The notes: generated by a model not told the origin, from the letters alone. A DNA stretch of 64,000 nt from an uncultured Acidimicrobiia bacterium (GCA_963786955.1 CAWBAT010000005.1:1164127-1228126); one strand, 5' to 3'. Shown: positions 1 to 64,000, counted from the stretch's first letter. Numbers and translations: made by a program.

Positions 1-549
1 CAGTTGACCATCTTACGAATGGTTTTCATTCCAATCTTCGTTATTTTGCTGGTTTATGACTATTACGGATGGGCATTTGCAATTTACATTCTTGCAGGGG
101 TGACTGATGGCTTAGACGGTTTAATGGCGCGCTGGCTCAAACAGAAAACATCTTTGGGGGCCTACCTGGATCCGATTGCCGACAAGCTTCTCCTCACGAC
201 CTCGTTTGTAGTCCTTTCAATTAAAGGGATGGGCTTACCCAACTTGATCCCTCTCTGGCTTACTATCATTGTCATCAGTCGTGACGTGATCCTTGTGGCC
301 AGTGTCCTGATCATTGTCATTAGTACGGGTCACCGATCATTTCCCCCGTCAATTTATGGGAAGGCGACCACGTGCTTGCAAATTCTGACAATCTTGGGAG
401 TGCTTTATTTCAATTATCAAAGAACCATCTGGATTGGTATGAATGGGCTGTATCTGGCGACCGCGGCCATCACTGTTTTCTCGGGATTGGATTATGTCTA
501 CCGTGGTAAGAAGAAATTGGTGTCTGAAAGTTTTCAAGTGCACCATTGA
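1..549 (+). CDS. pgsA: CDP-alcohol phosphatidyltransferase, PgsA-like (5' end cut by window edge)
   Basis: ORF 4..549 is open to the window edge. The exact family signature DG-x2-AR-x8-G-x3-D-x3-D is present in DGLMARWLKQKTSLGAYLDPIAD. Several hydrophobic helices. Confidence 0.8.
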   Translation, partial: QLTILRMVFIPIFVILLVYDYYGWAFAIYILAGVTDGLDGLMARWLKQKTSLGAYLDPIADKLLLTTSFVVLSIKGMGLPNLIPLWLTIIVISRDVILVASVLIIVISTGHRSFPPSIYGKATTCLQILTILGVLYFNYQRTIWIGMNGLYLATAAITVFSGLDYVYRGKKKLVSESFQVHH

Positions 550-558
550 GAAAGCCCG

Positions 559-1920
559 ATGAATCCTGAATCCCCCAACAAATTGGACCCACAGACAGCC
601 GGAGTTTTGATCCATGGAGTCGATGCGGACTCGATCGCAGAGGAAGTCGGGTTGGCTGCTGGAGATCGGCTTCTGGCCATCAATGACCGCTTGATCGAGG
701 ACGTTTTGGATTATCGCTACATTGCCTCGACGGTCGAATCTGAGCTGACCTTGAGAATCATGAAGGCCTTTGGAGAAGTTTGGGAAATCGAAATCGAGAA
801 GGATGAAGATGAAGACCTGGGCCTCGAACTCGAGGGAATACAGACCAGGATTTGCAAGAACAATTGCATTTTCTGTTTTGTTCACCAGCTCCCCCGAGGA
901 AAGCACATTCGCCGGACTCTTCGGGTGAAAGATGAGGACTTTCGACTCTCCTTTCTGTTTGGACATTATCTGACCCTGACCAATCTTTCGGAGGAGGACT
1001 TTCAGAGAATTTTCGAACAACGGCTTTCGCCTTTGTATGTCTCTGTGCATGCCACGGATCCCGCGCTGCGAAAATACCTATTGCAGTCCCAAATACCCGA
1101 CGACCTGCTGGGGAATATGCGTCGCTTAGTGGATGGCGGAATCCAGCTTCACACCCAGGTCGTCCTCATTCCGGGAATTAATGATGGGATGAATTTGGAG
1201 CGTTCACTTCATGATCTACGCCAATTTTACCCGTCCGTCATGAGTGTCTCGATTGTCCCTGTCGGATTGACCGACCATCGAAAGGGGCTCCCTCAGCTAA
1301 GGTCTGTCGATGGGGCCTACGCGACCGAAGCCATTGCCCATGTCGAGCAGATTCAGCAGAAGAATAGAAGCGAAATGGGAGTCCCCTTTTGTTTCCTGGG
1401 GGATGAGTTTTACATCAAGGCGGGACATCCGATCCCCCCCCGCTCCCATTATGGGGATTTTCCACTCGTCGAAAATGGTGTCGGGATGATTCGAAACTTC
1501 CTCGACGAATTTGCGGAAACGATGTCTCTCGATTGGACCCGACCTCGGGGTTTGCCAGTCCGCGCAACGGTCGTCACAGGAGTCCTCTTCTACCCGACTC
1601 TCAAGGAATGCGTCGATCGGATGAACACCAAATTCCAAATCGACCTGCGCTGCCTGCCGGTGGAGAATCGTTTCCTCGGCAAAGGGATCACAGTTGCCGG
1701 GCTGCTTAGCGGGAGTGATATCTATGCTTCAGTTCAGAATCAAATGTATGGAGACTTCCTGATTCTCCCGTCCGAATGTATGACTGGGGATAAAGGGCTA
1801 TTCCTGGATGACTGGGTTCAAACTGACCTGGAAACTCGCCTCCAGAAACCGGCCCTAGGGGGGGGTGATCACGTGGCTGATTTTTTCAAATTGATCTTCT
1901 CCGACAGGCAGACCCACTAA
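559..1920 (+). CDS. PDZ-domain radical SAM protein, DUF512 family
   Basis: 453-aa ORF. N-terminal PDZ-like block GLAAGDRLLAINDRLIEDVLD. Radical-SAM cluster motif CKNNCIFC (CxxxCxxC). Overall layout is typical of DUF512 proteins. Confidence 0.75.
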   Translation: MNPESPNKLDPQTAGVLIHGVDADSIAEEVGLAAGDRLLAINDRLIEDVLDYRYIASTVESELTLRIMKAFGEVWEIEIEKDEDEDLGLELEGIQTRICKNNCIFCFVHQLPRGKHIRRTLRVKDEDFRLSFLFGHYLTLTNLSEEDFQRIFEQRLSPLYVSVHATDPALRKYLLQSQIPDDLLGNMRRLVDGGIQLHTQVVLIPGINDGMNLERSLHDLRQFYPSVMSVSIVPVGLTDHRKGLPQLRSVDGAYATEAIAHVEQIQQKNRSEMGVPFCFLGDEFYIKAGHPIPPRSHYGDFPLVENGVGMIRNFLDEFAETMSLDWTRPRGLPVRATVVTGVLFYPTLKECVDRMNTKFQIDLRCLPVENRFLGKGITVAGLLSGSDIYASVQNQMYGDFLILPSECMTGDKGLFLDDWVQTDLETRLQKPALGGGDHVADFFKLIFSDRQTH

Positions 1921-1937
1921 CGTCGCTTCCTTACCAA

Positions 1938-2735
1938 TTACTCAATCCTCTCTAATTCAAACTCCTCCCGGCCACTGACTTTCAAAACGATGGCTGCTGA
2001 TCCGCAATGGACAGAGATTTCCAAATAACCCGAGCTCCCGAAGATCGTGAAGGGCGTTCTTGTTTCGGCTTCCGCATAGGAACTCAAATGCTGTCGAATC
2101 TCGTGCCCGGCAATGCGAAGCACAAACCTGCCCACCGGTTCCGGGAAGTCTTTTGTCGTTAGGTTCGTGATGAGGTTGCCGAACTTGTCTATCCGCAGAA
2201 TCGTACCCAGGACATGCTGGCCCATTCGTTTCGGCAGGGGTAATTTCAGGGTCAATAAATCTTGGATTCGGGGCCCGAATTCGGAGGGAGGTGTTCCTTG
2301 GGAGAGCCATCCAGCAACGGGCGCGAAGATGTCCCTTCCGTGAAAAGTGCGACTCAGTTGCTTCAGAAAGAAACGGTCTTGAATCAAATGATAGATCCGC
2401 ACGTCTTTTTCCTGTTCCAAAGCCGGAGAGAGGAGGCCATTATCGGGTCCGACGAAAAAATAATCCTCTGTCTGAACTAGTAAAGGTCGACGTGAACTTC
2501 CTACCCCGGGATCGACCACCCCAACATGGATGGTGCCTTTGGGAAAAAAGCGAAAACTGGAACTGAGAGCGAGAGCACCGGCGAGAATATCTTGTGAAGC
2601 GATTCCGTGAGTGATGTCAACAATTTGGCAATCCCGGTGAATGTTGAGAATAACCCCCTTCATAATGCCGACGTAGGGATCCTCTAGGCCATAGTCCGTG
2701 GTCAATGTAATCAATGGAATCCCAACGTTCTGCAC
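1938..2735 (-). CDS. SAM hydrolase / SAM hydroxide adenosyltransferase family protein (DUF62, fluorinase-chlorinase-like)
   Basis: 265-aa ORF with the blocks ITLTTDYGLEDPYVGIMKGV, VGVVDPGVGSSRRP and VGPDNGLL that characterise the family. Confidence 0.75.
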   Translation of the reverse strand: MQNVGIPLITLTTDYGLEDPYVGIMKGVILNIHRDCQIVDITHGIASQDILAGALALSSSFRFFPKGTIHVGVVDPGVGSSRRPLLVQTEDYFFVGPDNGLLSPALEQEKDVRIYHLIQDRFFLKQLSRTFHGRDIFAPVAGWLSQGTPPSEFGPRIQDLLTLKLPLPKRMGQHVLGTILRIDKFGNLITNLTTKDFPEPVGRFVLRIAGHEIRQHLSSYAEAETRTPFTIFGSSGYLEISVHCGSAAIVLKVSGREEFELERIE

Positions 2736-2805
2736 GAACCCACTCCCCGCACAACCGCCAGCATGAAGTTACTTCATGAGCCGGCATCAATCTATAGGAC
2801 TTCTG

Positions 2806-3792
2806 CTATCTTGTATCATTTGCCAACGAAAGGATTTTTTTTAGTTCCCCCTCATTGACTTTCAAAAGATCAATCCTGGTCAGCCGAGTTGTCAGCTCCA
2901 CCCAATTTCGGTCCGCCTCAAAAACTGTTCTGAAGATAGGGAGCGATTCAGCAAGATGTCCTGAATTCGCTAAGCCGATTGCGTGCCAGTATTTCATCTC
3001 GATATTTTCAGGATTCAGGGCCTCAGCCGCGCTGTATTCGCGGAGTGCTCCCGCAAGATCACTTTTTTCTACAGCCAGGTCACCGGAGTTCATGTGCTCA
3101 TAAGCCTGATGAATTCTCACCAGGCGCCGCAGTTCCTTAAGGGGTTCGGGGTGATCTTCGACCCGTAAATCTATTTTTCTGTCAAGCCACGGCTTGCCAC
3201 TCGATTTGCCGCTGACAACCAGGATTGCTGCGGACTGTTTTCCTCGAATATCCCCTCCAACTGCTTGTGCAGCTTCTAGCGCAGCTAGCATTCGATCTGA
3301 CAATTCACCTTGTGCCTGGCGATAGGCAGATGCCATGGCGGGCCAGATCTTGTCGTTTAACATAAGGTTTGCTTGCACGGAAAATTGCACTCCGCTTTCA
3401 TGGCCGGCTGCGGGGATACATCGGGATCCAGTGTGGACAGCGACAGTACCCAGGGCGTCGATCATTGCGACTTGGCGAACAGCACGACCGGAATCTACGG
3501 CCAGTAATGCTTCCAGCGCTTGCCTGGCTGTCTTGCCTCCACGCATCAGTTCCAAGCCCAGAAGGCCATAGGATTGATCGACAAAGGACTGTGTGGCAAC
3601 GGCTCCTACTCCGGCTTCTGCCCAGGGCACAAGGGATCCGACGGAAAACCAATGGGATTGGACGGCAACGCCAAGATCACCATTTATCGGGTTTCTGGCA
3701 ACAATGGAATAGGTATGTATGGGCCGGGTCTCGGCAAAGGCGCTAACGAAAGCCAGCAGCCAGCCGACCGTGAACAATGATTTGCGAAGCAT
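2806..3792 (-). CDS. secreted DUF1028-family (Ntn-hydrolase-like) protein with helical-repeat C-terminal region
   Basis: ORF 2806..3837. The preferred ATG at 3792 is preceded by AGAGGAG and yields the signal peptide MLRKSLFTVGWLLAFVSAFA. The HTYSIVARNP...GVAVQS block is typical of DUF1028. Confidence 0.6.
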   Translation of the reverse strand: MLRKSLFTVGWLLAFVSAFAETRPIHTYSIVARNPINGDLGVAVQSHWFSVGSLVPWAEAGVGAVATQSFVDQSYGLLGLELMRGGKTARQALEALLAVDSGRAVRQVAMIDALGTVAVHTGSRCIPAAGHESGVQFSVQANLMLNDKIWPAMASAYRQAQGELSDRMLAALEAAQAVGGDIRGKQSAAILVVSGKSSGKPWLDRKIDLRVEDHPEPLKELRRLVRIHQAYEHMNSGDLAVEKSDLAGALREYSAAEALNPENIEMKYWHAIGLANSGHLAESLPIFRTVFEADRNWVELTTRLTRIDLLKVNEGELKKILSLANDTR

Positions 3793-3890
3793 AGAGACTC
3801 CTCTTGCGGCGGCTCTGGTAATTCTAGTCTTCTTCAAGGGCGGATAATATTTGTGATCAAACTGATGAATTCAAGAACTATGCAGAAACC

Positions 3891-5543
3891 TTACCCCAAG
3901 TTCCCTTTTTTTAACTCTTCGGCCAAATAATCGGTGGCTCGCCAGGCCAAAGCCAAAATCGTCAGTGTGGGATTTTTTTCGGTAGCTGCGGGAAAGGCAC
4001 TTCCATCGACAACGAATAAGTTCTTCACATCGTGCATCTGGCAGAATCCATTGAGTGCCGATTGCTTGGGATCACTTCCCATGCGGCAAGTACCATGCTC
4101 GTGAATAGCCTTCCCTGGCTGATCCACAGTTCCTCGCTTGTAACCGATTAATTCTGCTTTGGCTGAATGCATCACCTGTTCGGCCGTGTCGTACATTTCT
4201 TCCAACATCTTTCGCTCATTGTCGCCAATCGAAAACACGATCTTGGGGAGCGGAACTCCATATGCATCGACGGGCGTCCCTTCCACGGTGATGTGGTTAT
4301 CGGCGCGGGGCAAGACTTCTCCGTAGGGGTGCATTGCGATCCAGGCCGGATAGCGCCGCTTGATCTCTTTCTTGAAGTCTGAACCAAAGCCCGGCAGCTC
4401 CGTTGCATAATGGCTGGCCCCAGGCTGACAACCAATCCCCCAGAATTGGGCGCCAAAACCGCGCAGATAGTCTCTGGGTTTGCCGCGATGGTTGAACCGC
4501 GGCATATAGAGATGCTCTCCTCCGATCCCGTCATCGTTGCTCGACGGAAAACCATAGAGGTCAGGAAGGAAACCGTGAACATGAAACCGTACCTGCTCGC
4601 AAAGGTATTTCCCGATAACTTCTGAGCTGTTTCCGATTCCGTTCGGATATTGACGGGATTTGGAATTTAAGAGGATTCGCGTGGAGTCGATGCACGACGC
4701 CCCCAGTACGACAACTTTGCCTTGTGCCCGGAATTCCTCTTTGGTATGGCGGTCAAAATACTGTACAGAACCGGCCCGGCCCCTTTCATTGGGAAGGATT
4801 CTTGCAACGACAGCGTTGGTTTGCAGGGTGAGATTTCCAGTCTCGAGGGCGTAGGGGATCAAATGATCAGCAGAACAAAAGAAGGAGGCTGTATCACAAC
4901 CCTTCCCACAGGCCCCACAATAGTGGCATGGTGGAAACCCACGATGGGGCTGGGTCAGCACTGCCCGTCGACCCGAAACCATCGGGATTCCGAGTTGATG
5001 AGCCGATCGCTTCAGGAGGAATTCTCCACAACGCATTCGCGGAGGAGGCATGTGGTAGCGGCTCCCAGGGAGGACATCGGAATCATCATTACCACCGCAC
5101 ACTCCGATGAGCTGATCAACCTTGTCATAGTAAGGTGCAATATCTTTATAGGAAATGGGCCAGGGAATTTCCCAGCCGTCGCGTTCGGCAGCCTGAAAGT
5201 CCAGGTCCCCATATCGGAGAGACACTCTCCCCCAGATGTTTGTTTTCCCTCCGAGTCCCCAGACTCGAGTTAAGTCAAACGGCTTACCCGGAGGCGTAAA
5301 ATAAGGTTGCTCTTGACGGCTCAAGAGGAAGTCGGGAGGATGCAGGCCGCGCTTCTCACGTTCACGGGCCTCATCCGGCCAAACATGCGTCCAGTATCCC
5401 TCACGCTTGAAACGCTCACCCGCGTCCAGCATCAGGACTTTGGCACCTTGGCGCGTCAAATTCCAGGCGGCTATCCCGCCAGAGGCGCCGGAACCGATGA
5501 CTACAACGTCATACATGACCTGGTTGGGAACTAAATCTTGCAT
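3891..5543 (-). CDS. GMC-family FAD-dependent oxidoreductase
   Basis: 550-aa ORF. N-terminal dinucleotide fold [33 protein letters not shown]-terminal GMC block HEHGTCRMG...[11 protein letters not shown]. Confidence 0.8.
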
Positions 5544-5881
5544 GGGGATCTAAGTTAATATATAGAGACTGACACAATCTACAATCAGAAAAGAAACCTA
5601 CAAAGTGCGAACAATTCTAAGCTGTTGGAAAGGGAAGAACAAGCGGAAGTGAATGTGGTTTGAAAGATCGTGGCTGGCGCACTCGTGTGTTTTTTGCATG
5701 ACTGCGAAGAGTACACTGGTTGAAATTTTAAAGGCTTAAAGTTGATCCAGCTGGAAATTCTATCTTCTAAAAGTTAGGTGGTAATTTTGCTATGGACCCT
5801 CTGCCCTCCTATTGCGCCTTCCCGCAGACATGCACAAAACACATGGGTGCAACACTGGCCGTTTTCCATATTATGTTAAGG

Positions 5882-5919
5882 TATAATGTTTGATATTGGC
5901 ATCGGGCAAAACTGCCCGA
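5882..5919 (+). promoter_or_regulatory. perfect TATAAT hexamer followed by a 7-bp hairpin in the A/T-rich 413-bp spacer upstream of the toxin-antitoxin pair
   Basis: TATAAT at 5882-5887. TCGGGCA/TGCCCGA stem at 5902-5919 with a 4-nt loop. No convincing -35 hexamer was found, so the promoter call is weak. Confidence 0.25.
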
Positions 5920-6049
5920 AAACTCATGTTATCAGGGGAATCCTTCCTGTTAATCAATGGTTGGGCCATCCGAGTACTCTCGGGCTGAAGCCGAGCATAG
6001 CCGTAGGTTTCAATTGCCGCTGGCTTGCTCCTCGGTTACCATCGAAGGC

Positions 6050-6361
6050 ATGACGTTGATCCAAGCAATTCGCGCAAAGGTTTTATCGGGTGCTTTTGAA
6101 TTCTCGCAACACGCAGTTGACCAGACCATCCTACGACATATTAGCGTTCACGAGATCCGAGAAGCTATCAACGTGGGACAGGTGATCGAGGATTACCCGA
6201 ACGACAAGTATGGTCCCAGTTGCCTGATCTTGGGATTCACCCAGGCAGGACGGCCGATTCATGTCCAGTGCAGTTATGCCTCTCGCCTGTTGGTGAAAGT
6301 CATCACGACCTACCAACCCGATCCGAATGAGTGGGTCGAATACAAACAACGGAGAAAATAA
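6050..6361 (+). CDS. DUF4258-family toxin-like protein
   Basis: ORF 5957..6361. The preferred ATG at 6050 lies after GAAGG. FSQHAVDQTILRHISVHEIREAI...GQVIEDYPNDKYGPSCLILGFT...IHVQC matches the DUF4258 pattern. It sits 1 nt from the downstream partner gene. Confidence 0.6.
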   Translation: MTLIQAIRAKVLSGAFEFSQHAVDQTILRHISVHEIREAINVGQVIEDYPNDKYGPSCLILGFTQAGRPIHVQCSYASRLLVKVITTYQPDPNEWVEYKQRRK

Positions 6362-6362
6362 C

Positions 6363-6599
6363 ATGCCTGTTGATACGTCGGAAGAGACTTTTGTAGAACA
6401 GAAAGTAACCTACACCCTGGAAGTGCAAGGGCGTTTTATTATCATTGAGCATGTGCCCGCGCGCGTTTCGCTTCGCACAAGTGAACGATTCTTTTCTCCC
6501 GAGACGGTGGAGTGTCTCCAGAGGATTGTTTGGGAGCAAGGACCGCCCAGCCGTGTTATTGAAACCCCGGTGTTTGAGTATCCAGGCGTCATGGCCTAA
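6363..6599 (+). CDS. MqsA/YgiT-fold antitoxin-like protein lacking the zinc-binding cysteines
   Basis: The ATG at 6363 is preceded by GGAG. VTYTLEVQGRFIIIEHVPARVSLRTSERFFSPETVECLQRI resembles the YgiT-type pattern (..VPA.VC..CGE..F...T...L..I), but the Cys positions read S and T. Typical partner position after DUF4258. Confidence 0.5.
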   Translation: MPVDTSEETFVEQKVTYTLEVQGRFIIIEHVPARVSLRTSERFFSPETVECLQRIVWEQGPPSRVIETPVFEYPGVMA

Positions 6600-6603
6600 C
6601 CAC

Positions 6604-6642
6604 GGCATCACCCGACGCAAAACCGCGGCGGCGGGTGATGCC
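6604..6642 (+). terminator. 11-bp perfect inverted repeat immediately after the toxin-antitoxin pair (terminator-like stem-loop without a U-tract)
   Basis: GGCATCACCCG (6604-6614) pairs with CGGGTGATGCC (6632-6642) across a 17-nt loop. It starts 5 nt after the stop at 6597-6599. The following sequence, TCAGTCGTTCC, is not U-rich. Confidence 0.35.
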
Positions 6643-6674
6643 TCAGTCGTTCCGCCACAGAGGAGAGGATACTT

Positions 6675-7241
6675 TTGTTGGCAATTGTGAGTGACAACCT
6701 TGTCGTTGCCCAGCCGATCTCCGGCGGTTTTAGCTGGACACTCGCCTCGCGCATTTGCCAGATGATCACCAAGGCTGAGGCCCAGTTTGGCGCTCGGGAC
6801 CGGTCGTTCACCGTGTTGGGGGTTGAGTTCAGGAATGGAGTTCCGCAAGTTTGGTTCCCCGGTAACTGCGGACATGTCGTAGTCCAACTCGGTCTATCTG
6901 CGATGCAAGACCCGAACCGAGCGTTGTTTCAACTCGCTCACGAGTGTGTGCATCTTCTGGATCCCGCACCAGGAGCGACCAATAATCTCGAAGAAGGCGT
7001 CGCCACCCATTTTTCACTTGAGTTTATGCAAGCCGAACTTGGGTTAACTTATTCGACAGGCGACGCGAAGTATGACAGCGCGTGCAGTCTTGTGCGGTTG
7101 CTGATTTCGACGAAGAGTGATTCCGTCAGAGAACTTCGACGTTTACACGGCCCTCTACGTGGCATTACGACTCAACAGATTTCAGGGATTTGCCCAAGTT
7201 TGAACGCAGGAACTGCCAGCCAGCTAGCGAACCCCTTTTAG
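6675..7241 (+). CDS. hypothetical protein with HExxH metallopeptidase motif
   Basis: 188-aa ORF with a TTG start 6 nt after AGGAGAGG. The single zinc-peptidase-type motif LAHECVHLLD is followed by EEGVATHF. I recognise no further family. Confidence 0.45.
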   Translation: MLAIVSDNLVVAQPISGGFSWTLASRICQMITKAEAQFGARDRSFTVLGVEFRNGVPQVWFPGNCGHVVVQLGLSAMQDPNRALFQLAHECVHLLDPAPGATNNLEEGVATHFSLEFMQAELGLTYSTGDAKYDSACSLVRLLISTKSDSVRELRRLHGPLRGITTQQISGICPSLNAGTASQLANPF

Positions 7242-7359
7242 CGATGCCGGCCGAGCGAGGCGCTGCACCTGAACGGGGCCGCTATACTGGTTTCGCGCGA
7301 CATCAAGTTCTTGCTGCGGCCCCGGGAGCTTGGTCGTTAGAAAGATAAAAAAAGATCGT

Positions 7360-8085
7360 ATGGATAAAGAACACATCCTTTCTGAAATCAGACGTACGAC
7401 CGAGGAAAACAGAAACAGTCCACTAGGTATCGCCAGGTTTGAGAAGGAAACTGGAATAAAAGTGTGGGATTGGAGAGGAAAGTATTGGACTAGATGGGCT
7501 GATGCACTTGCAGAAGCTGGGTACAGCAACCCTAATGAGATGCAAACCGCTTACCCGGATGAATTCTTAATTGAGAAGCTCATAGAGCTAATCCAGGAAC
7601 TTGGTCACTTCCCTACAACAACCGAGCGCAGACTCAAGGGTCATCAAGACAAGAACTTCCCAACTCATAACACATTTTCAAGATTCGGGGGCAAAGCAGA
7701 CTTGATAGAGGCTGTTCTGAAGTATTGCGATACTCATGACAAAGATGCTGAAATCGTTGCAGCCTGCAAGGTAGCCGCTTCCACCGGAAAACTTCAGCTA
7801 CGAGATAGAGCAGGACCAGAACCAATCGAATTAGGTTTTGTTTATCTGATGAAATCAGGCAAATATTTCAAGATAGGCCGAACCAATTGCGCGGAAAGAC
7901 GCGAATTTGAGCTCCGAATCCTGCTACCTGAGAAACTTGAATTGGTTCATAAGATTAAAACTGATGATCCTTGTGGAATTGAAAAATATTGGCACGATCG
8001 CTTTAAAGACAGCCGCAAAAGTGGAGAGTGGTTTGACCTTTCGCCCAGTGACGTCAAAGCCTTCAAGCGACGGAAGACGATGTAG
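7360..8085 (+). CDS. GIY-YIG nuclease family protein (T5orf172/MUG113-type) with N-terminal helical repeats
   Basis: ORF 7330..8085, first ATG at 7360. C-terminal GFVYLMKSGKYFKIGRTN...R..EL......LELVHKIKTDDPCGIEKYWHDRFKDSRKSGEWFDL is the T5orf172-type GIY-YIG pattern. The N-terminus carries two repeats resembling homing-endonuclease-associated repeats. Confidence 0.7.
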   Translation: MDKEHILSEIRRTTEENRNSPLGIARFEKETGIKVWDWRGKYWTRWADALAEAGYSNPNEMQTAYPDEFLIEKLIELIQELGHFPTTTERRLKGHQDKNFPTHNTFSRFGGKADLIEAVLKYCDTHDKDAEIVAACKVAASTGKLQLRDRAGPEPIELGFVYLMKSGKYFKIGRTNCAERREFELRILLPEKLELVHKIKTDDPCGIEKYWHDRFKDSRKSGEWFDLSPSDVKAFKRRKTM

Positions 8086-8212
8086 AACTGCCTAACGCCA
8101 TAGGCTGCACACTACGTCCACCGACCCCTTGTCCTCCATCATTTAAGGGCTGCCCCCTCCCCCCCCGGCCCTCTTGCAAAATTGGGACTTTCAAGGGATC
8201 ATGTGCTTCCTT

Positions 8213-8240
8213 AGATAGAAATAGAAACAGATAGAAACAT
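8213..8240. repeat. three closely spaced TAGAAA(C) direct repeats about 40-60 bp upstream of hemH
   Basis: The sequence AGATAGAAATAGAAACAGATAGAAACAT was read directly. Function is unknown; it could be an operator or promoter-proximal site. Confidence 0.3.
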
Positions 8241-8276
8241 GGCCCACATTATTCCGGGCGGGAAGGAATTCACCGA

Positions 8277-9302
8277 ATGAGTGGAAGGAAAACCCTGGGA
8301 GTTGTCTTGTTCCAACTTGGAGGTCCGGATTCTCTGGACTCCATTGAACCTTTTCTTCTCAATCTATTTCGAGATCCCGACATCATTGATTTCCCCTTTG
8401 CCAAGATTGCCCGCGAACCGTTGGCGAGGTTAATCTCGTCCTCCCGAGCAAAAAGAGTGAGGAATCATTATGCCAAGATCGGTGGCAAGTCTCCGATCCT
8501 GGAATTTACGAAATTGCAGGCACGAGCCCTAGAGGCGGAACTGCAGACGGTTTGCGATGCAAAGGTGCATATTGCGATGCGATACTGGCACCCTCTTACG
8601 AAAGAGGCGGTTCGTTCTGTGGAGCAACAGTTGCCGGAGGAAGTTGTATTGTTACCCCTTTATCCACAGTATTCCAAGACGACCACGGGCAGTAGCTTAA
8701 ACGAATGGGAACGTCAGACCCAAGTTTCTCCTATTGGCCGGATCCCGACTCGAACGGTTCGTGAATTTTACTCCTACCCGGGCTACCTCAGAGCCATTAC
8801 GAGCAGGATCAATGAAAGCTTGACCCGCTTTCCGCTTACGGAAGAAGTCCATTTTGTTTTTAGTGCTCACAGTCTTCCAGTCAGCGTGATCGAAGGCGGA
8901 GATCCTTATCGGGACCAGATCGAAAAGACCGTAGATCTGGTTCTGGAATGCGGCGGGTGGAGCTTTTCCCACACACTTTGTTATCAAAGCAAGGTGGGGG
9001 CGAGCAAATGGCTGCAGCCCTCCTTGCACGACACCATTCATCAGCTTGGGATGAAAAAGGTCAGAAATGTTTTGGTCATACCGATTGCCTTTGTCTCCGA
9101 TCATGTCGAGACTCTTAGTGAAATCGAACATGAAGCCCGGGAAGAGGCGGCTCATCACGGAATCCTGCAATTTGAAATGATGCGAGGACTCAATGATTCT
9201 CCTGAGTTTATTCAGGCTCTTGCCAAACTCGTGCTCAGCGAGTCAATGGATGCAAGTGCAAGAGATTTGGATCGAAAGGCGGTCAGGAGTTTTACCGGCT
9301 GA
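8277..9302 (+). CDS. hemH: ferrochelatase
   Basis: 341-aa ORF. LGVVLFQLGGPDSLDSIEPFLLNLFRDPDII, YPQYSKTTTGSS and the C-terminal IPIAFVSDHVETLSEI blocks are all typical of HemH. Confidence 0.9.
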   Translation: MSGRKTLGVVLFQLGGPDSLDSIEPFLLNLFRDPDIIDFPFAKIAREPLARLISSSRAKRVRNHYAKIGGKSPILEFTKLQARALEAELQTVCDAKVHIAMRYWHPLTKEAVRSVEQQLPEEVVLLPLYPQYSKTTTGSSLNEWERQTQVSPIGRIPTRTVREFYSYPGYLRAITSRINESLTRFPLTEEVHFVFSAHSLPVSVIEGGDPYRDQIEKTVDLVLECGGWSFSHTLCYQSKVGASKWLQPSLHDTIHQLGMKKVRNVLVIPIAFVSDHVETLSEIEHEAREEAAHHGILQFEMMRGLNDSPEFIQALAKLVLSESMDASARDLDRKAVRSFTG

Positions 9303-9416
9303 GTTACAGACACGGGCAGTTTAGGGCTAAAAGAAAACCATATTCCTTCGACAACAGTACGCACTTTCCCTCTAATTGCTCAGGTTATTGCCTCAAAGCC
9401 TGGGGGCAATTGCACC

Positions 9417-9445
9417 TTGACGTTCTGAATTCTGAATGATAGATT
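9417..9445 (+). promoter_or_regulatory. sigma70-like promoter candidate for the act-cox operon
   Basis: TTGACG (9417-9422), a 17-nt spacer, then TAGATT (9440-9445). It lies 68 nt upstream of the actA start. The spacer contains the direct repeat TTCTGAAT/TCTGAAT. Confidence 0.35.
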
Positions 9446-9512
9446 CACGCCTCAACTTTAGTAGGCTCCGGTGAGTCAGCCCTTATTTATGAGCCGGATA
9501 GAATAGTCTCAC

Positions 9513-10163
9513 GTGTCACAGATCTTTCATCGCAGCACCAATACAATTTCACGAGTCACCATTTTTGGGGCGATCTTCATTATCGCTGCACTCTTGACTG
9601 TGGCGCTCATGATTAATCGTTCCGGATACGTTACACAAGCCGACGTCCCTCGCGAGCAACCTGTACCTTTCAGCCACCAGCACCACGTGGGAGGAATTGG
9701 GATCGATTGTCGTTATTGTCACACGACTGTTGAAATTTCCCATTCCGCTAATATTCCGTCTACAAAGATTTGCATGAACTGTCATTCCCAAATATGGACG
9801 ACAAGTCCAACTCTCGAGCCCGTTCGTGAAAGCTTTCGCAAAGACAAATCTATTCCCTGGATTCGCGTTCACGATTTGCCGGATTACGCCTATTTCAACC
9901 ATAGCATTCACGTGAACAAAGGCGTTGGATGTTCAACCTGCCATGGGCGCGTGGATCGCATGCCGCTGGTTTGGCAACATGCCTCACTCCAGATGGAATG
10001 GTGTCTGGATTGCCATCGTCAGCCGGAAAAATATGTGCGACCTCGTGAAGAGGTGTTTGATATGGAGTACCAGCCGCCTGCAGACCAAATTGAGTTGGGC
10101 AGGAGACTCGTGAAGGAATACAAAATCCAAAGCTTAACACACTGTTCCACTTGCCACCGATGA
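9513..10163 (+). CDS. actA: alternative complex III subunit ActA, pentahaem cytochrome c
   Basis: Five CxxCH motifs (CRYCH, CMNCH, CSTCH, CLDCH, CSTCH) and an N-terminal membrane anchor. First gene of an act-type operon. Confidence 0.85.
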   Translation: MSQIFHRSTNTISRVTIFGAIFIIAALLTVALMINRSGYVTQADVPREQPVPFSHQHHVGGIGIDCRYCHTTVEISHSANIPSTKICMNCHSQIWTTSPTLEPVRESFRKDKSIPWIRVHDLPDYAYFNHSIHVNKGVGCSTCHGRVDRMPLVWQHASLQMEWCLDCHRQPEKYVRPREEVFDMEYQPPADQIELGRRLVKEYKIQSLTHCSTCHR

Positions 10164-13100
10164 CAAGAAACCACAGTCTTATAGACCTGGCTTCCGTCCG
10201 GTCGAAATTGAATCAGACCCAAGGACAAGCGTATTGGCGAAGCCTGGAAGAATTGGCAGACACCCCTGGATTTCAGGAATACCTGTATCGAGAATTCCCG
10301 CAGAACGTCGATCAGTGGATCGATCCGGTTGGCCGCCGCCGTTTCCTTCAATTGATGGGTGCCTCCCTTGCCTTGGCAGGCTTGACAGGCTGCACCAAGC
10401 AACCCGCTGAACACATTATGCCCTATGTCAAGGCTCCCGAAGAAATCGTGCCCGGCAAACCGTTGTTCTTTGCCACCGCCCGGCCTCATATGGGGTTTAC
10501 TGAAGGGCTGCTCGTTGAAAGCCATATGGGACGCCCCACCAAGATCGAAGGCAATCCTGAACACCCTGCCAGTCTTGGATCCACAGACGTGCTCTCGCAG
10601 GCTTCTATTCTGACGCTTTACGATCCGGATCGCTCCCAAGCGGTCACACAATACGGAGAAATTCGCTCCTACCCATCCTTTCTTGGCGAAATGAGGAATA
10701 CGGTTTCACTCCTTAAGGGGAGCCAAGGGGCGGGCCTCCGAATTCTGACAGAATCCACTACCTCGCCTTCACTGGCGGCCCAAATCAAAGACCTATTGGC
10801 CCTTTATCCCCTAGCTAGATGGCACCAATATGACGCTGTGAGTCGTGATATGGCTCGCAAAGGGGCCCTCATGGCATTCGGGGAGCACCTCGATACACGT
10901 TATGATTTTTCCAAAGCGAATGTAGTGCTTTCTCTCGATGCAGACTTCCTGACAGATAATCCCGGACGTCTGCGGTATACGCGCGATTTTGTCTCTCGGC
11001 GACGTGTTCGCGAAGGCCAATTCGAGATGAATCGCCTCTACGTTGTTGAGCCCACGCCCACCAACACCGGATCGATGGCGGACCATCGTCTGCCTATGAG
11101 CGCTGGAGACGTTGAGAAATTTGCCTGGGCGCTTGTTCAGGAATTAGGCATCCCGGTTCAAAAGAAGAATTTAGAGGGAGCGCCCGGCGCTGCCTGGATC
11201 GCTCCGCTTGCAAAGGATTTGCGACTAAACTCGGGGAAATCGATTGTCATTCCAGGAGAACATCAGTCCCCGACAGTTCATCTCTTGACTCACGCCATGA
11301 ACCAGTTTCTCGGGAATATCGACAGTACTGTTTTTCATACCGATCCCGTGGAAGCCGATCCTACCGACCAATTCGCCTCGTTGCGCGATCTCGTGCGCTC
11401 GATGGAAGCAGGAAGTGTTGATACATTGCTCATTCTCGGGGGCAATCCCGTCTATACGACGCCCGCCGACTTAAATTTTGCGGACGCCCTAACCAAAGTA
11501 AAACTGCGAATTCATTTGGGCCTATACAACGATGAAACAGCATTCCTCTGCCATTGGCACATCCCAGAAGCCCATTTCCTTGAGTCCTGGAGCGACGGGC
11601 GGGCATACGATGGTACGCTTAGTATTTTACAGCCGTTGATTGCTCCTCTCTATGATGGCAAAACGTCACACGAATTGCTCGCTGCTTTCACGACCAGGCC
11701 CGACCGATCCAGTTATGAAATTCTGCGAGATTATTGGAGGAGAAATTGGCCAGGCGCCGCTGTTCCAAAAGACACAAGGCAATCCAAAGTGCCGTCCACT
11801 CAGGCGGAGGGGTTCGATCATTTTGAGCGGCAATGGCGGCAAGCGATCCACGACGGGTTTATTGCCGGAACGGCTTTGCCCGCGAAGAAGACTTCGATGG
11901 ACGCCGGCCTGGTAAATCAACTGCAGCCGACCGCAATTTCCAGCAATCAAGCCAACAGCCAACTTGAGATCATTTTCCGTCCAGATCCGCACATTTTCGA
12001 CGGTCATTTCGCCAATAATGGCTGGCTGCAAGAATTACCCAAACCTCATACCCGGCTCACTTGGGATAATGCGGCTCTCGTGAGCCCAGCTACCGCACAG
12101 AAGCTGCGACTGAATAATGAAGAGCTGGTTGAATTGAGTTACCAGGGACGTAAGGTTGAAGCGGCCGTATGGATTTTGCCCGGTCAGAGTCCGAATTCAG
12201 TCACCCTTCATTTGGGATATGGCCGGACGTGGACAGGGCGAGTAGGTAAAGGGGCCGGATTCAATGCCTACTTGCTCCGCACCACGGATACAGCGTCGTT
12301 TGGTTCTGGCTTAGAGATTCGGAAAACCGGCAAGCACTACCCATTGGCCTGTACACAGCATCATTCCAGCATGGAAGGGCGTAACCTTGTCCGTGCCGGA
12401 ACGCTTGAGGAGTTCAAGCAGAATCCTGATTTCGTTCAGGAGATGGGAGAGAATCGTCCCAACAGTCTTTCCGTGTACCCGGCATTCAAATACGAGGGAA
12501 ACGCCTGGGGGATGGTGATCGACTTAAATGCATGCACAGGCTGCAACGCCTGTACTATCGCCTGCCAGTCCGAAAATAACATTCCGGTTGTCGGGAAAGA
12601 ACAAGTCGTCATTGGTCGCGAGATGCACTGGATTCGGGTGGATCGTTACTTCAAAGGCGAACTGGACAACCCCGAAACCTATAACCAACCTGTTCCTTGC
12701 ATGCAGTGTGAAAATGCTCCGTGCGAAGTCGTTTGCCCTGTGGGTGCCACTTCGCATAGCCCGGAAGGGCTAAATGATATGACTTATAACCGTTGTGTGG
12801 GTACGCGTTATTGTCTCAATAATTGCCCTTACAAGGTGAGACGCTTCAATTTCCTGCTCTATTCGGATTTTGAAACGCCAAGCCTGAAGCTGGGTCGAAA
12901 TCCGGACGTCACCGTTCGATCGCGTGGAGTCATGGAGAAATGCACGTACTGCGTGCAAAGGATTAATGTGGCCAAAATCAATGCGGAAAAGGGAAATCGG
13001 CCCATTCGCGATGGAGAAATTGTGACCGCTTGCGAAGCCGTGTGTCCTGCTAAAGCCATTACCTTCGGGAATCTCAATGACCCGGCGAGTCGTGTGACTC

Positions 13101-13210
13101 GCCTCAAAGCTGAAAAACTGAATTATGGCCTGTTGGCCGATCTCAATACCCGGCCCAGAACGACGTATCTGGGACGATTGAGGAATCCGAATCCGGAGAT
13201 GATCCTCTAA
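10160..13210 (+). CDS. actB: alternative complex III subunit ActB (molybdopterin-oxidoreductase-like domain fused to 4Fe-4S domain)
   Basis: The ATG at 10160 overlaps the actA stop (ATGA). Twin-arginine motif GRRRFLQL is followed by LTGC. The large MopB-like half is followed by ferredoxin-type Cys clusters (CTGCNACTIAC, CMQCENAPCEVVC, CVGTRYCLNNC, CTYC). Confidence 0.9.
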   Translation: MTRNHSLIDLASVRSKLNQTQGQAYWRSLEELADTPGFQEYLYREFPQNVDQWIDPVGRRRFLQLMGASLALAGLTGCTKQPAEHIMPYVKAPEEIVPGKPLFFATARPHMGFTEGLLVESHMGRPTKIEGNPEHPASLGSTDVLSQASILTLYDPDRSQAVTQYGEIRSYPSFLGEMRNTVSLLKGSQGAGLRILTESTTSPSLAAQIKDLLALYPLARWHQYDAVSRDMARKGALMAFGEHLDTRYDFSKANVVLSLDADFLTDNPGRLRYTRDFVSRRRVREGQFEMNRLYVVEPTPTNTGSMADHRLPMSAGDVEKFAWALVQELGIPVQKKNLEGAPGAAWIAPLAKDLRLNSGKSIVIPGEHQSPTVHLLTHAMNQFLGNIDSTVFHTDPVEADPTDQFASLRDLVRSMEAGSVDTLLILGGNPVYTTPADLNFADALTKVKLRIHLGLYNDETAFLCHWHIPEAHFLESWSDGRAYDGTLSILQPLIAPLYDGKTSHELLAAFTTRPDRSSYEILRDYWRRNWPGAAVPKDTRQSKVPSTQAEGFDHFERQWRQAIHDGFIAGTALPAKKTSMDAGLVNQLQPTAISSNQANSQLEIIFRPDPHIFDGHFANNGWLQELPKPHTRLTWDNAALVSPATAQKLRLNNEELVELSYQGRKVEAAVWILPGQSPNSVTLHLGYGRTWTGRVGKGAGFNAYLLRTTDTASFGSGLEIRKTGKHYPLACTQHHSSMEGRNLVRAGTLEEFKQNPDFVQEMGENRPNSLSVYPAFKYEGNAWGMVIDLNACTGCNACTIACQSENNIPVVGKEQVVIGREMHWIRVDRYFKGELDNPETYNQPVPCMQCENAPCEVVCPVGATSHSPEGLNDMTYNRCVGTRYCLNNCPYKVRRFNFLLYSDFETPSLKLGRNPDVTVRSRGVMEKCTYCVQRINVAKINAEKGNRPIRDGEIVTACEAVCPAKAITFGNLNDPASRVTRLKAEKLNYGLLADLNTRPRTTYLGRLRNPNPEMIL

Positions 13211-13263
13211 AGAGGCTTCAAGTTCCTATGGGCAGAAGCGCCTGAATTATTTCACCTGAACTC

Positions 13264-14649
13264 ATGAATCAAGATCAATCCAGTCCGACAACCACCCATT
13301 TGACAGAGACGGCACCTATCATTGAGCCGGGCTATACTTTTGCCTCCGTGACGGACAAGATCAGCGCTGTTGTCTTGACTCATCGGACCCCGCGAGGCTG
13401 GTATTTTGGTTTCGGAATCGGCTTCATCCTGGTCATGCTGCTCCTCACGACGATCGGCCGGCTTCTGGTTGTCGGAACTGGCATTTGGGGCGTAACGAAT
13501 CCTGTTGGTTGGGGATTTGACATCATCAATTTTGTCTGGTGGATTGGCATCGGACATGCCGGCACTCTGATCTCGGCCATCCTCTTGCTTCTGCGTCAGG
13601 AATGGCGGACTTCGATTAATCGGTTTGCGGAGGCCATGACTCTCTTTGCAGTTGCCTGTGCGGCACTCTATCCCTTGTTGCACACCGGCAGACCTTGGTT
13701 GGCCATCTACTGGCTCTTCCCCTATCCCAACACCATGGGACTCTGGCCGCAATTCCGCAGTCCACTCATCTGGGACGTTTTCGCGGTTTCGACGTACGCA
13801 ACAGTCTCCTTGCTCTTTTGGTTTGTTGGATTGATCCCGGACCTGGCTACACTCCGAGATCGTTCCCCCAACCGTTTTGGACGAATCCTGTTTGGGATTT
13901 TGGCCATGGGATGGCGCGGGTCAGCCCGCCACTGGACTCGTTATGAAGCGGCCTATTTGCTTCTGGCGGGCTTATCTACCCCCCTTGTCCTATCGGTCCA
14001 CTCGATCGTTAGTTTTGACTTCGCGGTCTCCGTGATCCCGGGCTGGCATGCAACCATTTTCCCGCCCTACTTTGTTGCGGGCGCCGTTTTCGCGGGGTTT
14101 GCCATGGTGCTTATTTTGGCGATTCCCATTCGGAAATTCTACGGTTTGGAAGATTTCATTACCCTGCGGCATCTCGATAACATGGCCAAGATTCTTTTGG
14201 TGACGGGCCTGATCGTGTCTTACGGCTATATGATGGAAGCCTTTTTCGGCTGGTACAGTGCGAATCCTTACGAGAGTTATATGATCTTGAATCGGATGAA
14301 AGGTCCTTATGCCTTCTTTTACTGGGTATTGATTTTCTGCAATGTTGTGGCACCGCAAGTTTTTTGGTCGAAACGCATGCGGACAAACATTGCTGTGCTG
14401 TTTACCGTCTCCATTATTGTCAGCGTCGGAATGTGGCTGGAGCGCTTCATCATTGTCGTGACGAGCCTCAGTCGTGATTTCTTACCGTCGTCTTGGGGAA
14501 TGTACTATCCGACTCGCTGGGATTTTGGAATGTTCTTCGGAACCATCGGCCTGTTTGTCAGCCTTTTGTTTTTGTTCCTGCGCTTTCTACCGATGATCTC
14601 AATTTTTGAAATGCGCACGATTCTCCCGCAAGCAGAGGTCAAGGAATAG
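13264..14649 (+). CDS. actC: alternative complex III subunit ActC (NrfD/PsrC-like quinol-interacting membrane subunit)
   Basis: 461-aa polytopic membrane ORF directly after actB. NrfD-like hydrophobic pattern. Confidence 0.85.
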
Positions 14650-14705
14650 AAAGGCAGGCCTTCGTTGAGTCATATGAAACGAGAACCACTGGAGTTCAAC
14701 GTTTG

Positions 14706-15245
14706 ATGCGGTCGAGATCTTCTCTTTACGGATTAATGGCGGAATTTGACAGTGCCACGTCATTGGTGGCTGCTGCAAAACGCACCCGTGACTATGGGTA
14801 TAAGAAAATGGATGCGTATTCGCCATTTCCCATTGAAGAGTTAAGTGAAGCCATTGGGTTTCACGATTGGCGCCTGCCGTTCATTGTTCTTTGCGGAGGC
14901 ATAATGGGCTGCCTTGCCGGCTTCTTTTTCCAATATTGGACGACTGTGGTGGATTATCCGGTGAATATTGGCGGTCGCCCTTTGTTTAGTTGGCCGTCGT
15001 TTATTCCGGTAACCTTTGAGACGACCGTGCTGGGAGCCTCCCTCGGGGCGGTCCTGGGGATGTTAGGTCTCAATGGTTTGCCGATGCCCTATCACCCGGT
15101 CTTCAACGTGTCCAGGTTCGCGCTTGCGAGCCGCGATCGTTTCTTCTTATGTATTGAGGCACGGGATCCAAAATTTGATCAGGAGGCCACTCGACGATTT
15201 CTCGAGTCGCTGGGACCACGCATTGTTCATGAAGTCCCCCATTGA
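14706..15245 (+). CDS. actD: alternative complex III subunit ActD
   Basis: LYGLMAEFDSATSLVAAAKRTRDYGYKKMDAYSPFPIEEL N-terminus and two TM helices. Operon position after actC. Confidence 0.75.
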   Translation: MRSRSSLYGLMAEFDSATSLVAAAKRTRDYGYKKMDAYSPFPIEELSEAIGFHDWRLPFIVLCGGIMGCLAGFFFQYWTTVVDYPVNIGGRPLFSWPSFIPVTFETTVLGASLGAVLGMLGLNGLPMPYHPVFNVSRFALASRDRFFLCIEARDPKFDQEATRRFLESLGPRIVHEVPH

Positions 15246-15251
15246 TTTGTG

Positions 15252-15986
15252 ATGAAGAGCATCGTGCGTTTTATGAATTGCGCCAAACAATTCAAGAGCC
15301 GGTCTGGCCTATGGGCTAATGAGAACATGGGCCAGTTCTGCCTGAACTCTTTTTCTACTTCTCGAGCTCTGTCTCCGTTCTTGCTGGTCCTGGGATTGAC
15401 GATCCTGACCGGTTGTCGTCAGGACATGCAAAATCAACCCAAATACAAAGCGCTGGCTCCCAGCAGTTTTTTCTCAGACGGACGTTCTGCGCGACCACTG
15501 GTGTCTGGAACGGTGGCCAGAGGGGATCTCCGAGAAGATACGGATCTCTACCTGGGTAAAGTTGATGGAAAGCTGGTCGATGCATTCCCCTTTCCTGTGA
15601 CCAAGCAGATCCTGGAACGAGGGCAGGAACGTTACAATATTTATTGCGTTCCCTGCCACGACCGGGTTGGAAATGGGCAGGGGATGGTTGTGAAGCGGGG
15701 GTTTCGGCCCCCACCGTCCTACCATATTGAACGTTTGAGGCAAGCTCCGGCAGGATATTTTTATGATGTGATCACGAATGGGTTTGGCGCGATGCAGGAC
15801 TATTCCGTGCAGGTCCCAGTTCGAGACCGATGGGCGATCGTGGCGTATATTCGAGTGTTGCAGTTAAGCCAACATGCCAGCCTGAATGACGTGGCCGAAG
15901 CAGATCGCAATAAGTTGAATGGAGAAGCCGGTTCCCGGTCCACACCGCCGCATCCCCAGGAAAACCATGGGTCAATTGGTGAGTAG
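15252..15986 (+). CDS. actE: alternative complex III subunit ActE, monohaem cytochrome c lipoprotein
   Basis: Single CVPCH motif and lipobox LTILTGC. Operon position fits. The start is uncertain (ATG 15252, or ATG 15327). Confidence 0.75.
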   Translation: MKSIVRFMNCAKQFKSRSGLWANENMGQFCLNSFSTSRALSPFLLVLGLTILTGCRQDMQNQPKYKALAPSSFFSDGRSARPLVSGTVARGDLREDTDLYLGKVDGKLVDAFPFPVTKQILERGQERYNIYCVPCHDRVGNGQGMVVKRGFRPPPSYHIERLRQAPAGYFYDVITNGFGAMQDYSVQVPVRDRWAIVAYIRVLQLSQHASLNDVAEADRNKLNGEAGSRSTPPHPQENHGSIGE

Positions 15987-16013
15987 GTTAAAGACAGGGT
16001 CAAAGGGGTTCTA

Positions 16014-17198
16014 TTGATCGAGATTCAGGATGCAACTCTAAACTTACCCATTCTCCAAAGGGTGCAGAAGCGAAGCTTTGCCGCGGGCGGAATTTTTCTA
16101 GCCTTGTGCATTGGGGGTGCCATATCAAACCCCGACCAATTTTTTCGATCCTACTTATTTGCCTTCGTCTTTTGGAGCGGGATTCCACTGGGTTCCCTGG
16201 CGATCCTGATGCTTCAATACCTTACGGGGGGCGCATGGGGGATCATGATACGGCGGTTGCTTGAAGCCTCAACGCGCACATTGCCGATCTTGGCTGCACT
16301 GTTCGTCCCAATCTTTTTCGGGATGCAGCACCTCTATGAGTGGGCCCAGCCTGAAAAGGTGAAAGCCGACAAGATCTTGCAGCATAAGGCCCCTTATTTG
16401 AATATCCCTTTTTTTGCCTTGAGAACCGTCGTGTACTTTCTGGCGTGGTACAGCCTGATTTACTTTTTCAATAAGTGGTCGCAGCAACAGGATGACAACA
16501 AGGCGGCCCGGACAAAATTCAACGCGGAGAGTCTGAGCGGCCCTGGGCTTGTTATTTTTGGGGCTACCGCAACTTTTGCTTCTTTCGACTGGGTGATGTC
16601 TCTTGAGCCGCACTGGTATTCCACCATATTTGGCATGTATTACATGATCGGGCAAACCTTAACCACATTTTCTTTTACGATTTTGGTTTTGATCCTGCTG
16701 GCGGAGAGGAAGCCCTTGTCGGAAGTACTCTCACCCGAACACCTCCATGACCTGGGAAAGTTGACCCTTGCCTTCGTAATGATTTGGGCCTACCTGTCCT
16801 TCTCCCAATTCTTGATTATCTGGTCTGGAAATTTGCCGGAAGAAACACCGTATTATTTAAAACGTTTAGCCAACGGCTGGTGGTGGCTGCAACTTGCATT
16901 GATCTTGTTCCACTTTGCACTCCCGTTTATTCTATTGCTCTCACGGAGCTTGAAGAGGGCTCCTCGGCAGCTGATTAAAGTGGCGTCTTTGATCCTCTTC
17001 ATGAGATTGATTGATTTGTTCCTCCTGATAGCCCCTACTGGACACGATGGGCATTTCCGCATCCATTGGATGGATCTGGCTGCGCTCTTGGGAATCGGTG
17101 GCGTCTGGTTGGGAGTATTCTGCAGGACCTTGATTGCCCGACCAGTGCTTCCAGTTCATGATCCTGCGTTTGAGGAGGCGCTGCAAGGTGGCCACTAA
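16014..17198 (+). CDS. actF: alternative complex III subunit ActF (second NrfD-like membrane subunit)
   Basis: 394-aa polytopic membrane ORF in the expected position after actE. Confidence 0.75.
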   Translation: MIEIQDATLNLPILQRVQKRSFAAGGIFLALCIGGAISNPDQFFRSYLFAFVFWSGIPLGSLAILMLQYLTGGAWGIMIRRLLEASTRTLPILAALFVPIFFGMQHLYEWAQPEKVKADKILQHKAPYLNIPFFALRTVVYFLAWYSLIYFFNKWSQQQDDNKAARTKFNAESLSGPGLVIFGATATFASFDWVMSLEPHWYSTIFGMYYMIGQTLTTFSFTILVLILLAERKPLSEVLSPEHLHDLGKLTLAFVMIWAYLSFSQFLIIWSGNLPEETPYYLKRLANGWWWLQLALILFHFALPFILLLSRSLKRAPRQLIKVASLILFMRLIDLFLLIAPTGHDGHFRIHWMDLAALLGIGGVWLGVFCRTLIARPVLPVHDPAFEEALQGGH

Positions 17199-17661
17199 GC
17201 ACGGAAATCTTGAGCAGATACCGCCTGAAAGCCAACATGAAGCTAGTGATGTCAGCGCTAGGCCTATCTTCTACTTTGCCATTGCTCTTGTCATTCTCAT
17301 CATTTTTACCGTGATCTCGATGAAGGGGCTCTTCAATTTTCTTGATCAAGAAGCCGATCGCTCTGACACGCAGCTTTCCGGTGTTGCCTTCGAGCGCCCC
17401 ACACTGCCCCCCTTACCTCGTTTGGAGTCGGATCCGGTTGCTGTTCGAAGACAATTTTTCCAAAATGAAAAGAAAATCATTGAGAGTTATGGCTGGGTAG
17501 ATCAGAAACAGGGTATTGTGCGAGTTCCAATCAATCGGGCTATGGAATTACTGGTTGAGCGGGGTTTGCCAGTGAGGGCTGAGGCCAAAGTGAACCCAAG
17601 CAGTGAGCAATCTCGAGAGCCGGGAAAGTTAGAAGCAGAGAAAAGCCCAGCTGGAAAGTAG
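17188..17661 (+). CDS. small single-pass membrane protein between act and cox genes (function unknown, ActG-position)
   Basis: ORF 17134..17661. The preferred GTG at 17188 lies 9 nt after GGAGG and overlaps the actF stop by 11 nt. One TM helix (IFYFAIALVILIIFTVISM). Confidence 0.5.
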   Translation: MATKHGNLEQIPPESQHEASDVSARPIFYFAIALVILIIFTVISMKGLFNFLDQEADRSDTQLSGVAFERPTLPPLPRLESDPVAVRRQFFQNEKKIIESYGWVDQKQGIVRVPINRAMELLVERGLPVRAEAKVNPSSEQSREPGKLEAEKSPAGK

Positions 17662-18654
17662 GTGAGAGGAAACATGTTACGAAGTCACTACGAGTACGAA
17701 TCGATAAGACAGGCATTCAGGCGATTTTCATCTCTGGTCCCGCCGGGGAGAGAGGCGCGTTGTCGCTCAGTTTCTTCGCCCCTTCAGCGATGGAGGAAAA
17801 TAGTGACTTTCTCGCTCCCCTCGAGTTTTCGAGTCCTCAAATTGTTTTTCATGGCTTGCCTTTTCATTTTCAGGGGAACGAGCCTAACGGCGTCGACCCT
17901 TCAGCCGGCCCCAAACCAGCTCCCCGAAGCTGTGCGCAACGTGGGCATTGATCAGCGGCTCAATGAACAGTTGCCGTTGGATTTGGTGTTTAGGGATGAA
18001 AATGGGAAGGCCGTCCAGCTCGGAGACTATTTTCGGGAAAAGCCCGTTATCTTGACCCTCGTTTATCACGAATGTCCGATGCTCTGCAGTGAAGTGCTGG
18101 ATGGATTACTTCGCACGCTGCGTGTCTTAAAATTCAATATCGGTAAGGATTTCGACGTCATCACCGTGAGTTTTAATCCCGAGGAGGATGCCACGATTGC
18201 CCGATCTGTCAAGGAAACCTACCTGAAGCGATACAGGCGGGAGGGTGCGGAAGCGGGATGGCATTTTCTGACTGGAGAACAACCTTCCATTGAGAAGTTA
18301 ACGAAAGCTGTGGGGTTCCGCTACGGCTATGATTCGGCCAAAAAACTGTATGTCCATGCGGCAGGGATTATGTTGGTGACTCCTCAAGGGCGGTTATCGC
18401 GTTACTTCTATGGAATTGAGTTTCCGGCCAAAGATCTCCGTTTAGGACTGGTTGAGGCCTCACAAAATAAGATCGGTTCAGTAGTAGACCAGGTTCTACT
18501 CTACTGTTACCACTATGATCCGGCCACCGGGACATACGGCCTGGTCATCATGACGATTGTCCGAATACTTGGAATTGCTTTTGTCCTTGGCATGGGGTTA
18601 TGCATCGCTCTCATGTTGCGCCGGGAGAAGGGCGCAAAGTATTTAGTTTCGTAA
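17662..18654 (+). CDS. SCO1/SenC-family copper chaperone
   Basis: KPVILTLVYHECPMLCSEVLDGL carries the thioredoxin-fold CxxxC copper site, and there is a C-terminal TM helix. The first ~63 codons look non-protein-like, so the true start may be near 17851. Confidence 0.75.
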   Translation: MRGNMLRSHYEYESIRQAFRRFSSLVPPGREARCRSVSSPLQRWRKIVTFSLPSSFRVLKLFFMACLFIFRGTSLTASTLQPAPNQLPEAVRNVGIDQRLNEQLPLDLVFRDENGKAVQLGDYFREKPVILTLVYHECPMLCSEVLDGLLRTLRVLKFNIGKDFDVITVSFNPEEDATIARSVKETYLKRYRREGAEAGWHFLTGEQPSIEKLTKAVGFRYGYDSAKKLYVHAAGIMLVTPQGRLSRYFYGIEFPAKDLRLGLVEASQNKIGSVVDQVLLYCYHYDPATGTYGLVIMTIVRILGIAFVLGMGLCIALMLRREKGAKYLVS

Positions 18655-18697
18655 TCGCTTTTTCGCATTGAAGTAAGATTCCAAAATACCGATCACT

Positions 18698-19702
18698 ATG
18701 CATTCCGAATTCCCATTATTTCCGGATCAAGCCTCTACGCTGGCCGCTGAAGTGGATCATCTGTACTTCTTTTTGTGCCTGGTCACGCTATTTTTTTCAA
18801 CCCTGATTGCAGGGCTTCTTTTATTCTTCGCAATCCGATTCCGCCGCCGGTCGGAAGTTGAATTGCCTCAGCCGGTCACGGGTTCTTCGACTCTTGAGAT
18901 TCTATGGACTGTGATCCCGTCCATTATTCTCGTGGTGATTTTCTTTTGGAGTGCCAAGATCTACTTCTCTATCGCCCGCCCTCCATCCGATGCCATGCCC
19001 ATTTACGTCGTAGCGAAACAATGGATGTGGAAACTGCAACATCTGGAGGGACAGCGGGAAATCAATGAACTCCATATTCCCGTTAACCGCGCGGTTCGCC
19101 TGATCATGTCGTCTGAAGACGTGATCCACAGTTTTTATGTGCCGGCATTCCGAGTCAAACAGGATGTGCTGCCGGGGCGCTATTCAACCCTCTGGTTCAA
19201 AGGGACGCGACCCGGCGAATACCATCTGTTTTGTGCGGAATATTGCGGGACAAAGCACTCGGGTATGATTGGCAAGGTGGTGGTCATGGAACCGGCTGAT
19301 TTTCAAAATTGGCTGAGTGGAGGCTCTCGCGAGGAATCGATGCAGGTGAGAGGCGAGCGCCTCTTTCAGAACTTTTCTTGCGTCAATTGTCATCACTCGG
19401 ACGGGAAAGGCCGTGGGCCGGCACTCGAAGGGATCTTCGGAAAACCTGTCAGGCTGCAAACCGGCCAAACGATCATTGCCGACGAGAACTATTTGAGAGA
19501 ATCAATCTTGAATCCAAGCCTAAGAGTGGTTGAAGGATACCAACCGCTGATGCCGATGTTTCAAGGCTTAATTAATGAAGATGGACTGGCCCAGATTCTG
19601 GCATACATCAAATCGCTGACCCCTCAGGTTCCAGAGGCTGTCAGCGCCCATGCCACGAAAGATCTGGCCAGACCGAATGAAAGGCAGAATCAAAAACCAT
19701 GA
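18698..19702 (+). CDS. coxB: cytochrome c oxidase subunit II with fused C-terminal cytochrome c domain (caa3-type)
   Basis: CuA site HSFYVP...[12 protein letters not shown]. The C-terminal CVNCH haem c motif follows. Two N-terminal TM helices. Confidence 0.9.
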
Positions 19703-21330
19703 GTACCTTAACGGCTCCTGTCACCCCGGTGGAAACTCGAGAACATTATCTCAATTCCAGTTACGGTATTAAGTCGTGGCTGCTTACTACCGATCACAAG
19801 AGGATTGCGCTCTTATATTTGATGTCCATCACCTTTTTCTTCTTCCTGGGTGGCCTGTTTGCCGTTTTGATTCGTTTGGAATTGCTGACCCCACAGGGGG
19901 ATTTTGTGCAGGCGGAGACGTACAACAAGCTGTTCACGATGCACGGGGTCATTATGATTTTTTTCTTTCTCATTCCTTCCATCCCAGCCTCTCTGGGAAA
20001 TTTTCTAGTGCCGATGATGGTCGGCGCAAAAGATTTGGCGTTCCCGAGAATCAACCTCTTGAGTTGGTACATTTACGTGATTGGAGGATTGTTTACTTTG
20101 GGTGCCGTGTTGGCTGGGGGAGTCGATACGGGGTGGACGTTCTACACTCCATACAGCACGACGTATTCAAACGGTTACGTGATTGCGACAGGAGTCGGCG
20201 CTTTCATTACCGGATTTTCCTCCATTCTGACCGGGCTGAATTTCATTGTCACGATTCACAAAATGAGAGCACCCGGGCTTACTTGGTTCCGTCTCCCCCT
20301 GTTTATCTGGGCTCATTATGCGGCGAGCTTGATCATGATGCTGGGGACACCGGTCATCGCGATAACGTTAGCCTTATTAGCTCTTGAGAGGGCCTTTCAC
20401 ATAGGTATTTTCGATCCAGCCTTAGGAGGAGATCCCATCCTCTTTCAGCATTTGTTCTGGTTTTACTCGCATCCGGCAGTCTATATCATGATCCTTCCAG
20501 CCATGGGCGTGATCAGCGAGTTAGTCTCGTGTTTTTCGCGAAAGTATATTTTCGGATACCAGTTCGTGGCCTATTCCAGCATTGGCATCGCAGTGCTCGG
20601 TTTTCTGGTCTGGGGGCATCACATGTTTGTGAGTGGCCAATCTGTCTATGCGGGATTGATTTTTTCGATGCTGAGTTTTCTGGTGGCAATCCCCTCCGCC
20701 ATCAAAGTGTTTAATTGGACAGCGACCCTATACAAAGGTTCCATATCCTTTCAGTCTCCCATGCTCTATGCCTTTGGATTCCTCGGGCTGTTTACCATCG
20801 GCGGTTTAACAGGCCTTTTTTTGGCGGCTGTGGGCCTGGATGTTCATGTCCACGACACCTATTTTGTAGTGGCCCATTTCCATTACATCATGGTGGGTGG
20901 TACGGTGATGGCTTACATGGGAGGGTTGCATTTTTGGTGGCCGAAAATTTCGGGTCGTCTTTATCCGGAAGGATGGGCAAAATTCTCCGCCCTCGTTGTC
21001 TTTCTGGGGTTTCATCTGACTTTTTTCCCTCAATTCATTCTGGGTTACATGGGAATGCCAAGACGCTACCATGCCTATCCGGAAGAGTTTCAGGTGCTCA
21101 ACGTCATGTCGTCAGCGGGGGCTTCAATCTTGGGAATTGGCTATCTGATTCCCATGATTTACTTGATCTGGTCGCTTCGTTACGGACCTCCTGCCTCGGC
21201 GAATCCTTGGGGGGCAACGGGACTGGAATGGCGAACACCGTCACCGCCCCCGACGGAAAATTTCACGGAAGTCCCCGTCGTCAATGAAGGGCCTTATGAA
21301 TATTCAATCAGGGAGATTAAAGTTGTCTGA
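19699..21330 (+). CDS. coxA: cytochrome c oxidase subunit I
   Basis: 543-aa ORF whose ATG overlaps the coxB stop. Canonical blocks [21 protein letters not shown] and VVAHFHYIM. Confidence 0.95.
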
Positions 21331-21979
21331 CGCTCAATCTGCGGCGCATCCAGCACTAGCCCATCACTTTGATACAGTCGAACAGCAGCGGGAGGCGTCT
21401 TCGCTGGGCATGTGGGTTTTCCTCGCCCAGGAAGTCATGTTTTTCGGTGGGCTCTTTCTAACCTACCTGGTTTATCGAAGTGCCTATCCGATTGCATTTG
21501 CCGAAGCCAGTCACCACTTGAATGTCCCCCTGGGTGGCACTAATACGGTGATTTTGATCACGAGCAGCCTGACGATGGCTCTGGCAGTCTTTGCTTCTGA
21601 AACGGGGAAGCAAAGAATGCTGATTGCTTTCCTTCTGTTGACCTTAATCCTGGGTTTGGGTTTCTTGGGGATCAAGACGGTTGAGTACCATGACAAGTAC
21701 GTTCATCATCTGATCCCCGGATTTGGATTCGCCTACCACGGTCCTCATGGTCTGCAGGCTCAGATTTTCTTTAGTTTGTATTTTGTAATGACCGGGATGC
21801 ACGCCTTGCACATGGTCATTGGAATGGGCCTGCTGATTTGGTTAATGGCTCTTGCGCGAAAGGGAAAATTCAGCCCTGAATATCATTCCCCAGTCGAGCT
21901 TTTTGGCCTGTACTGGCATTTTGTGGATATTGTGTGGATTTTCCTCTTCCCCTTACTTTATTTGATTGGGTTGCACTAG
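21323..21979 (+). CDS. coxC: cytochrome c oxidase subunit III
   Basis: ORF 21284..21979. The preferred TTG at 21323 lies 7 nt after [38 protein letters not shown] and the [17 protein letters not shown] blocks are present. Confidence 0.8.
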
Positions 21980-22031
21980 CAGGGATGACGATCCTTACCT
22001 TACAAAACCCAGAGGGAATCTTATTGATCTC

Positions 22032-22331
22032 ATGTCAGAGCATATAGTACCTATTCGTATTTATTTGATTGTCTTTGCCGCCTTGATGGGGCTGACGGCG
22101 GTCACGATATTTATTTCCTACCATGATTTGGGACCCCTCAACAATGTGGTGGCACTGACGATTGCCGTTACAAAGGCCACTCTCGTCATCCTTTATTTCA
22201 TGCACGTTCGCTATAGTCCGAGCCTTACGAAACTGGTTGCTGCGGGTTCCTTTCTCTGGCTGGTCATCCTGTTGTCATTGACGATGGCCGACTACATTTC
22301 ACGAGACTGGCTTTCGTTCGTTGTCAAATAA
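22032..22331 (+). CDS. cytochrome c oxidase subunit IV-like small membrane protein
   Basis: ORF 21966..22331, ATG at 22032. Three TM helices with LYFMHV. Operon position after coxC. Confidence 0.6.
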   Translation: MSEHIVPIRIYLIVFAALMGLTAVTIFISYHDLGPLNNVVALTIAVTKATLVILYFMHVRYSPSLTKLVAAGSFLWLVILLSLTMADYISRDWLSFVVK

Positions 22332-22336
22332 TTGGC

Positions 22337-22368
22337 GGGAAAGACATTGTTTCCCCATTCTAATTTTT
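22337..22368 (+). terminator. candidate intrinsic terminator after the act-cox operon
   Basis: GGGAAA/TTTCCC stem (22337-22355) with a 7-nt loop. A T5 run sits at 22364-22368, 8 nt after the stem, so the spacing is not canonical. Confidence 0.35.
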
Positions 22369-22447
22369 CGCAGCTTGAAGACGAATTGCCGCTGGGCACA
22401 CGGTTAGCCTGCTATCGAGCAAAATTCCTTAATCTGAAGGGGGAAGG

Positions 22448-23227
22448 ATGAAACACAAGGAGTTCAAGAACAACCCGTTGATTGAGGCCCAGGTGGAAAT
22501 CCGCTGGGGGCAGGCCGACCAGAGTGGATCCGGTATCAAAACGGATCCTTATTACAAAATGACATTAGGCCGCTTCTATGAGCGAGTCATGGAAACTTAT
22601 CCTGTCCATGAAATCCTTCCTGCTTCGAAATTCCCCGAAACCATGGTGTATCATACGGCTCAACACCTCTTTCGGGTTGGGAACGGCAAATGGCCTGCCA
22701 TCCAGATTGGACCCGGGATTCTTTCCGTTCATACGAGAGAAGAATACCTGTGGGAAGATTTGGCGACGAAGGCACAAGACGCCTTATCCCAATTATTGGA
22801 TGCGTATCCGAAAATGGTCGAAATGCGGATCGAGATGATTCGATTACATTATATTGATGCAGTCAATCTTGATTTCAACCGGGAGAACGTCCTGCAGTTT
22901 TTGCAGGAAAAATTTAAGACTAACATCGAACTTCCCCCTTCTCTCTTCTTAGATGGGCACGTTAGCTCCCGCCCCAAGAGCTTTTCCTGGGAAGCGACCT
23001 TTGAAGAAGATCAGCCCGAGGGGAGCATCACGATTCGTTTTTCAACCGGGGAGCGGGATGCACGTCCTGCCCTTCTCTGGGAAACTATTGTAGAGTCTTC
23101 CGGTCGCCAGTTGCCCCCCCTTCCGAGTGGGATGGGTCATTGGCTCAACCAGGCTCACGTCCTGGCTGAAGACTGGTTTTCTAAGTTTATCGAAGGGGAT
23201 TTAGAAAAAGATTTTGCCGGTGCCTAG
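22448..23227 (+). CDS. TIGR04255-like uncharacterised protein
   Basis: 259-aa ORF with the RBS GGGGGAAGG. The N-terminus, FKNNPLIEAQVEIRW, resembles the TIGR04255 family start. The assignment is by memory of the family pattern only. Confidence 0.5.
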   Translation: MKHKEFKNNPLIEAQVEIRWGQADQSGSGIKTDPYYKMTLGRFYERVMETYPVHEILPASKFPETMVYHTAQHLFRVGNGKWPAIQIGPGILSVHTREEYLWEDLATKAQDALSQLLDAYPKMVEMRIEMIRLHYIDAVNLDFNRENVLQFLQEKFKTNIELPPSLFLDGHVSSRPKSFSWEATFEEDQPEGSITIRFSTGERDARPALLWETIVESSGRQLPPLPSGMGHWLNQAHVLAEDWFSKFIEGDLEKDFAGA

Positions 23228-23272
23228 GAGCATAATAGTAAGGGCGAATCTGTTGATGAACAAAAGCAATGA

Positions 23273-24037
23273 TTAAGTCAGCCCCCATTTCTTTCTCTTC
23301 TGGAAAAGTCTGAGGTACCCTCCGATCGTACGGAGGACTTTCATTTTGCTTTCCCCTTCCCGCCGCGAACCATCGAGTCCCATGGCGACTTCGGAGATGG
23401 TTGCTTCGACTTTGATTAATTTTGCGAGTAGTTCCACCATGCACTCAAATCCCGGGCTTTCAATAAGGCTCGGACCATAGCGTTTCTCCAGCCGCATCAG
23501 GACTTCGGCACTATAGAGCCGGAAAAACGAGCTCATCGTCAATATACCCCGAATTCCCAACAACTCTTTCACAAGAGTGTTGGCCACATGGCTGAGAAAG
23601 ATCCGCATCAACGAGGTCTGTGTAATTCCCCCTCCATAGGCATAAGGGCTTGCGAGAACGACCTCAAATCCTTCCAGGCGGCGAAGAAGCATCTGGCGCA
23701 GTGTTTGTAATCGCGAGGTGTTGTCACCTTCAAGGGTCACGACCCAATCCAGCAAAGTCAATTGAGGGACAATATGTCGAAAGCCAGTGGCAAATGCGGC
23801 GCCAGGTCCTTGGTTTGTCTTGTGCTGCAGCACTTCGACAGGCAATTGGTCGCGATGCCCTAAGATTTTGGTAGCTGTATGGTCGGTGCTTCCGTCATCA
23901 ATGAAGTAGACCTTGCAGGCGAACTCGCTCTGCAATTCGTGCGTCAGGCCTGCTAGATTTTCAAGTAGTCTGGGAACGTTGGCAGATTCATTGAACACAG
24001 GAATGATAAAATAAAGGTGAGAGAGTTTACTCAACAT
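23273..24037 (-). CDS. family 2 glycosyltransferase (dolichyl/polyprenyl-phosphate sugar transferase-like)
   Basis: YFIIPVFNESANVPRLL and VYFIDDGSTDHT are GT-A/GT2 signatures. Confidence 0.8.
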   Translation of the reverse strand: MLSKLSHLYFIIPVFNESANVPRLLENLAGLTHELQSEFACKVYFIDDGSTDHTATKILGHRDQLPVEVLQHKTNQGPGAAFATGFRHIVPQLTLLDWVVTLEGDNTSRLQTLRQMLLRRLEGFEVVLASPYAYGGGITQTSLMRIFLSHVANTLVKELLGIRGILTMSSFFRLYSAEVLMRLEKRYGPSLIESPGFECMVELLAKLIKVEATISEVAMGLDGSRREGESKMKVLRTIGGYLRLFQKRKKWGLT

Positions 24038-24048
24038 CGGAGACGAGG

Positions 24049-25056
24049 CTAAGTGTCTAAAGAGAAAGTTGGGTTAAATTCTCGAATTGTACCCAGGTGA
24101 GTCTGCATCCATTCCACCTGTAAACGCATTCCCTCTTCCAGGCTGATCTTAGGTGCATGTCCCAATAGATAACGGGCCTTTGATCCTTCGACCAGGCGGT
24201 GCTGCGGGTCCTCGTAAAGACGCGAAAAGTCAGAATAGGGGATAAAACGAAGGAGCGGCTTTCGGGTCATTCCTGTGACACGCCAGATCAAATACGCTAG
24301 ATTTACTACGCTGATGGTCGGTCCACCCCCGATGTTGAGGACTTCGCCGTCAGCGTAGGGTGTCTCAAGGACCTTGAGGGTTGCGTCCATCGCGTCTGAA
24401 ATATGAGTGAACGGTCTGGATTGGGTCCCGTCTCCGTGTATGGGGATCGGCTGGCCAGTCAGCGCGGCGTAGATAAAGACATCCTGGACGCCGCTCAGAC
24501 GGGACAATTGAAAGGTTGGACCATAAATTCCCGAATAGCGAAGGATTGAAATCGGAACATTGTATTTCTCCGCGTAGGCAAAGCAGAGCTGTTCTCCGTA
24601 AATTTTGGAAATGGCCAGACTCCAGCGTTCGACTCGGGACTCACCGAGAACCAAAGTGCTGCCTTCAGAGAAGCTCGCCTCAGGATTCTTTCCGTAGACT
24701 TCATCGGTTGAGGCGAAAATCACTCGTGAATTGTGCTTGCGAGCGCACTCCAAGACATGTTCTGTCCCACGAGCATTCACCTCTAGAGTTTTCAGATAGC
24801 CATCGTAGCGGGGGATCTTCAAAGCCGCCAAATGAAAAATCACTTCGACATCACGCGAGACAGCGTCAAGCCTTTCAACATTGAGGATAGTTTCTTCTAC
24901 AAAAGTAAAGTTAGGATGCGGAAGGAAGGGCGCAACGTTCAAAGAATGCCCCAGAGAAAAATCGTCCAAACCGATGACCTGATGTCCCCGGTCGAGTAAC
25001 TCTTTGAGCAAATTCGAGCCAAGAAGGCCCGCTACGCCGGTAATCAATATCTTCAT
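24049..25056 (-). CDS. extended SDR, NAD-dependent epimerase/dehydratase family (UXS-like paralogue 2, YxxxK Tyr replaced by Leu)
   Basis: ORF 24049..25095. The ATG at 25056 gives MKILITGVAGLLGSNL (Rossmann GxxGxxG). It aligns colinearly with the upstream paralogue but reads WSLAISK where the paralogue has WAYAVSK. Confidence 0.75.
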   Translation of the reverse strand: MKILITGVAGLLGSNLLKELLDRGHQVIGLDDFSLGHSLNVAPFLPHPNFTFVEETILNVERLDAVSRDVEVIFHLAALKIPRYDGYLKTLEVNARGTEHVLECARKHNSRVIFASTDEVYGKNPEASFSEGSTLVLGESRVERWSLAISKIYGEQLCFAYAEKYNVPISILRYSGIYGPTFQLSRLSGVQDVFIYAALTGQPIPIHGDGTQSRPFTHISDAMDATLKVLETPYADGEVLNIGGGPTISVVNLAYLIWRVTGMTRKPLLRFIPYSDFSRLYEDPQHRLVEGSKARYLLGHAPKISLEEGMRLQVEWMQTHLGTIREFNPTFSLDT

Positions 25057-25058
25057 AT

Positions 25059-26042
25059 TTATGGAACAGCCTCGTCGGTTACTTGCTTTTGCCAAGCAAT
25101 CGTTCTCAACAAACCTTCTTCCAGATCGGTCTTCGGTTCAAAGCCCAGCAACGTTCTAGCTTTTGTGATATCGGGGACCCGGTTCCGCACATCCTCGTAT
25201 TTTCCAAATGTTTGATACGAGATGAATTTTGATTTAGGTTCACCACGCCCGGCTAGTTTCCAAACCAGTCGCGCCAGATCCAAGATTGTCACTTCCTTGG
25301 TGTTTCCCAGATTGAAGACTTCTCCGGCGGCCTTTTCTGCAAACAGCGTGCGGATGATGCCATCGATGGTGTCATCAATGTAGGTAAAGCTCCTTGTCTG
25401 CAAGCCGTCTCCATGGATTTCCATGGGTTGGTCTGTGAGAGCGGCATGGATAAATACCGACTGGGGGCCTCCCCACCAAGTTGTATTTTGTCGCGGGCCA
25501 TAGCCTCCAAAAAAACGGAGGATCGTTACGGGGATGCCATATTCTTGCTGGTAGGCCAAGCAGTAGTGTTCATCGAGAATCTTTGAGACCGCGTAGGCCC
25601 ATCGCTTGACATTGCTTTCTCCCATGTAGAGATCGTGTGTCTCTGCGAATGGCAGGTGTGGGTTCTTCCCATACACATCGGAGGTGGAAGCCAAAACCAC
25701 TTTTGCTTTGTGCTTTACCGCTGCCTTCAAGACAGATTCTGTCCCGTGCACATTGATCGTGAGTGTATCGTAGGCGTCTCCATACCGGGGTATCTTAAAA
25801 GCAGCCAAGTGAACCAAGATCGTTGCATCCCTGGCCAATGATTCAATAGCCGGCCCATTCCGGACATCCTCTTGAAAAAACTCAAAATGAGGATGTCCGC
25901 GGAACTCTTTGACGTTGTGAAGAGTACCCTGAGACAGGTTATCCACGGCACAAACCGTGTGTCCCAAGGAAAGAAGCCGCTCGCATAAATTGGATCCAAT
26001 AAAACCCGCGGCTCCCGTTACCAAAATCTTTTCTGGTTTCAT
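25059..26042 (-). CDS. extended SDR, NAD-dependent epimerase/dehydratase family (UDP-glucuronate decarboxylase/UXS-like paralogue 1)
   Basis: ILVTGAAGFIGSNL Rossmann motif, STSDVYG, and the catalytic YAVSK (YxxxK) are all present. Confidence 0.8.
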   Translation of the reverse strand: MKPEKILVTGAAGFIGSNLCERLLSLGHTVCAVDNLSQGTLHNVKEFRGHPHFEFFQEDVRNGPAIESLARDATILVHLAAFKIPRYGDAYDTLTINVHGTESVLKAAVKHKAKVVLASTSDVYGKNPHLPFAETHDLYMGESNVKRWAYAVSKILDEHYCLAYQQEYGIPVTILRFFGGYGPRQNTTWWGGPQSVFIHAALTDQPMEIHGDGLQTRSFTYIDDTIDGIIRTLFAEKAAGEVFNLGNTKEVTILDLARLVWKLAGRGEPKSKFISYQTFGKYEDVRNRVPDITKARTLLGFEPKTDLEEGLLRTIAWQKQVTDEAVP

Positions 26043-26084
26043 GGCTCTCTCAAAATGCCCAGAGGGCGGAAGCTAAACACCCCT

Positions 26085-27191
26085 TCAATCTGCTTTCAAG
26101 AATTCGTGAAGGGCTGATATCACAGCCTGGATTTCGGCTTCCTCCATTTCCGGGAAGATAGGCAATGAGATGATCTCCTTGCAAACGGCTTCTGCGACTG
26201 GAAGAGTCACACGCGGATCCGCCAACTGCCGAAAAGCGGGTTGGAGGTGCAGAGGCGTCGGATAATGAATCGCATGGCCTATCGCTCGAGCCTTCAAGAA
26301 TGTAGCCAAAGAGTCCCGCCGCCCAGTTCTGATGGAATACTGGTTATAAACGTGTCGAACGTCAGGACCACAACTGGGAGTGATAACGTTGAGCCCTTGC
26401 CAGGCCAAATTATATCTTTGTGCAATCCGTATCCTGGCATCAGTCCAAGATTCCAAGTGTCGTAGTTTTGTTCTCAAGATGGCCGCTTGAAGAGTGTCCA
26501 AGCGGCTGTTAACGCCTAGAATCTCATGTTGGTATTTCACTTTGGACCCATGGACAGAAATCATCCGGCAGCGTTGTGCCAATTGGGCGTCATTGGTGGC
26601 TAGTGCCCCGGCATCTCCATAGGCGCCTAAATTCTTGCTGGGGAAAAAACTGAAACAGCCAATGTGACCGATCGTTCCGGCGGCCTTCCCTTTGTAGCGC
26701 GCTCCAATAGCTTGAGCAGCGTCTTCAATGACGGACAATCCATGCGACTCGGCAATGGAAAGAATAGGATCCATATCTGCTGGTTGACCATAGAGGTGCA
26801 CAGGCATCAGAGCTTTTGTCTTCGGAGTGATGCGGTCTGCAATCTGGTTCACGTCTAGATTAAAAGTTCGGGGGTCAATATCTACATACACCGGCCTGGC
26901 GCCGAGAAGCACAATGGTTTCAACCGTGGCCACAAAGGTGAATGAAGTCGTGATGACTTCGTCCCCTGTCCCGATACCCAAGGCCATCAGTGCAATCTGC
27001 AGCGCATCCGTTCCGGATGCGCAACCAATGGTATGCTGCACCTTGAGGTAATTTGCCAGCTCGGATTCAAATTCTCTAACGGGTGCACCCAAAATGAAAT
27101 CGGTAGAGTCCACAACGGACTGAATCGCCGCGTCCATTTCGTGCTTGATCATTTGGTATTGTCGATTCAGATCCACCATCTTGATCTGCAT
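26085..27191 (-). CDS. DegT/DnrJ/EryC1/StrS-family PLP-dependent sugar aminotransferase (WbpE-like)
   Basis: FILGAPVREFESELANYL, ASGTDALQIAL, and FSFFPSKNLGAYGDAGA with the PLP lysine. Confidence 0.85.
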   Translation of the reverse strand: MQIKMVDLNRQYQMIKHEMDAAIQSVVDSTDFILGAPVREFESELANYLKVQHTIGCASGTDALQIALMALGIGTGDEVITTSFTFVATVETIVLLGARPVYVDIDPRTFNLDVNQIADRITPKTKALMPVHLYGQPADMDPILSIAESHGLSVIEDAAQAIGARYKGKAAGTIGHIGCFSFFPSKNLGAYGDAGALATNDAQLAQRCRMISVHGSKVKYQHEILGVNSRLDTLQAAILRTKLRHLESWTDARIRIAQRYNLAWQGLNVITPSCGPDVRHVYNQYSIRTGRRDSLATFLKARAIGHAIHYPTPLHLQPAFRQLADPRVTLPVAEAVCKEIISLPIFPEMEEAEIQAVISALHEFLKAD

Positions 27192-27211
27192 AAGCGATTC
27201 CTTCCCGGATA

Positions 27212-28309
27212 TTAATTTTCCAGCATGACTTGAGTGATTCGTTCAGCCGTCTTCCCGTCCCACAGCGGAACGGGGCGCCCGCTTTTGTAACGATGATGGA
27301 TAATGGCCTCAACTTGCACCAGAATCCGCTCTGAGTCAAGGCCAACGAGAGAGTTCGTCCCAATCTCCACCGTTACGGGCTGTTCGGTACAATCCCTGAG
27401 AGTCAAACAGGGCACTCCGAGATAGCTTGTCTCAGCTTGAATCCCCCCTGAGTCTGAAAGCACAGCCAGCGAGTTCCGGACGAGGTGCAGGAAATCCAAA
27501 TATCTTTTGGGCTCCGTCAGGCGCACTCGAGGATTCTTCCGAAGCACATGATACAGGTCGAGATTCTTTAAATTCTTCCGGGTCCTTGGATGTACGGGAA
27601 AAATGACCGGCATCCGCACGGAGATAGCCTGAATCAGGTCGGCCAAATGCTGCAACTTCTCAGGATTATCCACTGTGCCGGCACGGTGCGTCGTCAACAA
27701 AAAATATGCTTTGGGGGACACATTAAGCTCTTGGAGAACAGGAGAGCGACTCGACTTTTCCAAAGACCGAATGAGTTCGTCGATCATGATGTTCCCTACC
27801 AGGTGGATGTTGCCGATTGGAACTCCTTCGCGGGAAAGGTTATCGACGCCGGCCTGCTCGGTCACAAAGAGTATGTCTGAAACCTGGTCAGTCAGTATGC
27901 GATTGACTTCTTCGGGCATACTCTTATCAAAACTTCGCAGCCCGGATTCAACATGGGCTAACGGAATTTTTTCCTTGGCGCACACGAGCGCACAGGCCAG
28001 CGTAGAATTAACATCTCCGAAAACGACCACTCCATCCACTCTTTCACTCCGGATAACCTTCTCAAAACTCCTCATAATCCGGGCTGTCTGGGTAGTATGT
28101 GTACCGGAACCGACTCCCAAGTGATAGTGCGGCTGTGGCAATTCCAAATCTTGAAAGAACGATTCAGACATGGAAAAGTCGTAATGCTGCCCGGTGTGGA
28201 CCAGGATGCTCTTGATCTGTTGGGGGACTTGGGCGAATTGTCTGTGCAAGGGCGCCATTTTGAGAAAATTGGGCCTTGCACCGACAACGCTGACAATGGT
28301 TTTGATCAT
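27212..28309 (-). CDS. UDP-N-acetylglucosamine 2-epimerase family (non-hydrolysing, WecB/WbpI-like)
   Basis: VVGARPNFLKMAPL, VHTGQHYDFSMSESFF and GDVNSTLACAL blocks. Confidence 0.85.
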   Translation of the reverse strand: MIKTIVSVVGARPNFLKMAPLHRQFAQVPQQIKSILVHTGQHYDFSMSESFFQDLELPQPHYHLGVGSGTHTTQTARIMRSFEKVIRSERVDGVVVFGDVNSTLACALVCAKEKIPLAHVESGLRSFDKSMPEEVNRILTDQVSDILFVTEQAGVDNLSREGVPIGNIHLVGNIMIDELIRSLEKSSRSPVLQELNVSPKAYFLLTTHRAGTVDNPEKLQHLADLIQAISVRMPVIFPVHPRTRKNLKNLDLYHVLRKNPRVRLTEPKRYLDFLHLVRNSLAVLSDSGGIQAETSYLGVPCLTLRDCTEQPVTVEIGTNSLVGLDSERILVQVEAIIHHRYKSGRPVPLWDGKTAERITQVMLEN

Positions 28310-28329
28310 TCAAGCGGGCGACAATTTGA

Positions 28330-29910
28330 TTAATGAATTCTCAGGACCAGTTCGTCCTTCTTCCGGTAAGAAGCTTGGCAGCTGACACATTCAGCCTGAT
28401 CCGCCGGGGGATGAAATCGAATGCGTTCACCGCATTCACACATCCATCCTACCGGTCTGGCGGGATTGCCAATGACTAGAGCATAGTCGGGAACATCTTT
28501 AGTCACGACCGCTCCCGCCCCCACAAACGAATAACGCCCGATGGTGTGTCCACATAGAATCGTTGCGTTGGCGCCAATGGTGGCTCCCTTCGCAACCCTA
28601 GTTTTCTGATAGGCGTGGCGCCGGTTCACGTGACTTCTCGGAGTGCCGACGTTTGTGAACACCATTGATGGACCCAGAAACACGTTATCCTCACAAATGA
28701 CTCCTGTATAGACAGAAACATTATTCTGAACCTTTACATTTTCCCCCAAGATACAATGCGGTGAAATAACTACATTTTGCCCGATCGTACAGTTTCTTCC
28801 GATCTCGCAATCCCTCATGATGTGAGAGTAGTGCCAGATTTTTGTACCACTCCCTATCTTGCAAGGCGAATCCACCGTTGTCGTCGGATGAACAAAATAG
28901 TCTGGTTCTGCCTCCCCTGGTAATCCCATATTTGTTTCGATAGGCGTGCCATTTTGCTCCAGGGAATGCTGACAGGCCGTGAGAATGCGGAGAACTTTCA
29001 GCCCTTCTTCACCATCGGTTAATGGGGAACGGCGGGACTGAAGACACTCCAGGAAATGGAGACATTCCGCTTTCAAGGGTTCCTCGTTTACGTATTCAAC
29101 CGGTATCCCGAGAGCCTTTTCAGATACCGGTTGACGCTTCACCCAGTGGATGACGTGTGGATAGATCAGAAGCTTGTGGTCGGGGGAAAGATCGTCGAAT
29201 ACCGCCATCTGTCGCTCACCGACTACGACCAACTTCTGTTCCTTAAAAGGGTGGAGCCAGCTCACGAAAATGTGGGCATTCGTGCCGCTCTTGAATTGAA
29301 AGTAGCTGACTGTCACGTCCGCGATCGATTTGTGCAAAAAATTCCCGCCAGAGGATGAGACCCGCACGGGCAATTCATCCAATAATCCCAAGATTACCGA
29401 GATGTCATGAGGTGCAAAACTCCATAAGATGTTTTCTTCCGTTCGGATTTTTCCGAAATTCAGCCGGTTCGAATATACATAACTGATCTTGCCCAGTTCT
29501 CCTTGCTGGATGAGCTCCTTAAGCTTTCTTAGGGCGGGGTGATACTGAAGCAAATGTCCGACCATCAGTAAACGATTTTGCCGGGCGGCCAGAGCTACCA
29601 ACTGCTTCCCCTCATCTACATTCAGCGCCAAAGGTTTCTCCACGAACACATCTTTACCTGCCAGGAGGCACTCTTTGGCGAGCCGAAAATGCGTTTCCGC
29701 AGGTGTGGCGATCACAACTCCGCCAATCTCGGGATCCATTGTCAGTTCGTGGAGTAATGAAGTGAAAGAGATCTTTGGGTATTGTTGTTTGAGGTTTGTG
29801 AGGATGTCTTCCTGGACTTCACAGACCTTCCCCAATGCACCCAATTCTGACCAAACCCGCAAGTGGTGTTTGCCCCACGCTCCCGCTCCGATCAGACCAA
29901 TTTTCATCAT
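28330..29910 (-). CDS. fusion protein: Gfo/Idh/MocA NAD-oxidoreductase (WbpB-like) plus left-handed beta-helix N-acetyltransferase (WbpD-like)
   Basis: The N-terminal ~320 aa begin with the [15 protein letters not shown] Rossmann motif. From roughly residue 335 onward there are hexapeptide repeats ([31 protein letters not shown]...) and the terminal [10 protein letters not shown]...CVSCQ zinc-ribbon-like tail. Confidence 0.8.
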
Positions 29911-30154
29911 CCCTCACTAATGATTTTTTCTGCGTTCGATACCTGACTGGATAAATCTTTACAATTGCGGATCACATTAGCATATTCTTGAGCGGGCCTT
30001 CCGGCATAAGAAATTCGGGTCAAATTTATTTTGAAATCCGTTGTTGGTGTCGTCAATTTTTGCTAACGTGGCTTTCTGAGAATCACTGGACCGAGTGACA
30101 TGGAAAAAATTCTATTCTGCCAGGGTGAAGGGGTCAACTTTTTACTCCAAATAT

Positions 30155-30709
30155 ATGAAAAATCGAATGTTACTTAGCCTATGGCTGACTGCATGGATTC
30201 TCGGAGTGCTTCTTGCCTCGGGTTCTTTGCCGATCCTTCAGGCTCAAGACCAGCTTGAACCTAAACGTCAGGCCGAACCGTTCATTCTTCCGACTTGGGA
30301 TGGAAAAGTTCTCAAGTCGAGCCAGCTCAAAGGCCAAGTCATCATGCTTGAGTTTTTCCAAACCAGCTGCCCCGGCTGCCAGGAAGACGCCCCAGAGCTC
30401 GAACGACTCTACAAACAGTACAAGAAAAGGGGATTCATGGTTGTCGGCGTTTCGCATGATAGAGCAGGAGCTAAGGTAGTTGGGCCTTTCGTCACTAAAT
30501 ACAATCTCACCTACCCTGTTGTGATTGGAGATTTGTCGATTGCGGTCAGCTACATCGGGATTACGCCTTCCAATCCCAGTTTTCGCATCCCCTACATTGT
30601 GCTCATCGACCGAAAAGGCTTTATCGTCGGGCAGTTTGAGCAAGGAAAGGATAAGGAAGCTACGGATCCAAAACTTCTTGAAGCCCTCATCCAAAAACTC
30701 CTTGAATAA
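30155..30709 (+). CDS. TlpA/ResA-like periplasmic thiol:disulfide oxidoreductase
   Basis: ORF 30095..30709. The ATG at 30155 gives the signal peptide MKNRMLLSLWLTAWILGVLLASG. Thioredoxin motif SCPGC. Confidence 0.75.
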   Translation: MKNRMLLSLWLTAWILGVLLASGSLPILQAQDQLEPKRQAEPFILPTWDGKVLKSSQLKGQVIMLEFFQTSCPGCQEDAPELERLYKQYKKRGFMVVGVSHDRAGAKVVGPFVTKYNLTYPVVIGDLSIAVSYIGITPSNPSFRIPYIVLIDRKGFIVGQFEQGKDKEATDPKLLEALIQKLLE

Positions 30710-30931
30710 ATCCCGGACTAAGGGTTAAGAGATCTCTCAATCAAGCATTCTTGGCTTATTCACGGGTTGCTTGAAGAGATGACGATGGACTTGCTTTAAA
30801 ACAATCTTTATGAATCTTGATATCGAGCCCTTTTTCTGCTTCATTCACCCAATACCGAGACATCTGGACTCTCGACGCGCCGTGGGTTACCCTGTCTGAT
30901 AGATCCAGCCTTGGCATTAGGAGGACTACTC

Positions 30932-31309
30932 ATGCGCGCGCGCTATTCGTTACCTTCATGTTTCTTCACACCGCTCGCCAAACGCATGTTACTCGCGGTT
31001 ACTTTGGGTTTGACGGTGATTGCAACATCCTCTTCCACTCCATCTCAGGATCATCAGCCTGTCCAAGACGATAAGGATCGTACCGTCACCTGTGTCTTCG
31101 TGAATCCGGGCTATTCCGGTTCCTGTACCGAGACAGCCCAAGCGCCTTCACGCCAACCCGCGCCAGAGGCTTGTGAGCCAATTCTTACTTGTCTCAACAA
31201 CCCTCAATGCATGAAAACATATTGCGGAGCGACCACAGTTCGTTCCGGTTGGACTCTCGAATCCGCTACCGATTCACAGTCCTCACGTTCATCCACGTTC
31301 AAGAGGTAG
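30932..31309 (+). CDS. small secreted cysteine-rich hypothetical protein
   Basis: The ATG at 30932 is preceded by AGGAGGA. A signal/anchor segment is followed by a mature part with six Cys (VTC, GSC, EAC, LTC, PQC, TYC). No family recognised. Confidence 0.4.
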   Translation: MRARYSLPSCFFTPLAKRMLLAVTLGLTVIATSSSTPSQDHQPVQDDKDRTVTCVFVNPGYSGSCTETAQAPSRQPAPEACEPILTCLNNPQCMKTYCGATTVRSGWTLESATDSQSSRSSTFKR

Positions 31310-31457
31310 ATCCATAGAATGTAGAAAAGAACGCATGTTTCCTTGTCAAAGTGTGTGAAGATGCGAAATTGAAGGAAAGTCGGATCCTCTAAACCAAGGG
31401 GTTTTGTTGTTCACGGAGGGACAATTGGGCCTTCGTCGATGTTTTAGTCTCTCCAGC

Positions 31458-31477
31458 GAAGGGATTTGCATCCCTTC
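31458..31477 (+). terminator. 8-bp perfect hairpin downstream of the Cys-rich ORF (weak terminator candidate)
   Basis: GAAGGGAT-TTGC-ATCCCTTC, followed by ATTTCATCTC. The U-tract is poor. Confidence 0.3.
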
Positions 31478-31513
31478 ATTTCATCTCGCCACTCCGAGGG
31501 AGGTCTATTCTGC

Positions 31514-31543
31514 TTGACACTGATTTGACGCGGTTGCTAGACT
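31514..31543 (+). promoter_or_regulatory. sigma70-like promoter candidate for the TPR-YHS-gdhA unit
   Basis: TTGACA (31514-31519), an 18-nt spacer, then TAGACT (31538-31543). It lies 50 nt upstream of the TTG start at 31593. Confidence 0.35.
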
Positions 31544-31592
31544 TTTTCAGCCAATTGAGGCGAAATTCGACCGGCCAAAAGGCGGTTTTAAT

Positions 31593-32243
31593 TTGAGAAA
31601 AGATACAGCGTGGGTAGCCTCGATCTGCCTTATATTGGGTGGCCTGATTGGTTACCTCCTCGGTGTCCAGATCACTTCGCAGGAACTCCGCCGTTCACCC
31701 TCCACACAGGCTGTGAATCAGGCATCGGAAGCTCCTTCGGCAGCCCCAGCGGGGGGGGTACCGGAAGGACATCCCCCCATTGTCACGCAGTCTGACCTTG
31801 AGACGCTCAAGAAAGCAGTCGAAGCCACCCCTAAGAACGCAATTTTGCTCACAGAGCTTGCCAATAAGCTTTATGATGCGGGACGGTATCAAGAGGCTGT
31901 CGGGTACTACCAGCAAGCCGTAAAGCTCGATCCGAACAATGTGAATGTGATTACTGATTATGGGACGGCGCTCTACTACTCTGGAAAACCCGAAGAGGCG
32001 ATCGCCCAATACAGCCGTTCACTCGAAATCGACCCTCGCCACATCCAATCACTGCACAACCTGGTCATCGTCAATTTGCAGGGCAAGAAAGATATCGCAG
32101 CGGCGACGGCCGCATTGAATCGACTCAAGGGCATAGAGCCTAATAATCCTTCAATACCGGAATTGGAACGCATGATCAATTCGGGCAATTCCGCTGGACA
32201 GTCCCCTCCTGCCGGAAGCAACCCACGACAGCGAATCTTCTAA
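31593..32243 (+). CDS. membrane-anchored TPR-repeat protein
   Basis: N-terminal TM helix (VASICLILGGLIGYLLG). Three or more TPR-like repeats (YDAGRYQEAVGYYQQAVKLDPNNVNV..., GKPEEAIAQYSRSLEIDPRH...). Confidence 0.7.
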   Translation: MRKDTAWVASICLILGGLIGYLLGVQITSQELRRSPSTQAVNQASEAPSAAPAGGVPEGHPPIVTQSDLETLKKAVEATPKNAILLTELANKLYDAGRYQEAVGYYQQAVKLDPNNVNVITDYGTALYYSGKPEEAIAQYSRSLEIDPRHIQSLHNLVIVNLQGKKDIAAATAALNRLKGIEPNNPSIPELERMINSGNSAGQSPPAGSNPRQRIF

Positions 32244-32246
32244 TCA

Positions 32247-32510
32247 ATGAGATTTCTATTCCCCCTTCTTTTTTTCTTGCTCATTTTTTATGTGATCCGG
32301 TCTATCCTTCAAGGATTCACCGAGGGGACTCGGGCTTCAACCTCGAAAAAAGAATCTGGCAAGCCTGGCGTCAAGATGGGAAGGATGGAAAAAGACCCTG
32401 TGTGTGGGATGTATGTCGATGTGGCTACATCAGTCGCAGCCACCTTTGAGGGGGCGACTAAGTACTTTTGTTCGACTGAGTGTCTGAACAAATACAAGAA
32501 AGCCGTTTGA
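32247..32510 (+). CDS. membrane-anchored YHS/TRASH-domain protein
   Basis: N-terminal TM helix, then the DPVCGMYVD...KYFCSTECLNKY YHS-type metal-binding pattern. Confidence 0.7.
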   Translation: MRFLFPLLFFLLIFYVIRSILQGFTEGTRASTSKKESGKPGVKMGRMEKDPVCGMYVDVATSVAATFEGATKYFCSTECLNKYKKAV

Positions 32511-32546
32511 ACTCGATTTTGATTCACAGTCTTTGGAGGATCCTTC

Positions 32547-33796
32547 GTGAAAGAAACTCAAAATCTGTACGAGATTGCGAAAATGCGATTTGAAATGGCA
32601 GCCGATGCCATGAAACTCCCTTCTGATTTAAGAGAGGTGATGCTCCATTCCAAACGCCAACTCATTGTTTCCCTGCCGGTGCGGATGGACAATGGAACGA
32701 TCCGAGTGTTTGAAGGTTACCGGGTCCAACACAATATTGCACGCGGTCCCGCTAAAGGTGGCATTCGCTACCACCCCAGCGTGACCCTCGACCAGATCAA
32801 AGCTCTCGCTCAACTGATGACGTGGAAATGCGCGACGGTCAATATCCCTTATGGGGGTGGAAAAGGCGGGGTCATCTGCGACCCGAAAACCATGTCTCAG
32901 GGCGAGTTGGAGCGGCTGACCCGAAGATATGCCTCGGAGATTCTGCTCTTGATTGGCCCTGACAGGGATATCCCGGCGCCTGATATCAACACCGATTCTC
33001 AGACCATGGCGTGGATTATGGATACCTATTCCATGACCGTGGGCCATTCGATGCTGGGAGTCGTCACCGGCAAGCCGGTCGCTCTGGGCGGTTCTAAGGG
33101 TCGCGAAGAAGCTACCGCCAGAGGATGCTGGTATGCCATCCGAGAAGCTTGCAAAGTTAAGAACATTCATCTCAATAACGCAATCGTGGCAATCCAGGGG
33201 TTTGGCAGTGTGGGAACGACGACGGCGCGACTACTCCATGAAGATGGAGCTAAGATCATTGCCTTGAGCGATTCCCGAGGAGGTGTGCTCAACTTAAAGG
33301 GAATCGACATGAAAGCCGCTCTGGAACATAAGCGGAAAACAGGCCGGCTTGAGAGCCTAAAAGGCACAACTGCAATCTCCAACGCGGAATTGTTGGAGTT
33401 GAAGTGCGACATCCTTGTTCCAGCCGCAATGGAGAACCAGATCACCTCAGAAAACGCTTCTAAGGTGAAAGCTACGATCCTGGCGGAGGCTGCCAATGCG
33501 ACGACTACTCCTGCGGCGGATGAGGTCTTGATCAGGAACGGCACTTACCTGATTCCTGACATTCTGTGTAATTCAGGCGGCGTCATCGTGTCCTATTTTG
33601 AGTGGGTGCAAGACCTGCAGGGGCTTTTCTGGTCTGAAGGAGAAGTCAACAACCAGTTGGAAAAAATCATGATTCGGAGCTTCCAGGAAGTCCACGACAT
33701 TTCCCAGAAAAGAAGAAGGACATGCGGGTGGCGGCTTATGTCCTGGCCGTAGGCCGAGTGGCTGATGCGACAAACGCGCGAGGGCTCTTTCCCTAA
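32547..33796 (+). pseudogene. gdhA: glutamate dehydrogenase (Glu/Leu/Phe/Val dehydrogenase family), one frameshift near the 3' end as read
   Basis: GPAKGGIRYHPSVTLDQIKALAQLMTWKCATVNIPYGGGKGGV is present. ORF 32547..33752 ends in nonsense (RRRTCGWRLMSWP). The family-typical C-terminus MRVAAYVLAVGRVADATNARGLFP* is read from 33722 in another frame. One extra A in the A4 run at 33708-33711 would restore the frame. Confidence 0.85.
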
Positions 33797-33906
33797 GAAT
33801 TGACACAATCCGTTCGATCTCTGGGACCCGGCCCCGACTTTATTCCCGCGAAATGGAAATTGGTTTTGCAGAACCCGCCAGCAGAGGCGGTCTTAATGAT
33901 ACCGCC

Positions 33907-35196
33907 CTACCTTACTGGCGGAGCCTGATACACGACTTTACCGGCCATGATGGTGGCTGTCACTCTTCCCTTGAGTTTTGTCCCATGAAAAGGTGAATTC
34001 CGGCTTTTTGACCGTGTCTGATTCACATCGTATACCCATTCGTGATCCAGCCCAAAAACCGTCACGTCTGCTTCGGCCCCTACTTTGAGAGTGCCAAGCG
34101 ACTTATTGATAATCTTTGCTGGATTGGTGGAGAAGAGTTCTACCAACCGTTTTAAGCTAATTTTTCCTGTGTGATAGAGTTGGGTAAGGGCAAGACTGAG
34201 TGCTGTCTCCAAGCCAATAATCCCGAACGGCGCGCAATCAAATTCCAGCATTTTTTCGTTCGGATTATGGGGGGCGTGGTCGGTTGCAAGACAGTCCACG
34301 GTTCCATCGGCAATCCCCTCCACAAGTGCTTCGATATCCTTCTCAGTTCGCAAGGGAGGATTCATTTTTGTATTCGTGTCGTAACCGCAACAGGCGGCAT
34401 CAGCCAGCGTGAAGTGATGGGGAGTGACCTCGCAGGTGACATCAATTCCTTTTTGTTTGGCGGCACGTACTAGCTCGAGTGCACCTTGGGTAGAAAGGTG
34501 AGCAATGTGGATATGCGCGCCCGTCAATTCTGCAAGCAAAATGTCACGGCTCGCCATCGCATCTTCGGCCGTGCGACTGATTCCTTTTAGGCCCAAGACG
34601 GTCGAGTAGTAGCCCTCATTCATGGAACCCTTTGCGGAAAGGTGCAAATCTTCACAGTGCTCAATGACCGGGATTTTAAAGGGTAAAGAATATTCCATCG
34701 CACGACGCATCAATTGTCCGTTCATGACCGGCTTTCCGTCGTCGCTGATGCCGACGGCCCCGGCACTCACCATCTCCCCAATCTCGGCCAGTCGCTCACC
34801 GGCACTTCCCATGCTGATGGCGCCGATCGGAAAGACGCGGGTTACGGCCCTTCGTTGTGCTTCTTCACAAATGTATTTGGTCACGGTGGGACTATCGTTG
34901 ATGGGGTTGGTATTTGGCATGCAACAGATGGTCGTAAATCCTCCTGCGGCAGCTGTCCGGGATCCGCTCTCTATGGTTTCTTCGTCTTCCCGTCCGGGCT
35001 CTCGCAAGTGCACGTGGAGATCAATAAAGCCAGGTGAGACGATGAGTCCCGTCGCGTCAATGATCTGATCGGCGGAGGCTTTGAGGTTTTGTCCAACCTT
35101 GCTGATTCTTCCGTCATCAATGAACAAGTCACTGACAGCGTCTAATCCCGAGGCGGGGTCCACTATTCTTCCATTTTTGATCAGTAGCGAATTCAA
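33907..35196 (-). CDS. pyrC: dihydroorotase
   Basis: 429-aa ORF. GFIDLHVHLREPG and the remaining amidohydrolase metal-ligand blocks are present. It follows pyrB. Confidence 0.9.
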   Translation of the reverse strand: MNSLLIKNGRIVDPASGLDAVSDLFIDDGRISKVGQNLKASADQIIDATGLIVSPGFIDLHVHLREPGREDEETIESGSRTAAAGGFTTICCMPNTNPINDSPTVTKYICEEAQRRAVTRVFPIGAISMGSAGERLAEIGEMVSAGAVGISDDGKPVMNGQLMRRAMEYSLPFKIPVIEHCEDLHLSAKGSMNEGYYSTVLGLKGISRTAEDAMASRDILLAELTGAHIHIAHLSTQGALELVRAAKQKGIDVTCEVTPHHFTLADAACCGYDTNTKMNPPLRTEKDIEALVEGIADGTVDCLATDHAPHNPNEKMLEFDCAPFGIIGLETALSLALTQLYHTGKISLKRLVELFSTNPAKIINKSLGTLKVGAEADVTVFGLDHEWVYDVNQTRSKSRNSPFHGTKLKGRVTATIMAGKVVYQAPPVR

Positions 35197-35199
35197 AGC

Positions 35200-36186
35200 T
35201 TAAGAGTCCTCCTTTGTCTCCCCGGTTAAGAGGAACAAAACAGCCATTCTTACGGCGACGCCGCTAGTAACCTGGTTCATAATGACTGAATATTGCCCGT
35301 CGGCTACGTTTGAGTCAATTTCGACCCCCCGATTGATCGGGCCCGGGTGCATGATGATTGCGTCAGGCCTCGCCGCTTTCATGCGATTCGCACTTAAACC
35401 GTAATAACGGAAATACTCCCGAACAGAGGGAAAGAAAGCCTCCTGTTGCCGTTCTAATTGAATGCGCAGCATCATGACCACATCGGCATCCCGAAGGGCT
35501 TCATCCATATCGAGTGTCACTTTCAGACTCCCGAGGTTTTCAGTTTTCGCTCCAGAGAGGGATTCACGACCGATTTCATCCAGCATCCGTTCAAACTTAA
35601 GAGGGATCAGAGTCGGAGGCCCGCACACGGTAATGTGCGCACCCATTTTCCCTAACAAGAGGCAATTCGACCGGGCGACGCGACTATGGGTAATGTCTCC
35701 GATGATAGCCACCCGGAGATCTCGTAAGGATTTCTTATGATCGAGAATCGTGAGCGCATCCAGCAATGCCTGGGTGGGATGTTCATGGGAGCCATCCCCA
35801 GCATTCACAATCGAAGCACTGCAGACTTTGGCCAATTGATGGGGTGCCCCTGAAGAAGAGTGTCGGATCACAATGACGTCCGGTGCCATAGCCTGCAAGT
35901 TCTTGGCAGTATCGATCAGAGTTTCACCCTTCACCACACTGCTCGTCGAAACAGAGATATTGATGACATCAGCACTGAGTCGTTTTCCCGCAATTTCAAA
36001 GGATGTTCGAGTTCGGGTAGACGCCTCAAAGAAAAGATTGACGATGGTCTTTCCCCGCAAGGTGGGGACTTTCTTAATAGGCCGAGTCGAGATCTCCCGG
36101 AGAGACTGGGCTGTCTTGAGGATGAGCTCGATTTGCTCTGGAGAGACTCCCTGAATTCCAAGCAGATGTTTCAAGCCTAAAGCCAC
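35200..36186 (-). CDS. pyrB: aspartate carbamoyltransferase catalytic subunit
   Basis: [21 protein letters not shown] and HPGPINRG motifs. Confidence 0.92.
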
Positions 36187-36267
36187 ACAGGCACCTCGAT
36201 CTTGTTGCGACTTAAAGTGATTTGGAATGGCATGATTGAATGGCTCTGCAACGGACTGCGTTTAAGG

Positions 36268-36813
36268 TTAATTCTTTTCCACCAATAAGACCTGATCCAG
36301 TTGATCGATCTCACGAAGCCGAACTTCCACCATTTCGTCCTCTGTTGTCTGAATGCATTTGCCGATGAAATTAGCTTCAATTGGCAATTCACGCAGGCCA
36401 CGATCGATAAGGACGCAGAGCTGAATCCCCTTGGGCCGACCAAAATCCAGCAGGGCATCCATGGCGGCGCGAATGGTCCGGCCCGTATAGAGTACGTCGT
36501 CGACCAGAACGATCACGTTCTCGGAGATCGGAAAGTTGATTTCCGTCTTCTGGATGACCGGCTGATTTGCCACTGTAGAAAGGTCGTCTCGATAGAGATT
36601 GATGTCCAGATAACCGACCGGTACCTGAAATTTCTCACGCTCGGAGATACATTGAGCCAGGCGATCGGCCAATGGAACACCCCGCCGGCGAATGCCGACC
36701 AGAGCGAGATGACTTGTGCCCCGATTGCGCTCGATAAGTTCATATGCCAGCCGATTGACGGCCCGCTCGATGTCGGTGGCATTCATGACTTGAGCTTTCT
36801 CACGGATACTCAT
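36268..36813 (-). CDS. pyrR: bifunctional pyr operon regulator / uracil phosphoribosyltransferase PyrR
   Basis: 181-aa ORF. The PRTase motif VIVLVDDVLYTGRTIRAA is present, and it heads pyrB-pyrC. The start may be ATG 36813 or ATG 36786. Confidence 0.85.
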   Translation of the reverse strand: MSIREKAQVMNATDIERAVNRLAYELIERNRGTSHLALVGIRRRGVPLADRLAQCISEREKFQVPVGYLDINLYRDDLSTVANQPVIQKTEINFPISENVIVLVDDVLYTGRTIRAAMDALLDFGRPKGIQLCVLIDRGLRELPIEANFIGKCIQTTEDEMVEVRLREIDQLDQVLLVEKN

Positions 36814-37135
36814 GAGCTTTGCAGGGTGAGACGACTGAGTTGGTCCCCATCATTAAGGAGGGAACCAGAGTTGAGATGAGTAACTGACTGTTCTATCTTG
36901 CAGGAGGTGCAAGATAAGTGTCTAAAACCGGTTTCATAGTAGCACAATGCGTCTGCATGTCAAAGAGCCCTCAAAAATGGAAAAATGAGAAGTAAGGTAG
37001 AGAATTGTCGATGGGTTTCATATGAGCGAAGGACTCCTCTCTTGGGATAGTTGTTCCTCAGTTTTTGTGCGCGATATGGTATTTTATGATCGCATCGAAG
37101 AAAGGATACACATCAATCCCGTGGGTGAACGCAGA

Positions 37136-40100
37136 ATGAAACCAGAGGATCTGCTTTTAGCGGCCGAACTGGATTCCGCAAAAGCTTCCCAGATTCTAAA
37201 GAAATACGGATTTAAAGATCCGGAATGGGGCAGACCGTAATCTGCAGTTGATGGCTGAGGACCTCTCAACCCGTCTCATTCTGGCCCGAATCATCGGAAT
37301 TTATTGGAAGCTGCCAAGAAATGTCCCGACCCTGACTCTGCCATCAATTACTTTGAAAGACTTTTGGCCAATGTAGCGCATTCGAGCAATTTCTTGGGAT
37401 TTCTGGGAGATACTCCTGAAGCGCTCGAGGCCCTGATCCTTCTGCTTGGAACCTCCCCGTTCAGCGCCGAGATTCTGATCCGAAACCCCGAATACTTCTA
37501 CTGGATCCTGGATGAGTTGGGGACTCCGTGGATCAAGCCGTCATCGGCTTATCTTCAAGAAGCGCTGCAGGCGAAGGAGCCCTTTGAAGATGGAGAGCAG
37601 CAGTTGCGGGCACTCGGCCGATCTCAAACGGCGGGAAATCCTACGAATCGGCGCCAGAGACATTTTGAGAGCTGCAAACGTACTGGGGACAATTACCGAG
37701 CTTTCAAATTTAGCCGATGCTGTTTTGCAATCTATTTACTCCATATGCTTTCAGAACCTGGCTGGGAAACATGGCATCCCTTGCTTTCTGGATGCGTCAG
37801 GTAAATTGAGAAGGGCCCGGTTTACAATTCTAGCAATGGGAAAACTAGGCGGGTGCGAACTCAACTACAGTTCAGACATTGATCTGATTTTTATCTACGA
37901 TGGGGAAAACGGGAATACGACATCCGCTGAAAGCCTGCTGGAATCCAATCAACCGGGAGATCCAGAACGGACGCCCGCTATTTCTACAATCCCCCGGCCT
38001 CCAATTCTGGAAGATCTAAAATCCATTTCAAACACCGAATTCTTTACCAAGCTTGCCCAAACCATTACGCACGAACTCTCGAGTATGACTGAGGAGGGAT
38101 ATTTCTACCGAGTGGATCTCCGACTCCGCCCCGAGGGGAGTGCCGGTCCGGTGGCGAGTTCATTCACGGCCTGCAAAAACTATTACTCCAGCTGGGGGGA
38201 AACTTTTGAGCGAATGGCGCTGATCAAAGCCCGACCGGCAGCAGGTTCCACGGAGCTTGGAGACGAGTTCTGCAAAGCCTTCAACTCTTTCGTTTACCGG
38301 AAGTTCTTGGATTTTGCCGCTTTAGAAGAGATCCAGGAGATTAAGACTCGGATTGAATCAAAACTGACTGCCAGGAAAAAAAATGTCCGGCACGTTAAAC
38401 TCGGAGCGGGCGGGATCCGTGAAATTGAATTCTTCGTCCAGGCGCTCCAGTTAATCTATGGAGGTCGAAATCCGCAAATACAGGACCGCAGCACGGTCAA
38501 GACGCTCAGCCTTCTGCAGGGGAACCAATTTATTTCTACCGACGAGAGTGCAGGACTGCTGGATGCCTACTGTTTCCTGCGCGACTTGGAGCACAAGCTA
38601 CAGATGGTTAATGAGCTCCAGGCCCATGAACTTCCCGAAGACGAGGAGGAACTCTACAAATGTGCCCGGCGAATGGGCTTTCTGGAAAAGTCTCGTGCCG
38701 AGACGATCAAAACATTTTCTGAAAAAATATGAATCACACACAACCTATGTTCGGGATCGCTTTCAAAAGCTTATTTCTCTGAAGAGAGACGAGTGGTCCG
38801 GCGGCCAGATGCGAGAGGCCTCTCTGATTCTCAGCAAGAACCTCTCAAAACAGGAAGCCTTGGAAATCCTTGACAGACCGGGGTTCGAAGACCTCCAGAC
38901 AGCTTATAATCAAATCTGCTTGCTCCGCGATGCTCCTTCGTTTGCCCACTCGCCCTCAAAGATGCGCAATTTGCTGGCGAACCTCATGCCATCCCTTCTT
39001 GAGACCCTCAGGGTTAGTCCTGATCCGGATACAGGCTTGAACTTCTTCGAGCAGTTTGCCAGTGCATTAGGAGCCCGCGATTCTCTATACACTCTCCTGA
39101 ACGAATCCCCCAATGCTCTTCACAGTCTCATTCGAGTTCTCTCCAGCAGCCAGTTTCTCGCGGATTTTCTTTGCCGAAACCCCGAATTCCTGGATGCCAT
39201 TATCAAACTAGAATATTTAGAAGAGGCAAAACAACTTGAAGAATACAAATGGCAGATCAGAGAGATCCTTTCGGAGGAAAACAGCTTTGAGAATCGTGTT
39301 CAGGCCCTCAGAAAGCTTACACGAGGAAGAACTATTCCGCATTCAGGTAAGGGATGTCTTGGATCAATGTGATCGTCCATTGGTCGGTAAACAATTGGCT
39401 GCCTTGGCGGAAGCATGTTTAGAAGGGGCATTTTTGCTTGCCTGCCAAAGACTGGAAGAGCATGAAATGAGTTCCTTTCAGTCATGGGCGCAAGATCACT
39501 TTGTCATCCTTGCCCTTGGAAAATTGGGGGGAAATGATCTGAGCTACCAATCGGATTTGGATCTTGTCTATTTCTATTCGGTTGATTCAGAGACGAATTC
39601 GATCGGACGCAACGCCGCCTCACTCGTTTGGTAGAACAAATCGACCAGATACTAAGCGTCTCGACAGGAAAGGGCGCGATCTACAAGATCGACACCCGCC
39701 TCCGTCCTGAAGGAAAGAAAGGTGGATTAGTCACCCCTTACTGAAATACCAGCAATATCTCGAACATCGAGCCCAGCCTTGGGAACGGTTGGCGATGGTT
39801 CGCCACCGCTTATGATGGGGAGCTCAAGAAATCGTGCCATGCATTCTGAAATGGTGAGGGGCTTTGTCTTTCAGTCGGAATTTCCGTCCATCCGTGGTCA
39901 AGGAGATTGCCCATATCCGTCACCGAATGGAAATAGAATTGGCGAAAGAGGCTGAAGAAAATAGTTTTCATATCAAGGCAGGGGCTGGCGGGTTAGTGGA
40001 TATTGAGTTTGCCGTACAAATGATGCAGTTGAAACATGGGTGCCGGCATCCTGCTTTACAGATTTCCAATACTCTTCATCGCCCTGACGGAAATCAGAGA

Positions 40101-40375
40101 ATTGGGGCTTATTTCGCTTTCTGATTTCCAGGTTCTCTATCTCGGGTACGAGTTCCTCCGTTTCCTGGAAAATCGATTGAGGATTGCCTCTCCTTTTGGC
40201 TCAGGAACCTTTCATCGTCAATTACAAAGTCTAGGGAAAACGTCACGCCTACTTGGGATATTCAAGCACGAATGATCCTAGGGCCGCCAAGGATTTCGAA
40301 GGTGCGTACCTCGACATCACGAGTTCCGTAAGAAATGTGTACCAGAGAATCATGAATCAGTTGGCCTTATCATGA
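37136..40375 (+). pseudogene. glnE: glutamine synthetase adenylyltransferase/adenylyl-removing enzyme, at least 11 frame changes as read
   Basis: Fragments 37022-37240, 37304-37804, 37512-38732, 38458-39372, 39236-39634, 39864-40124, 40036-40275 and unlisted pieces join colinearly. Two nucleotidyltransferase cores are present: MGKLGGCELNYSSDIDLIFIY and LGKLGGNDLSYQSDLDLVYFY. The frame order I traced is 2,0,2,0,1,2,1,0,2,0,1,2. Confidence 0.8.
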
Positions 40376-41114
40376 GCTTTCTTCGATCCCGATAACACTC
40401 ATCATTCTCCCAGTTTTTCCTTTTTCTGCACGGTGGGAAAAAAAGAGTTCGGTCCGGCAAGCTCGTACAAGCCTCACTACTGAAAATATTGTGTGGCAGG
40501 ATCCCAGATTCGAGTAATTGGTGTTTGCCAGGCAGCTACAAATCGAGGGACATCGTTGTCGGCGCAGTCAAGTCTTTATGGTTGAAGCTGCGGAAAAAAG
40601 AATCCCTCCAGCGAATTCTTTCGCGAATGCCTGGACCATTTCCTCTCCGACTTCGTAGCAGCAGGGGCCAATTCCAGGTCCGATTACCGCCAGGCAATCG
40701 GCAGGGACAGTCCAGAAATTCTTTTGCATCTGTTCAGTCGGCTTTCATGGTGATTCTTTTGAGAAGGCCTCGCCAGCCAGCATGAATGGCAGCAATCGAC
40801 TTTTCGACGAGGATCGACCGCTAAGACGGGCAGGCAGTCGGCGGTTTGGATGGCCAGCAGAATTCCAGTCTGGGCGGTAATCATGGCGTCTGCTTCTGGA
40901 GCCGTTGCCAAATGGTTTCTTGTTCCTAATCGCAAAGATTCTGTCGGAGTGAGTTTGGCGCAAGGTGACCAGAGGGATTTCCCTGCCGGAGACTGCACCG
41001 GGCCAATCTCTTTCGATTTTCCAGCACGATTTCTGCCGGTTGATAATCATTCAATCCAAGGTTAAGGTCTCTTTTGGGTTCAGGGTCAAAACGCAAGCTA
41101 AAACCGTGCAGCAT
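40370..41114 (-). pseudogene. pgeF: PgeF/YfiH-family (laccase-domain) protein, several frameshifts as read
   Basis: The pieces carry LRQTHSDRI, ADAMITAQTGILLAIQTADCLPVL, IHAGWRG (alternate frame), GPCCYEVGEE and FFSHRAEKGKTGRMMSVIG. Its stop overlaps the glnE stop convergently. Confidence 0.7.
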
Positions 41115-41207
41115 CCACTTGAAGGAAGCTAGCGGTTGGTGATATAAGAAATTTCGCGACCGTTGAGATTAGAAACTGGTTATCCGTCATAAAGAGAGAG
41201 AATTGAA

Positions 41208-41585
41208 ATGATTGTGGGCATGGGAGTCGATATTGTCGAAATTGAAAAACTCAGACTCGCCATGATGAGACGAGGTGAGCGACTGCGCAATCGGGCGTTT
41301 ACTCCGGGCGAGATTCAATATTGTGAACAACGCGCTCACCAGTATCAGCATTATGCCGCCCGATTTGCAGCTAAGGAAGCTGTATTCAAGGCGATCGGCT
41401 CGGGATGGAGAAATGGAGTGACCTGGCTCGACGTGGAGGTTTTCAACGAGCTCAGCGGGAAGCCCATACTCCGACTAAATGGAAAAACCCTTGAATTTGC
41501 GAACGCATTAGGGGCCCGGAATTATTGGTTAAGTTTGACTCATACCGACCACTATGCGGTAGCCCAGGTGGTACTCGAATCTTAA
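41208..41585 (+). CDS. acpS: holo-[acyl-carrier-protein] synthase
   Basis: 125-aa ORF with GMGVDIVEIEKL and FAAKEAVFKA motifs. Intact. Confidence 0.9.
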   Translation: MIVGMGVDIVEIEKLRLAMMRRGERLRNRAFTPGEIQYCEQRAHQYQHYAARFAAKEAVFKAIGSGWRNGVTWLDVEVFNELSGKPILRLNGKTLEFANALGARNYWLSLTHTDHYAVAQVVLES

Positions 41586-41623
41586 GGGGCGACGATTCCA
41601 CTCGCCCTCTCCATGCAAATTTT

Positions 41624-43009
41624 TCAGAATGTCGACGTTTCGAAGACTAAGAAACGACCCGTGCCAGATAGCCCTTCCGAGGTGATTCCAGTCACAATGA
41701 CTTCCCGCAATTGATTCGATTGAATACTCGGGGGCATCGATCGAAATTTTCAAGTAGTTGCTACTCAGTGCGTCCGCGGATCTCTCCGGCTCATGCCAAC
41801 GCAAGGTCATGACTCCGATTCTCTTGCCGATGAACTTTTCCCTAAATTCCCGATTCTTACGGGCAGCCAATCTCCCTCAATTCATTACCTTGCGCTGACC
41901 GGTGACTTCACTTCGGCCCAGTCGGTCGCATCAAGGCGGCTGCTGTGCCGGGTCGTTGGGAATAGGGGAATACATGGAGATAAGTCATCGGCGCCAGGCT
42001 CAAGAGCGATTTTTGTTTCGATGAAGTCTTCTTCCGTCTCGGTAGGGAAACCCACCATGACATCGGCGCCGATGGCCGCATCTGGAACACGTTGTCGCAT
42101 TTTCTCGACTAGTCGGCGATAGAACTCCGCGGTATAGGGTCGACGCATGAGGCGCAGTATCCGGTCGGATCCGCTTTGTAATGGAACATGAAAATGCTTC
42201 GCCATCTTGGGCGACTGTGCGATAAGGTCAATGAGATCATCGGTATATTCCAAAGGTTCAATGGAACTTAGCCTGAGACGTCTCAATCGATCTTCTCGAA
42301 GAAGCCTTTAACCAACAGAGCAAGGTTTTCCTTTTCCCCAAGGTCTCTTCCGAATCCGCCCAGGTGGATTCCTGTTAAGGTGATTTCCTTATACCCCTGG
42401 TTTAAAAGTTTCCTGGTTTGGCGAAGGACTTCATCGATGGACAAGCTGCGGGAATTTCCTCGAACTGAAGGAATCACGCAAAAAGAACAACGATAACTGC
42501 ACCCATCCTGAACCTTCAAAACGGGGCGCGTTCTGTCTGCCCCTCCTGGATCTCCGATCGTCCGAAGCTCGCGGGACTCGAAGATGCTGCTGCAATAGAC
42601 TGTCGCCCCTGAAGCTCGAAAATGGTTTATTGTCTGGGGATCCCGCAGCATCGCTTAGTTGCCTCTCCCTTTGCGTCACAATCGAGACCAACTGATCTTT
42701 GTGCGAGTTCCCGACTACGCAAGACACCCCACTGATGGCAGCCACCTCGCCCGGCACACGCTGCGCATAACAGCCTGTGACAACCACACGGGCAGTAGGA
42801 TTTTCTCGATGAACTCGGCGAATCATGGTGCGGGCTTCAGCGTCAGCGGCGTGGGTTACCGTGCAGGTATTGATGACAACAATATCAGAGCGGTTCCACT
42901 CCTCGGATTTCTGAAAGCGATTATTCAAGAAAGCCTGTTCCAAAGCGGCGCCATCGGCTTGAGTCGCTCGGCACCCGAAATTAATAATTTTGAAAGTCTT
43001 TGACTGCAT
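41624..43009 (-). pseudogene. mtaB: MiaB/MtaB-family radical SAM tRNA methylthiotransferase, multiple frameshifts as read
   Basis: The N-terminal UPF0004 domain (FKIINFGCRATQADGAALE, VINTCTVT), the radical-SAM CSYRCSFC and the downstream HFHVPLQSGSDRILRLMRRPY are spread over ORFs 42431-43009, 42283-42651, 41885-42286, 41908-42090 and 41529-41870. The 3' end is approximate. Confidence 0.7.
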
Positions 43010-43013
43010 GGCC

Positions 43014-44072
43014 CTATTTTGTCCCTGGTCTGCTGAGAACCCCTACATCGGACAAGACCTTCTGAGCCATGAGATTTTTAATGGGGGTCTCGTTTCTAAC
43101 AACGTCAAGATAGGCATTTTTCAAGAGCGATTCTTTGCGATTGAAAATAATCTGACGAATGTCTGCCTGAACCTTGGGGTCGCTGAGTTCGCGTTGCCCT
43201 CCGGCTTCTTTTTCGATGAGTTTGACAAGATGGTATCCATATTTCGTCATTACGGGATCCGGAACGTTTCCCCTACTTTCAGGCTTTGGACCGCTTGACG
43301 AAATCTGGGATCGATGGTTTCCAACTGCTGAGCGCTCAAGAGCCGGAGGTCTCCTCCGGACTGGGCTGACGTGCTGTCTTCCGAATAGTCTCTAGCCAAG
43401 ATGGCGAAATCCATGCCGCTCTGGAGCTGTTTCAAGAGAGAGATCACTTTCTGCCGGGCGGCCTCGTCCGTCTTCGCGTCGTCGCCCTTACCGTTACTGA
43501 TTTGAGGTTCGGCGAAGGGAGTCACTAGGATATGTTGAACATGCCAGCTCTCTGGCAAGTTGTAGTTGCCTTTATTTCGAACAAAGTACTCATTAATTTC
43601 CGCTTCCGTGACCGAAATCTTCGAGGTGATTTCTTTGTTATAGAGCTTCTCAATCGTTGCACTCTTTCCTAATTTCTTTCTTGATGCTCGTCAACCGTAA
43701 CGCCCTGGTCTTTGAGAAATTGTTGAAACTTTTCTTCCGTAAAATCTTTCTTGAAATCATTGAAGCGGACATTAACCTCCTCATCACTGGCAGTAAGTTT
43801 GTCAATCGCAGCCCGTTGCATCAGCATTTCATCACTGATCAGTTGCGACAAGATGGTCAAACGTAGGGTCAAGATTTCCTCTGGTGAGAGGGGCTGAGCT
43901 AGACTGTTTGAGCCGATTTTGATAAATCTTTTCAACGTCGTTATCTTTGATCGTTGTCTGATTCACAACGGCGACGGTATCGGGTGAAATCTTGGGGCCC
44001 GACTGGCAGCCCATACAGATTACGCAAAGCCACCCAAACCATACCGAAAATCCATTGAAGTCTAATGTTCAC
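43014..44072 (-). pseudogene. SurA/PrsA-like peptidyl-prolyl isomerase (parvulin domain) lipoprotein, multiple frameshifts as read
   Basis: The GTG at 44072 lies 5 nt after AGGAGG. The signal/lipobox region, a SurA-like N-domain (fragments 43832-44014 and 43669-43935) and a parvulin domain (HILV...MDFAILARDYSEDSTSAQSGGDL...GYHLVK; fragments 43250-43558 and 43014-43250) are in different frames. Confidence 0.65.
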
Positions 44073-44369
44073 GCCTGCCTCCTGTGCCTTTATGATGGCC
44101 ACTTATACTACCACCGCCCCATGTAGGGTACAACAGATTGAATGGGATGGAGTTCCCCAGCGTGGGATCATAAAAGGATCTTGAAACGGATCTCTTTTTG
44201 ACTTCTTAAAGCCCTAATTAGTGAAACCGAGAACTAAGTACTGCTCTTCATAAAGACGGTGACGGTAACGCCGGGGCGGTGACCGGGCCTACAACTTTGT
44301 AGGTCGCGTGCCCCCCCCCCGACACAGCGCCTATCCTGAGATACGTCACCCTAATTACAAATAGCAATA

Positions 44370-45122
44370 CTAAGGGGCAGATGGCTTCCGACCATAGTTG
44401 ATCGCGATGATTCCTCCTCCAAAAACAGATAGCCCGTATCCTCAAATCCGGCTTTGTCCATGAGTATTTGGACGCCGTGCTGCGCAGGATAAAGCTTCAG
44501 CGATTCCGAGATATAGCGGTAGACGTCAGGATCCCCGTGCATGACCCAACCCAATAGGGAGCCCATAACCGTAAGATAACCTAAATACGCACGGCAGTAA
44601 AAAGGATTGACAGGTTTCGCAAAATCCAAGGAGAGAAATCTTCCGCCCGGTTTGAGCATTCTGAAGACTTCTGACAACAAACAAGCGATATCGGGAACAT
44701 TGCGAACACCATAGCCAACGGTAATCCGGTCAAAGGTGTTGGCGTGAAACTCAAGCCGGGTGATATCACCGACTTCAAATTCAATGCCATTGATTCCCAA
44801 TTGTTGTTTTTTTCGGCTAGCAATCTCAATCATACCGGGAGTGATGTCTACACCCAGGACCCGTCCTGTTGAGACCATTTTCGCCAGCATGAAAGTGATA
44901 TCGCCCGTCCCGCAGGCCAAGTCCAGAATAAGTGATGCGGTTGAACATCAGTCCATCGAACCAGCTTCTTTTTTCCAACGTCGGTCTTGCCCATAGGAAA
45001 GCAGAGCGGTCACAAGGTCGTAGCGGGGGGCGATCTTGGAAAACATCTGGTTGACATACAGCTGTTTTTTTTCCTTTCGAGTTGATGAATTCCTTCATAT
45101 TCAGTCGGCTTGGATTAGCCAT
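44370..45122 (-). pseudogene. ubiE: ubiquinone/menaquinone biosynthesis C-methyltransferase UbiE/MenG family, at least 3 frameshifts as read
   Basis: [26 protein letters not shown] (alternate frame), LDLACGTGDITFML, and FDRITVGYGVRNVPD. The family-typical C-terminus GGGIIAINYGRKPSAP* is only readable after a shift. Confidence 0.7.
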
Positions 45123-45245
45123 TGAGTCACATCTTTCTCGATCGGGTAATGATCGAATTGTGCCTGCACGGCGTGGTAGTATTGGTGAAACTCCCGAGGG
45201 CAGCCGTTTGGTCAGATACCCTGACCTCATTTTTTCTCAGCTTTT

Positions 45246-46602
45246 TCACGGATCCTGTTTCACTTTACTACGCCATTCTTTCAAACGCTCGCTCACCGTT
45301 GCTTCATAACCCTCTCCAGACGGTGTGAAGTAAGTTCTCCCGGCAAGAGAAGGTGGAAGACAATTCATATCCGTTACGCGTTCTGCAAAAGTGATGGGCG
45401 TATTTGTACCCCTTCCCATAACCCAGATCCTTCATGAGGCTGGTTGGCGCATTTCTTAAATGTAAGGGGACCGGATCCGCGAGAGTCATTTTGATGTCCT
45501 GGAGGGCAGAGTCATAGGCCTTATATATAGCGTTCGACTTTGGGGCAGTTGCCATATAGACTGCTGCTTCCGCGAGGGCAAAGTGCCTTCCGGAAGTCCA
45601 ATGAAATGGAACGCCTGCATGGCACTGACCGCCATGAGACAAAGCTGCAGGATCAGCCAATCCCACATCTTCGGACGCAAAGCGGACAATCCGCCGGGCA
45701 ATGTAAAGCGGATCCTCTCCGGACTCAAGCATCCGACCGAGCCAATATAAGGTAGCGTCAGGGTCGCTATTCCGCATGGACTTATGGAGAGCAGAAATCA
45801 GGTTGAAATGTTCCTCGCCGGACTTGTCGTAAAGCAGCATTTTCCGCTGGAAAGTATCTGCTAATAGTTGCGGGGTAATGATCTTCTTATTTGTTGTCTG
45901 ACAAAGGAGTTAGCTGAAATGCCAGCTCTAGCGTGTTATAGGCAGTTCGGGCGTCTCCGTTGGCAAAAACCGCGATTTGAGCCAATAAGTCATCCGTGAT
46001 TTCAATGGGTTCGGCACCGAGGCCTTTCTCTTGTTCAGATAAGGCTTTTTCAGAAGGAATAGGATGTCTTCAACCGTCAATGGCTCAAGTACGTATACTT
46101 TGGAGCGCGACAACAATGCCGCATTGATTTCAAACGAAGGGTTTTCAGTGGTGGCACCGATCAAGATAATATTTCCTGTCTCGACATGCGGGAGGAATGC
46201 GTCCTGTTGGGATTTGTTGAACCGGTGGATTTCATCAATAAACAGAATTGTTTTCCGGCCGTAAGCACGAACTCTCTCGGCCTCCGACATCACGGCTTTG
46301 ATTTCCTTTATTCCTGCAAGAACCGCACTGAAAGGAATGAAATCAGAGTGTGTCAAATTGGCAATAACGTGGGCAAGGGAAGTTTTCCCGGTGCCCGGTG
46401 GGCCCCAAAGGATGATGGATCGAAGCTCATCTCTCTCAATACCGACTCTTAGGGGTTTCCCAGGCGCCAGCAAATGCCTTTGCCCGACAAGCTCCTCCAA
46501 CTTTTGGGGGCGCATTCGATCGGCAAGAGGCGTACTTCGATCAGTCGCCTTCTTTAATCCATTCTGGAGATTGGAAAACAAATCCATATTCATTCTGGCC
46601 AC
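45246..46602 (-). pseudogene. rarA: replication-associated recombination protein A (AAA+ ATPase), frameshifted as read
   Basis: Walker [34 protein letters not shown], and the C-terminal MgsA domain [40 protein letters not shown]. The pieces are 45928-46602 and 45304-45840, plus a shifted tail ending at 45246. Confidence 0.8.
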
Positions 46603-46636
46603 ACCCTCAAAAGGAAAGACCCCGACATCCGGAAAA

Positions 46637-47443
46637 TCATTGTCTTTGGCGTGTTTTTCGTTGCTCAGCGGCTTGACAAAGTATGATGGAAGAAGCGACC
46701 GCTACATTAAGCGACTCTACTGAAGAGGAAATCGGGATGGTTATCTGGCGCTCGACTTGATCGAGAATATTACTGTCCAGCCCCCTTGCTTCATTCCCTA
46801 AAATTAAGACGACCCGCCCGCGATAATCAATGTCACGAAAGCCATCCCTTTGCCTGGGCCAGTGGCGTATACTCGGTAGTTGTTTTCGCCAAACAGTGCC
46901 AAAGTCGCTTGAATGTCCCAACCAGGAAAACAGGGAACCCGGAACACCGAGCCCGCAGACGCCCGAATAGCCTTTGAATTATAAGGGTTGACAGAATTCT
47001 TGCTCAGAATAATGGCGTCTGCCCCAAAAGCTTCCGCGGAACGCAAAAGAGTTCCCAGGTTTCCAGGATCTTGAATGCAATGCGTCAAAGACAATGAGAG
47101 AATCTTTGGTAAGAATTCTTTTGAAGCTCCATTTTGGGAGGAATACCAAAGCGGATACGCCCTGAGGCGTTTCCGTACTGGAAATTTCACTGAAAACCTT
47201 TTCGGACAATTGGATGACCGTGGCTTGGTAGGTCTTAGAGCTTTTTAGCAGGTCCTCCAAGAGTTTCATTTTCCGAGTCTGTTCGCTCACATAAAAGGAG
47301 TCCACATCCAAGCGGCTTTTAAGCGCTTCCTCAATGAGCGTAATCCCTTCGACAAGAACACGACCCCGTGAATCCGGCCAACCTTCTCGAATCTGATCCC
47401 TGATTTTTTTGACTTGATTGTTGGCTGTTGAGCGGATGATCAA
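46637..47443 (-). pseudogene. TrmH/SpoU-family RNA 2'-O-methyltransferase, frameshifted as read
   Basis: QDPGNLGTLLRSAEAFGADAIIL and LILGNEARGL...[12 protein letters not shown] are spread over three overlapping fragments: 46979-47443, 46804-47190 and 46637-46921. Confidence 0.75.
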
Positions 47444-47510
47444 GTATTCACTCCCTGGCTATATCCATTCATTGACCGTACCCGAAAATTTATGTTAATT
47501 TGCTAACCGA

Positions 47511-48149
47511 ATGATTACACAACGAATTAGGATACAAGATAGCACGATTGATGATTCTGTTCTGCAGGTTGCTCTGGCATCGATTGAGAACGGGAACATC
47601 ATTTCTGTCCCCACTGAAACATTCTACGTCTTGTGCGCGGACCCGTTCAACCTAAGGGTTATTGAAGAGATCTTCCTCATTACTAAACGGAAGGAGTGGA
47701 AGCCTCTTCTCCTACTTGCAGACTCGATAGACCAGGTTGAAGTCATGACGTCAGGTCTGCAAAGAGCCTTTTTATGAAATCGCAGAAAATTTCTGGCCTG
47801 GGCCACTGACCCTTATTCTCCCGGCAGCAAATCACGTCCCATTGAAGATTACTGGAGGAACGGGTACCGTAGGAGTCCGGATTCCTGATTCAAAGGTACT
47901 CGAACGTTAATTCGGTCATTTGATAGCCCTGTTACTGGGACGAGTGCCAATCTTTCGACTCACCCGGTATGCTCGACCGCAGATGATGTCTTGATCCAGT
48001 TAGGGGGAAAAATTGACCTGATTCTTGACCAGGGGGATACCCGAGGGAGAGCACCGTCTACAATCCTAGATCTTACTCGAGACCCCATTCGCGTCGTACG
48101 CGAAGGCGCTATTCCCCTTGAGAGGTTTTCTTCTTACTTGTCTCCATGA
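47511..48149 (+). pseudogene. tsaC: L-threonylcarbamoyladenylate synthase (TsaC/YrdC/Sua5 family), frameshifted as read
   Basis: VPTETFYVLCADPFN in ORF 47511-47777. FWPGPLTLILP, GTVGVRIPD and TGTSANLS are readable only in the other frames. The terminal TGA overlaps the next ATG at 48146. Confidence 0.75.
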
Positions 48150-48784
48150 AAGAGCGTGGAAAGAGAGTCCTTTTCCAGATATTATTCGCCTATCTTCCAT
48201 CTTTACTCCTGGCCTACATTCTTGTTCTCTATGTCCTGATTCGACGTAGTGCGGCGCTTGATGAATCTCAGCCAGCCGACATCATTTTCGTCTTAGGGGC
48301 TGCCCAATATAACGGGAGGCCTTCCCCGGTATTTAAGTCCCGATTAGATCATGCAGCAGCTCTCTTTAAAGAGAAATTTGCCGGTAAGATCATGACTACG
48401 GGAGGATATGGTTTTGACCCGAGGTACTCTGAGGCGGGGGTGGGCAAGCTGTATCTGATGAAGCAGAGCATCCCGGAGGATTGCATCTACACTGAGCCCA
48501 GCGGTCTGACAACCGGTGAGAGTATTGAAAGGGCCATCGAATTTCTCAAACAGCATAATTTTACCCGGGTTATTGCTGTCAGTGATGGCTTTCATCTGTT
48601 CCGGATTAGAAGAATCTTTCGAGATCATGAAATCACGACCTTTGGTTCGCCGGCTCAACATAGTGTCATTGAATCCAATTTTCGCTCCCGCACGCTGGCT
48701 TCTTTACGTGAGGTATTCATCTTCACAGCCTACATGGCGCGACACCATCTCCATATATCTTTTCCATTCTCCGAGATGTCCTGA
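48146..48784 (+). CDS. DUF218 (YdcF/ElyC/SanA-like) membrane-anchored protein
   Basis: 212-aa intact ORF with an N-terminal TM helix. DIIFVLGAAQYNGRPSPVFKSRLDHAAALF...IMTTGG is the DUF218 pattern. Confidence 0.7.
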   Translation: MKERGKRVLFQILFAYLPSLLLAYILVLYVLIRRSAALDESQPADIIFVLGAAQYNGRPSPVFKSRLDHAAALFKEKFAGKIMTTGGYGFDPRYSEAGVGKLYLMKQSIPEDCIYTEPSGLTTGESIERAIEFLKQHNFTRVIAVSDGFHLFRIRRIFRDHEITTFGSPAQHSVIESNFRSRTLASLREVFIFTAYMARHHLHISFPFSEMS

Positions 48785-48785
48785 G

Positions 48786-50318
48786 TCACTGATTCCTCTT
48801 AATTTTCAAGGTCTGGACAAAGTCAAAATTTCCAGCCGGAGACAACTCGATTTCCGAAAGGCGACGGTTGTACACGCAAACGGTGTCCATATACCAGAGG
48901 CTGATGTAGGGCAGATCATCAGCAAGAATCTTTTGAATTCTGGAATAAGCCGTACGTCTTTTCTCCAGGTTGGACTCTTGGCGGGCCTCATCAATCAGCA
49001 GGTCCACTTCAGGATTCTCGTATCGACCACGATTATACCCTTTAGGGGGAACTTCGCGGGAATGGAACGCTCTTTCAAAGAGGTCGGGGTCATTATTTCC
49101 TCCAATCCATCGCAGTGAGTAAATTTGAAAATTGCCTCTCACAATGTCTGCATAAAAAGTGCCGAATTCGTAGGAACGAAGGTCCACCGCAATGCCAACC
49201 TCCTTCAAGGCTTGTTGAATAATTGCAGCCACCTGTCGGGAAGACTCCTCTGTAGAGGTCCTGAACGTCAATCTAAAACGTGGCAGAGGCCCCTTGCCAT
49301 CGGGATCTTTCCAGCCAGCCATGTCGAGCAGATTACGGGCCTTTTCCGGATCATAGGAATAGCGCTCCAACTCGGGCTCATAAGCCCAGTGATTCGGAGG
49401 AAGCAAACTCGAGGCTGGGATAACCAGACCGCGCCAATAGTAGCGGATAATGTCCTCCCGTGGAATTGCATAGGCAATTGCTTTTCGTACTTTCTTATCC
49501 CGAAGAACGAGATCTTTGAGATTTAATCCGATGTACTGGTAATTGGTTCCTGGAACAGCTCGCCACTCGAAGATGGGGTTCGCGCTAAGAGCCATCACGA
49601 AATCAGGGGTCAACACGTTTTGAGCAATATCAATGGATCCCTTTCGTAATTCCAAAGCCCGGGTTGTGGAGTCCGGAATGACCATAAACCGGATGCGGCC
49701 TGCGGCGGGGGAGTCCTCCGAAATAGTCGAGATTTGCTTCGAGAAGAAGTTCTTCTTCGTGCGAGTAAGAGACAAAACGATAGGGGCCCGAGCCTACCGG
49801 GTTGCGTTGAAAGTCTTTGCCCGACCCATAGGGTACGATCCCAATCCCTCCGTTTGTCAAGTTCCAGAGAAATCCGGCAAAAGGTTCCTTCAACCGGAAA
49901 ACAATGGTGTGCTCATCCGGTGTTTCTATCGACTGGATAAGCTGGAAGGTGGAAGATTTCGGGGAAACGAGCGAGCCATTCAGGAGAGATTCAAAGGTAT
50001 ATTTCACATCCCTCGCCGTCAGTGGACCTTCCGTCATGAAACTTCACTCCAGACCGGAGGTAAAAGCAGTAGGTCAGTGGATCGAGGGATTCCCAGCGGG
50101 TCGCAAGGTCTGGTAGGATTTCAAATCTTCTTCCCCTACGGACCAGAGAACTAAAAATCAGTTGTTGAATTCGTTCCGATTCCGCACTTAATCCAATGCG
50201 AGGATCCAGACTGGTAGGTCCGGCTTCCAGCGCGATCGTAATGGCTGGGTCCATGGTGCGGGGATGACCCGCAGCCCTGATGAACACCAGCGAGTATCAA
50301 ACCTAATACGAGCCACAT
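48786..50318 (-). pseudogene. ABC transporter substrate-binding protein, family 5 (peptide/nickel type), multiple frameshifts as read
   Basis: Fragments 50151-50363, 49991-50287, 49630-50037 and 48786-49775 join colinearly (LDPRIG...IQQLIFSSL, VKFHDGR, YRFVSY, RWIGGNNDPD). N-terminal signal MWLVLGLILAG. Confidence 0.7.
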
Positions 50319-50503
50319 AGTTTTCCGGGAGCAAAAAATTTTGACTTGTAAGGATTTGAGCATGGTCCGTCAGGAGGACAAACAATTGAGATCCGTCAAT
50401 GGGTGACAAAGTATGCATTGGCCTCTTTGAATCTGCCATTAAGAACCCAGGGCCGGGAAGAGCGAACACTTCGAGGCCATTAATAAACAAAGTCAGCGCT
50501 TTG

Positions 50504-51702
50504 CTACGAGGCCGGATACGTTTGAAATTCTTTCCGATAAATGATCTTCCCCAAGACCGTCATATGGCGTGCGCCCGTGGCTGATGGTACATTCCCGGGA
50601 TGAAAATGCAGCGTCTCATTAGCGAGGATGGCAAAACCAATAGCCTCTTTAGCTATAGACGGGATTCCCAATTCATCCGATGCCAAAACATCCAGCTGGG
50701 ATAAGACTTTCTTGATCCTCTGCATCAGGTAGGAATTTCTGGAACCTCCGCCCGATACAATCAGCTGGCGAATTGAGGGTTTTCCGAGCGATAAAAGGAT
50801 CGATGGCCTTCGCAATAGTCTGTACGGTGAGCTCCGTTGCCGTGCATATCAAGTCCTCTAAACAGAAAGAATTTCCTAATCGAAGCAGTTCTTCGAGGAA
50901 AGCCATTCCAAATTGCTCTCGACCTGCCGTCTTCGGAGGGGGAAGAGAGAAGTAAGGTTGCCGAACTAGTTTCTTGAGAAGCGCCGGGATGATTTTTCCA
51001 CTTCGGGCGATTTCTCCGTCTCGATCGAATCCCATTTCATTGTGGGTCATCCGTCGGACCAACCCATCAATCACCATGTTACCGGGCCCAGTATCAAAAG
51101 CCACGATTTCTGCCAGCGTGAGTGGCTGCTGGAAGAACTGTCACATTGGCGATACCCCCAATATTTAAGAGGATACGACCGTGCCGTGGATGTCGAAAAA
51201 GCAAATAGTCCACATAGGGGTATGAGGGGAGCACCTTTGCCACCCGCGGCCATATCCCGCGGTCTAAAATCACAGATCGTCGTTATCCCGGTTTGTTCCG
51301 CGATGATTGAAGCTTCCCCAATCTGTAGAGTCGATGCCAAAGTCCGACCGCAAAAGGCATCCGGCTCCGATTGATGGAAGATCGTTTGCCCATGGGAACC
51401 GACCAGGTCAATCTGGTTGATCTTAACGCGGGCCTCCTCACATAACTTAAGAATCGCCTCTGCATAGAGTGTTCCGATCAAAAAGTTCATCTGGCTGATC
51501 ACCTTGGGACGGAACAGGCGATCCTGAAGCGATCTGGAGAAGTTCTCGGTGGACCTCGAGAATCAAAGGGGATGGAGATAAAATGCCGCAACACAATTCG
51601 CGTCTGCCGACCTGCCCCAAAAATCTCCACCAGAGCAGCATCGACACCGTCTAGAGAGGTTCCCGACATTAATCCGATAACAAGTTTGGAGTTCTTGGGC
51701 AA
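50504..51702 (-). pseudogene. anmK: anhydro-N-acetylmuramic acid kinase, multiple frameshifts as read
   Basis: The TTG start at 51702 abuts the mutS stop. GLMSGTSLDGVDAALVEI, FDTGPGNMVID and the C-terminal GGGSRNSYLMQRI lie in different frames (fragments 51499-51702, 51071-51502, 50673-51104 and 50504-50815). Confidence 0.75.
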
Positions 51703-54327
51703 TTATTCTTCTACTTTCGATTTAAATTCATTCAATTTTTGCAAAGCCTGTAGAGGAGTAAGCTCGTCAGGATTTATTTGGCGGAGTTCTTCAAGCACTT
51801 CATGATCACTCAGGACAAACAAATTCAGTTGATTCTCCAAGGAGGTTTGCTTTCGTTTGAAACTTCGCGTCAGTTGATCGCTGATTTCGTGTTCCCCCTC
51901 TTCATGCTTTTTCAGAATGTCGCGAGCTCTTTCCAAGACGCTGGAGGGGAGGCCAGCAAGCCTGGCGACTTCAATCCCGTAACTCTTATCTGCTGCTCCC
52001 GGCTCCACCTTTCGAAGAAAAATAATTTCTTGACCCACTTCCTTGACGGAGACATGGTAGTTCTTCACTCCAGGCAAAAGATCTGCCAGCTCGGTCAGTT
52101 CATGGTAATGAGTCGCGAACAAGACTTTGGAACGCAAGTGACAATGGAGGAATTCGATGACTGCCCAGGCTATCGCCAATCCATCAAATGTGGCTGTTCC
52201 GCGTCCAATTTCATCCAAAATGACAAGGCTTCGGGAAGAAGCGGCATTGAGAATCACTGCCGTTTCGGTCATCTCAACCATAAAGGTGGAGCGGCCGCGT
52301 GCGAGATTATCGGTTGCGCCGATTCGAGTGAAAATACGATCAATCAGCGGCAATCGCGCATAGTCTGCCGGGACAAAAGAACCCATTTGCGCCATGATGG
52401 AAAAAAGAGCCGTCTGCCGGAGGTACGTCGATTTTCCTCCCATGTTTGGTCCGGTAATGATGAGGATTTGATCGGTGGAATCATTTAGATAGAGATCATT
52501 GGGAATGAACTTTCCAAGCGAAAGTTGATCGGTGAGCTGTTCGATGACCGGGTGGCGACCTCCTTTCACGATAAACTCGCCATCGGGTGCAATTTCTGGT
52601 CTGACATAAGAATGGGAATGCGCCACTTCAGTGAGAGAAATCAAGCAGTCTAATTGTGCCAGGGCCGATGCGCATCGCCTGATCCGTCACTGCTTCCAGC
52701 GCAACTTTGGAACGAAGTTCTGTAAAGAGCTCATATTCAATTTCTACCATCCGGTCTTCTGCCCCAAGAACTTTACGTTCATATTCCTTTAGTTCAGAAG
52801 TTGTAAACCGCTCAGCGCCGACCAGGGTTTGTTTCCTTTCGTAATGTGAAGGAACCAGGCCCAGATGGGACCTGGACACCTCGAGGTAATATCCAAAAAT
52901 GTTATTAAACCTTACCTTTAGATTACTAATCCCGGAAAGAGAACGTTCACGGGACTCCAATTCTGCGATAAATTGCTTCCCTGAGGTACTGATCTGACGA
53001 AGCTCATCGAGCTCACTATGGTAGCCCTCTCGAATCAATCCGCCCTCAGTGAGCAGGATAGGAGGGTTATCTTTTAGAGCTTTTCCGATGAGTTCGGCAA
53101 CGTCCTCCAATGGATCTGCCAAGTGGTTCAGTTCTTGGAGGCGCCGCGTGGCGAATGATCCCAAGCGGGTTTTGAGGAAAGGGATTTGTTCCAGGGATTG
53201 TCGGAGAGCGACAAGGTCCCGCCCGTTGGCTGTAGACAGCGTTACCTTGGAAAGCAATCGCTCGACATCGTAGACCTTCTGAAGAAGTTTCTTAATTTCT
53301 TCGCGCTCGATCAATTTCCCTTTTAGTTCAGTAATGACATCTAGCCGCAATTGGATCTCGTTCAAATCAATTTCAGGGCGCAGCAACCAGCTTCTGAGCA
53401 ATCGTGCGCCCATGCCCGTCGAAGTTCGATCCAGACAAGAAATCAAAGTCGCATGTCTGGTACCGTCGAAGAGAGATTCCACTAACTCAAGGTTACGGAC
53501 CGTCGAGGAATCCAGTACCAGTGCTCCGCTCAGATCGTAGTATTTCAAATGGTCGATATGGCTTAGCCGGGCTTTCTGGGTGTCCTTCACATAATGTAAA
53601 ACTGCTCCAGCCGCGGCCACAGCGAGCTTACGATCCTGGCAACCGAATCCTTCAAGGCTCATCACTCCAAAATGCTCGGTCAGCGTGCGTTCGGCGTAGT
53701 CTGTCGAAAAGATCCAATCTTCAATGATTGTTTGTGACGGGATAAACTGGACAATTTGGTGAAGCCTTTCGTGCGGCGGGAGAGAGGCATGAATCAGTTC
53801 TTTTGGTCTAAGGCGTTCTAGCTCGGTCTGAAACTGTTCAAAGCGTTTTCTCCCTTGAACTCCGTGGTCTGAAAGTCTCCCGTCGAAATATCGAGGGAAG
53901 CCAGGCCCACGCCGCTCCGATCTACCCACAGGGCACTCAAGAAATTGTTCTCCTGTGGTTCCAACAGGTTTCCGTCGGCAACCGTACCCGGAGTCAATAC
54001 TCGGCTGACTTCCCGTCGAACCAGTTTTTGTGAAGGTTTGGGTCGTTCAACTTGGTCGCAGACGGCAATTTTGTATCCTTTCCTGACGAGTTTTGCCATA
54101 TAACTGTCTGCGGCGTGATACGGGACTCCACACATGGGTACGGACAGCCCTTTTTCCTTGTTTCGGGAAGTGAGGGTGATCTCCAGTTCACGGGAGGCGA
54201 CTACAGCGTCCTCAAAGAAGAGTTCATAGAAATCCCCCAGACGAAAGAAGACGAGCGCATGCGGATATTCTTTCTTCACCCGATGGTACTGCGTCATCAT
54301 AGGGGTTGAGGGTTCCATGGAATCCAT
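51703..54327 (-). pseudogene. mutS: DNA mismatch repair protein MutS, two frame changes as read
   Basis: Three colinear fragments: 53818-54456 ([34 protein letters not shown]), 52628-53929, and 51703-52644 (GPNMGGKSTYLRQ Walker A, DEIGRGTATFDG). The junctions are near 53.85 kb and 52.65 kb. Confidence 0.85.
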
Positions 54328-54529
54328 TCTCCCTTGGCAGGAGGGGTCATGCGGAGAAACGGTTGGTGCCAAAAATCCTGGAAGTATATAATTCCGGTGT
54401 TTACGAGTGTCAACGCGACCCGTTCCCGGTTGGCGGGCCTCGTGTACACAATACATTTAAACTCCGCATAGGGAGAAAAGAAAAAAGATCTTCTCGTGTT
54501 TTCGAATTCTCTGATGTGACCTCGGTCAA

Positions 54530-55214
54530 ATGAATATTCTCTGTATTGATACGTCCTCCAGTGCCGGAAGCGTCGTTCTCGTTTGTGGAGAAAGAGTTCT
54601 TGGAGAACTTCATGTGGATTCACTACAGACTCATTCTGCCCGCTTATTATCGGGGATCGACGCAGTTCTCAAGAGCGCCAATCAGACGATATCCAACGTG
54701 GATGGGTTTGCCGTGATCTCTGGGCCGGGGTCATTTACGGGGATTCGCATCGGGCTGACCACAGTGAAGGGATTGGCGGATTCAATGCGGAAACCCGCCA
54801 TCCCGATAACGTCATTTGAGGCATGGGTCGAGAAACATCACGATCTTCAAGGCATCCTGGTTCCGCTCATTCCGGCACGTCGTGGCGAGGTCTACGCATG
54901 TGTTTACGAACGTCGGGGATCAGAATTAAAGATGCTTTCGGACGGGATCGGAGGAGAAGTGGCAAGTGTCATTGCACAGATTTCGGAGGCAGAAGTCAGT
55001 TTCATTGGTTTTGGTGCCCACCAATATCGAGAAATCATCGAGGGAAGAGGAAGAGGGCAATGGAAGATTTTTGCGACGGATCTCTTTCTAGGACAACCTA
55101 TGGCTCGGATTGCATATCAGCGCGCCACCAAGAAAAGAATTTTGCTCTGCGCAAGACCTGGCTGCTTTCTACTTGCGACAGTCTGACGCGGAGATTCACT
55201 GGAAAGAAAGGTAA
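54530..55214 (+). pseudogene. tsaB: tRNA t6A biosynthesis protein TsaB, one 3'-proximal frameshift as read
   Basis: ILCIDTSSSAGSVVL and ISGPGSFTGIRIG. The family-typical tail LAAFYLRQSDAEIHWKER* is read in another frame after the A4/T4 runs at 55133-55143. Its TAA overlaps the rimI ATG. Confidence 0.8.
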
Positions 55215-55726
55215 TGGTTTCCGTTCGACCCATGCAGGAAGAAGATATTCCAGGCATTATCGCCCTTGAAAATAGCTGGGATTATCTGAGCAAGTGGGGA
55301 GAGCAAGGATACCGTGCAGCACTGGCGAACCCAATCATCTATTATTGTTTTGTGGCTGAAGAGGAAGGGGTTGCGGTTCCAGAAGGGCCAGCGCACGAAT
55401 TGGCAGGCTTGGCCATCTTCGCACAGTTGTTTGATCATAGTGAAATCTGCAATATTGTAGTGGCCCGTCAGTACTTGTCCAAAGGTGTCGGACAAGAATT
55501 GATTCAGGCGTGTATTCGGCTCTCCGAAAAAATGGGTCTTTCGCCTATGCTTTTGGAAGTTAGGCAGTCCAATGAACGGGCCATTCGGTTTTATGAAAAA
55601 AATGGTTTCCACAAAATTGCCGAGCGTAAGGATTACTATATGGATCCAAGAGAAAACGCTTGGGTGATGGAGAGGACAATCCAAGCGGCAGGTACTGACG
55701 GACAACGCCAGGCTACTCAATTATGA
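55214..55726 (+). CDS. rimI: ribosomal-protein-alanine N-acetyltransferase (GNAT)
   Basis: 170-aa intact ORF with the GNAT core VARQYLSKGVGQELIQ...ERAIRFYEKNGF. Classic tsaB-rimI pairing. Confidence 0.8.
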   Translation: MVSVRPMQEEDIPGIIALENSWDYLSKWGEQGYRAALANPIIYYCFVAEEEGVAVPEGPAHELAGLAIFAQLFDHSEICNIVVARQYLSKGVGQELIQACIRLSEKMGLSPMLLEVRQSNERAIRFYEKNGFHKIAERKDYYMDPRENAWVMERTIQAAGTDGQRQATQL

Positions 55727-56125
55727 ACGAACGAGGAACCCACACAGCAGGGTGGTGGGCCTCATCCAGAAGAACGGGCTTTCTTTCTTTGTCCAAGCTC
55801 TACCTCGGTAGGAGAAGAGTAGGAGGTGTGGAAGACTGCGGGCTCCGCCATGGATTCCCCCGTTGATAGAAAGTGTGCATTATGACTTGTTTTTGCAATC
55901 GAGCTGAGGAGGAAGCTACCATGAGCGGGAAGCAGAAGCCATTGTCGATGATGCGGAGAAGAGGTAATGGGCTTCGGGGAGTGCCTTCTCACTGTCCTGA
56001 ATGGCGGGAACGCAGTCTCGAATCTCTTGCACCCATGAGCTCGCGCCCGATTCTCAAATTTTCCAAGGGTCGGGCACAGATCTTGGCGGTATCGGCACGA
56101 CAGTCGAGCCGTTCTTTGTGAAATG

Positions 56126-56455
56126 TTATCTCTTGACTTGTGCAGGTTCGACCACGGCGGACATCGATCCCCGACAATGCGGGATTCTTTGATCAGGCCC
56201 GTAGGCATGAACCTGATCGCGGCCAAATTCCGCCTCTTTTAGGCTGCAGGTGACGAGGATCGTTCGCCCGGTTAAATCCACTTCCATAGCGTGGCTGAAG
56301 GCTTCCTGAGTTGAAAAATAGAATAGGAACTGCAACATCTCAATAACATAGTCGTAGCTGTGGTCATCGTCATTAAGGAGAACCACGTTGTAGAGAGGTT
56401 CTGCCGCGGGTTGCTTTTGGGTTCGAGTGTCTTTGTCGGCCTTGGTGGATGGCAT
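56126..56455 (-). CDS. clpS: ATP-dependent Clp protease adaptor ClpS
   Basis: 109-aa ORF. PLYNVVLLNDDDHSYDYVIEMLQFLF...A...MEVDLTGRTILV is the ClpS core pattern. No clpA follows it. Confidence 0.85.
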   Translation of the reverse strand: MPSTKADKDTRTQKQPAAEPLYNVVLLNDDDHSYDYVIEMLQFLFYFSTQEAFSHAMEVDLTGRTILVTCSLKEAEFGRDQVHAYGPDQRIPHCRGSMSAVVEPAQVKR

Positions 56456-56713
56456 CGTTCAGGCTGGCAGGAAGAATCACTACTAAATTCATGCATCGAA
56501 ACACACTCACATCATAAAACAGCTTATCAGTCAGGTAAAGAACGGTGTCATCAGCAACAGGTTCTTTTTAAATGAACTCAAACTTGTTGCACGAAACTTT
56601 ACAATTCAACTACCGTGGCCTGGTAAAATGAAAGTACTTTTAGGTGTGAAATTCATTTCGTGATTCAATCGGTACTGTTCCATTTGCCGTTAGTCCCTAA
56701 AGGAGGACTTTCA

Positions 56714-57946
56714 ATGCTGGACAAAAAGATTGGCCGTCGAAAATTCGTCAAAAATGTTTCCATGGCCGGGGCTTCAGCAGTTATAGCCACTTCGCGTACA
56801 AGACCCGTTCTCGGCGCCAATGATCGTGTCGTGATGGGAATCATCGGTTCGGGCGGCATGGGCCGGAATCATCTGAATAAAACCAAGACTCTGGGAGTGG
56901 AATGGGTTGCTGTAGCCGACGTCTACGATGTCAATCTTCAAAAGGGGCTCGAGATTGCTGGTCCTGCCGCGAAGGGTTATACGGATTATCGACAATTACT
57001 AGACCGAAAAGATATCGATGCCGTGTTGATCGCTACCCCCGAACACTGGCATCATGATCATCTTCTTGCCGCTCTCAAGGCTGGTAAGGATGCGTATTCC
57101 GAAAAACCAATGTCCTGGTCGATCGAGCAAGGATTGGACATGGTCAATGCAGTTCGCAAGACCGATCGAATCGTTCAAATCGGGATGCAGCGGCGAAGTT
57201 CCCCCCTAGTCCGTGAAGCAAAGGCGATTATTGACGAAGGACTTATCGGGGAAATCAATCTGGTCCGAGCAGAGTGGTATTGGAATATTCCAATGCTTAG
57301 TCGAGATCCCACGCTGCCTGGCAAACTTGATTGGGATGCATTTCTGGGGCCTGCCCCGAAGATCCCTTTCGACGCCATTCGCTTCAGGAATTGGCGATTC
57401 TTTTGGGATTACTCGGGCGGAAACATGACGGATCAGGGTACCCATTTGCTCGATGTCATTCAATGGTTCAACAATGTTGAACAACCCATTGCAGCTCAAA
57501 CATACGGCACCGTTTACAAACTCCAGCCTTCTCAGACCCCAGACACATTTTGCGCGATATTCGAATTTCCCAAATTCATGTGTACCTGGACCCTAGCCTA
57601 CATGAACACATTCATGAAAGGTTGGGGGGTTGTCTTTCAAGGACAGAAAGGAACTCTGGAATTGTCCGAAGATGGATATCGCGTCTTTGCTGAACCCTGG
57701 AGCGAGAAAGGCTACGATCGATTTAAGACGCCGACTCCGATCCGGCAAAATCTCGCGGGTGGAGCGACCGATACCCTTCCCCATTGGGCAAACTTCCTGG
57801 AATGTGTCAAATCTCGAAAGCAGCCAAATGCGACGGTTGAAATTGGGTTCCGTGCGGTGAGGCCATTGCATCTGGCGAATATCGCCCAGCATAATTTGAA
57901 TCGAGCAGAGCTCGGGGCAGATGGTTATTCCGTAAGATTATCATAA
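56714..57946 (+). CDS. Tat-signal Gfo/Idh/MocA-family oxidoreductase
   Basis: ORF 56660..57946. The ATG at 56714 lies after AAGGAGG. Twin-arginine signal GRRKFVKNVSMAGASAV. Rossmann block VMGIIGSGGMGRNH and EKP motif SEKPMS. Confidence 0.75.
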   Translation: MLDKKIGRRKFVKNVSMAGASAVIATSRTRPVLGANDRVVMGIIGSGGMGRNHLNKTKTLGVEWVAVADVYDVNLQKGLEIAGPAAKGYTDYRQLLDRKDIDAVLIATPEHWHHDHLLAALKAGKDAYSEKPMSWSIEQGLDMVNAVRKTDRIVQIGMQRRSSPLVREAKAIIDEGLIGEINLVRAEWYWNIPMLSRDPTLPGKLDWDAFLGPAPKIPFDAIRFRNWRFFWDYSGGNMTDQGTHLLDVIQWFNNVEQPIAAQTYGTVYKLQPSQTPDTFCAIFEFPKFMCTWTLAYMNTFMKGWGVVFQGQKGTLELSEDGYRVFAEPWSEKGYDRFKTPTPIRQNLAGGATDTLPHWANFLECVKSRKQPNATVEIGFRAVRPLHLANIAQHNLNRAELGADGYSVRLS

Positions 57947-58181
57947 TTGGGGCCTTGTACTACCTGGTCCACTGCAAATTCATAATTTGAGGGTAAGTCT
58001 AGAGGGTGTCGGGTTTCTACTCTTGCCTAGGATTAGTACCGTGGTCGGCAATTGCACGCGACGTTTTTTGTCTCCTGCGGATTGGGTGTGCTTGCAAATC
58101 TGGAAAATCCCGTTAAGATAATCTATCCCATTCAAGGATACGTTTGCCCCTGAAGACGAAACCTAAAGGAGAGTACTTAAA

Positions 58182-58614
58182 TTGCGATATCCTGAAGATT
58201 TTATTGGCCCAATGCGAAAAGAACTGACTCGCCTTGGGGTTATTGAAACAAAAACCCCTGAGGAAGTGGACAAGCTAATAGCTCCTGGAAGCGGTATAGT
58301 GATGATGATTGTTAATTCGATGTGTGGCTGTGCAGCCGGAGGCGCGCGCCCTGGGATCGCCTTGGCATTGCAACATTCGGTTTTGCCCGATAAGGTCGCG
58401 ACCGTTTTCGCGGGCGGCGATGTTGAAGCGACGGCCAGAGTTCGTGAACACCTGAAAGAATTACCCCCCCTCCTCCCCTTCTGTGGCACTGTTTCAAGAT
58501 GGGAAGCCGCTATTCATGTTGCACCGCCATCAGATTGAGGGTCGCGATCCGGTAGCGATTGCCAATTCTTTGACTCAGGCTTTCGATGAACTCTGCGTGA
58601 AAGAGCCAAAGTAA
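58182..58614 (+). pseudogene. bacilliredoxin-like (BrxA/BrxB, DUF1094) thiol oxidoreductase, one frameshift in a C7 run as read
   Basis: TTG start after AAAGGAGAG. ELTRLGV...EVD......G..MMIVNSMCGCAAGGARPG carries the CGC redox motif. Removing one C from 58464-58470 yields PPSSPSVALFQDGKPLFMLHRHQIEGRDPVAIANSLTQAFDELC...*, ending at 58614. Confidence 0.7.
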
Positions 58615-58715
58615 CGAAGTGGGACATTAATTCCTTTGATATTGGTCTGCAATTCCCATAGACTAAATTTGATGGATTAGGCTCCCCTGTTGGACTTTTG
58701 TTGTAGGAGGTTACC

Positions 58716-58889
58716 ATGCTAGGCGGAAAAATCGGTCTTCCTGAATTGATTATCATACTGGCAATTGTCTTTTTTCTGTTTGGTGCAAAGCGATTACCCG
58801 AAATTGGCAAAGGGATAGGGGAAGGGATCAAGAACTTCAAGGGTGCAATGAAAAAAGACGAGAAGGACCTCCAGGAGAACAAAGATTAG
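58716..58889 (+). CDS. tatA: twin-arginine translocase subunit TatA/E
   Basis: 57-aa ORF, absent from the supplied track. RBS AGGAGG 5 nt upstream. [46 protein letters not shown] is the canonical TatA pattern. The listed antisense ORF 58514-58882 is therefore spurious. Confidence 0.85.
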
Positions 58890-58967
58890 AATGGATTTTG
58901 AGAGTACCAGCCCTGGACCTTCCCTCCCATTGAGAAAACCTCAGTAGAATATCGCATCTGCCAGGTG

Positions 58968-60692
58968 TCAAGTCGCTTTCAGCGCGACAATCGTTTGATC
59001 ATCATATTTCCTGTTATCCAGCGAAAACTGCTCAATCTCCGAGAGGATTTTATCTACTAATCTCTTCACTGGAAGGGACGAGTAGCGCGCCACGGCTTCT
59101 TTTAGGCGATCCACTCCGAATTCCTCTGCCCGCAGATCCCTGGCTTCGAGCAAGCCATCAGTATAGAAAATCACACAATCGCCTGGATTTAGCGCGACCT
59201 TAATTTCTCGGTATTCCGCTTCATCGAAAAGACCCAAGGGAAACCCTTGAACGGAGAGAACCTCGGCCTTTCCTCCCCGGCATACAATGAGCGGAGGGGA
59301 TCCGGCGTTGGAGTACTTGAGGATCCGGGTATTCCCATTATAGATTGCATAAGAGAGGCTCATAAAGCGCCCCTCGATGGCGCGCTGTCGTAACGAGATG
59401 TTCATGAGCCGCAACATTTCTGCTGGCGAATACTTTCGCCCAGCTCGGGTTCGCAAAATGCCGCTGGCAACAGCACCATAGAGGGCTGCAGGTGCTCCCT
59501 TGCCGGATACGTCGCCAATGGCAATAGCGACTGTATCGTCGTCATAAGAGAAAAAGTCGTAAAGATCCCCCCCTAGAATCCGGGCAGGGCGGAATTCTGC
59601 AAAAAAGGTTGTATTAGGGATTTCGGGATACTTGTCGGGAATGAGGGAATATTGAATTTCGCGGGCAAATTTCAGCTCACGATCCAGCAAGGCTTCGGCT
59701 GCGACCACTCTCTCATATAGTCTGGCGTTTTCAATTGCGACCGCCACATGGCTTGCCAATGCCATGAGGGTCTCCTCATGAAAGGGTGTGAAGTAGTTCA
59801 GGAATGGACTTTGGAGATCGAAAACACCGATGGCTTTGTCTTTGTAGATCAGCGGGATGACAAGCTCTGAACGTGTTTCTGGAGTAACGCTGATATAGCG
59901 AGGATCTTTGGTCACGTCATTGATGAGAAGAGGACGCTTTTTCGTGACCGCGGTCCCGACGAGCCCTTTTCCCAATGGGATTCTCGATTTCTCCTTGGCA
60001 TCACGATTGTACTTCACGGAAAGCCAGGATCGAAGCACCTGCTCTTCTTCGTCCACGAGCAGGATAGAAAAGATGTGGTAGTGAAAGACCCGGCGGAGCT
60101 GCTCCGCGACTTTCTTCAGAAGTTGTTCGAGATCAAGAATCGAGGAGAGTTCTTTCCCGATCTCGTTGAGAGTTTCAAGCATCTCACTCTTTGATACAAG
60201 ACTCTCATAGAGGAGCGCATTGTCAATAGCGACAGCCAGTTGGGATGCTAACAGGGTTAAGACTCTCTGGTGATAGGGTTGGAAATAATTGGGCTGGGGA
60301 CTTTCGATGTCCAGAACTCCGACCAGGCGATTCCTCGAGAGCAAAGGAATCGCGAGCTCAGAGCGGACGCCTTCAATCAGATCAATGTAACGAGAATCTC
60401 GGGTTACGTCAGGGACCAAAATCGGTTCACGGCGTAACGCAGCGGTGCCTACCAAACCTTCTCCAATTTTGATGTGCGTCCCTTTAACATTGTCAGGGTA
60501 TCCCAAAGTAAATCGCCAATAGAGGTCCTTCCGGATTTCGTCGACCAGTAGAATAGCGAAAATCTGGTAGTCGATGAACCGGCGGGTAGTTTCGGCGATC
60601 TTCTCCATAAGTTCGTCGAGGGAAAGAATTGAATTGATTTCTCGACCCACTTCGAAAATCAGCTCAAACAGGTTCTCTTGGTTCGTGGTCAA
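58968..60692 (-). CDS. GAF-GAF-PP2C (SpoIIE/RsbU-type) serine phosphatase
   Basis: 574-aa intact ORF with a TTG start. Two GAF-like repeats (each ...GEGLVGTAA/GKGLVGTAV...) are followed by a PP2C domain (GGDLYDFF, IAIGDVSGKGAPAALYGA, DGLLEA, DDQTIVALK). Confidence 0.8.
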   Translation of the reverse strand: MTTNQENLFELIFEVGREINSILSLDELMEKIAETTRRFIDYQIFAILLVDEIRKDLYWRFTLGYPDNVKGTHIKIGEGLVGTAALRREPILVPDVTRDSRYIDLIEGVRSELAIPLLSRNRLVGVLDIESPQPNYFQPYHQRVLTLLASQLAVAIDNALLYESLVSKSEMLETLNEIGKELSSILDLEQLLKKVAEQLRRVFHYHIFSILLVDEEEQVLRSWLSVKYNRDAKEKSRIPLGKGLVGTAVTKKRPLLINDVTKDPRYISVTPETRSELVIPLIYKDKAIGVFDLQSPFLNYFTPFHEETLMALASHVAVAIENARLYERVVAAEALLDRELKFAREIQYSLIPDKYPEIPNTTFFAEFRPARILGGDLYDFFSYDDDTVAIAIGDVSGKGAPAALYGAVASGILRTRAGRKYSPAEMLRLMNISLRQRAIEGRFMSLSYAIYNGNTRILKYSNAGSPPLIVCRGGKAEVLSVQGFPLGLFDEAEYREIKVALNPGDCVIFYTDGLLEARDLRAEEFGVDRLKEAVARYSSLPVKRLVDKILSEIEQFSLDNRKYDDQTIVALKAT

Positions 60693-60836
60693 GGAGAGCT
60701 ATCCTTCTTGCCTCAACGGCATCATGGGTCTATCTGGCCTGGTATTCTTCTCAGACAAGCGTGGTTTTAAACCGTCCTTAGGAAAATACATCCCGCCAAC
60801 CCATTTGAAAAGAGGAGAATGGAAACACAGGGACGG

Positions 60837-60949
60837 GCGTGGACTCCTGAGGGTACTTGGCTACCATTCGCGGGGATGATCGATTCGGGATGCATAGAAA
60901 CGGTTTCTCTGCTTGTATTTGCCTTCTTCTAAGTTTCAGGAGTCCGTGC
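60837..60949 (+). other. long-range inverted repeat (15-bp stem enclosing 85 nt) in a 380-bp spacer; candidate structured RNA element
   Basis: GGACTCCTGA (60841-60850) is the exact reverse complement of TCAGGAGTCC (60936-60945). The stem extends through GCGT/GTGC with G-U pairs only if transcribed from the + strand. Internal small hairpins: GGTActtggcTACC and AGAAACggTTTCT. Confidence 0.3.
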
Positions 60950-61073
60950 TGCAACTGGTCCCACTGGGGTCATCGTTCCCAGCTAGAGCCGTCCATCCCA
61001 ATGGGTACAACTTAGCTAGGCTACCCACGAACGAAATACCGGCTGAGAGCCAAGAAGTAAGGGACGGAACGCT

Positions 61074-61742
61074 CTAAAGAGCACAACTGCAGTCACCCGG
61101 AATGGCGACTAGGCTACTCCTCAATAATTGATTTTCCAACTCTTCGATTCTGGTGACTCGATACTGATAGCGATCTCCATCGAATGATGTGTTGAGCCAG
61201 GTTGAGAGGATTAATTTCATTTGGTCGATGGAATTGGCTTCAGGGCTTAAAGCCAGGAAATTGGCATCATCATATTTGCGGGAATTACTGGCGCTCAACC
61301 GGTCATAGCACAATGCGGCTCGAATTCCAGGCATCTTATTGGCCAGGATATAAGACCCGGTGCCGGCGCTCTCAATGGCTACCGCCCGATGTGCCTCTCC
61401 AATACTCACGGCAGTGGCAACTCTTAGCTCGGCTGAGGGGCAACGGCTGTTGTCCTGAAGGTCGTCACCACAATCCAGGACCACATACCCATCTCTTTCG
61501 AGAAACTCACCTAATTGCGATTTCAGCGCCCCACACTCCTTATCGCTACTCATGGCGATGCACTTGCTACGAGGTTTCAGATCCAAAATAGTTGCAAGGT
61601 TCTCACACTCAATAATTGTGCTTTGTCGTTGGACTGCTAATTCGCGGGCCAGCGCAGTCACAATAGTCCCTTTTATTACATAACAAGGACTTCCAGGTAA
61701 GAGGTTACTAATGTCATCCCCAGTGAGAACTTGATTTTTCAT
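61074..61742 (-). CDS. RpiB/LacA/LacB-fold protein with a ~60-aa N-terminal extension; canonical catalytic residues not conserved
   Basis: The C-terminal ~150 aa align by eye with RpiB ([22 protein letters not shown]...[12 protein letters not shown]...F.GDRYQYRV). The positions of E. coli RpiB His10, Cys66 and His99 read K, A and Y. Confidence 0.55.
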
Positions 61743-62287
61743 TCTTCCTCAAAATGGAAATGGTCGTCAAATTTCGGAACTTCTGGGCATAATCCAGTCC
61801 ATACCCAACGACAAACTCATCAGGAATCTCAAAGCCCACATAGGTGGCTGCTACATCTTTGGTTCTTCGGGACCGCTTACTTAAAAGAGTGCAGATGTTC
61901 AGGGAATTCGGACCGCGTGTCCAGAGATAACGAGACAAATAAATCAAGTGTCAGGCCGGTGTCCAGAATGTCCTCCACGATCAAGACTTCTCTCCCTTGA
62001 ATCGTAGAATCCAGATCTTTGACGATTCTGACCTCGCCGGAGGAGCGCTGACTTTCCTTATAACTAGAAACCGCCATGAAATCCAAAGTAGTGTTTTTGG
62101 GCAAATATCGGATCAAGTCCGCCAGAAAAATACAAGCACCTTTAAGGATGCAGATCAGATGCAGCTGCTTCCCCGTATAGTCGTCCGTTATCCGGATTCC
62201 TAATTCTTTGACTTTGGCCTGGATTTGTTGCGCGTCGATTAGAACATCTAGTTGAGTTGACACCTCAAGGGTATCAGGCGTCATCAT
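61714..62287 (-). pseudogene. hpt: hypoxanthine phosphoribosyltransferase, one frameshift as read
   Basis: 61877-62287 carries ICILKGACIFLADL and the PRPP motif [14 protein letters not shown]. 61714-61947 carries [10 protein letters not shown]...[25 protein letters not shown]. The two are in different frames. Confidence 0.8.
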
Positions 62288-62373
62288 TAAACCCCAGATA
62301 TATTTGATGCCCGAATTATTCTACTGTATCCTATCCGTAATCGTGGTGCAAGCCGGACGCGCAGGAAGGCAGC

Positions 62374-62403
62374 TTGACAATGATCAGGCGCTCTTCTTAT
62401 CAT
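62374..62403 (+). promoter_or_regulatory. sigma70-like promoter candidate
   Basis: TTGACA (62374-62379), an 18-nt spacer, then TATCAT (62398-62403). It lies 53 nt upstream of the ATG at 62456. Confidence 0.4.
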
Positions 62404-62455
62404 GCCATGGCGATTGAGTATTAAGAATAATTCCGCAGCGAAGGAGCAATCGGTA

Positions 62456-62826
62456 ATGATCAAGAAAGTGAGCTTAATAATCGGTTGTCTGTTCGTGGCG
62501 GTTTCCATGGCCGGAACATTGCCCAAGGGAAGAAAGTGACTTTTGCCGGTTACCTGCTGGATCAAATGTGTGGTGCAGAGGTGAAGGACACGGCCAAGGC
62601 TGCAGAACACTCAAAGGAATGCGCCCTCATGGATCACTGCGTTGCAGCGGGCTATGGGATCTTCGCCGAAGGGAAGTTTATCAAGTTCGATGCCCAGGGT
62701 AACAAGAAAGCCAAGGCATTCCTTGAGAGTAGTAAAAAGGAAAAAGGCATTCTGGTTATCTTGGAAGGAAATCTTAATGGTGACGTCTTGACGGTCTCGG
62801 CGATAAAGGAAAGGGGTGTTAAGTAG
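62456..62826 (+). pseudogene. small secreted hypothetical protein, signal peptide and mature part in different frames as read
   Basis: The ATG at 62456 lies 9 nt after AAGGAG and encodes MIKKVSLIIGCLFVAVSMAG, then stops. ORF 62485-62826, in another frame, encodes the mature-looking part (KVTFAGYLLDQMCG...HSKECALMDHCVAAGYGIF...). Confidence 0.5.
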
Positions 62827-63085
62827 GGGTATCGTGCTGTGGCCTGGCTGAATGTTTATCTGTGGCTCCCTCTTGCTTTGAGTTTTGAAACATGAATTTG
62901 TTCTTGATCAGTAGCGGCCAGACTTAAATCCCGTGTGAAGTTGCCTTGGTTCGAGAATTTTCTTTCTCCTGTGAGAGCCAAGGGAAGTGTGTTAATCAAG
63001 GAAGAGTTGGTTTTTTCTTCGCCAAAACCTGAATGAAAGATTCTGTTAAGTAGCCTGATTTTAAGAAACGGAGGAGGTCTTTTTT

Positions 63086-63928
63086 ATGCCCTGGTTTAAG
63101 AAGAGCCAGACTCCCATCGTCCAGATTGGAGACAAAACCGTACGAACGGAAGGACTTTGGACGAAGTGCGATCAGTGCAAACAGATCATCTGGAAAAAAG
63201 ATTTGGAAGCCAACCAAAACGTCTGTCCAGGATGCAACTTTCACTTTAAAATCTCGGCACGAGAAAGGTTACGGCTGTTGTTAGATGGTGCAATTTACAA
63301 ACAGTTCGACGAACGCCTTGTGTCCAATGACCCTCTCCATTTTGTGGACAAGAAACCCTATAAAAGGCGCCTGGAAGAGATGGCCCGGGCAACCGGGCTC
63401 AAAGATGCTGTCATTTCAGCAGAAGGTAAATTAGGGGGGAAGCCGATTTTCGTTTGCGCGATGGAAGCCGCCTTTATCAGCGGATCGATGGGATCTGTCG
63501 TCGGGGAAGTCATCACTCGGGCGATCGAGCGATCCATCGAAAAAAAATATCCTCTGATCATTGTGGCTTGCTCTGGAGGCGCAAGGATGCAGGAAGGCGC
63601 ATTGAGCCTTATGCAAATGGCGAAAATTAGCTCAGCTTTGGCCCGCTTAGACGATGTCAAAGTGCCTTATATCTCGGTGCTTACGGATCCGACAACCGGA
63701 GGAGTCACGGCCAGTTTTGCTATGTTGGGGGATATCATTATCGCTGAACCTGGAGCGCTCATTGGATTTGCGGGACCTCGGGTGATTGAGCAGACCATCC
63801 GACAAAAACTACCGGAAGGTTTCCAGCGCAGCGAGTTCCTTCTAAATCACGGGATGATCGATGCTATTGTGAATCGAAAAGACCTGAAGGAGTATCTGAT
63901 AAAATCCCTTAGATTCTTCGGCCATTAA
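63086..63928 (+). CDS. accD: acetyl-CoA carboxylase carboxyltransferase subunit beta
   Basis: 280-aa ORF with RBS GGAGGAGG. N-terminal zinc ribbon CDQCKQII...CPGCNFH. Carboxyltransferase blocks GGARMQEG and LTDPTTGGVTASFA. Confidence 0.92.
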   Translation: MPWFKKSQTPIVQIGDKTVRTEGLWTKCDQCKQIIWKKDLEANQNVCPGCNFHFKISARERLRLLLDGAIYKQFDERLVSNDPLHFVDKKPYKRRLEEMARATGLKDAVISAEGKLGGKPIFVCAMEAAFISGSMGSVVGEVITRAIERSIEKKYPLIIVACSGGARMQEGALSLMQMAKISSALARLDDVKVPYISVLTDPTTGGVTASFAMLGDIIIAEPGALIGFAGPRVIEQTIRQKLPEGFQRSEFLLNHGMIDAIVNRKDLKEYLIKSLRFFGH

Positions 63929-63944
63929 TTTTCTTGCTCTTCTT

Positions 63945-63990
63945 ACCCACCCATTCTGCGGATGTATTCAAAGGAAGGAGTGGGTTTTTT
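63945..63990 (+). terminator. candidate intrinsic terminator after accD
   Basis: ACCCACCC (63945-63952) pairs with GGAGTGGGT (63977-63985), with one bulge and a large 24-nt loop. The sequence runs straight into T6 (63985-63990). Confidence 0.45.
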
Positions 63991-64000
63991 CGTTTATGGA

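Follow-up and report, generated by a model that had tools for sequence, protein, structure and literature searches.

In reductive genome evolution, as in Mycobacterium leprae and recent symbionts, gene decay is genome-wide and deletion-biased, is accompanied by nonsense mutations and larger deletions, and produces pseudogenes that are under relaxed selection and are inherited along the phylogeny. Many conserved genes are likewise frameshifted in the window analyzed here (the entire 64,000-nt stretch of DNA, whose gene fragments belong to a contig of 1,759,374 bp in NCBI and ENA), but none of the other hallmarks of such decay is present in it.

False pseudogenes are described from Nanopore and PacBio MAGs and isolates, in which single-base indels fragment conserved genes, low-abundance populations are worse affected, and frameshift-aware alignment corrects the defect (PMC8103633; Kastor, PMC12007338). 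In long-read MAGs these indel-driven cases are more frequent at low coverage (PMC8103633). The window is similar with respect to the type of damage, and sister long-read contigs of the same lineage (L001, L085, and L092) also contain split genes. In contrast to homopolymer length miscalls, however, its dense zone of breaks is homopolymer-independent, insertion-rich, and without detectable substitution errors.

Another parallel is the collapsed assembly of diploid Trypanosoma brucei, in which nearby allelic variants caused wrong read alignments and hence INDEL errors (PMC8445201). There, as is proposed for the window, apparent frameshifts arise from allelic variants that shift read alignments, the errors lie at variant positions and not in homopolymers, and ORFs are full length after haplotype separation, a respect in which the window is counted as alike (PMC8445201). 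The window differs from the T. brucei case in that its “haplotypes” would be co-occurring bacterial strains in a metagenome instead of diploid alleles, in that the effect is limited to a block of ~14 kb with a thinner tail, and in that its tandem alleles were measured against proxy strains, not phased reads. We consider it probable, at roughly 80%, that the frameshifts are consensus errors from at least two related strains merged in a long-read metagenome assembly, and not mutations.

Frame breaks along the window

Frame breaks were counted by frameshift-aware alignment to intact orthologues. Their density changes in three steps, from 0 to 3.9 and then to 0.49 breaks/kb: ORFs are contiguous and free of breaks over 1–33.6 kb, a single break follows at 33.71 kb, the dense zone (37,226–51,558) holds 57 single-base breaks, and ~0.5 breaks/kb are found beyond it to 62.5 kb. 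Nearly all indels are of 1 nt, two are of 2 nt, and large deletions are absent. A preliminary description of the sequence had reported uninterrupted long ORFs over 1–33.7 kb, a single break in gdhA at 33.71 kb, conserved genes split between 37.1 and 51.7 kb, thinner damage past 51.7 kb, and ±1 shifts with no large deletions, all of which agree with the aligned counts. The frame-corrected genes align over their full length to intact orthologues, with in-frame stops essentially absent.

Upstream of the dense zone, gdhA (32547..33795, plus strand) has one −1 break at ~33,710 and is intact in the short-read contig L004. Within the zone, glnE (37136..40330, plus strand) carries 11 single-base breaks (37226, 37294, 37622, 38709, 39313, 39591, 39737, 39811, 39890, 40077, and 40252); after frame correction it encodes 1,055 aa with 63% identity to a full-length GlnE (P0241, 1,061 aa) and no in-frame stops. 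On the minus strand, pgeF (YfiH family, 40290..41190) has eight breaks plus a compensating pair at 40528/40539 and is intact in L002, L003, and L093, while mtaB (41640..43009) has six breaks and ubiE (44351..45110) four, the L002 and L093 copies of both being intact (451 and 250 aa, respectively). The gene for a SurA-like PPIase (43014..44130, minus strand) has five breaks, and rarA (45230..46602, minus strand) has six, its frame-corrected protein being 88% identical to the RarA of L002. Two breaks each divide a TrmH-family methyltransferase gene (46637..47443, minus strand) and tsaC (47511..48149, plus strand; 47759 and 47891), the latter intact (212 aa) in L086, L092, and L093. The gene for an ABC-type substrate-binding protein (SBP_bac_5; 48786..50363, minus strand) has six breaks and a corrected product 94.7% identical to that of an intact L001 ORF, and anmK (50504..51702, minus strand) has seven, five internal and two near its 3′ end, with an intact L086 copy of 389 aa.

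Further downstream, mutS (51703..54330, minus strand) is broken at 52688 and 53839, the L086 copy being intact (871 aa), and tsaB (54530..55150, plus strand) is broken once, at 55132, as judged from contig alignment and three-frame reading rather than from frameshift-aware orthologue alignment. Single breaks also occur in a bacilliredoxin-like gene (PF06491; 58110..58540, plus strand) at ~58458, in hpt (61750..62293, minus strand) at ~61890, and in a small ORF of 123 aa (62456..62826, plus strand), where a −1 break at 62518 is lacking in the intact L092 copy.

Two genes of the dense zone, acpS (41208..41585) and a DUF218/ydcF-like gene (48146..48784), both on the plus strand, are intact, as had been noticed before, and chance could account for their escape (P = 0.23 and 0.08, respectively). 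The intervals between breaks in the dense zone fit an exponential distribution (KS p = 0.45), with a variance-to-mean ratio of 1.03 over the 57 breaks. Patchy damage in which acpS was spared by selection was ruled out, the breaks behaving as a homogeneous Poisson process.

Single-base breaks spread in this manner over a block of ~14.4 kb, about one read length, with a sharp start and end, could also be produced by ordinary noise of long reads where coverage or polishing was poor (e.g. in a stretch built from one or a few reads), homopolymer-length miscalls included. The split genes of L001, L085, and L092 and the effect of low coverage on frameshift errors in long-read MAGs (PMC8103633) are consistent with such noise; its recurrence at the same columns in another contig, and the sites at which the indels lie, are not, as discussed below.

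Related contigs and the substitution pattern

The short-read MEGAHIT contigs of close strains were L004, L086, L087–L091, and L093 (97.6%, 97%, 97–98%, and 93.9% identical to the window, respectively). Examination of orthologous loci in close relatives, which the preliminary description had proposed as a check, revealed that every affected gene is intact in the short-read contigs of close strains (94–98% identical) and that the indels are window-specific, being missing from these assemblies. The indels at 54405 and 55132 are missing from the two other contigs reaching them, and that at 58458 is missing from all others reaching it (four short-read contigs and L092). When JGI metagenome contigs were scanned with the L002 RarA, only relatives of ≤67% amino-acid identity were recovered, none of them a close strain; some of these served as references for MutS and AnmK. 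An exact 32-mer from acpS had no match in GTDB representative genomes, nor did exact-protein look-ups find a match for pyrB, pyrR, the ydcF-like gene, a 222-aa rpiB-like ORF, or an accD-like ORF.

Approximately eight internal indel sites are common to the window and the long-read contig L001, and are absent from L093 and L086. Between 44 and 49 kb the window is 1–2% from L093 and 5–10% from L001, and L086, too, is much closer to it there than L001. Because the sharing contradicts this local phylogeny, the common sites would represent the same artefact recurring, and their interpretation as inherited real mutations was rejected. Recurrence at the same columns is also not expected of ordinary read noise.

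Window-specific substitutions number 24, 15, and 90 at codon positions 1, 2, and 3, with a positions 1+2 to position 3 ratio of 0.22, compared with 0.24 in the intact relative L086; the corresponding counts versus L001 and L002 are 84, 66, and 243. Overall, the ratio is 0.22–0.31 in the window and 0.24–0.27 in intact relatives, and relaxed selection is not seen. The third-position bias of the window-specific substitutions is normal, which means that selection acted on the broken genes as they evolved and that they are not in decay. The 17–37 indels are accompanied by approximately no extra random substitutions, such that indels equal or exceed excess substitutions in number; long-read noise would be expected to leave substitution errors as well, and none is detectable.

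These results bear on whether the window might contain a genuine block of decaying genes, with real frameshift mutations perhaps helped by MutS loss. The deposited sequence does contain the indels, mutS is among the broken genes, and the related contig L001 has breaks in this region too, some of them at common sites. However, this interpretation is close to refuted, and we regard it as highly improbable: the essential tsaC, tsaB, mtaB, ubiE, and glnE would all be dead in one 15-kb block while the adjoining 33 kb is perfect and strains 1–3% away are intact, and the sites common to L001 run against the phylogeny. Selection is not relaxed, indels are at least as numerous as neutral substitutions, nonsense mutations and deletions of >2 nt are absent, insertions predominate over deletions, and the sites are not homopolymeric; nor is there a reason for mutation to yield the tandem SNP alleles described below. 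The frameshifts are thus interpreted as an artefact, and not as pseudogenes, because the genes are intact in independent short-read contigs, the substitutions are of the type left by selection, and the breaks are Poisson-distributed irrespective of genes. It is strongly supported that the roughly 65 breaks in housekeeping genes are assembly error and that these genes are to be read as intact.

Each frame segment still encodes conserved protein under purifying selection, as would be the case if real frameshifts were bypassed in expression through programmed ribosomal frameshifting, transcriptional slippage, or RNA editing. Such bypass is scarcely credible given that the sites have no slippery or other motif, are not conserved in strains 1–6% away, occupy only a single block of a 1.76-Mb contig, and lie at SNPs of which both alleles are carried. 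We assign an equally minimal chance to the indels being truly in the strain's DNA with recoding or RNA-level correction, or to the block being a very recently silenced copy; if true, this would be the sole reading to give a biological basis to coding segments that alternate in frame and bear the mark of selection.

Indels are independent of homopolymers and lie at inter-strain SNPs

In the dense zone insertions outnumber deletions by ~3:1 (42 versus 15; p = 5e-4). Fourteen of 23 dense-zone insertions make a run of length 1, compared with 57% in a random-insertion null, and 7 of 11 deletions remove an isolated base (run length 1); runs of ≥3 account for three of the 23 insertions and one of the 11 deletions (null 17–20%). 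Neither k-mers nor homopolymer runs were found to be enriched at indel sites. Methylation or a sequence motif as the cause was ruled out by the lack of an enriched k-mer. A few breaks do lie in or beside A-runs (33710, 47891, and 53839), as ordinary read noise would predict, but such runs are not enriched among the break sites.

The preliminary description had located the junctions in homopolymers, which the proportion of dense-zone insertions in runs of ≥3 contradicts; among the sites it named, the sole exception is the A4 at 33708–33711, where the break at 33,710 falls within a purine tract that varies in length between strains. The C7 run at 58,464–58,470, which had been regarded as overcalled, is unchanged in the four short-read assemblies whose alignments span it and also in a long-read assembly, the bacilliredoxin-like gene is intact in these C7-bearing assemblies wherever complete, and the window's extra base is at ~58,458, outside the run. 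Similarly, alignment with L001 puts the gap at 37,296 and not in the T3 at 37300–37302, which had been considered undercalled, and the supposed A4/T4 junction at 55133–55143 is instead a G inserted inside an A-run at 55,132.

Superimposition of the indels on differences between L093 and L001 identified a mean of 1.09 variants within ±2 nt of each indel, compared with 0.40 ± 0.10 in a control for which random indels were simulated and then re-aligned identically, i.e. an excess of 2.7 times over random. Both L093/L001 SNP alleles are present in tandem at 14 of 33 insertions (42%), compared with 4.2% in the simulation (p = 2e-11), and tandem alleles involving L086/L092 occur at four further sites (51119, 51559, 52688, and 55132). 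Deletions also lie at or adjoin variant sites (6/11 and 3/3). In the short-read control L093, tandem alleles were observed at 0 of 4. The tandem-allele form accounts for only ~42–45% of insertions as measured against proxy strains; the remaining insertions may derive from unsampled haplotypes or ordinary read noise.

Neither the adjacency to SNPs nor the frequency of tandem alleles is expected of ordinary long-read noise, which we consider an unlikely source of the breaks as a whole. A consensus of collapsed strains is favored over faulty homopolymer polishing because the dense-zone indels are independent of homopolymers, are biased to insertions, adjoin inter-strain SNPs, and often contain tandem alleles. 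The earlier interpretation therefore stands with respect to an artefact whose fragments represent single genes, but not with respect to homopolymer over- and under-calls as its cause in the dense zone.

A probable consensus merged from co-occurring strains

In the proposed mechanism, the sequence from ~37.2 to 51.6 kb, and more thinly to 62.5 kb, would be a consensus to which two or more co-occurring strains, ~2–10% apart, contributed reads. At strain differences, read alignments would put the two alleles into separate columns, and the consensus would either keep both bases in succession (+1) or lose both (−1), each such event shifting the frame by one base. The affected part of the window would then be a mosaic of real alleles and artefactual single-base indels, the organism's genes being intact. 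The read-level process, the sequencing platform, the coverage, and the strain mixture are what we infer from the assembled sequence.

The biological significance of the window is very small, in that it contains ordinary housekeeping genes, those of a Terriglobia-like acidobacterium, to be treated as intact, and the frameshifts are not a biological feature. Its consequences for annotation are larger: annotation would turn ~15–25 kb of the 1.76-Mb contig into ~60 gene fragments or pseudogenes, and any estimate of metabolism, pseudogene content, or completeness would be skewed as a result. Because the errors are at strain SNPs, homopolymer-aware polishing would not mend the defect. No reads are needed to look for the tandem-allele signature: it is enough to ask whether an inserted base and its neighbor are the two alleles of related contigs, and such a check could flag collapsed-strain segments in further long-read MAGs.

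The abrupt onset near 37 kb could reflect the collapse of a strain bubble or a locally altered strain coverage ratio. The left 36 kb are also 2–5% from other strains, yet are clean, and therefore a local cause is needed, e.g. assembly-graph structure or the ratio of strain coverages. A strain switch (i.e. a chimeric contig) behind the onset is unsupported as stated, its boundaries not matching those of the dense zone: divergence from L001 jumps at ~36.2 kb, the relationship to L093 switches at ~44–46 kb, and the distance of the window from the short-read strain remains ~2% to either side.

Extent and density of the frame breaks

The breaks across housekeeping genes that the preliminary description reported beyond a clean left side are real in the sequence, as shown by mechanical ORF lists of the window and by frameshift-aware alignment. 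From 1 to 33.6 kb the ORFs are long and contiguous, among them an alternative-complex-III and cytochrome-oxidase cluster; beyond ~37 kb they are short overlapping pieces in differing frames. GC content is flat (~0.49–0.52) along the window, so the broken block is not compositionally foreign. At 5,957–8,085 there is a small cluster of mobile-element flavour, encoding a DUF4258 protein and a second protein that combines T5orf172/MUG113 and HNH-repeat domains, adjoined by two overlapping ORFs without Pfam matches.

Breaks were counted with a purpose-written frameshift-aware protein-to-DNA aligner against intact orthologues. There are 11 in glnE (reference, the full-length 1,061-aa GlnE P0241); 8 in pgeF, 6 in mtaB, 5 in the SurA-like PPIase gene, 4 in ubiE, 6 in rarA, and 2 in trmH (reference, proteins of L002, a short-read contig of a relative); and 6 in the SBP gene (reference, an intact ORF of L001, a long-read-style contig of a relative). 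Frameshift-aware alignment gave 5–7 breaks in anmK and 2 in mutS; tsaC has 2, and gdhA (~33,710), tsaB, the bacilliredoxin-like gene, hpt, and a 123-aa ORF at 62.5 kb have one each. Nearly all breaks are single-nucleotide, and the frame-corrected proteins align end to end with their orthologues, essentially without in-frame stops.

Break density rises from 0 per 33.6 kb to 57 in 37,226–51,558 (3.9 per kb), hereafter the dense zone, then falls to ~0.5 per kb in the tail; even at the tail's low rate, a break-free initial 33.6 kb would have P = 8e-8. Breaks in the dense zone follow a homogeneous Poisson process (exponential intervals, KS p = 0.45; variance-to-mean ratio 1.03) that is blind to gene identity, and chance suffices for acpS and the DUF218 gene being unbroken (P = 0.23 and 0.08, respectively).

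Intact relatives and the rejection of gene decay

Gene fragments of the window (P0121, P0242) belong to a contig of 1,759,374 bp in NCBI and ENA. Protein matches place the window in the Acidobacteriota, class Terriglobia, and exact-protein look-ups yielded relatives in two groups, long-read-style versus short-read contigs. Genes are split in the long-read-style contigs L001 (ERZ25039488 contig_73790; 92% identity to the window), L092 (ERZ25039478 contig_15748; 94%), and the more distant L085 (a 79-kb contig of JGI 3300044699); split mutS, anmK, glnE, and others recur in public long contigs of the same lineage, and in this low-abundance acidobacterial group false pseudogenes seem to be common. 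Genes are intact in the short-read contigs L004 (97.6% identity; window 27.0–35.1 kb), L086 (97%; 47.1–59.0 kb), L087–L091 (97–98%; 54.2–59.5 kb), L093 (93.9%; 39.15–51.1 kb), and L002 and L003 (83–84%). Jointly these cover 27.0–35.1 kb and 39–59.5 kb, the latter taking in the greater part of the dense zone (39–51.6 kb), and comparison of orthologous loci found every gene intact in the short-read contigs covering it: MutS is 871 aa, AnmK 389 aa, SBP 561–568 aa, TsaC 212 aa, TrmH 268 aa, RarA 454 aa, UbiE 250 aa, and MtaB 451 aa.

Three-way alignments, which assign differences to lineages, gave 33 insertions and 13 deletions specific to the window relative to L093 and L001, all of 1 nt, and 14 insertions and 3 deletions relative to L086 and L092. 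The indels at 54405 and 55132 are not in the two other contigs reaching them, and that at 58458 is in none of the contigs reaching the site (four short-read contigs and L092). Window-specific substitutions remain biased by codon position, as in functional genes: against L086/L092 they number 24/15/90 at positions 1/2/3, a position-1+2 to position-3 ratio of 0.22 (L086 0.24 and L092 0.19 in the same comparison), and against L001/L002 they number 84/66/243 (0.31 versus 0.26–0.27). In acpS the counts are 0/0/12. Extra random substitutions accompanying the indels are roughly zero.

Natural decay is expected to leave substitutions far in excess of indels, a bias towards deletion, larger deletions, and nonsense codons. 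The window's broken genes show no such marks. Together with the retained codon-position bias and the gene-blind Poisson distribution of breaks, the indel spectrum leads us to reject real pseudogenisation; the feature is an assembly artefact, not a biological element. The preliminary description was therefore right, given the intact relatives and the lack of decay marks, to call the breaks artefactual and to advise annotating the fragments as single genes.

Indels at inter-strain variants

The mechanism it proposed, over- and under-calling of homopolymers, does not hold for the dense zone. Insertions creating a run of length 1 make up 14/23 (null 57%), only 3/23 fall in runs of three or more, and 7/11 deletions are out of length-1 runs; insertions outnumber deletions 42:15 (p = 5e-4), and no k-mer is enriched at the indel sites. 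Set against the relatives, only one of its four homopolymer junctions stands, that at 33,710, which lies in a purine tract of variable length between strains. The C7 run at 58,464–58,470 is unchanged in L092 and in the four short-read contigs aligning through it, the extra base being at ~58,458, and the bacilliredoxin-like gene is intact wherever complete in contigs carrying the same run. The break ascribed to a T3 run near 37,300 is placed by alignment at 37,296 and so misses that run, and the one assigned to an A-run or T-run (A4/T4) at 55133–55143 is a G within an A-run at 55,132.

The indels instead adjoin strain differences. Columns variable between L093 and L001 average 1.09 within ±2 nt of a window indel (0.41 expected for random columns); 46 random indels introduced into the corrected window and re-aligned identically gave 0.40 ± 0.10. 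In 14/33 insertions, the extra base together with the adjacent one gives exactly the two alleles of one L093/L001 SNP, side by side (simulation 4.2%, p = 2e-11). At 40796, for example, L093 reads caa-Cga, L001 caa-Tga, and the window caaTCga; at 49561 the window's TC combines alleles T and C. When L086 and L092 serve as the proxy pair, this tandem-allele form also occurs at 51119, 51559, 52688 (mutS), and 55132 (tsaB), and 3/3 deletions lie at or adjoin variant sites. It is found in 5/21 cases within L001 itself and in 0/4 in the short-read control L093.

On these observations, the artefact is most likely a consensus merged from reads of at least two related strains. In collapsed haplotypes, nearby allelic variants displace read alignments and INDEL errors follow (PMC8445201); the window's indels, adjoining strain variants, behave alike. 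Long-read MAGs are prone to indel-driven false pseudogenes (PMC8103633; Kastor, PMC12007338). A consensus over two haplotypes (haplotypes, depth, and platform all being inferred) would choose real alleles at strain-variant positions, and hence show no substitution ‘errors’; it would also explain the insertion bias. Plain low-coverage noise may contribute to the insertions without the tandem-allele form (roughly 55%).

Approximately eight internal single-base indels of the window share their alignment column with an indel of L001, with the same base in most (chance expectation ~0.1). The common sites are 39591, 39808, 40079, 40740, 40902, 45635, and 47759 (internal), and 40384 and 45252 (near-terminal). 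Inheritance is ruled out because at 44–49 kb the window is 1–2% from L093, which is without them, and 5–10% from L001. We read the common indels as the same strain-pair artefact recurring, as a mixed-strain consensus would explain.

Onset of the breaks and relatedness along the window

The left 36 kb is as polymorphic as the broken part, yet clean; the presumed collapse starts near 37 kb. At ~36,200 (pyrB/pyrR boundary) window/L001 mismatch density jumps from ~3.5% to ~9%, and L001's own frameshifts start at 36,531, in pyrR. The window's nearest relative changes at ~44–46 kb. Neither of these shifts coincides exactly with a limit of the dense zone. At 39–44 kb the three sequences (window, L093, L001) lie roughly equally far from one another, each with 2–8% specific differences; from ~44–46 kb, within 39–51 kb, the window is within 1–2% of L093, and L001 is 5–10% away. 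This mosaic relatedness, which a mixed-strain consensus would explain, may reflect either strain recombination or a mosaic collapsed consensus. A patch at 50,000–51,000, running from the 5′ end of the SBP gene across the intergenic region to the 3′ end of anmK, is ~9% divergent from L086 in surroundings of 1.5–2%.

Larger differences also occur. A 135-bp intergenic segment between the PPIase gene and ubiE (44,239–44,373) is not in L001 or L002, and the C10/C11 run near 44,310 within this spacer differs in length from L093. Most of hpt (315 bp, 61,878–62,193) is missing from L092, either a strain-level deletion or an L092 assembly error. At ~55,930, L086 and L087 have an extra ~358 bp encoding a 135-aa RidA (Ribonuc_L-PSP), which the window and L092 are without; this is probably a real strain presence/absence difference.
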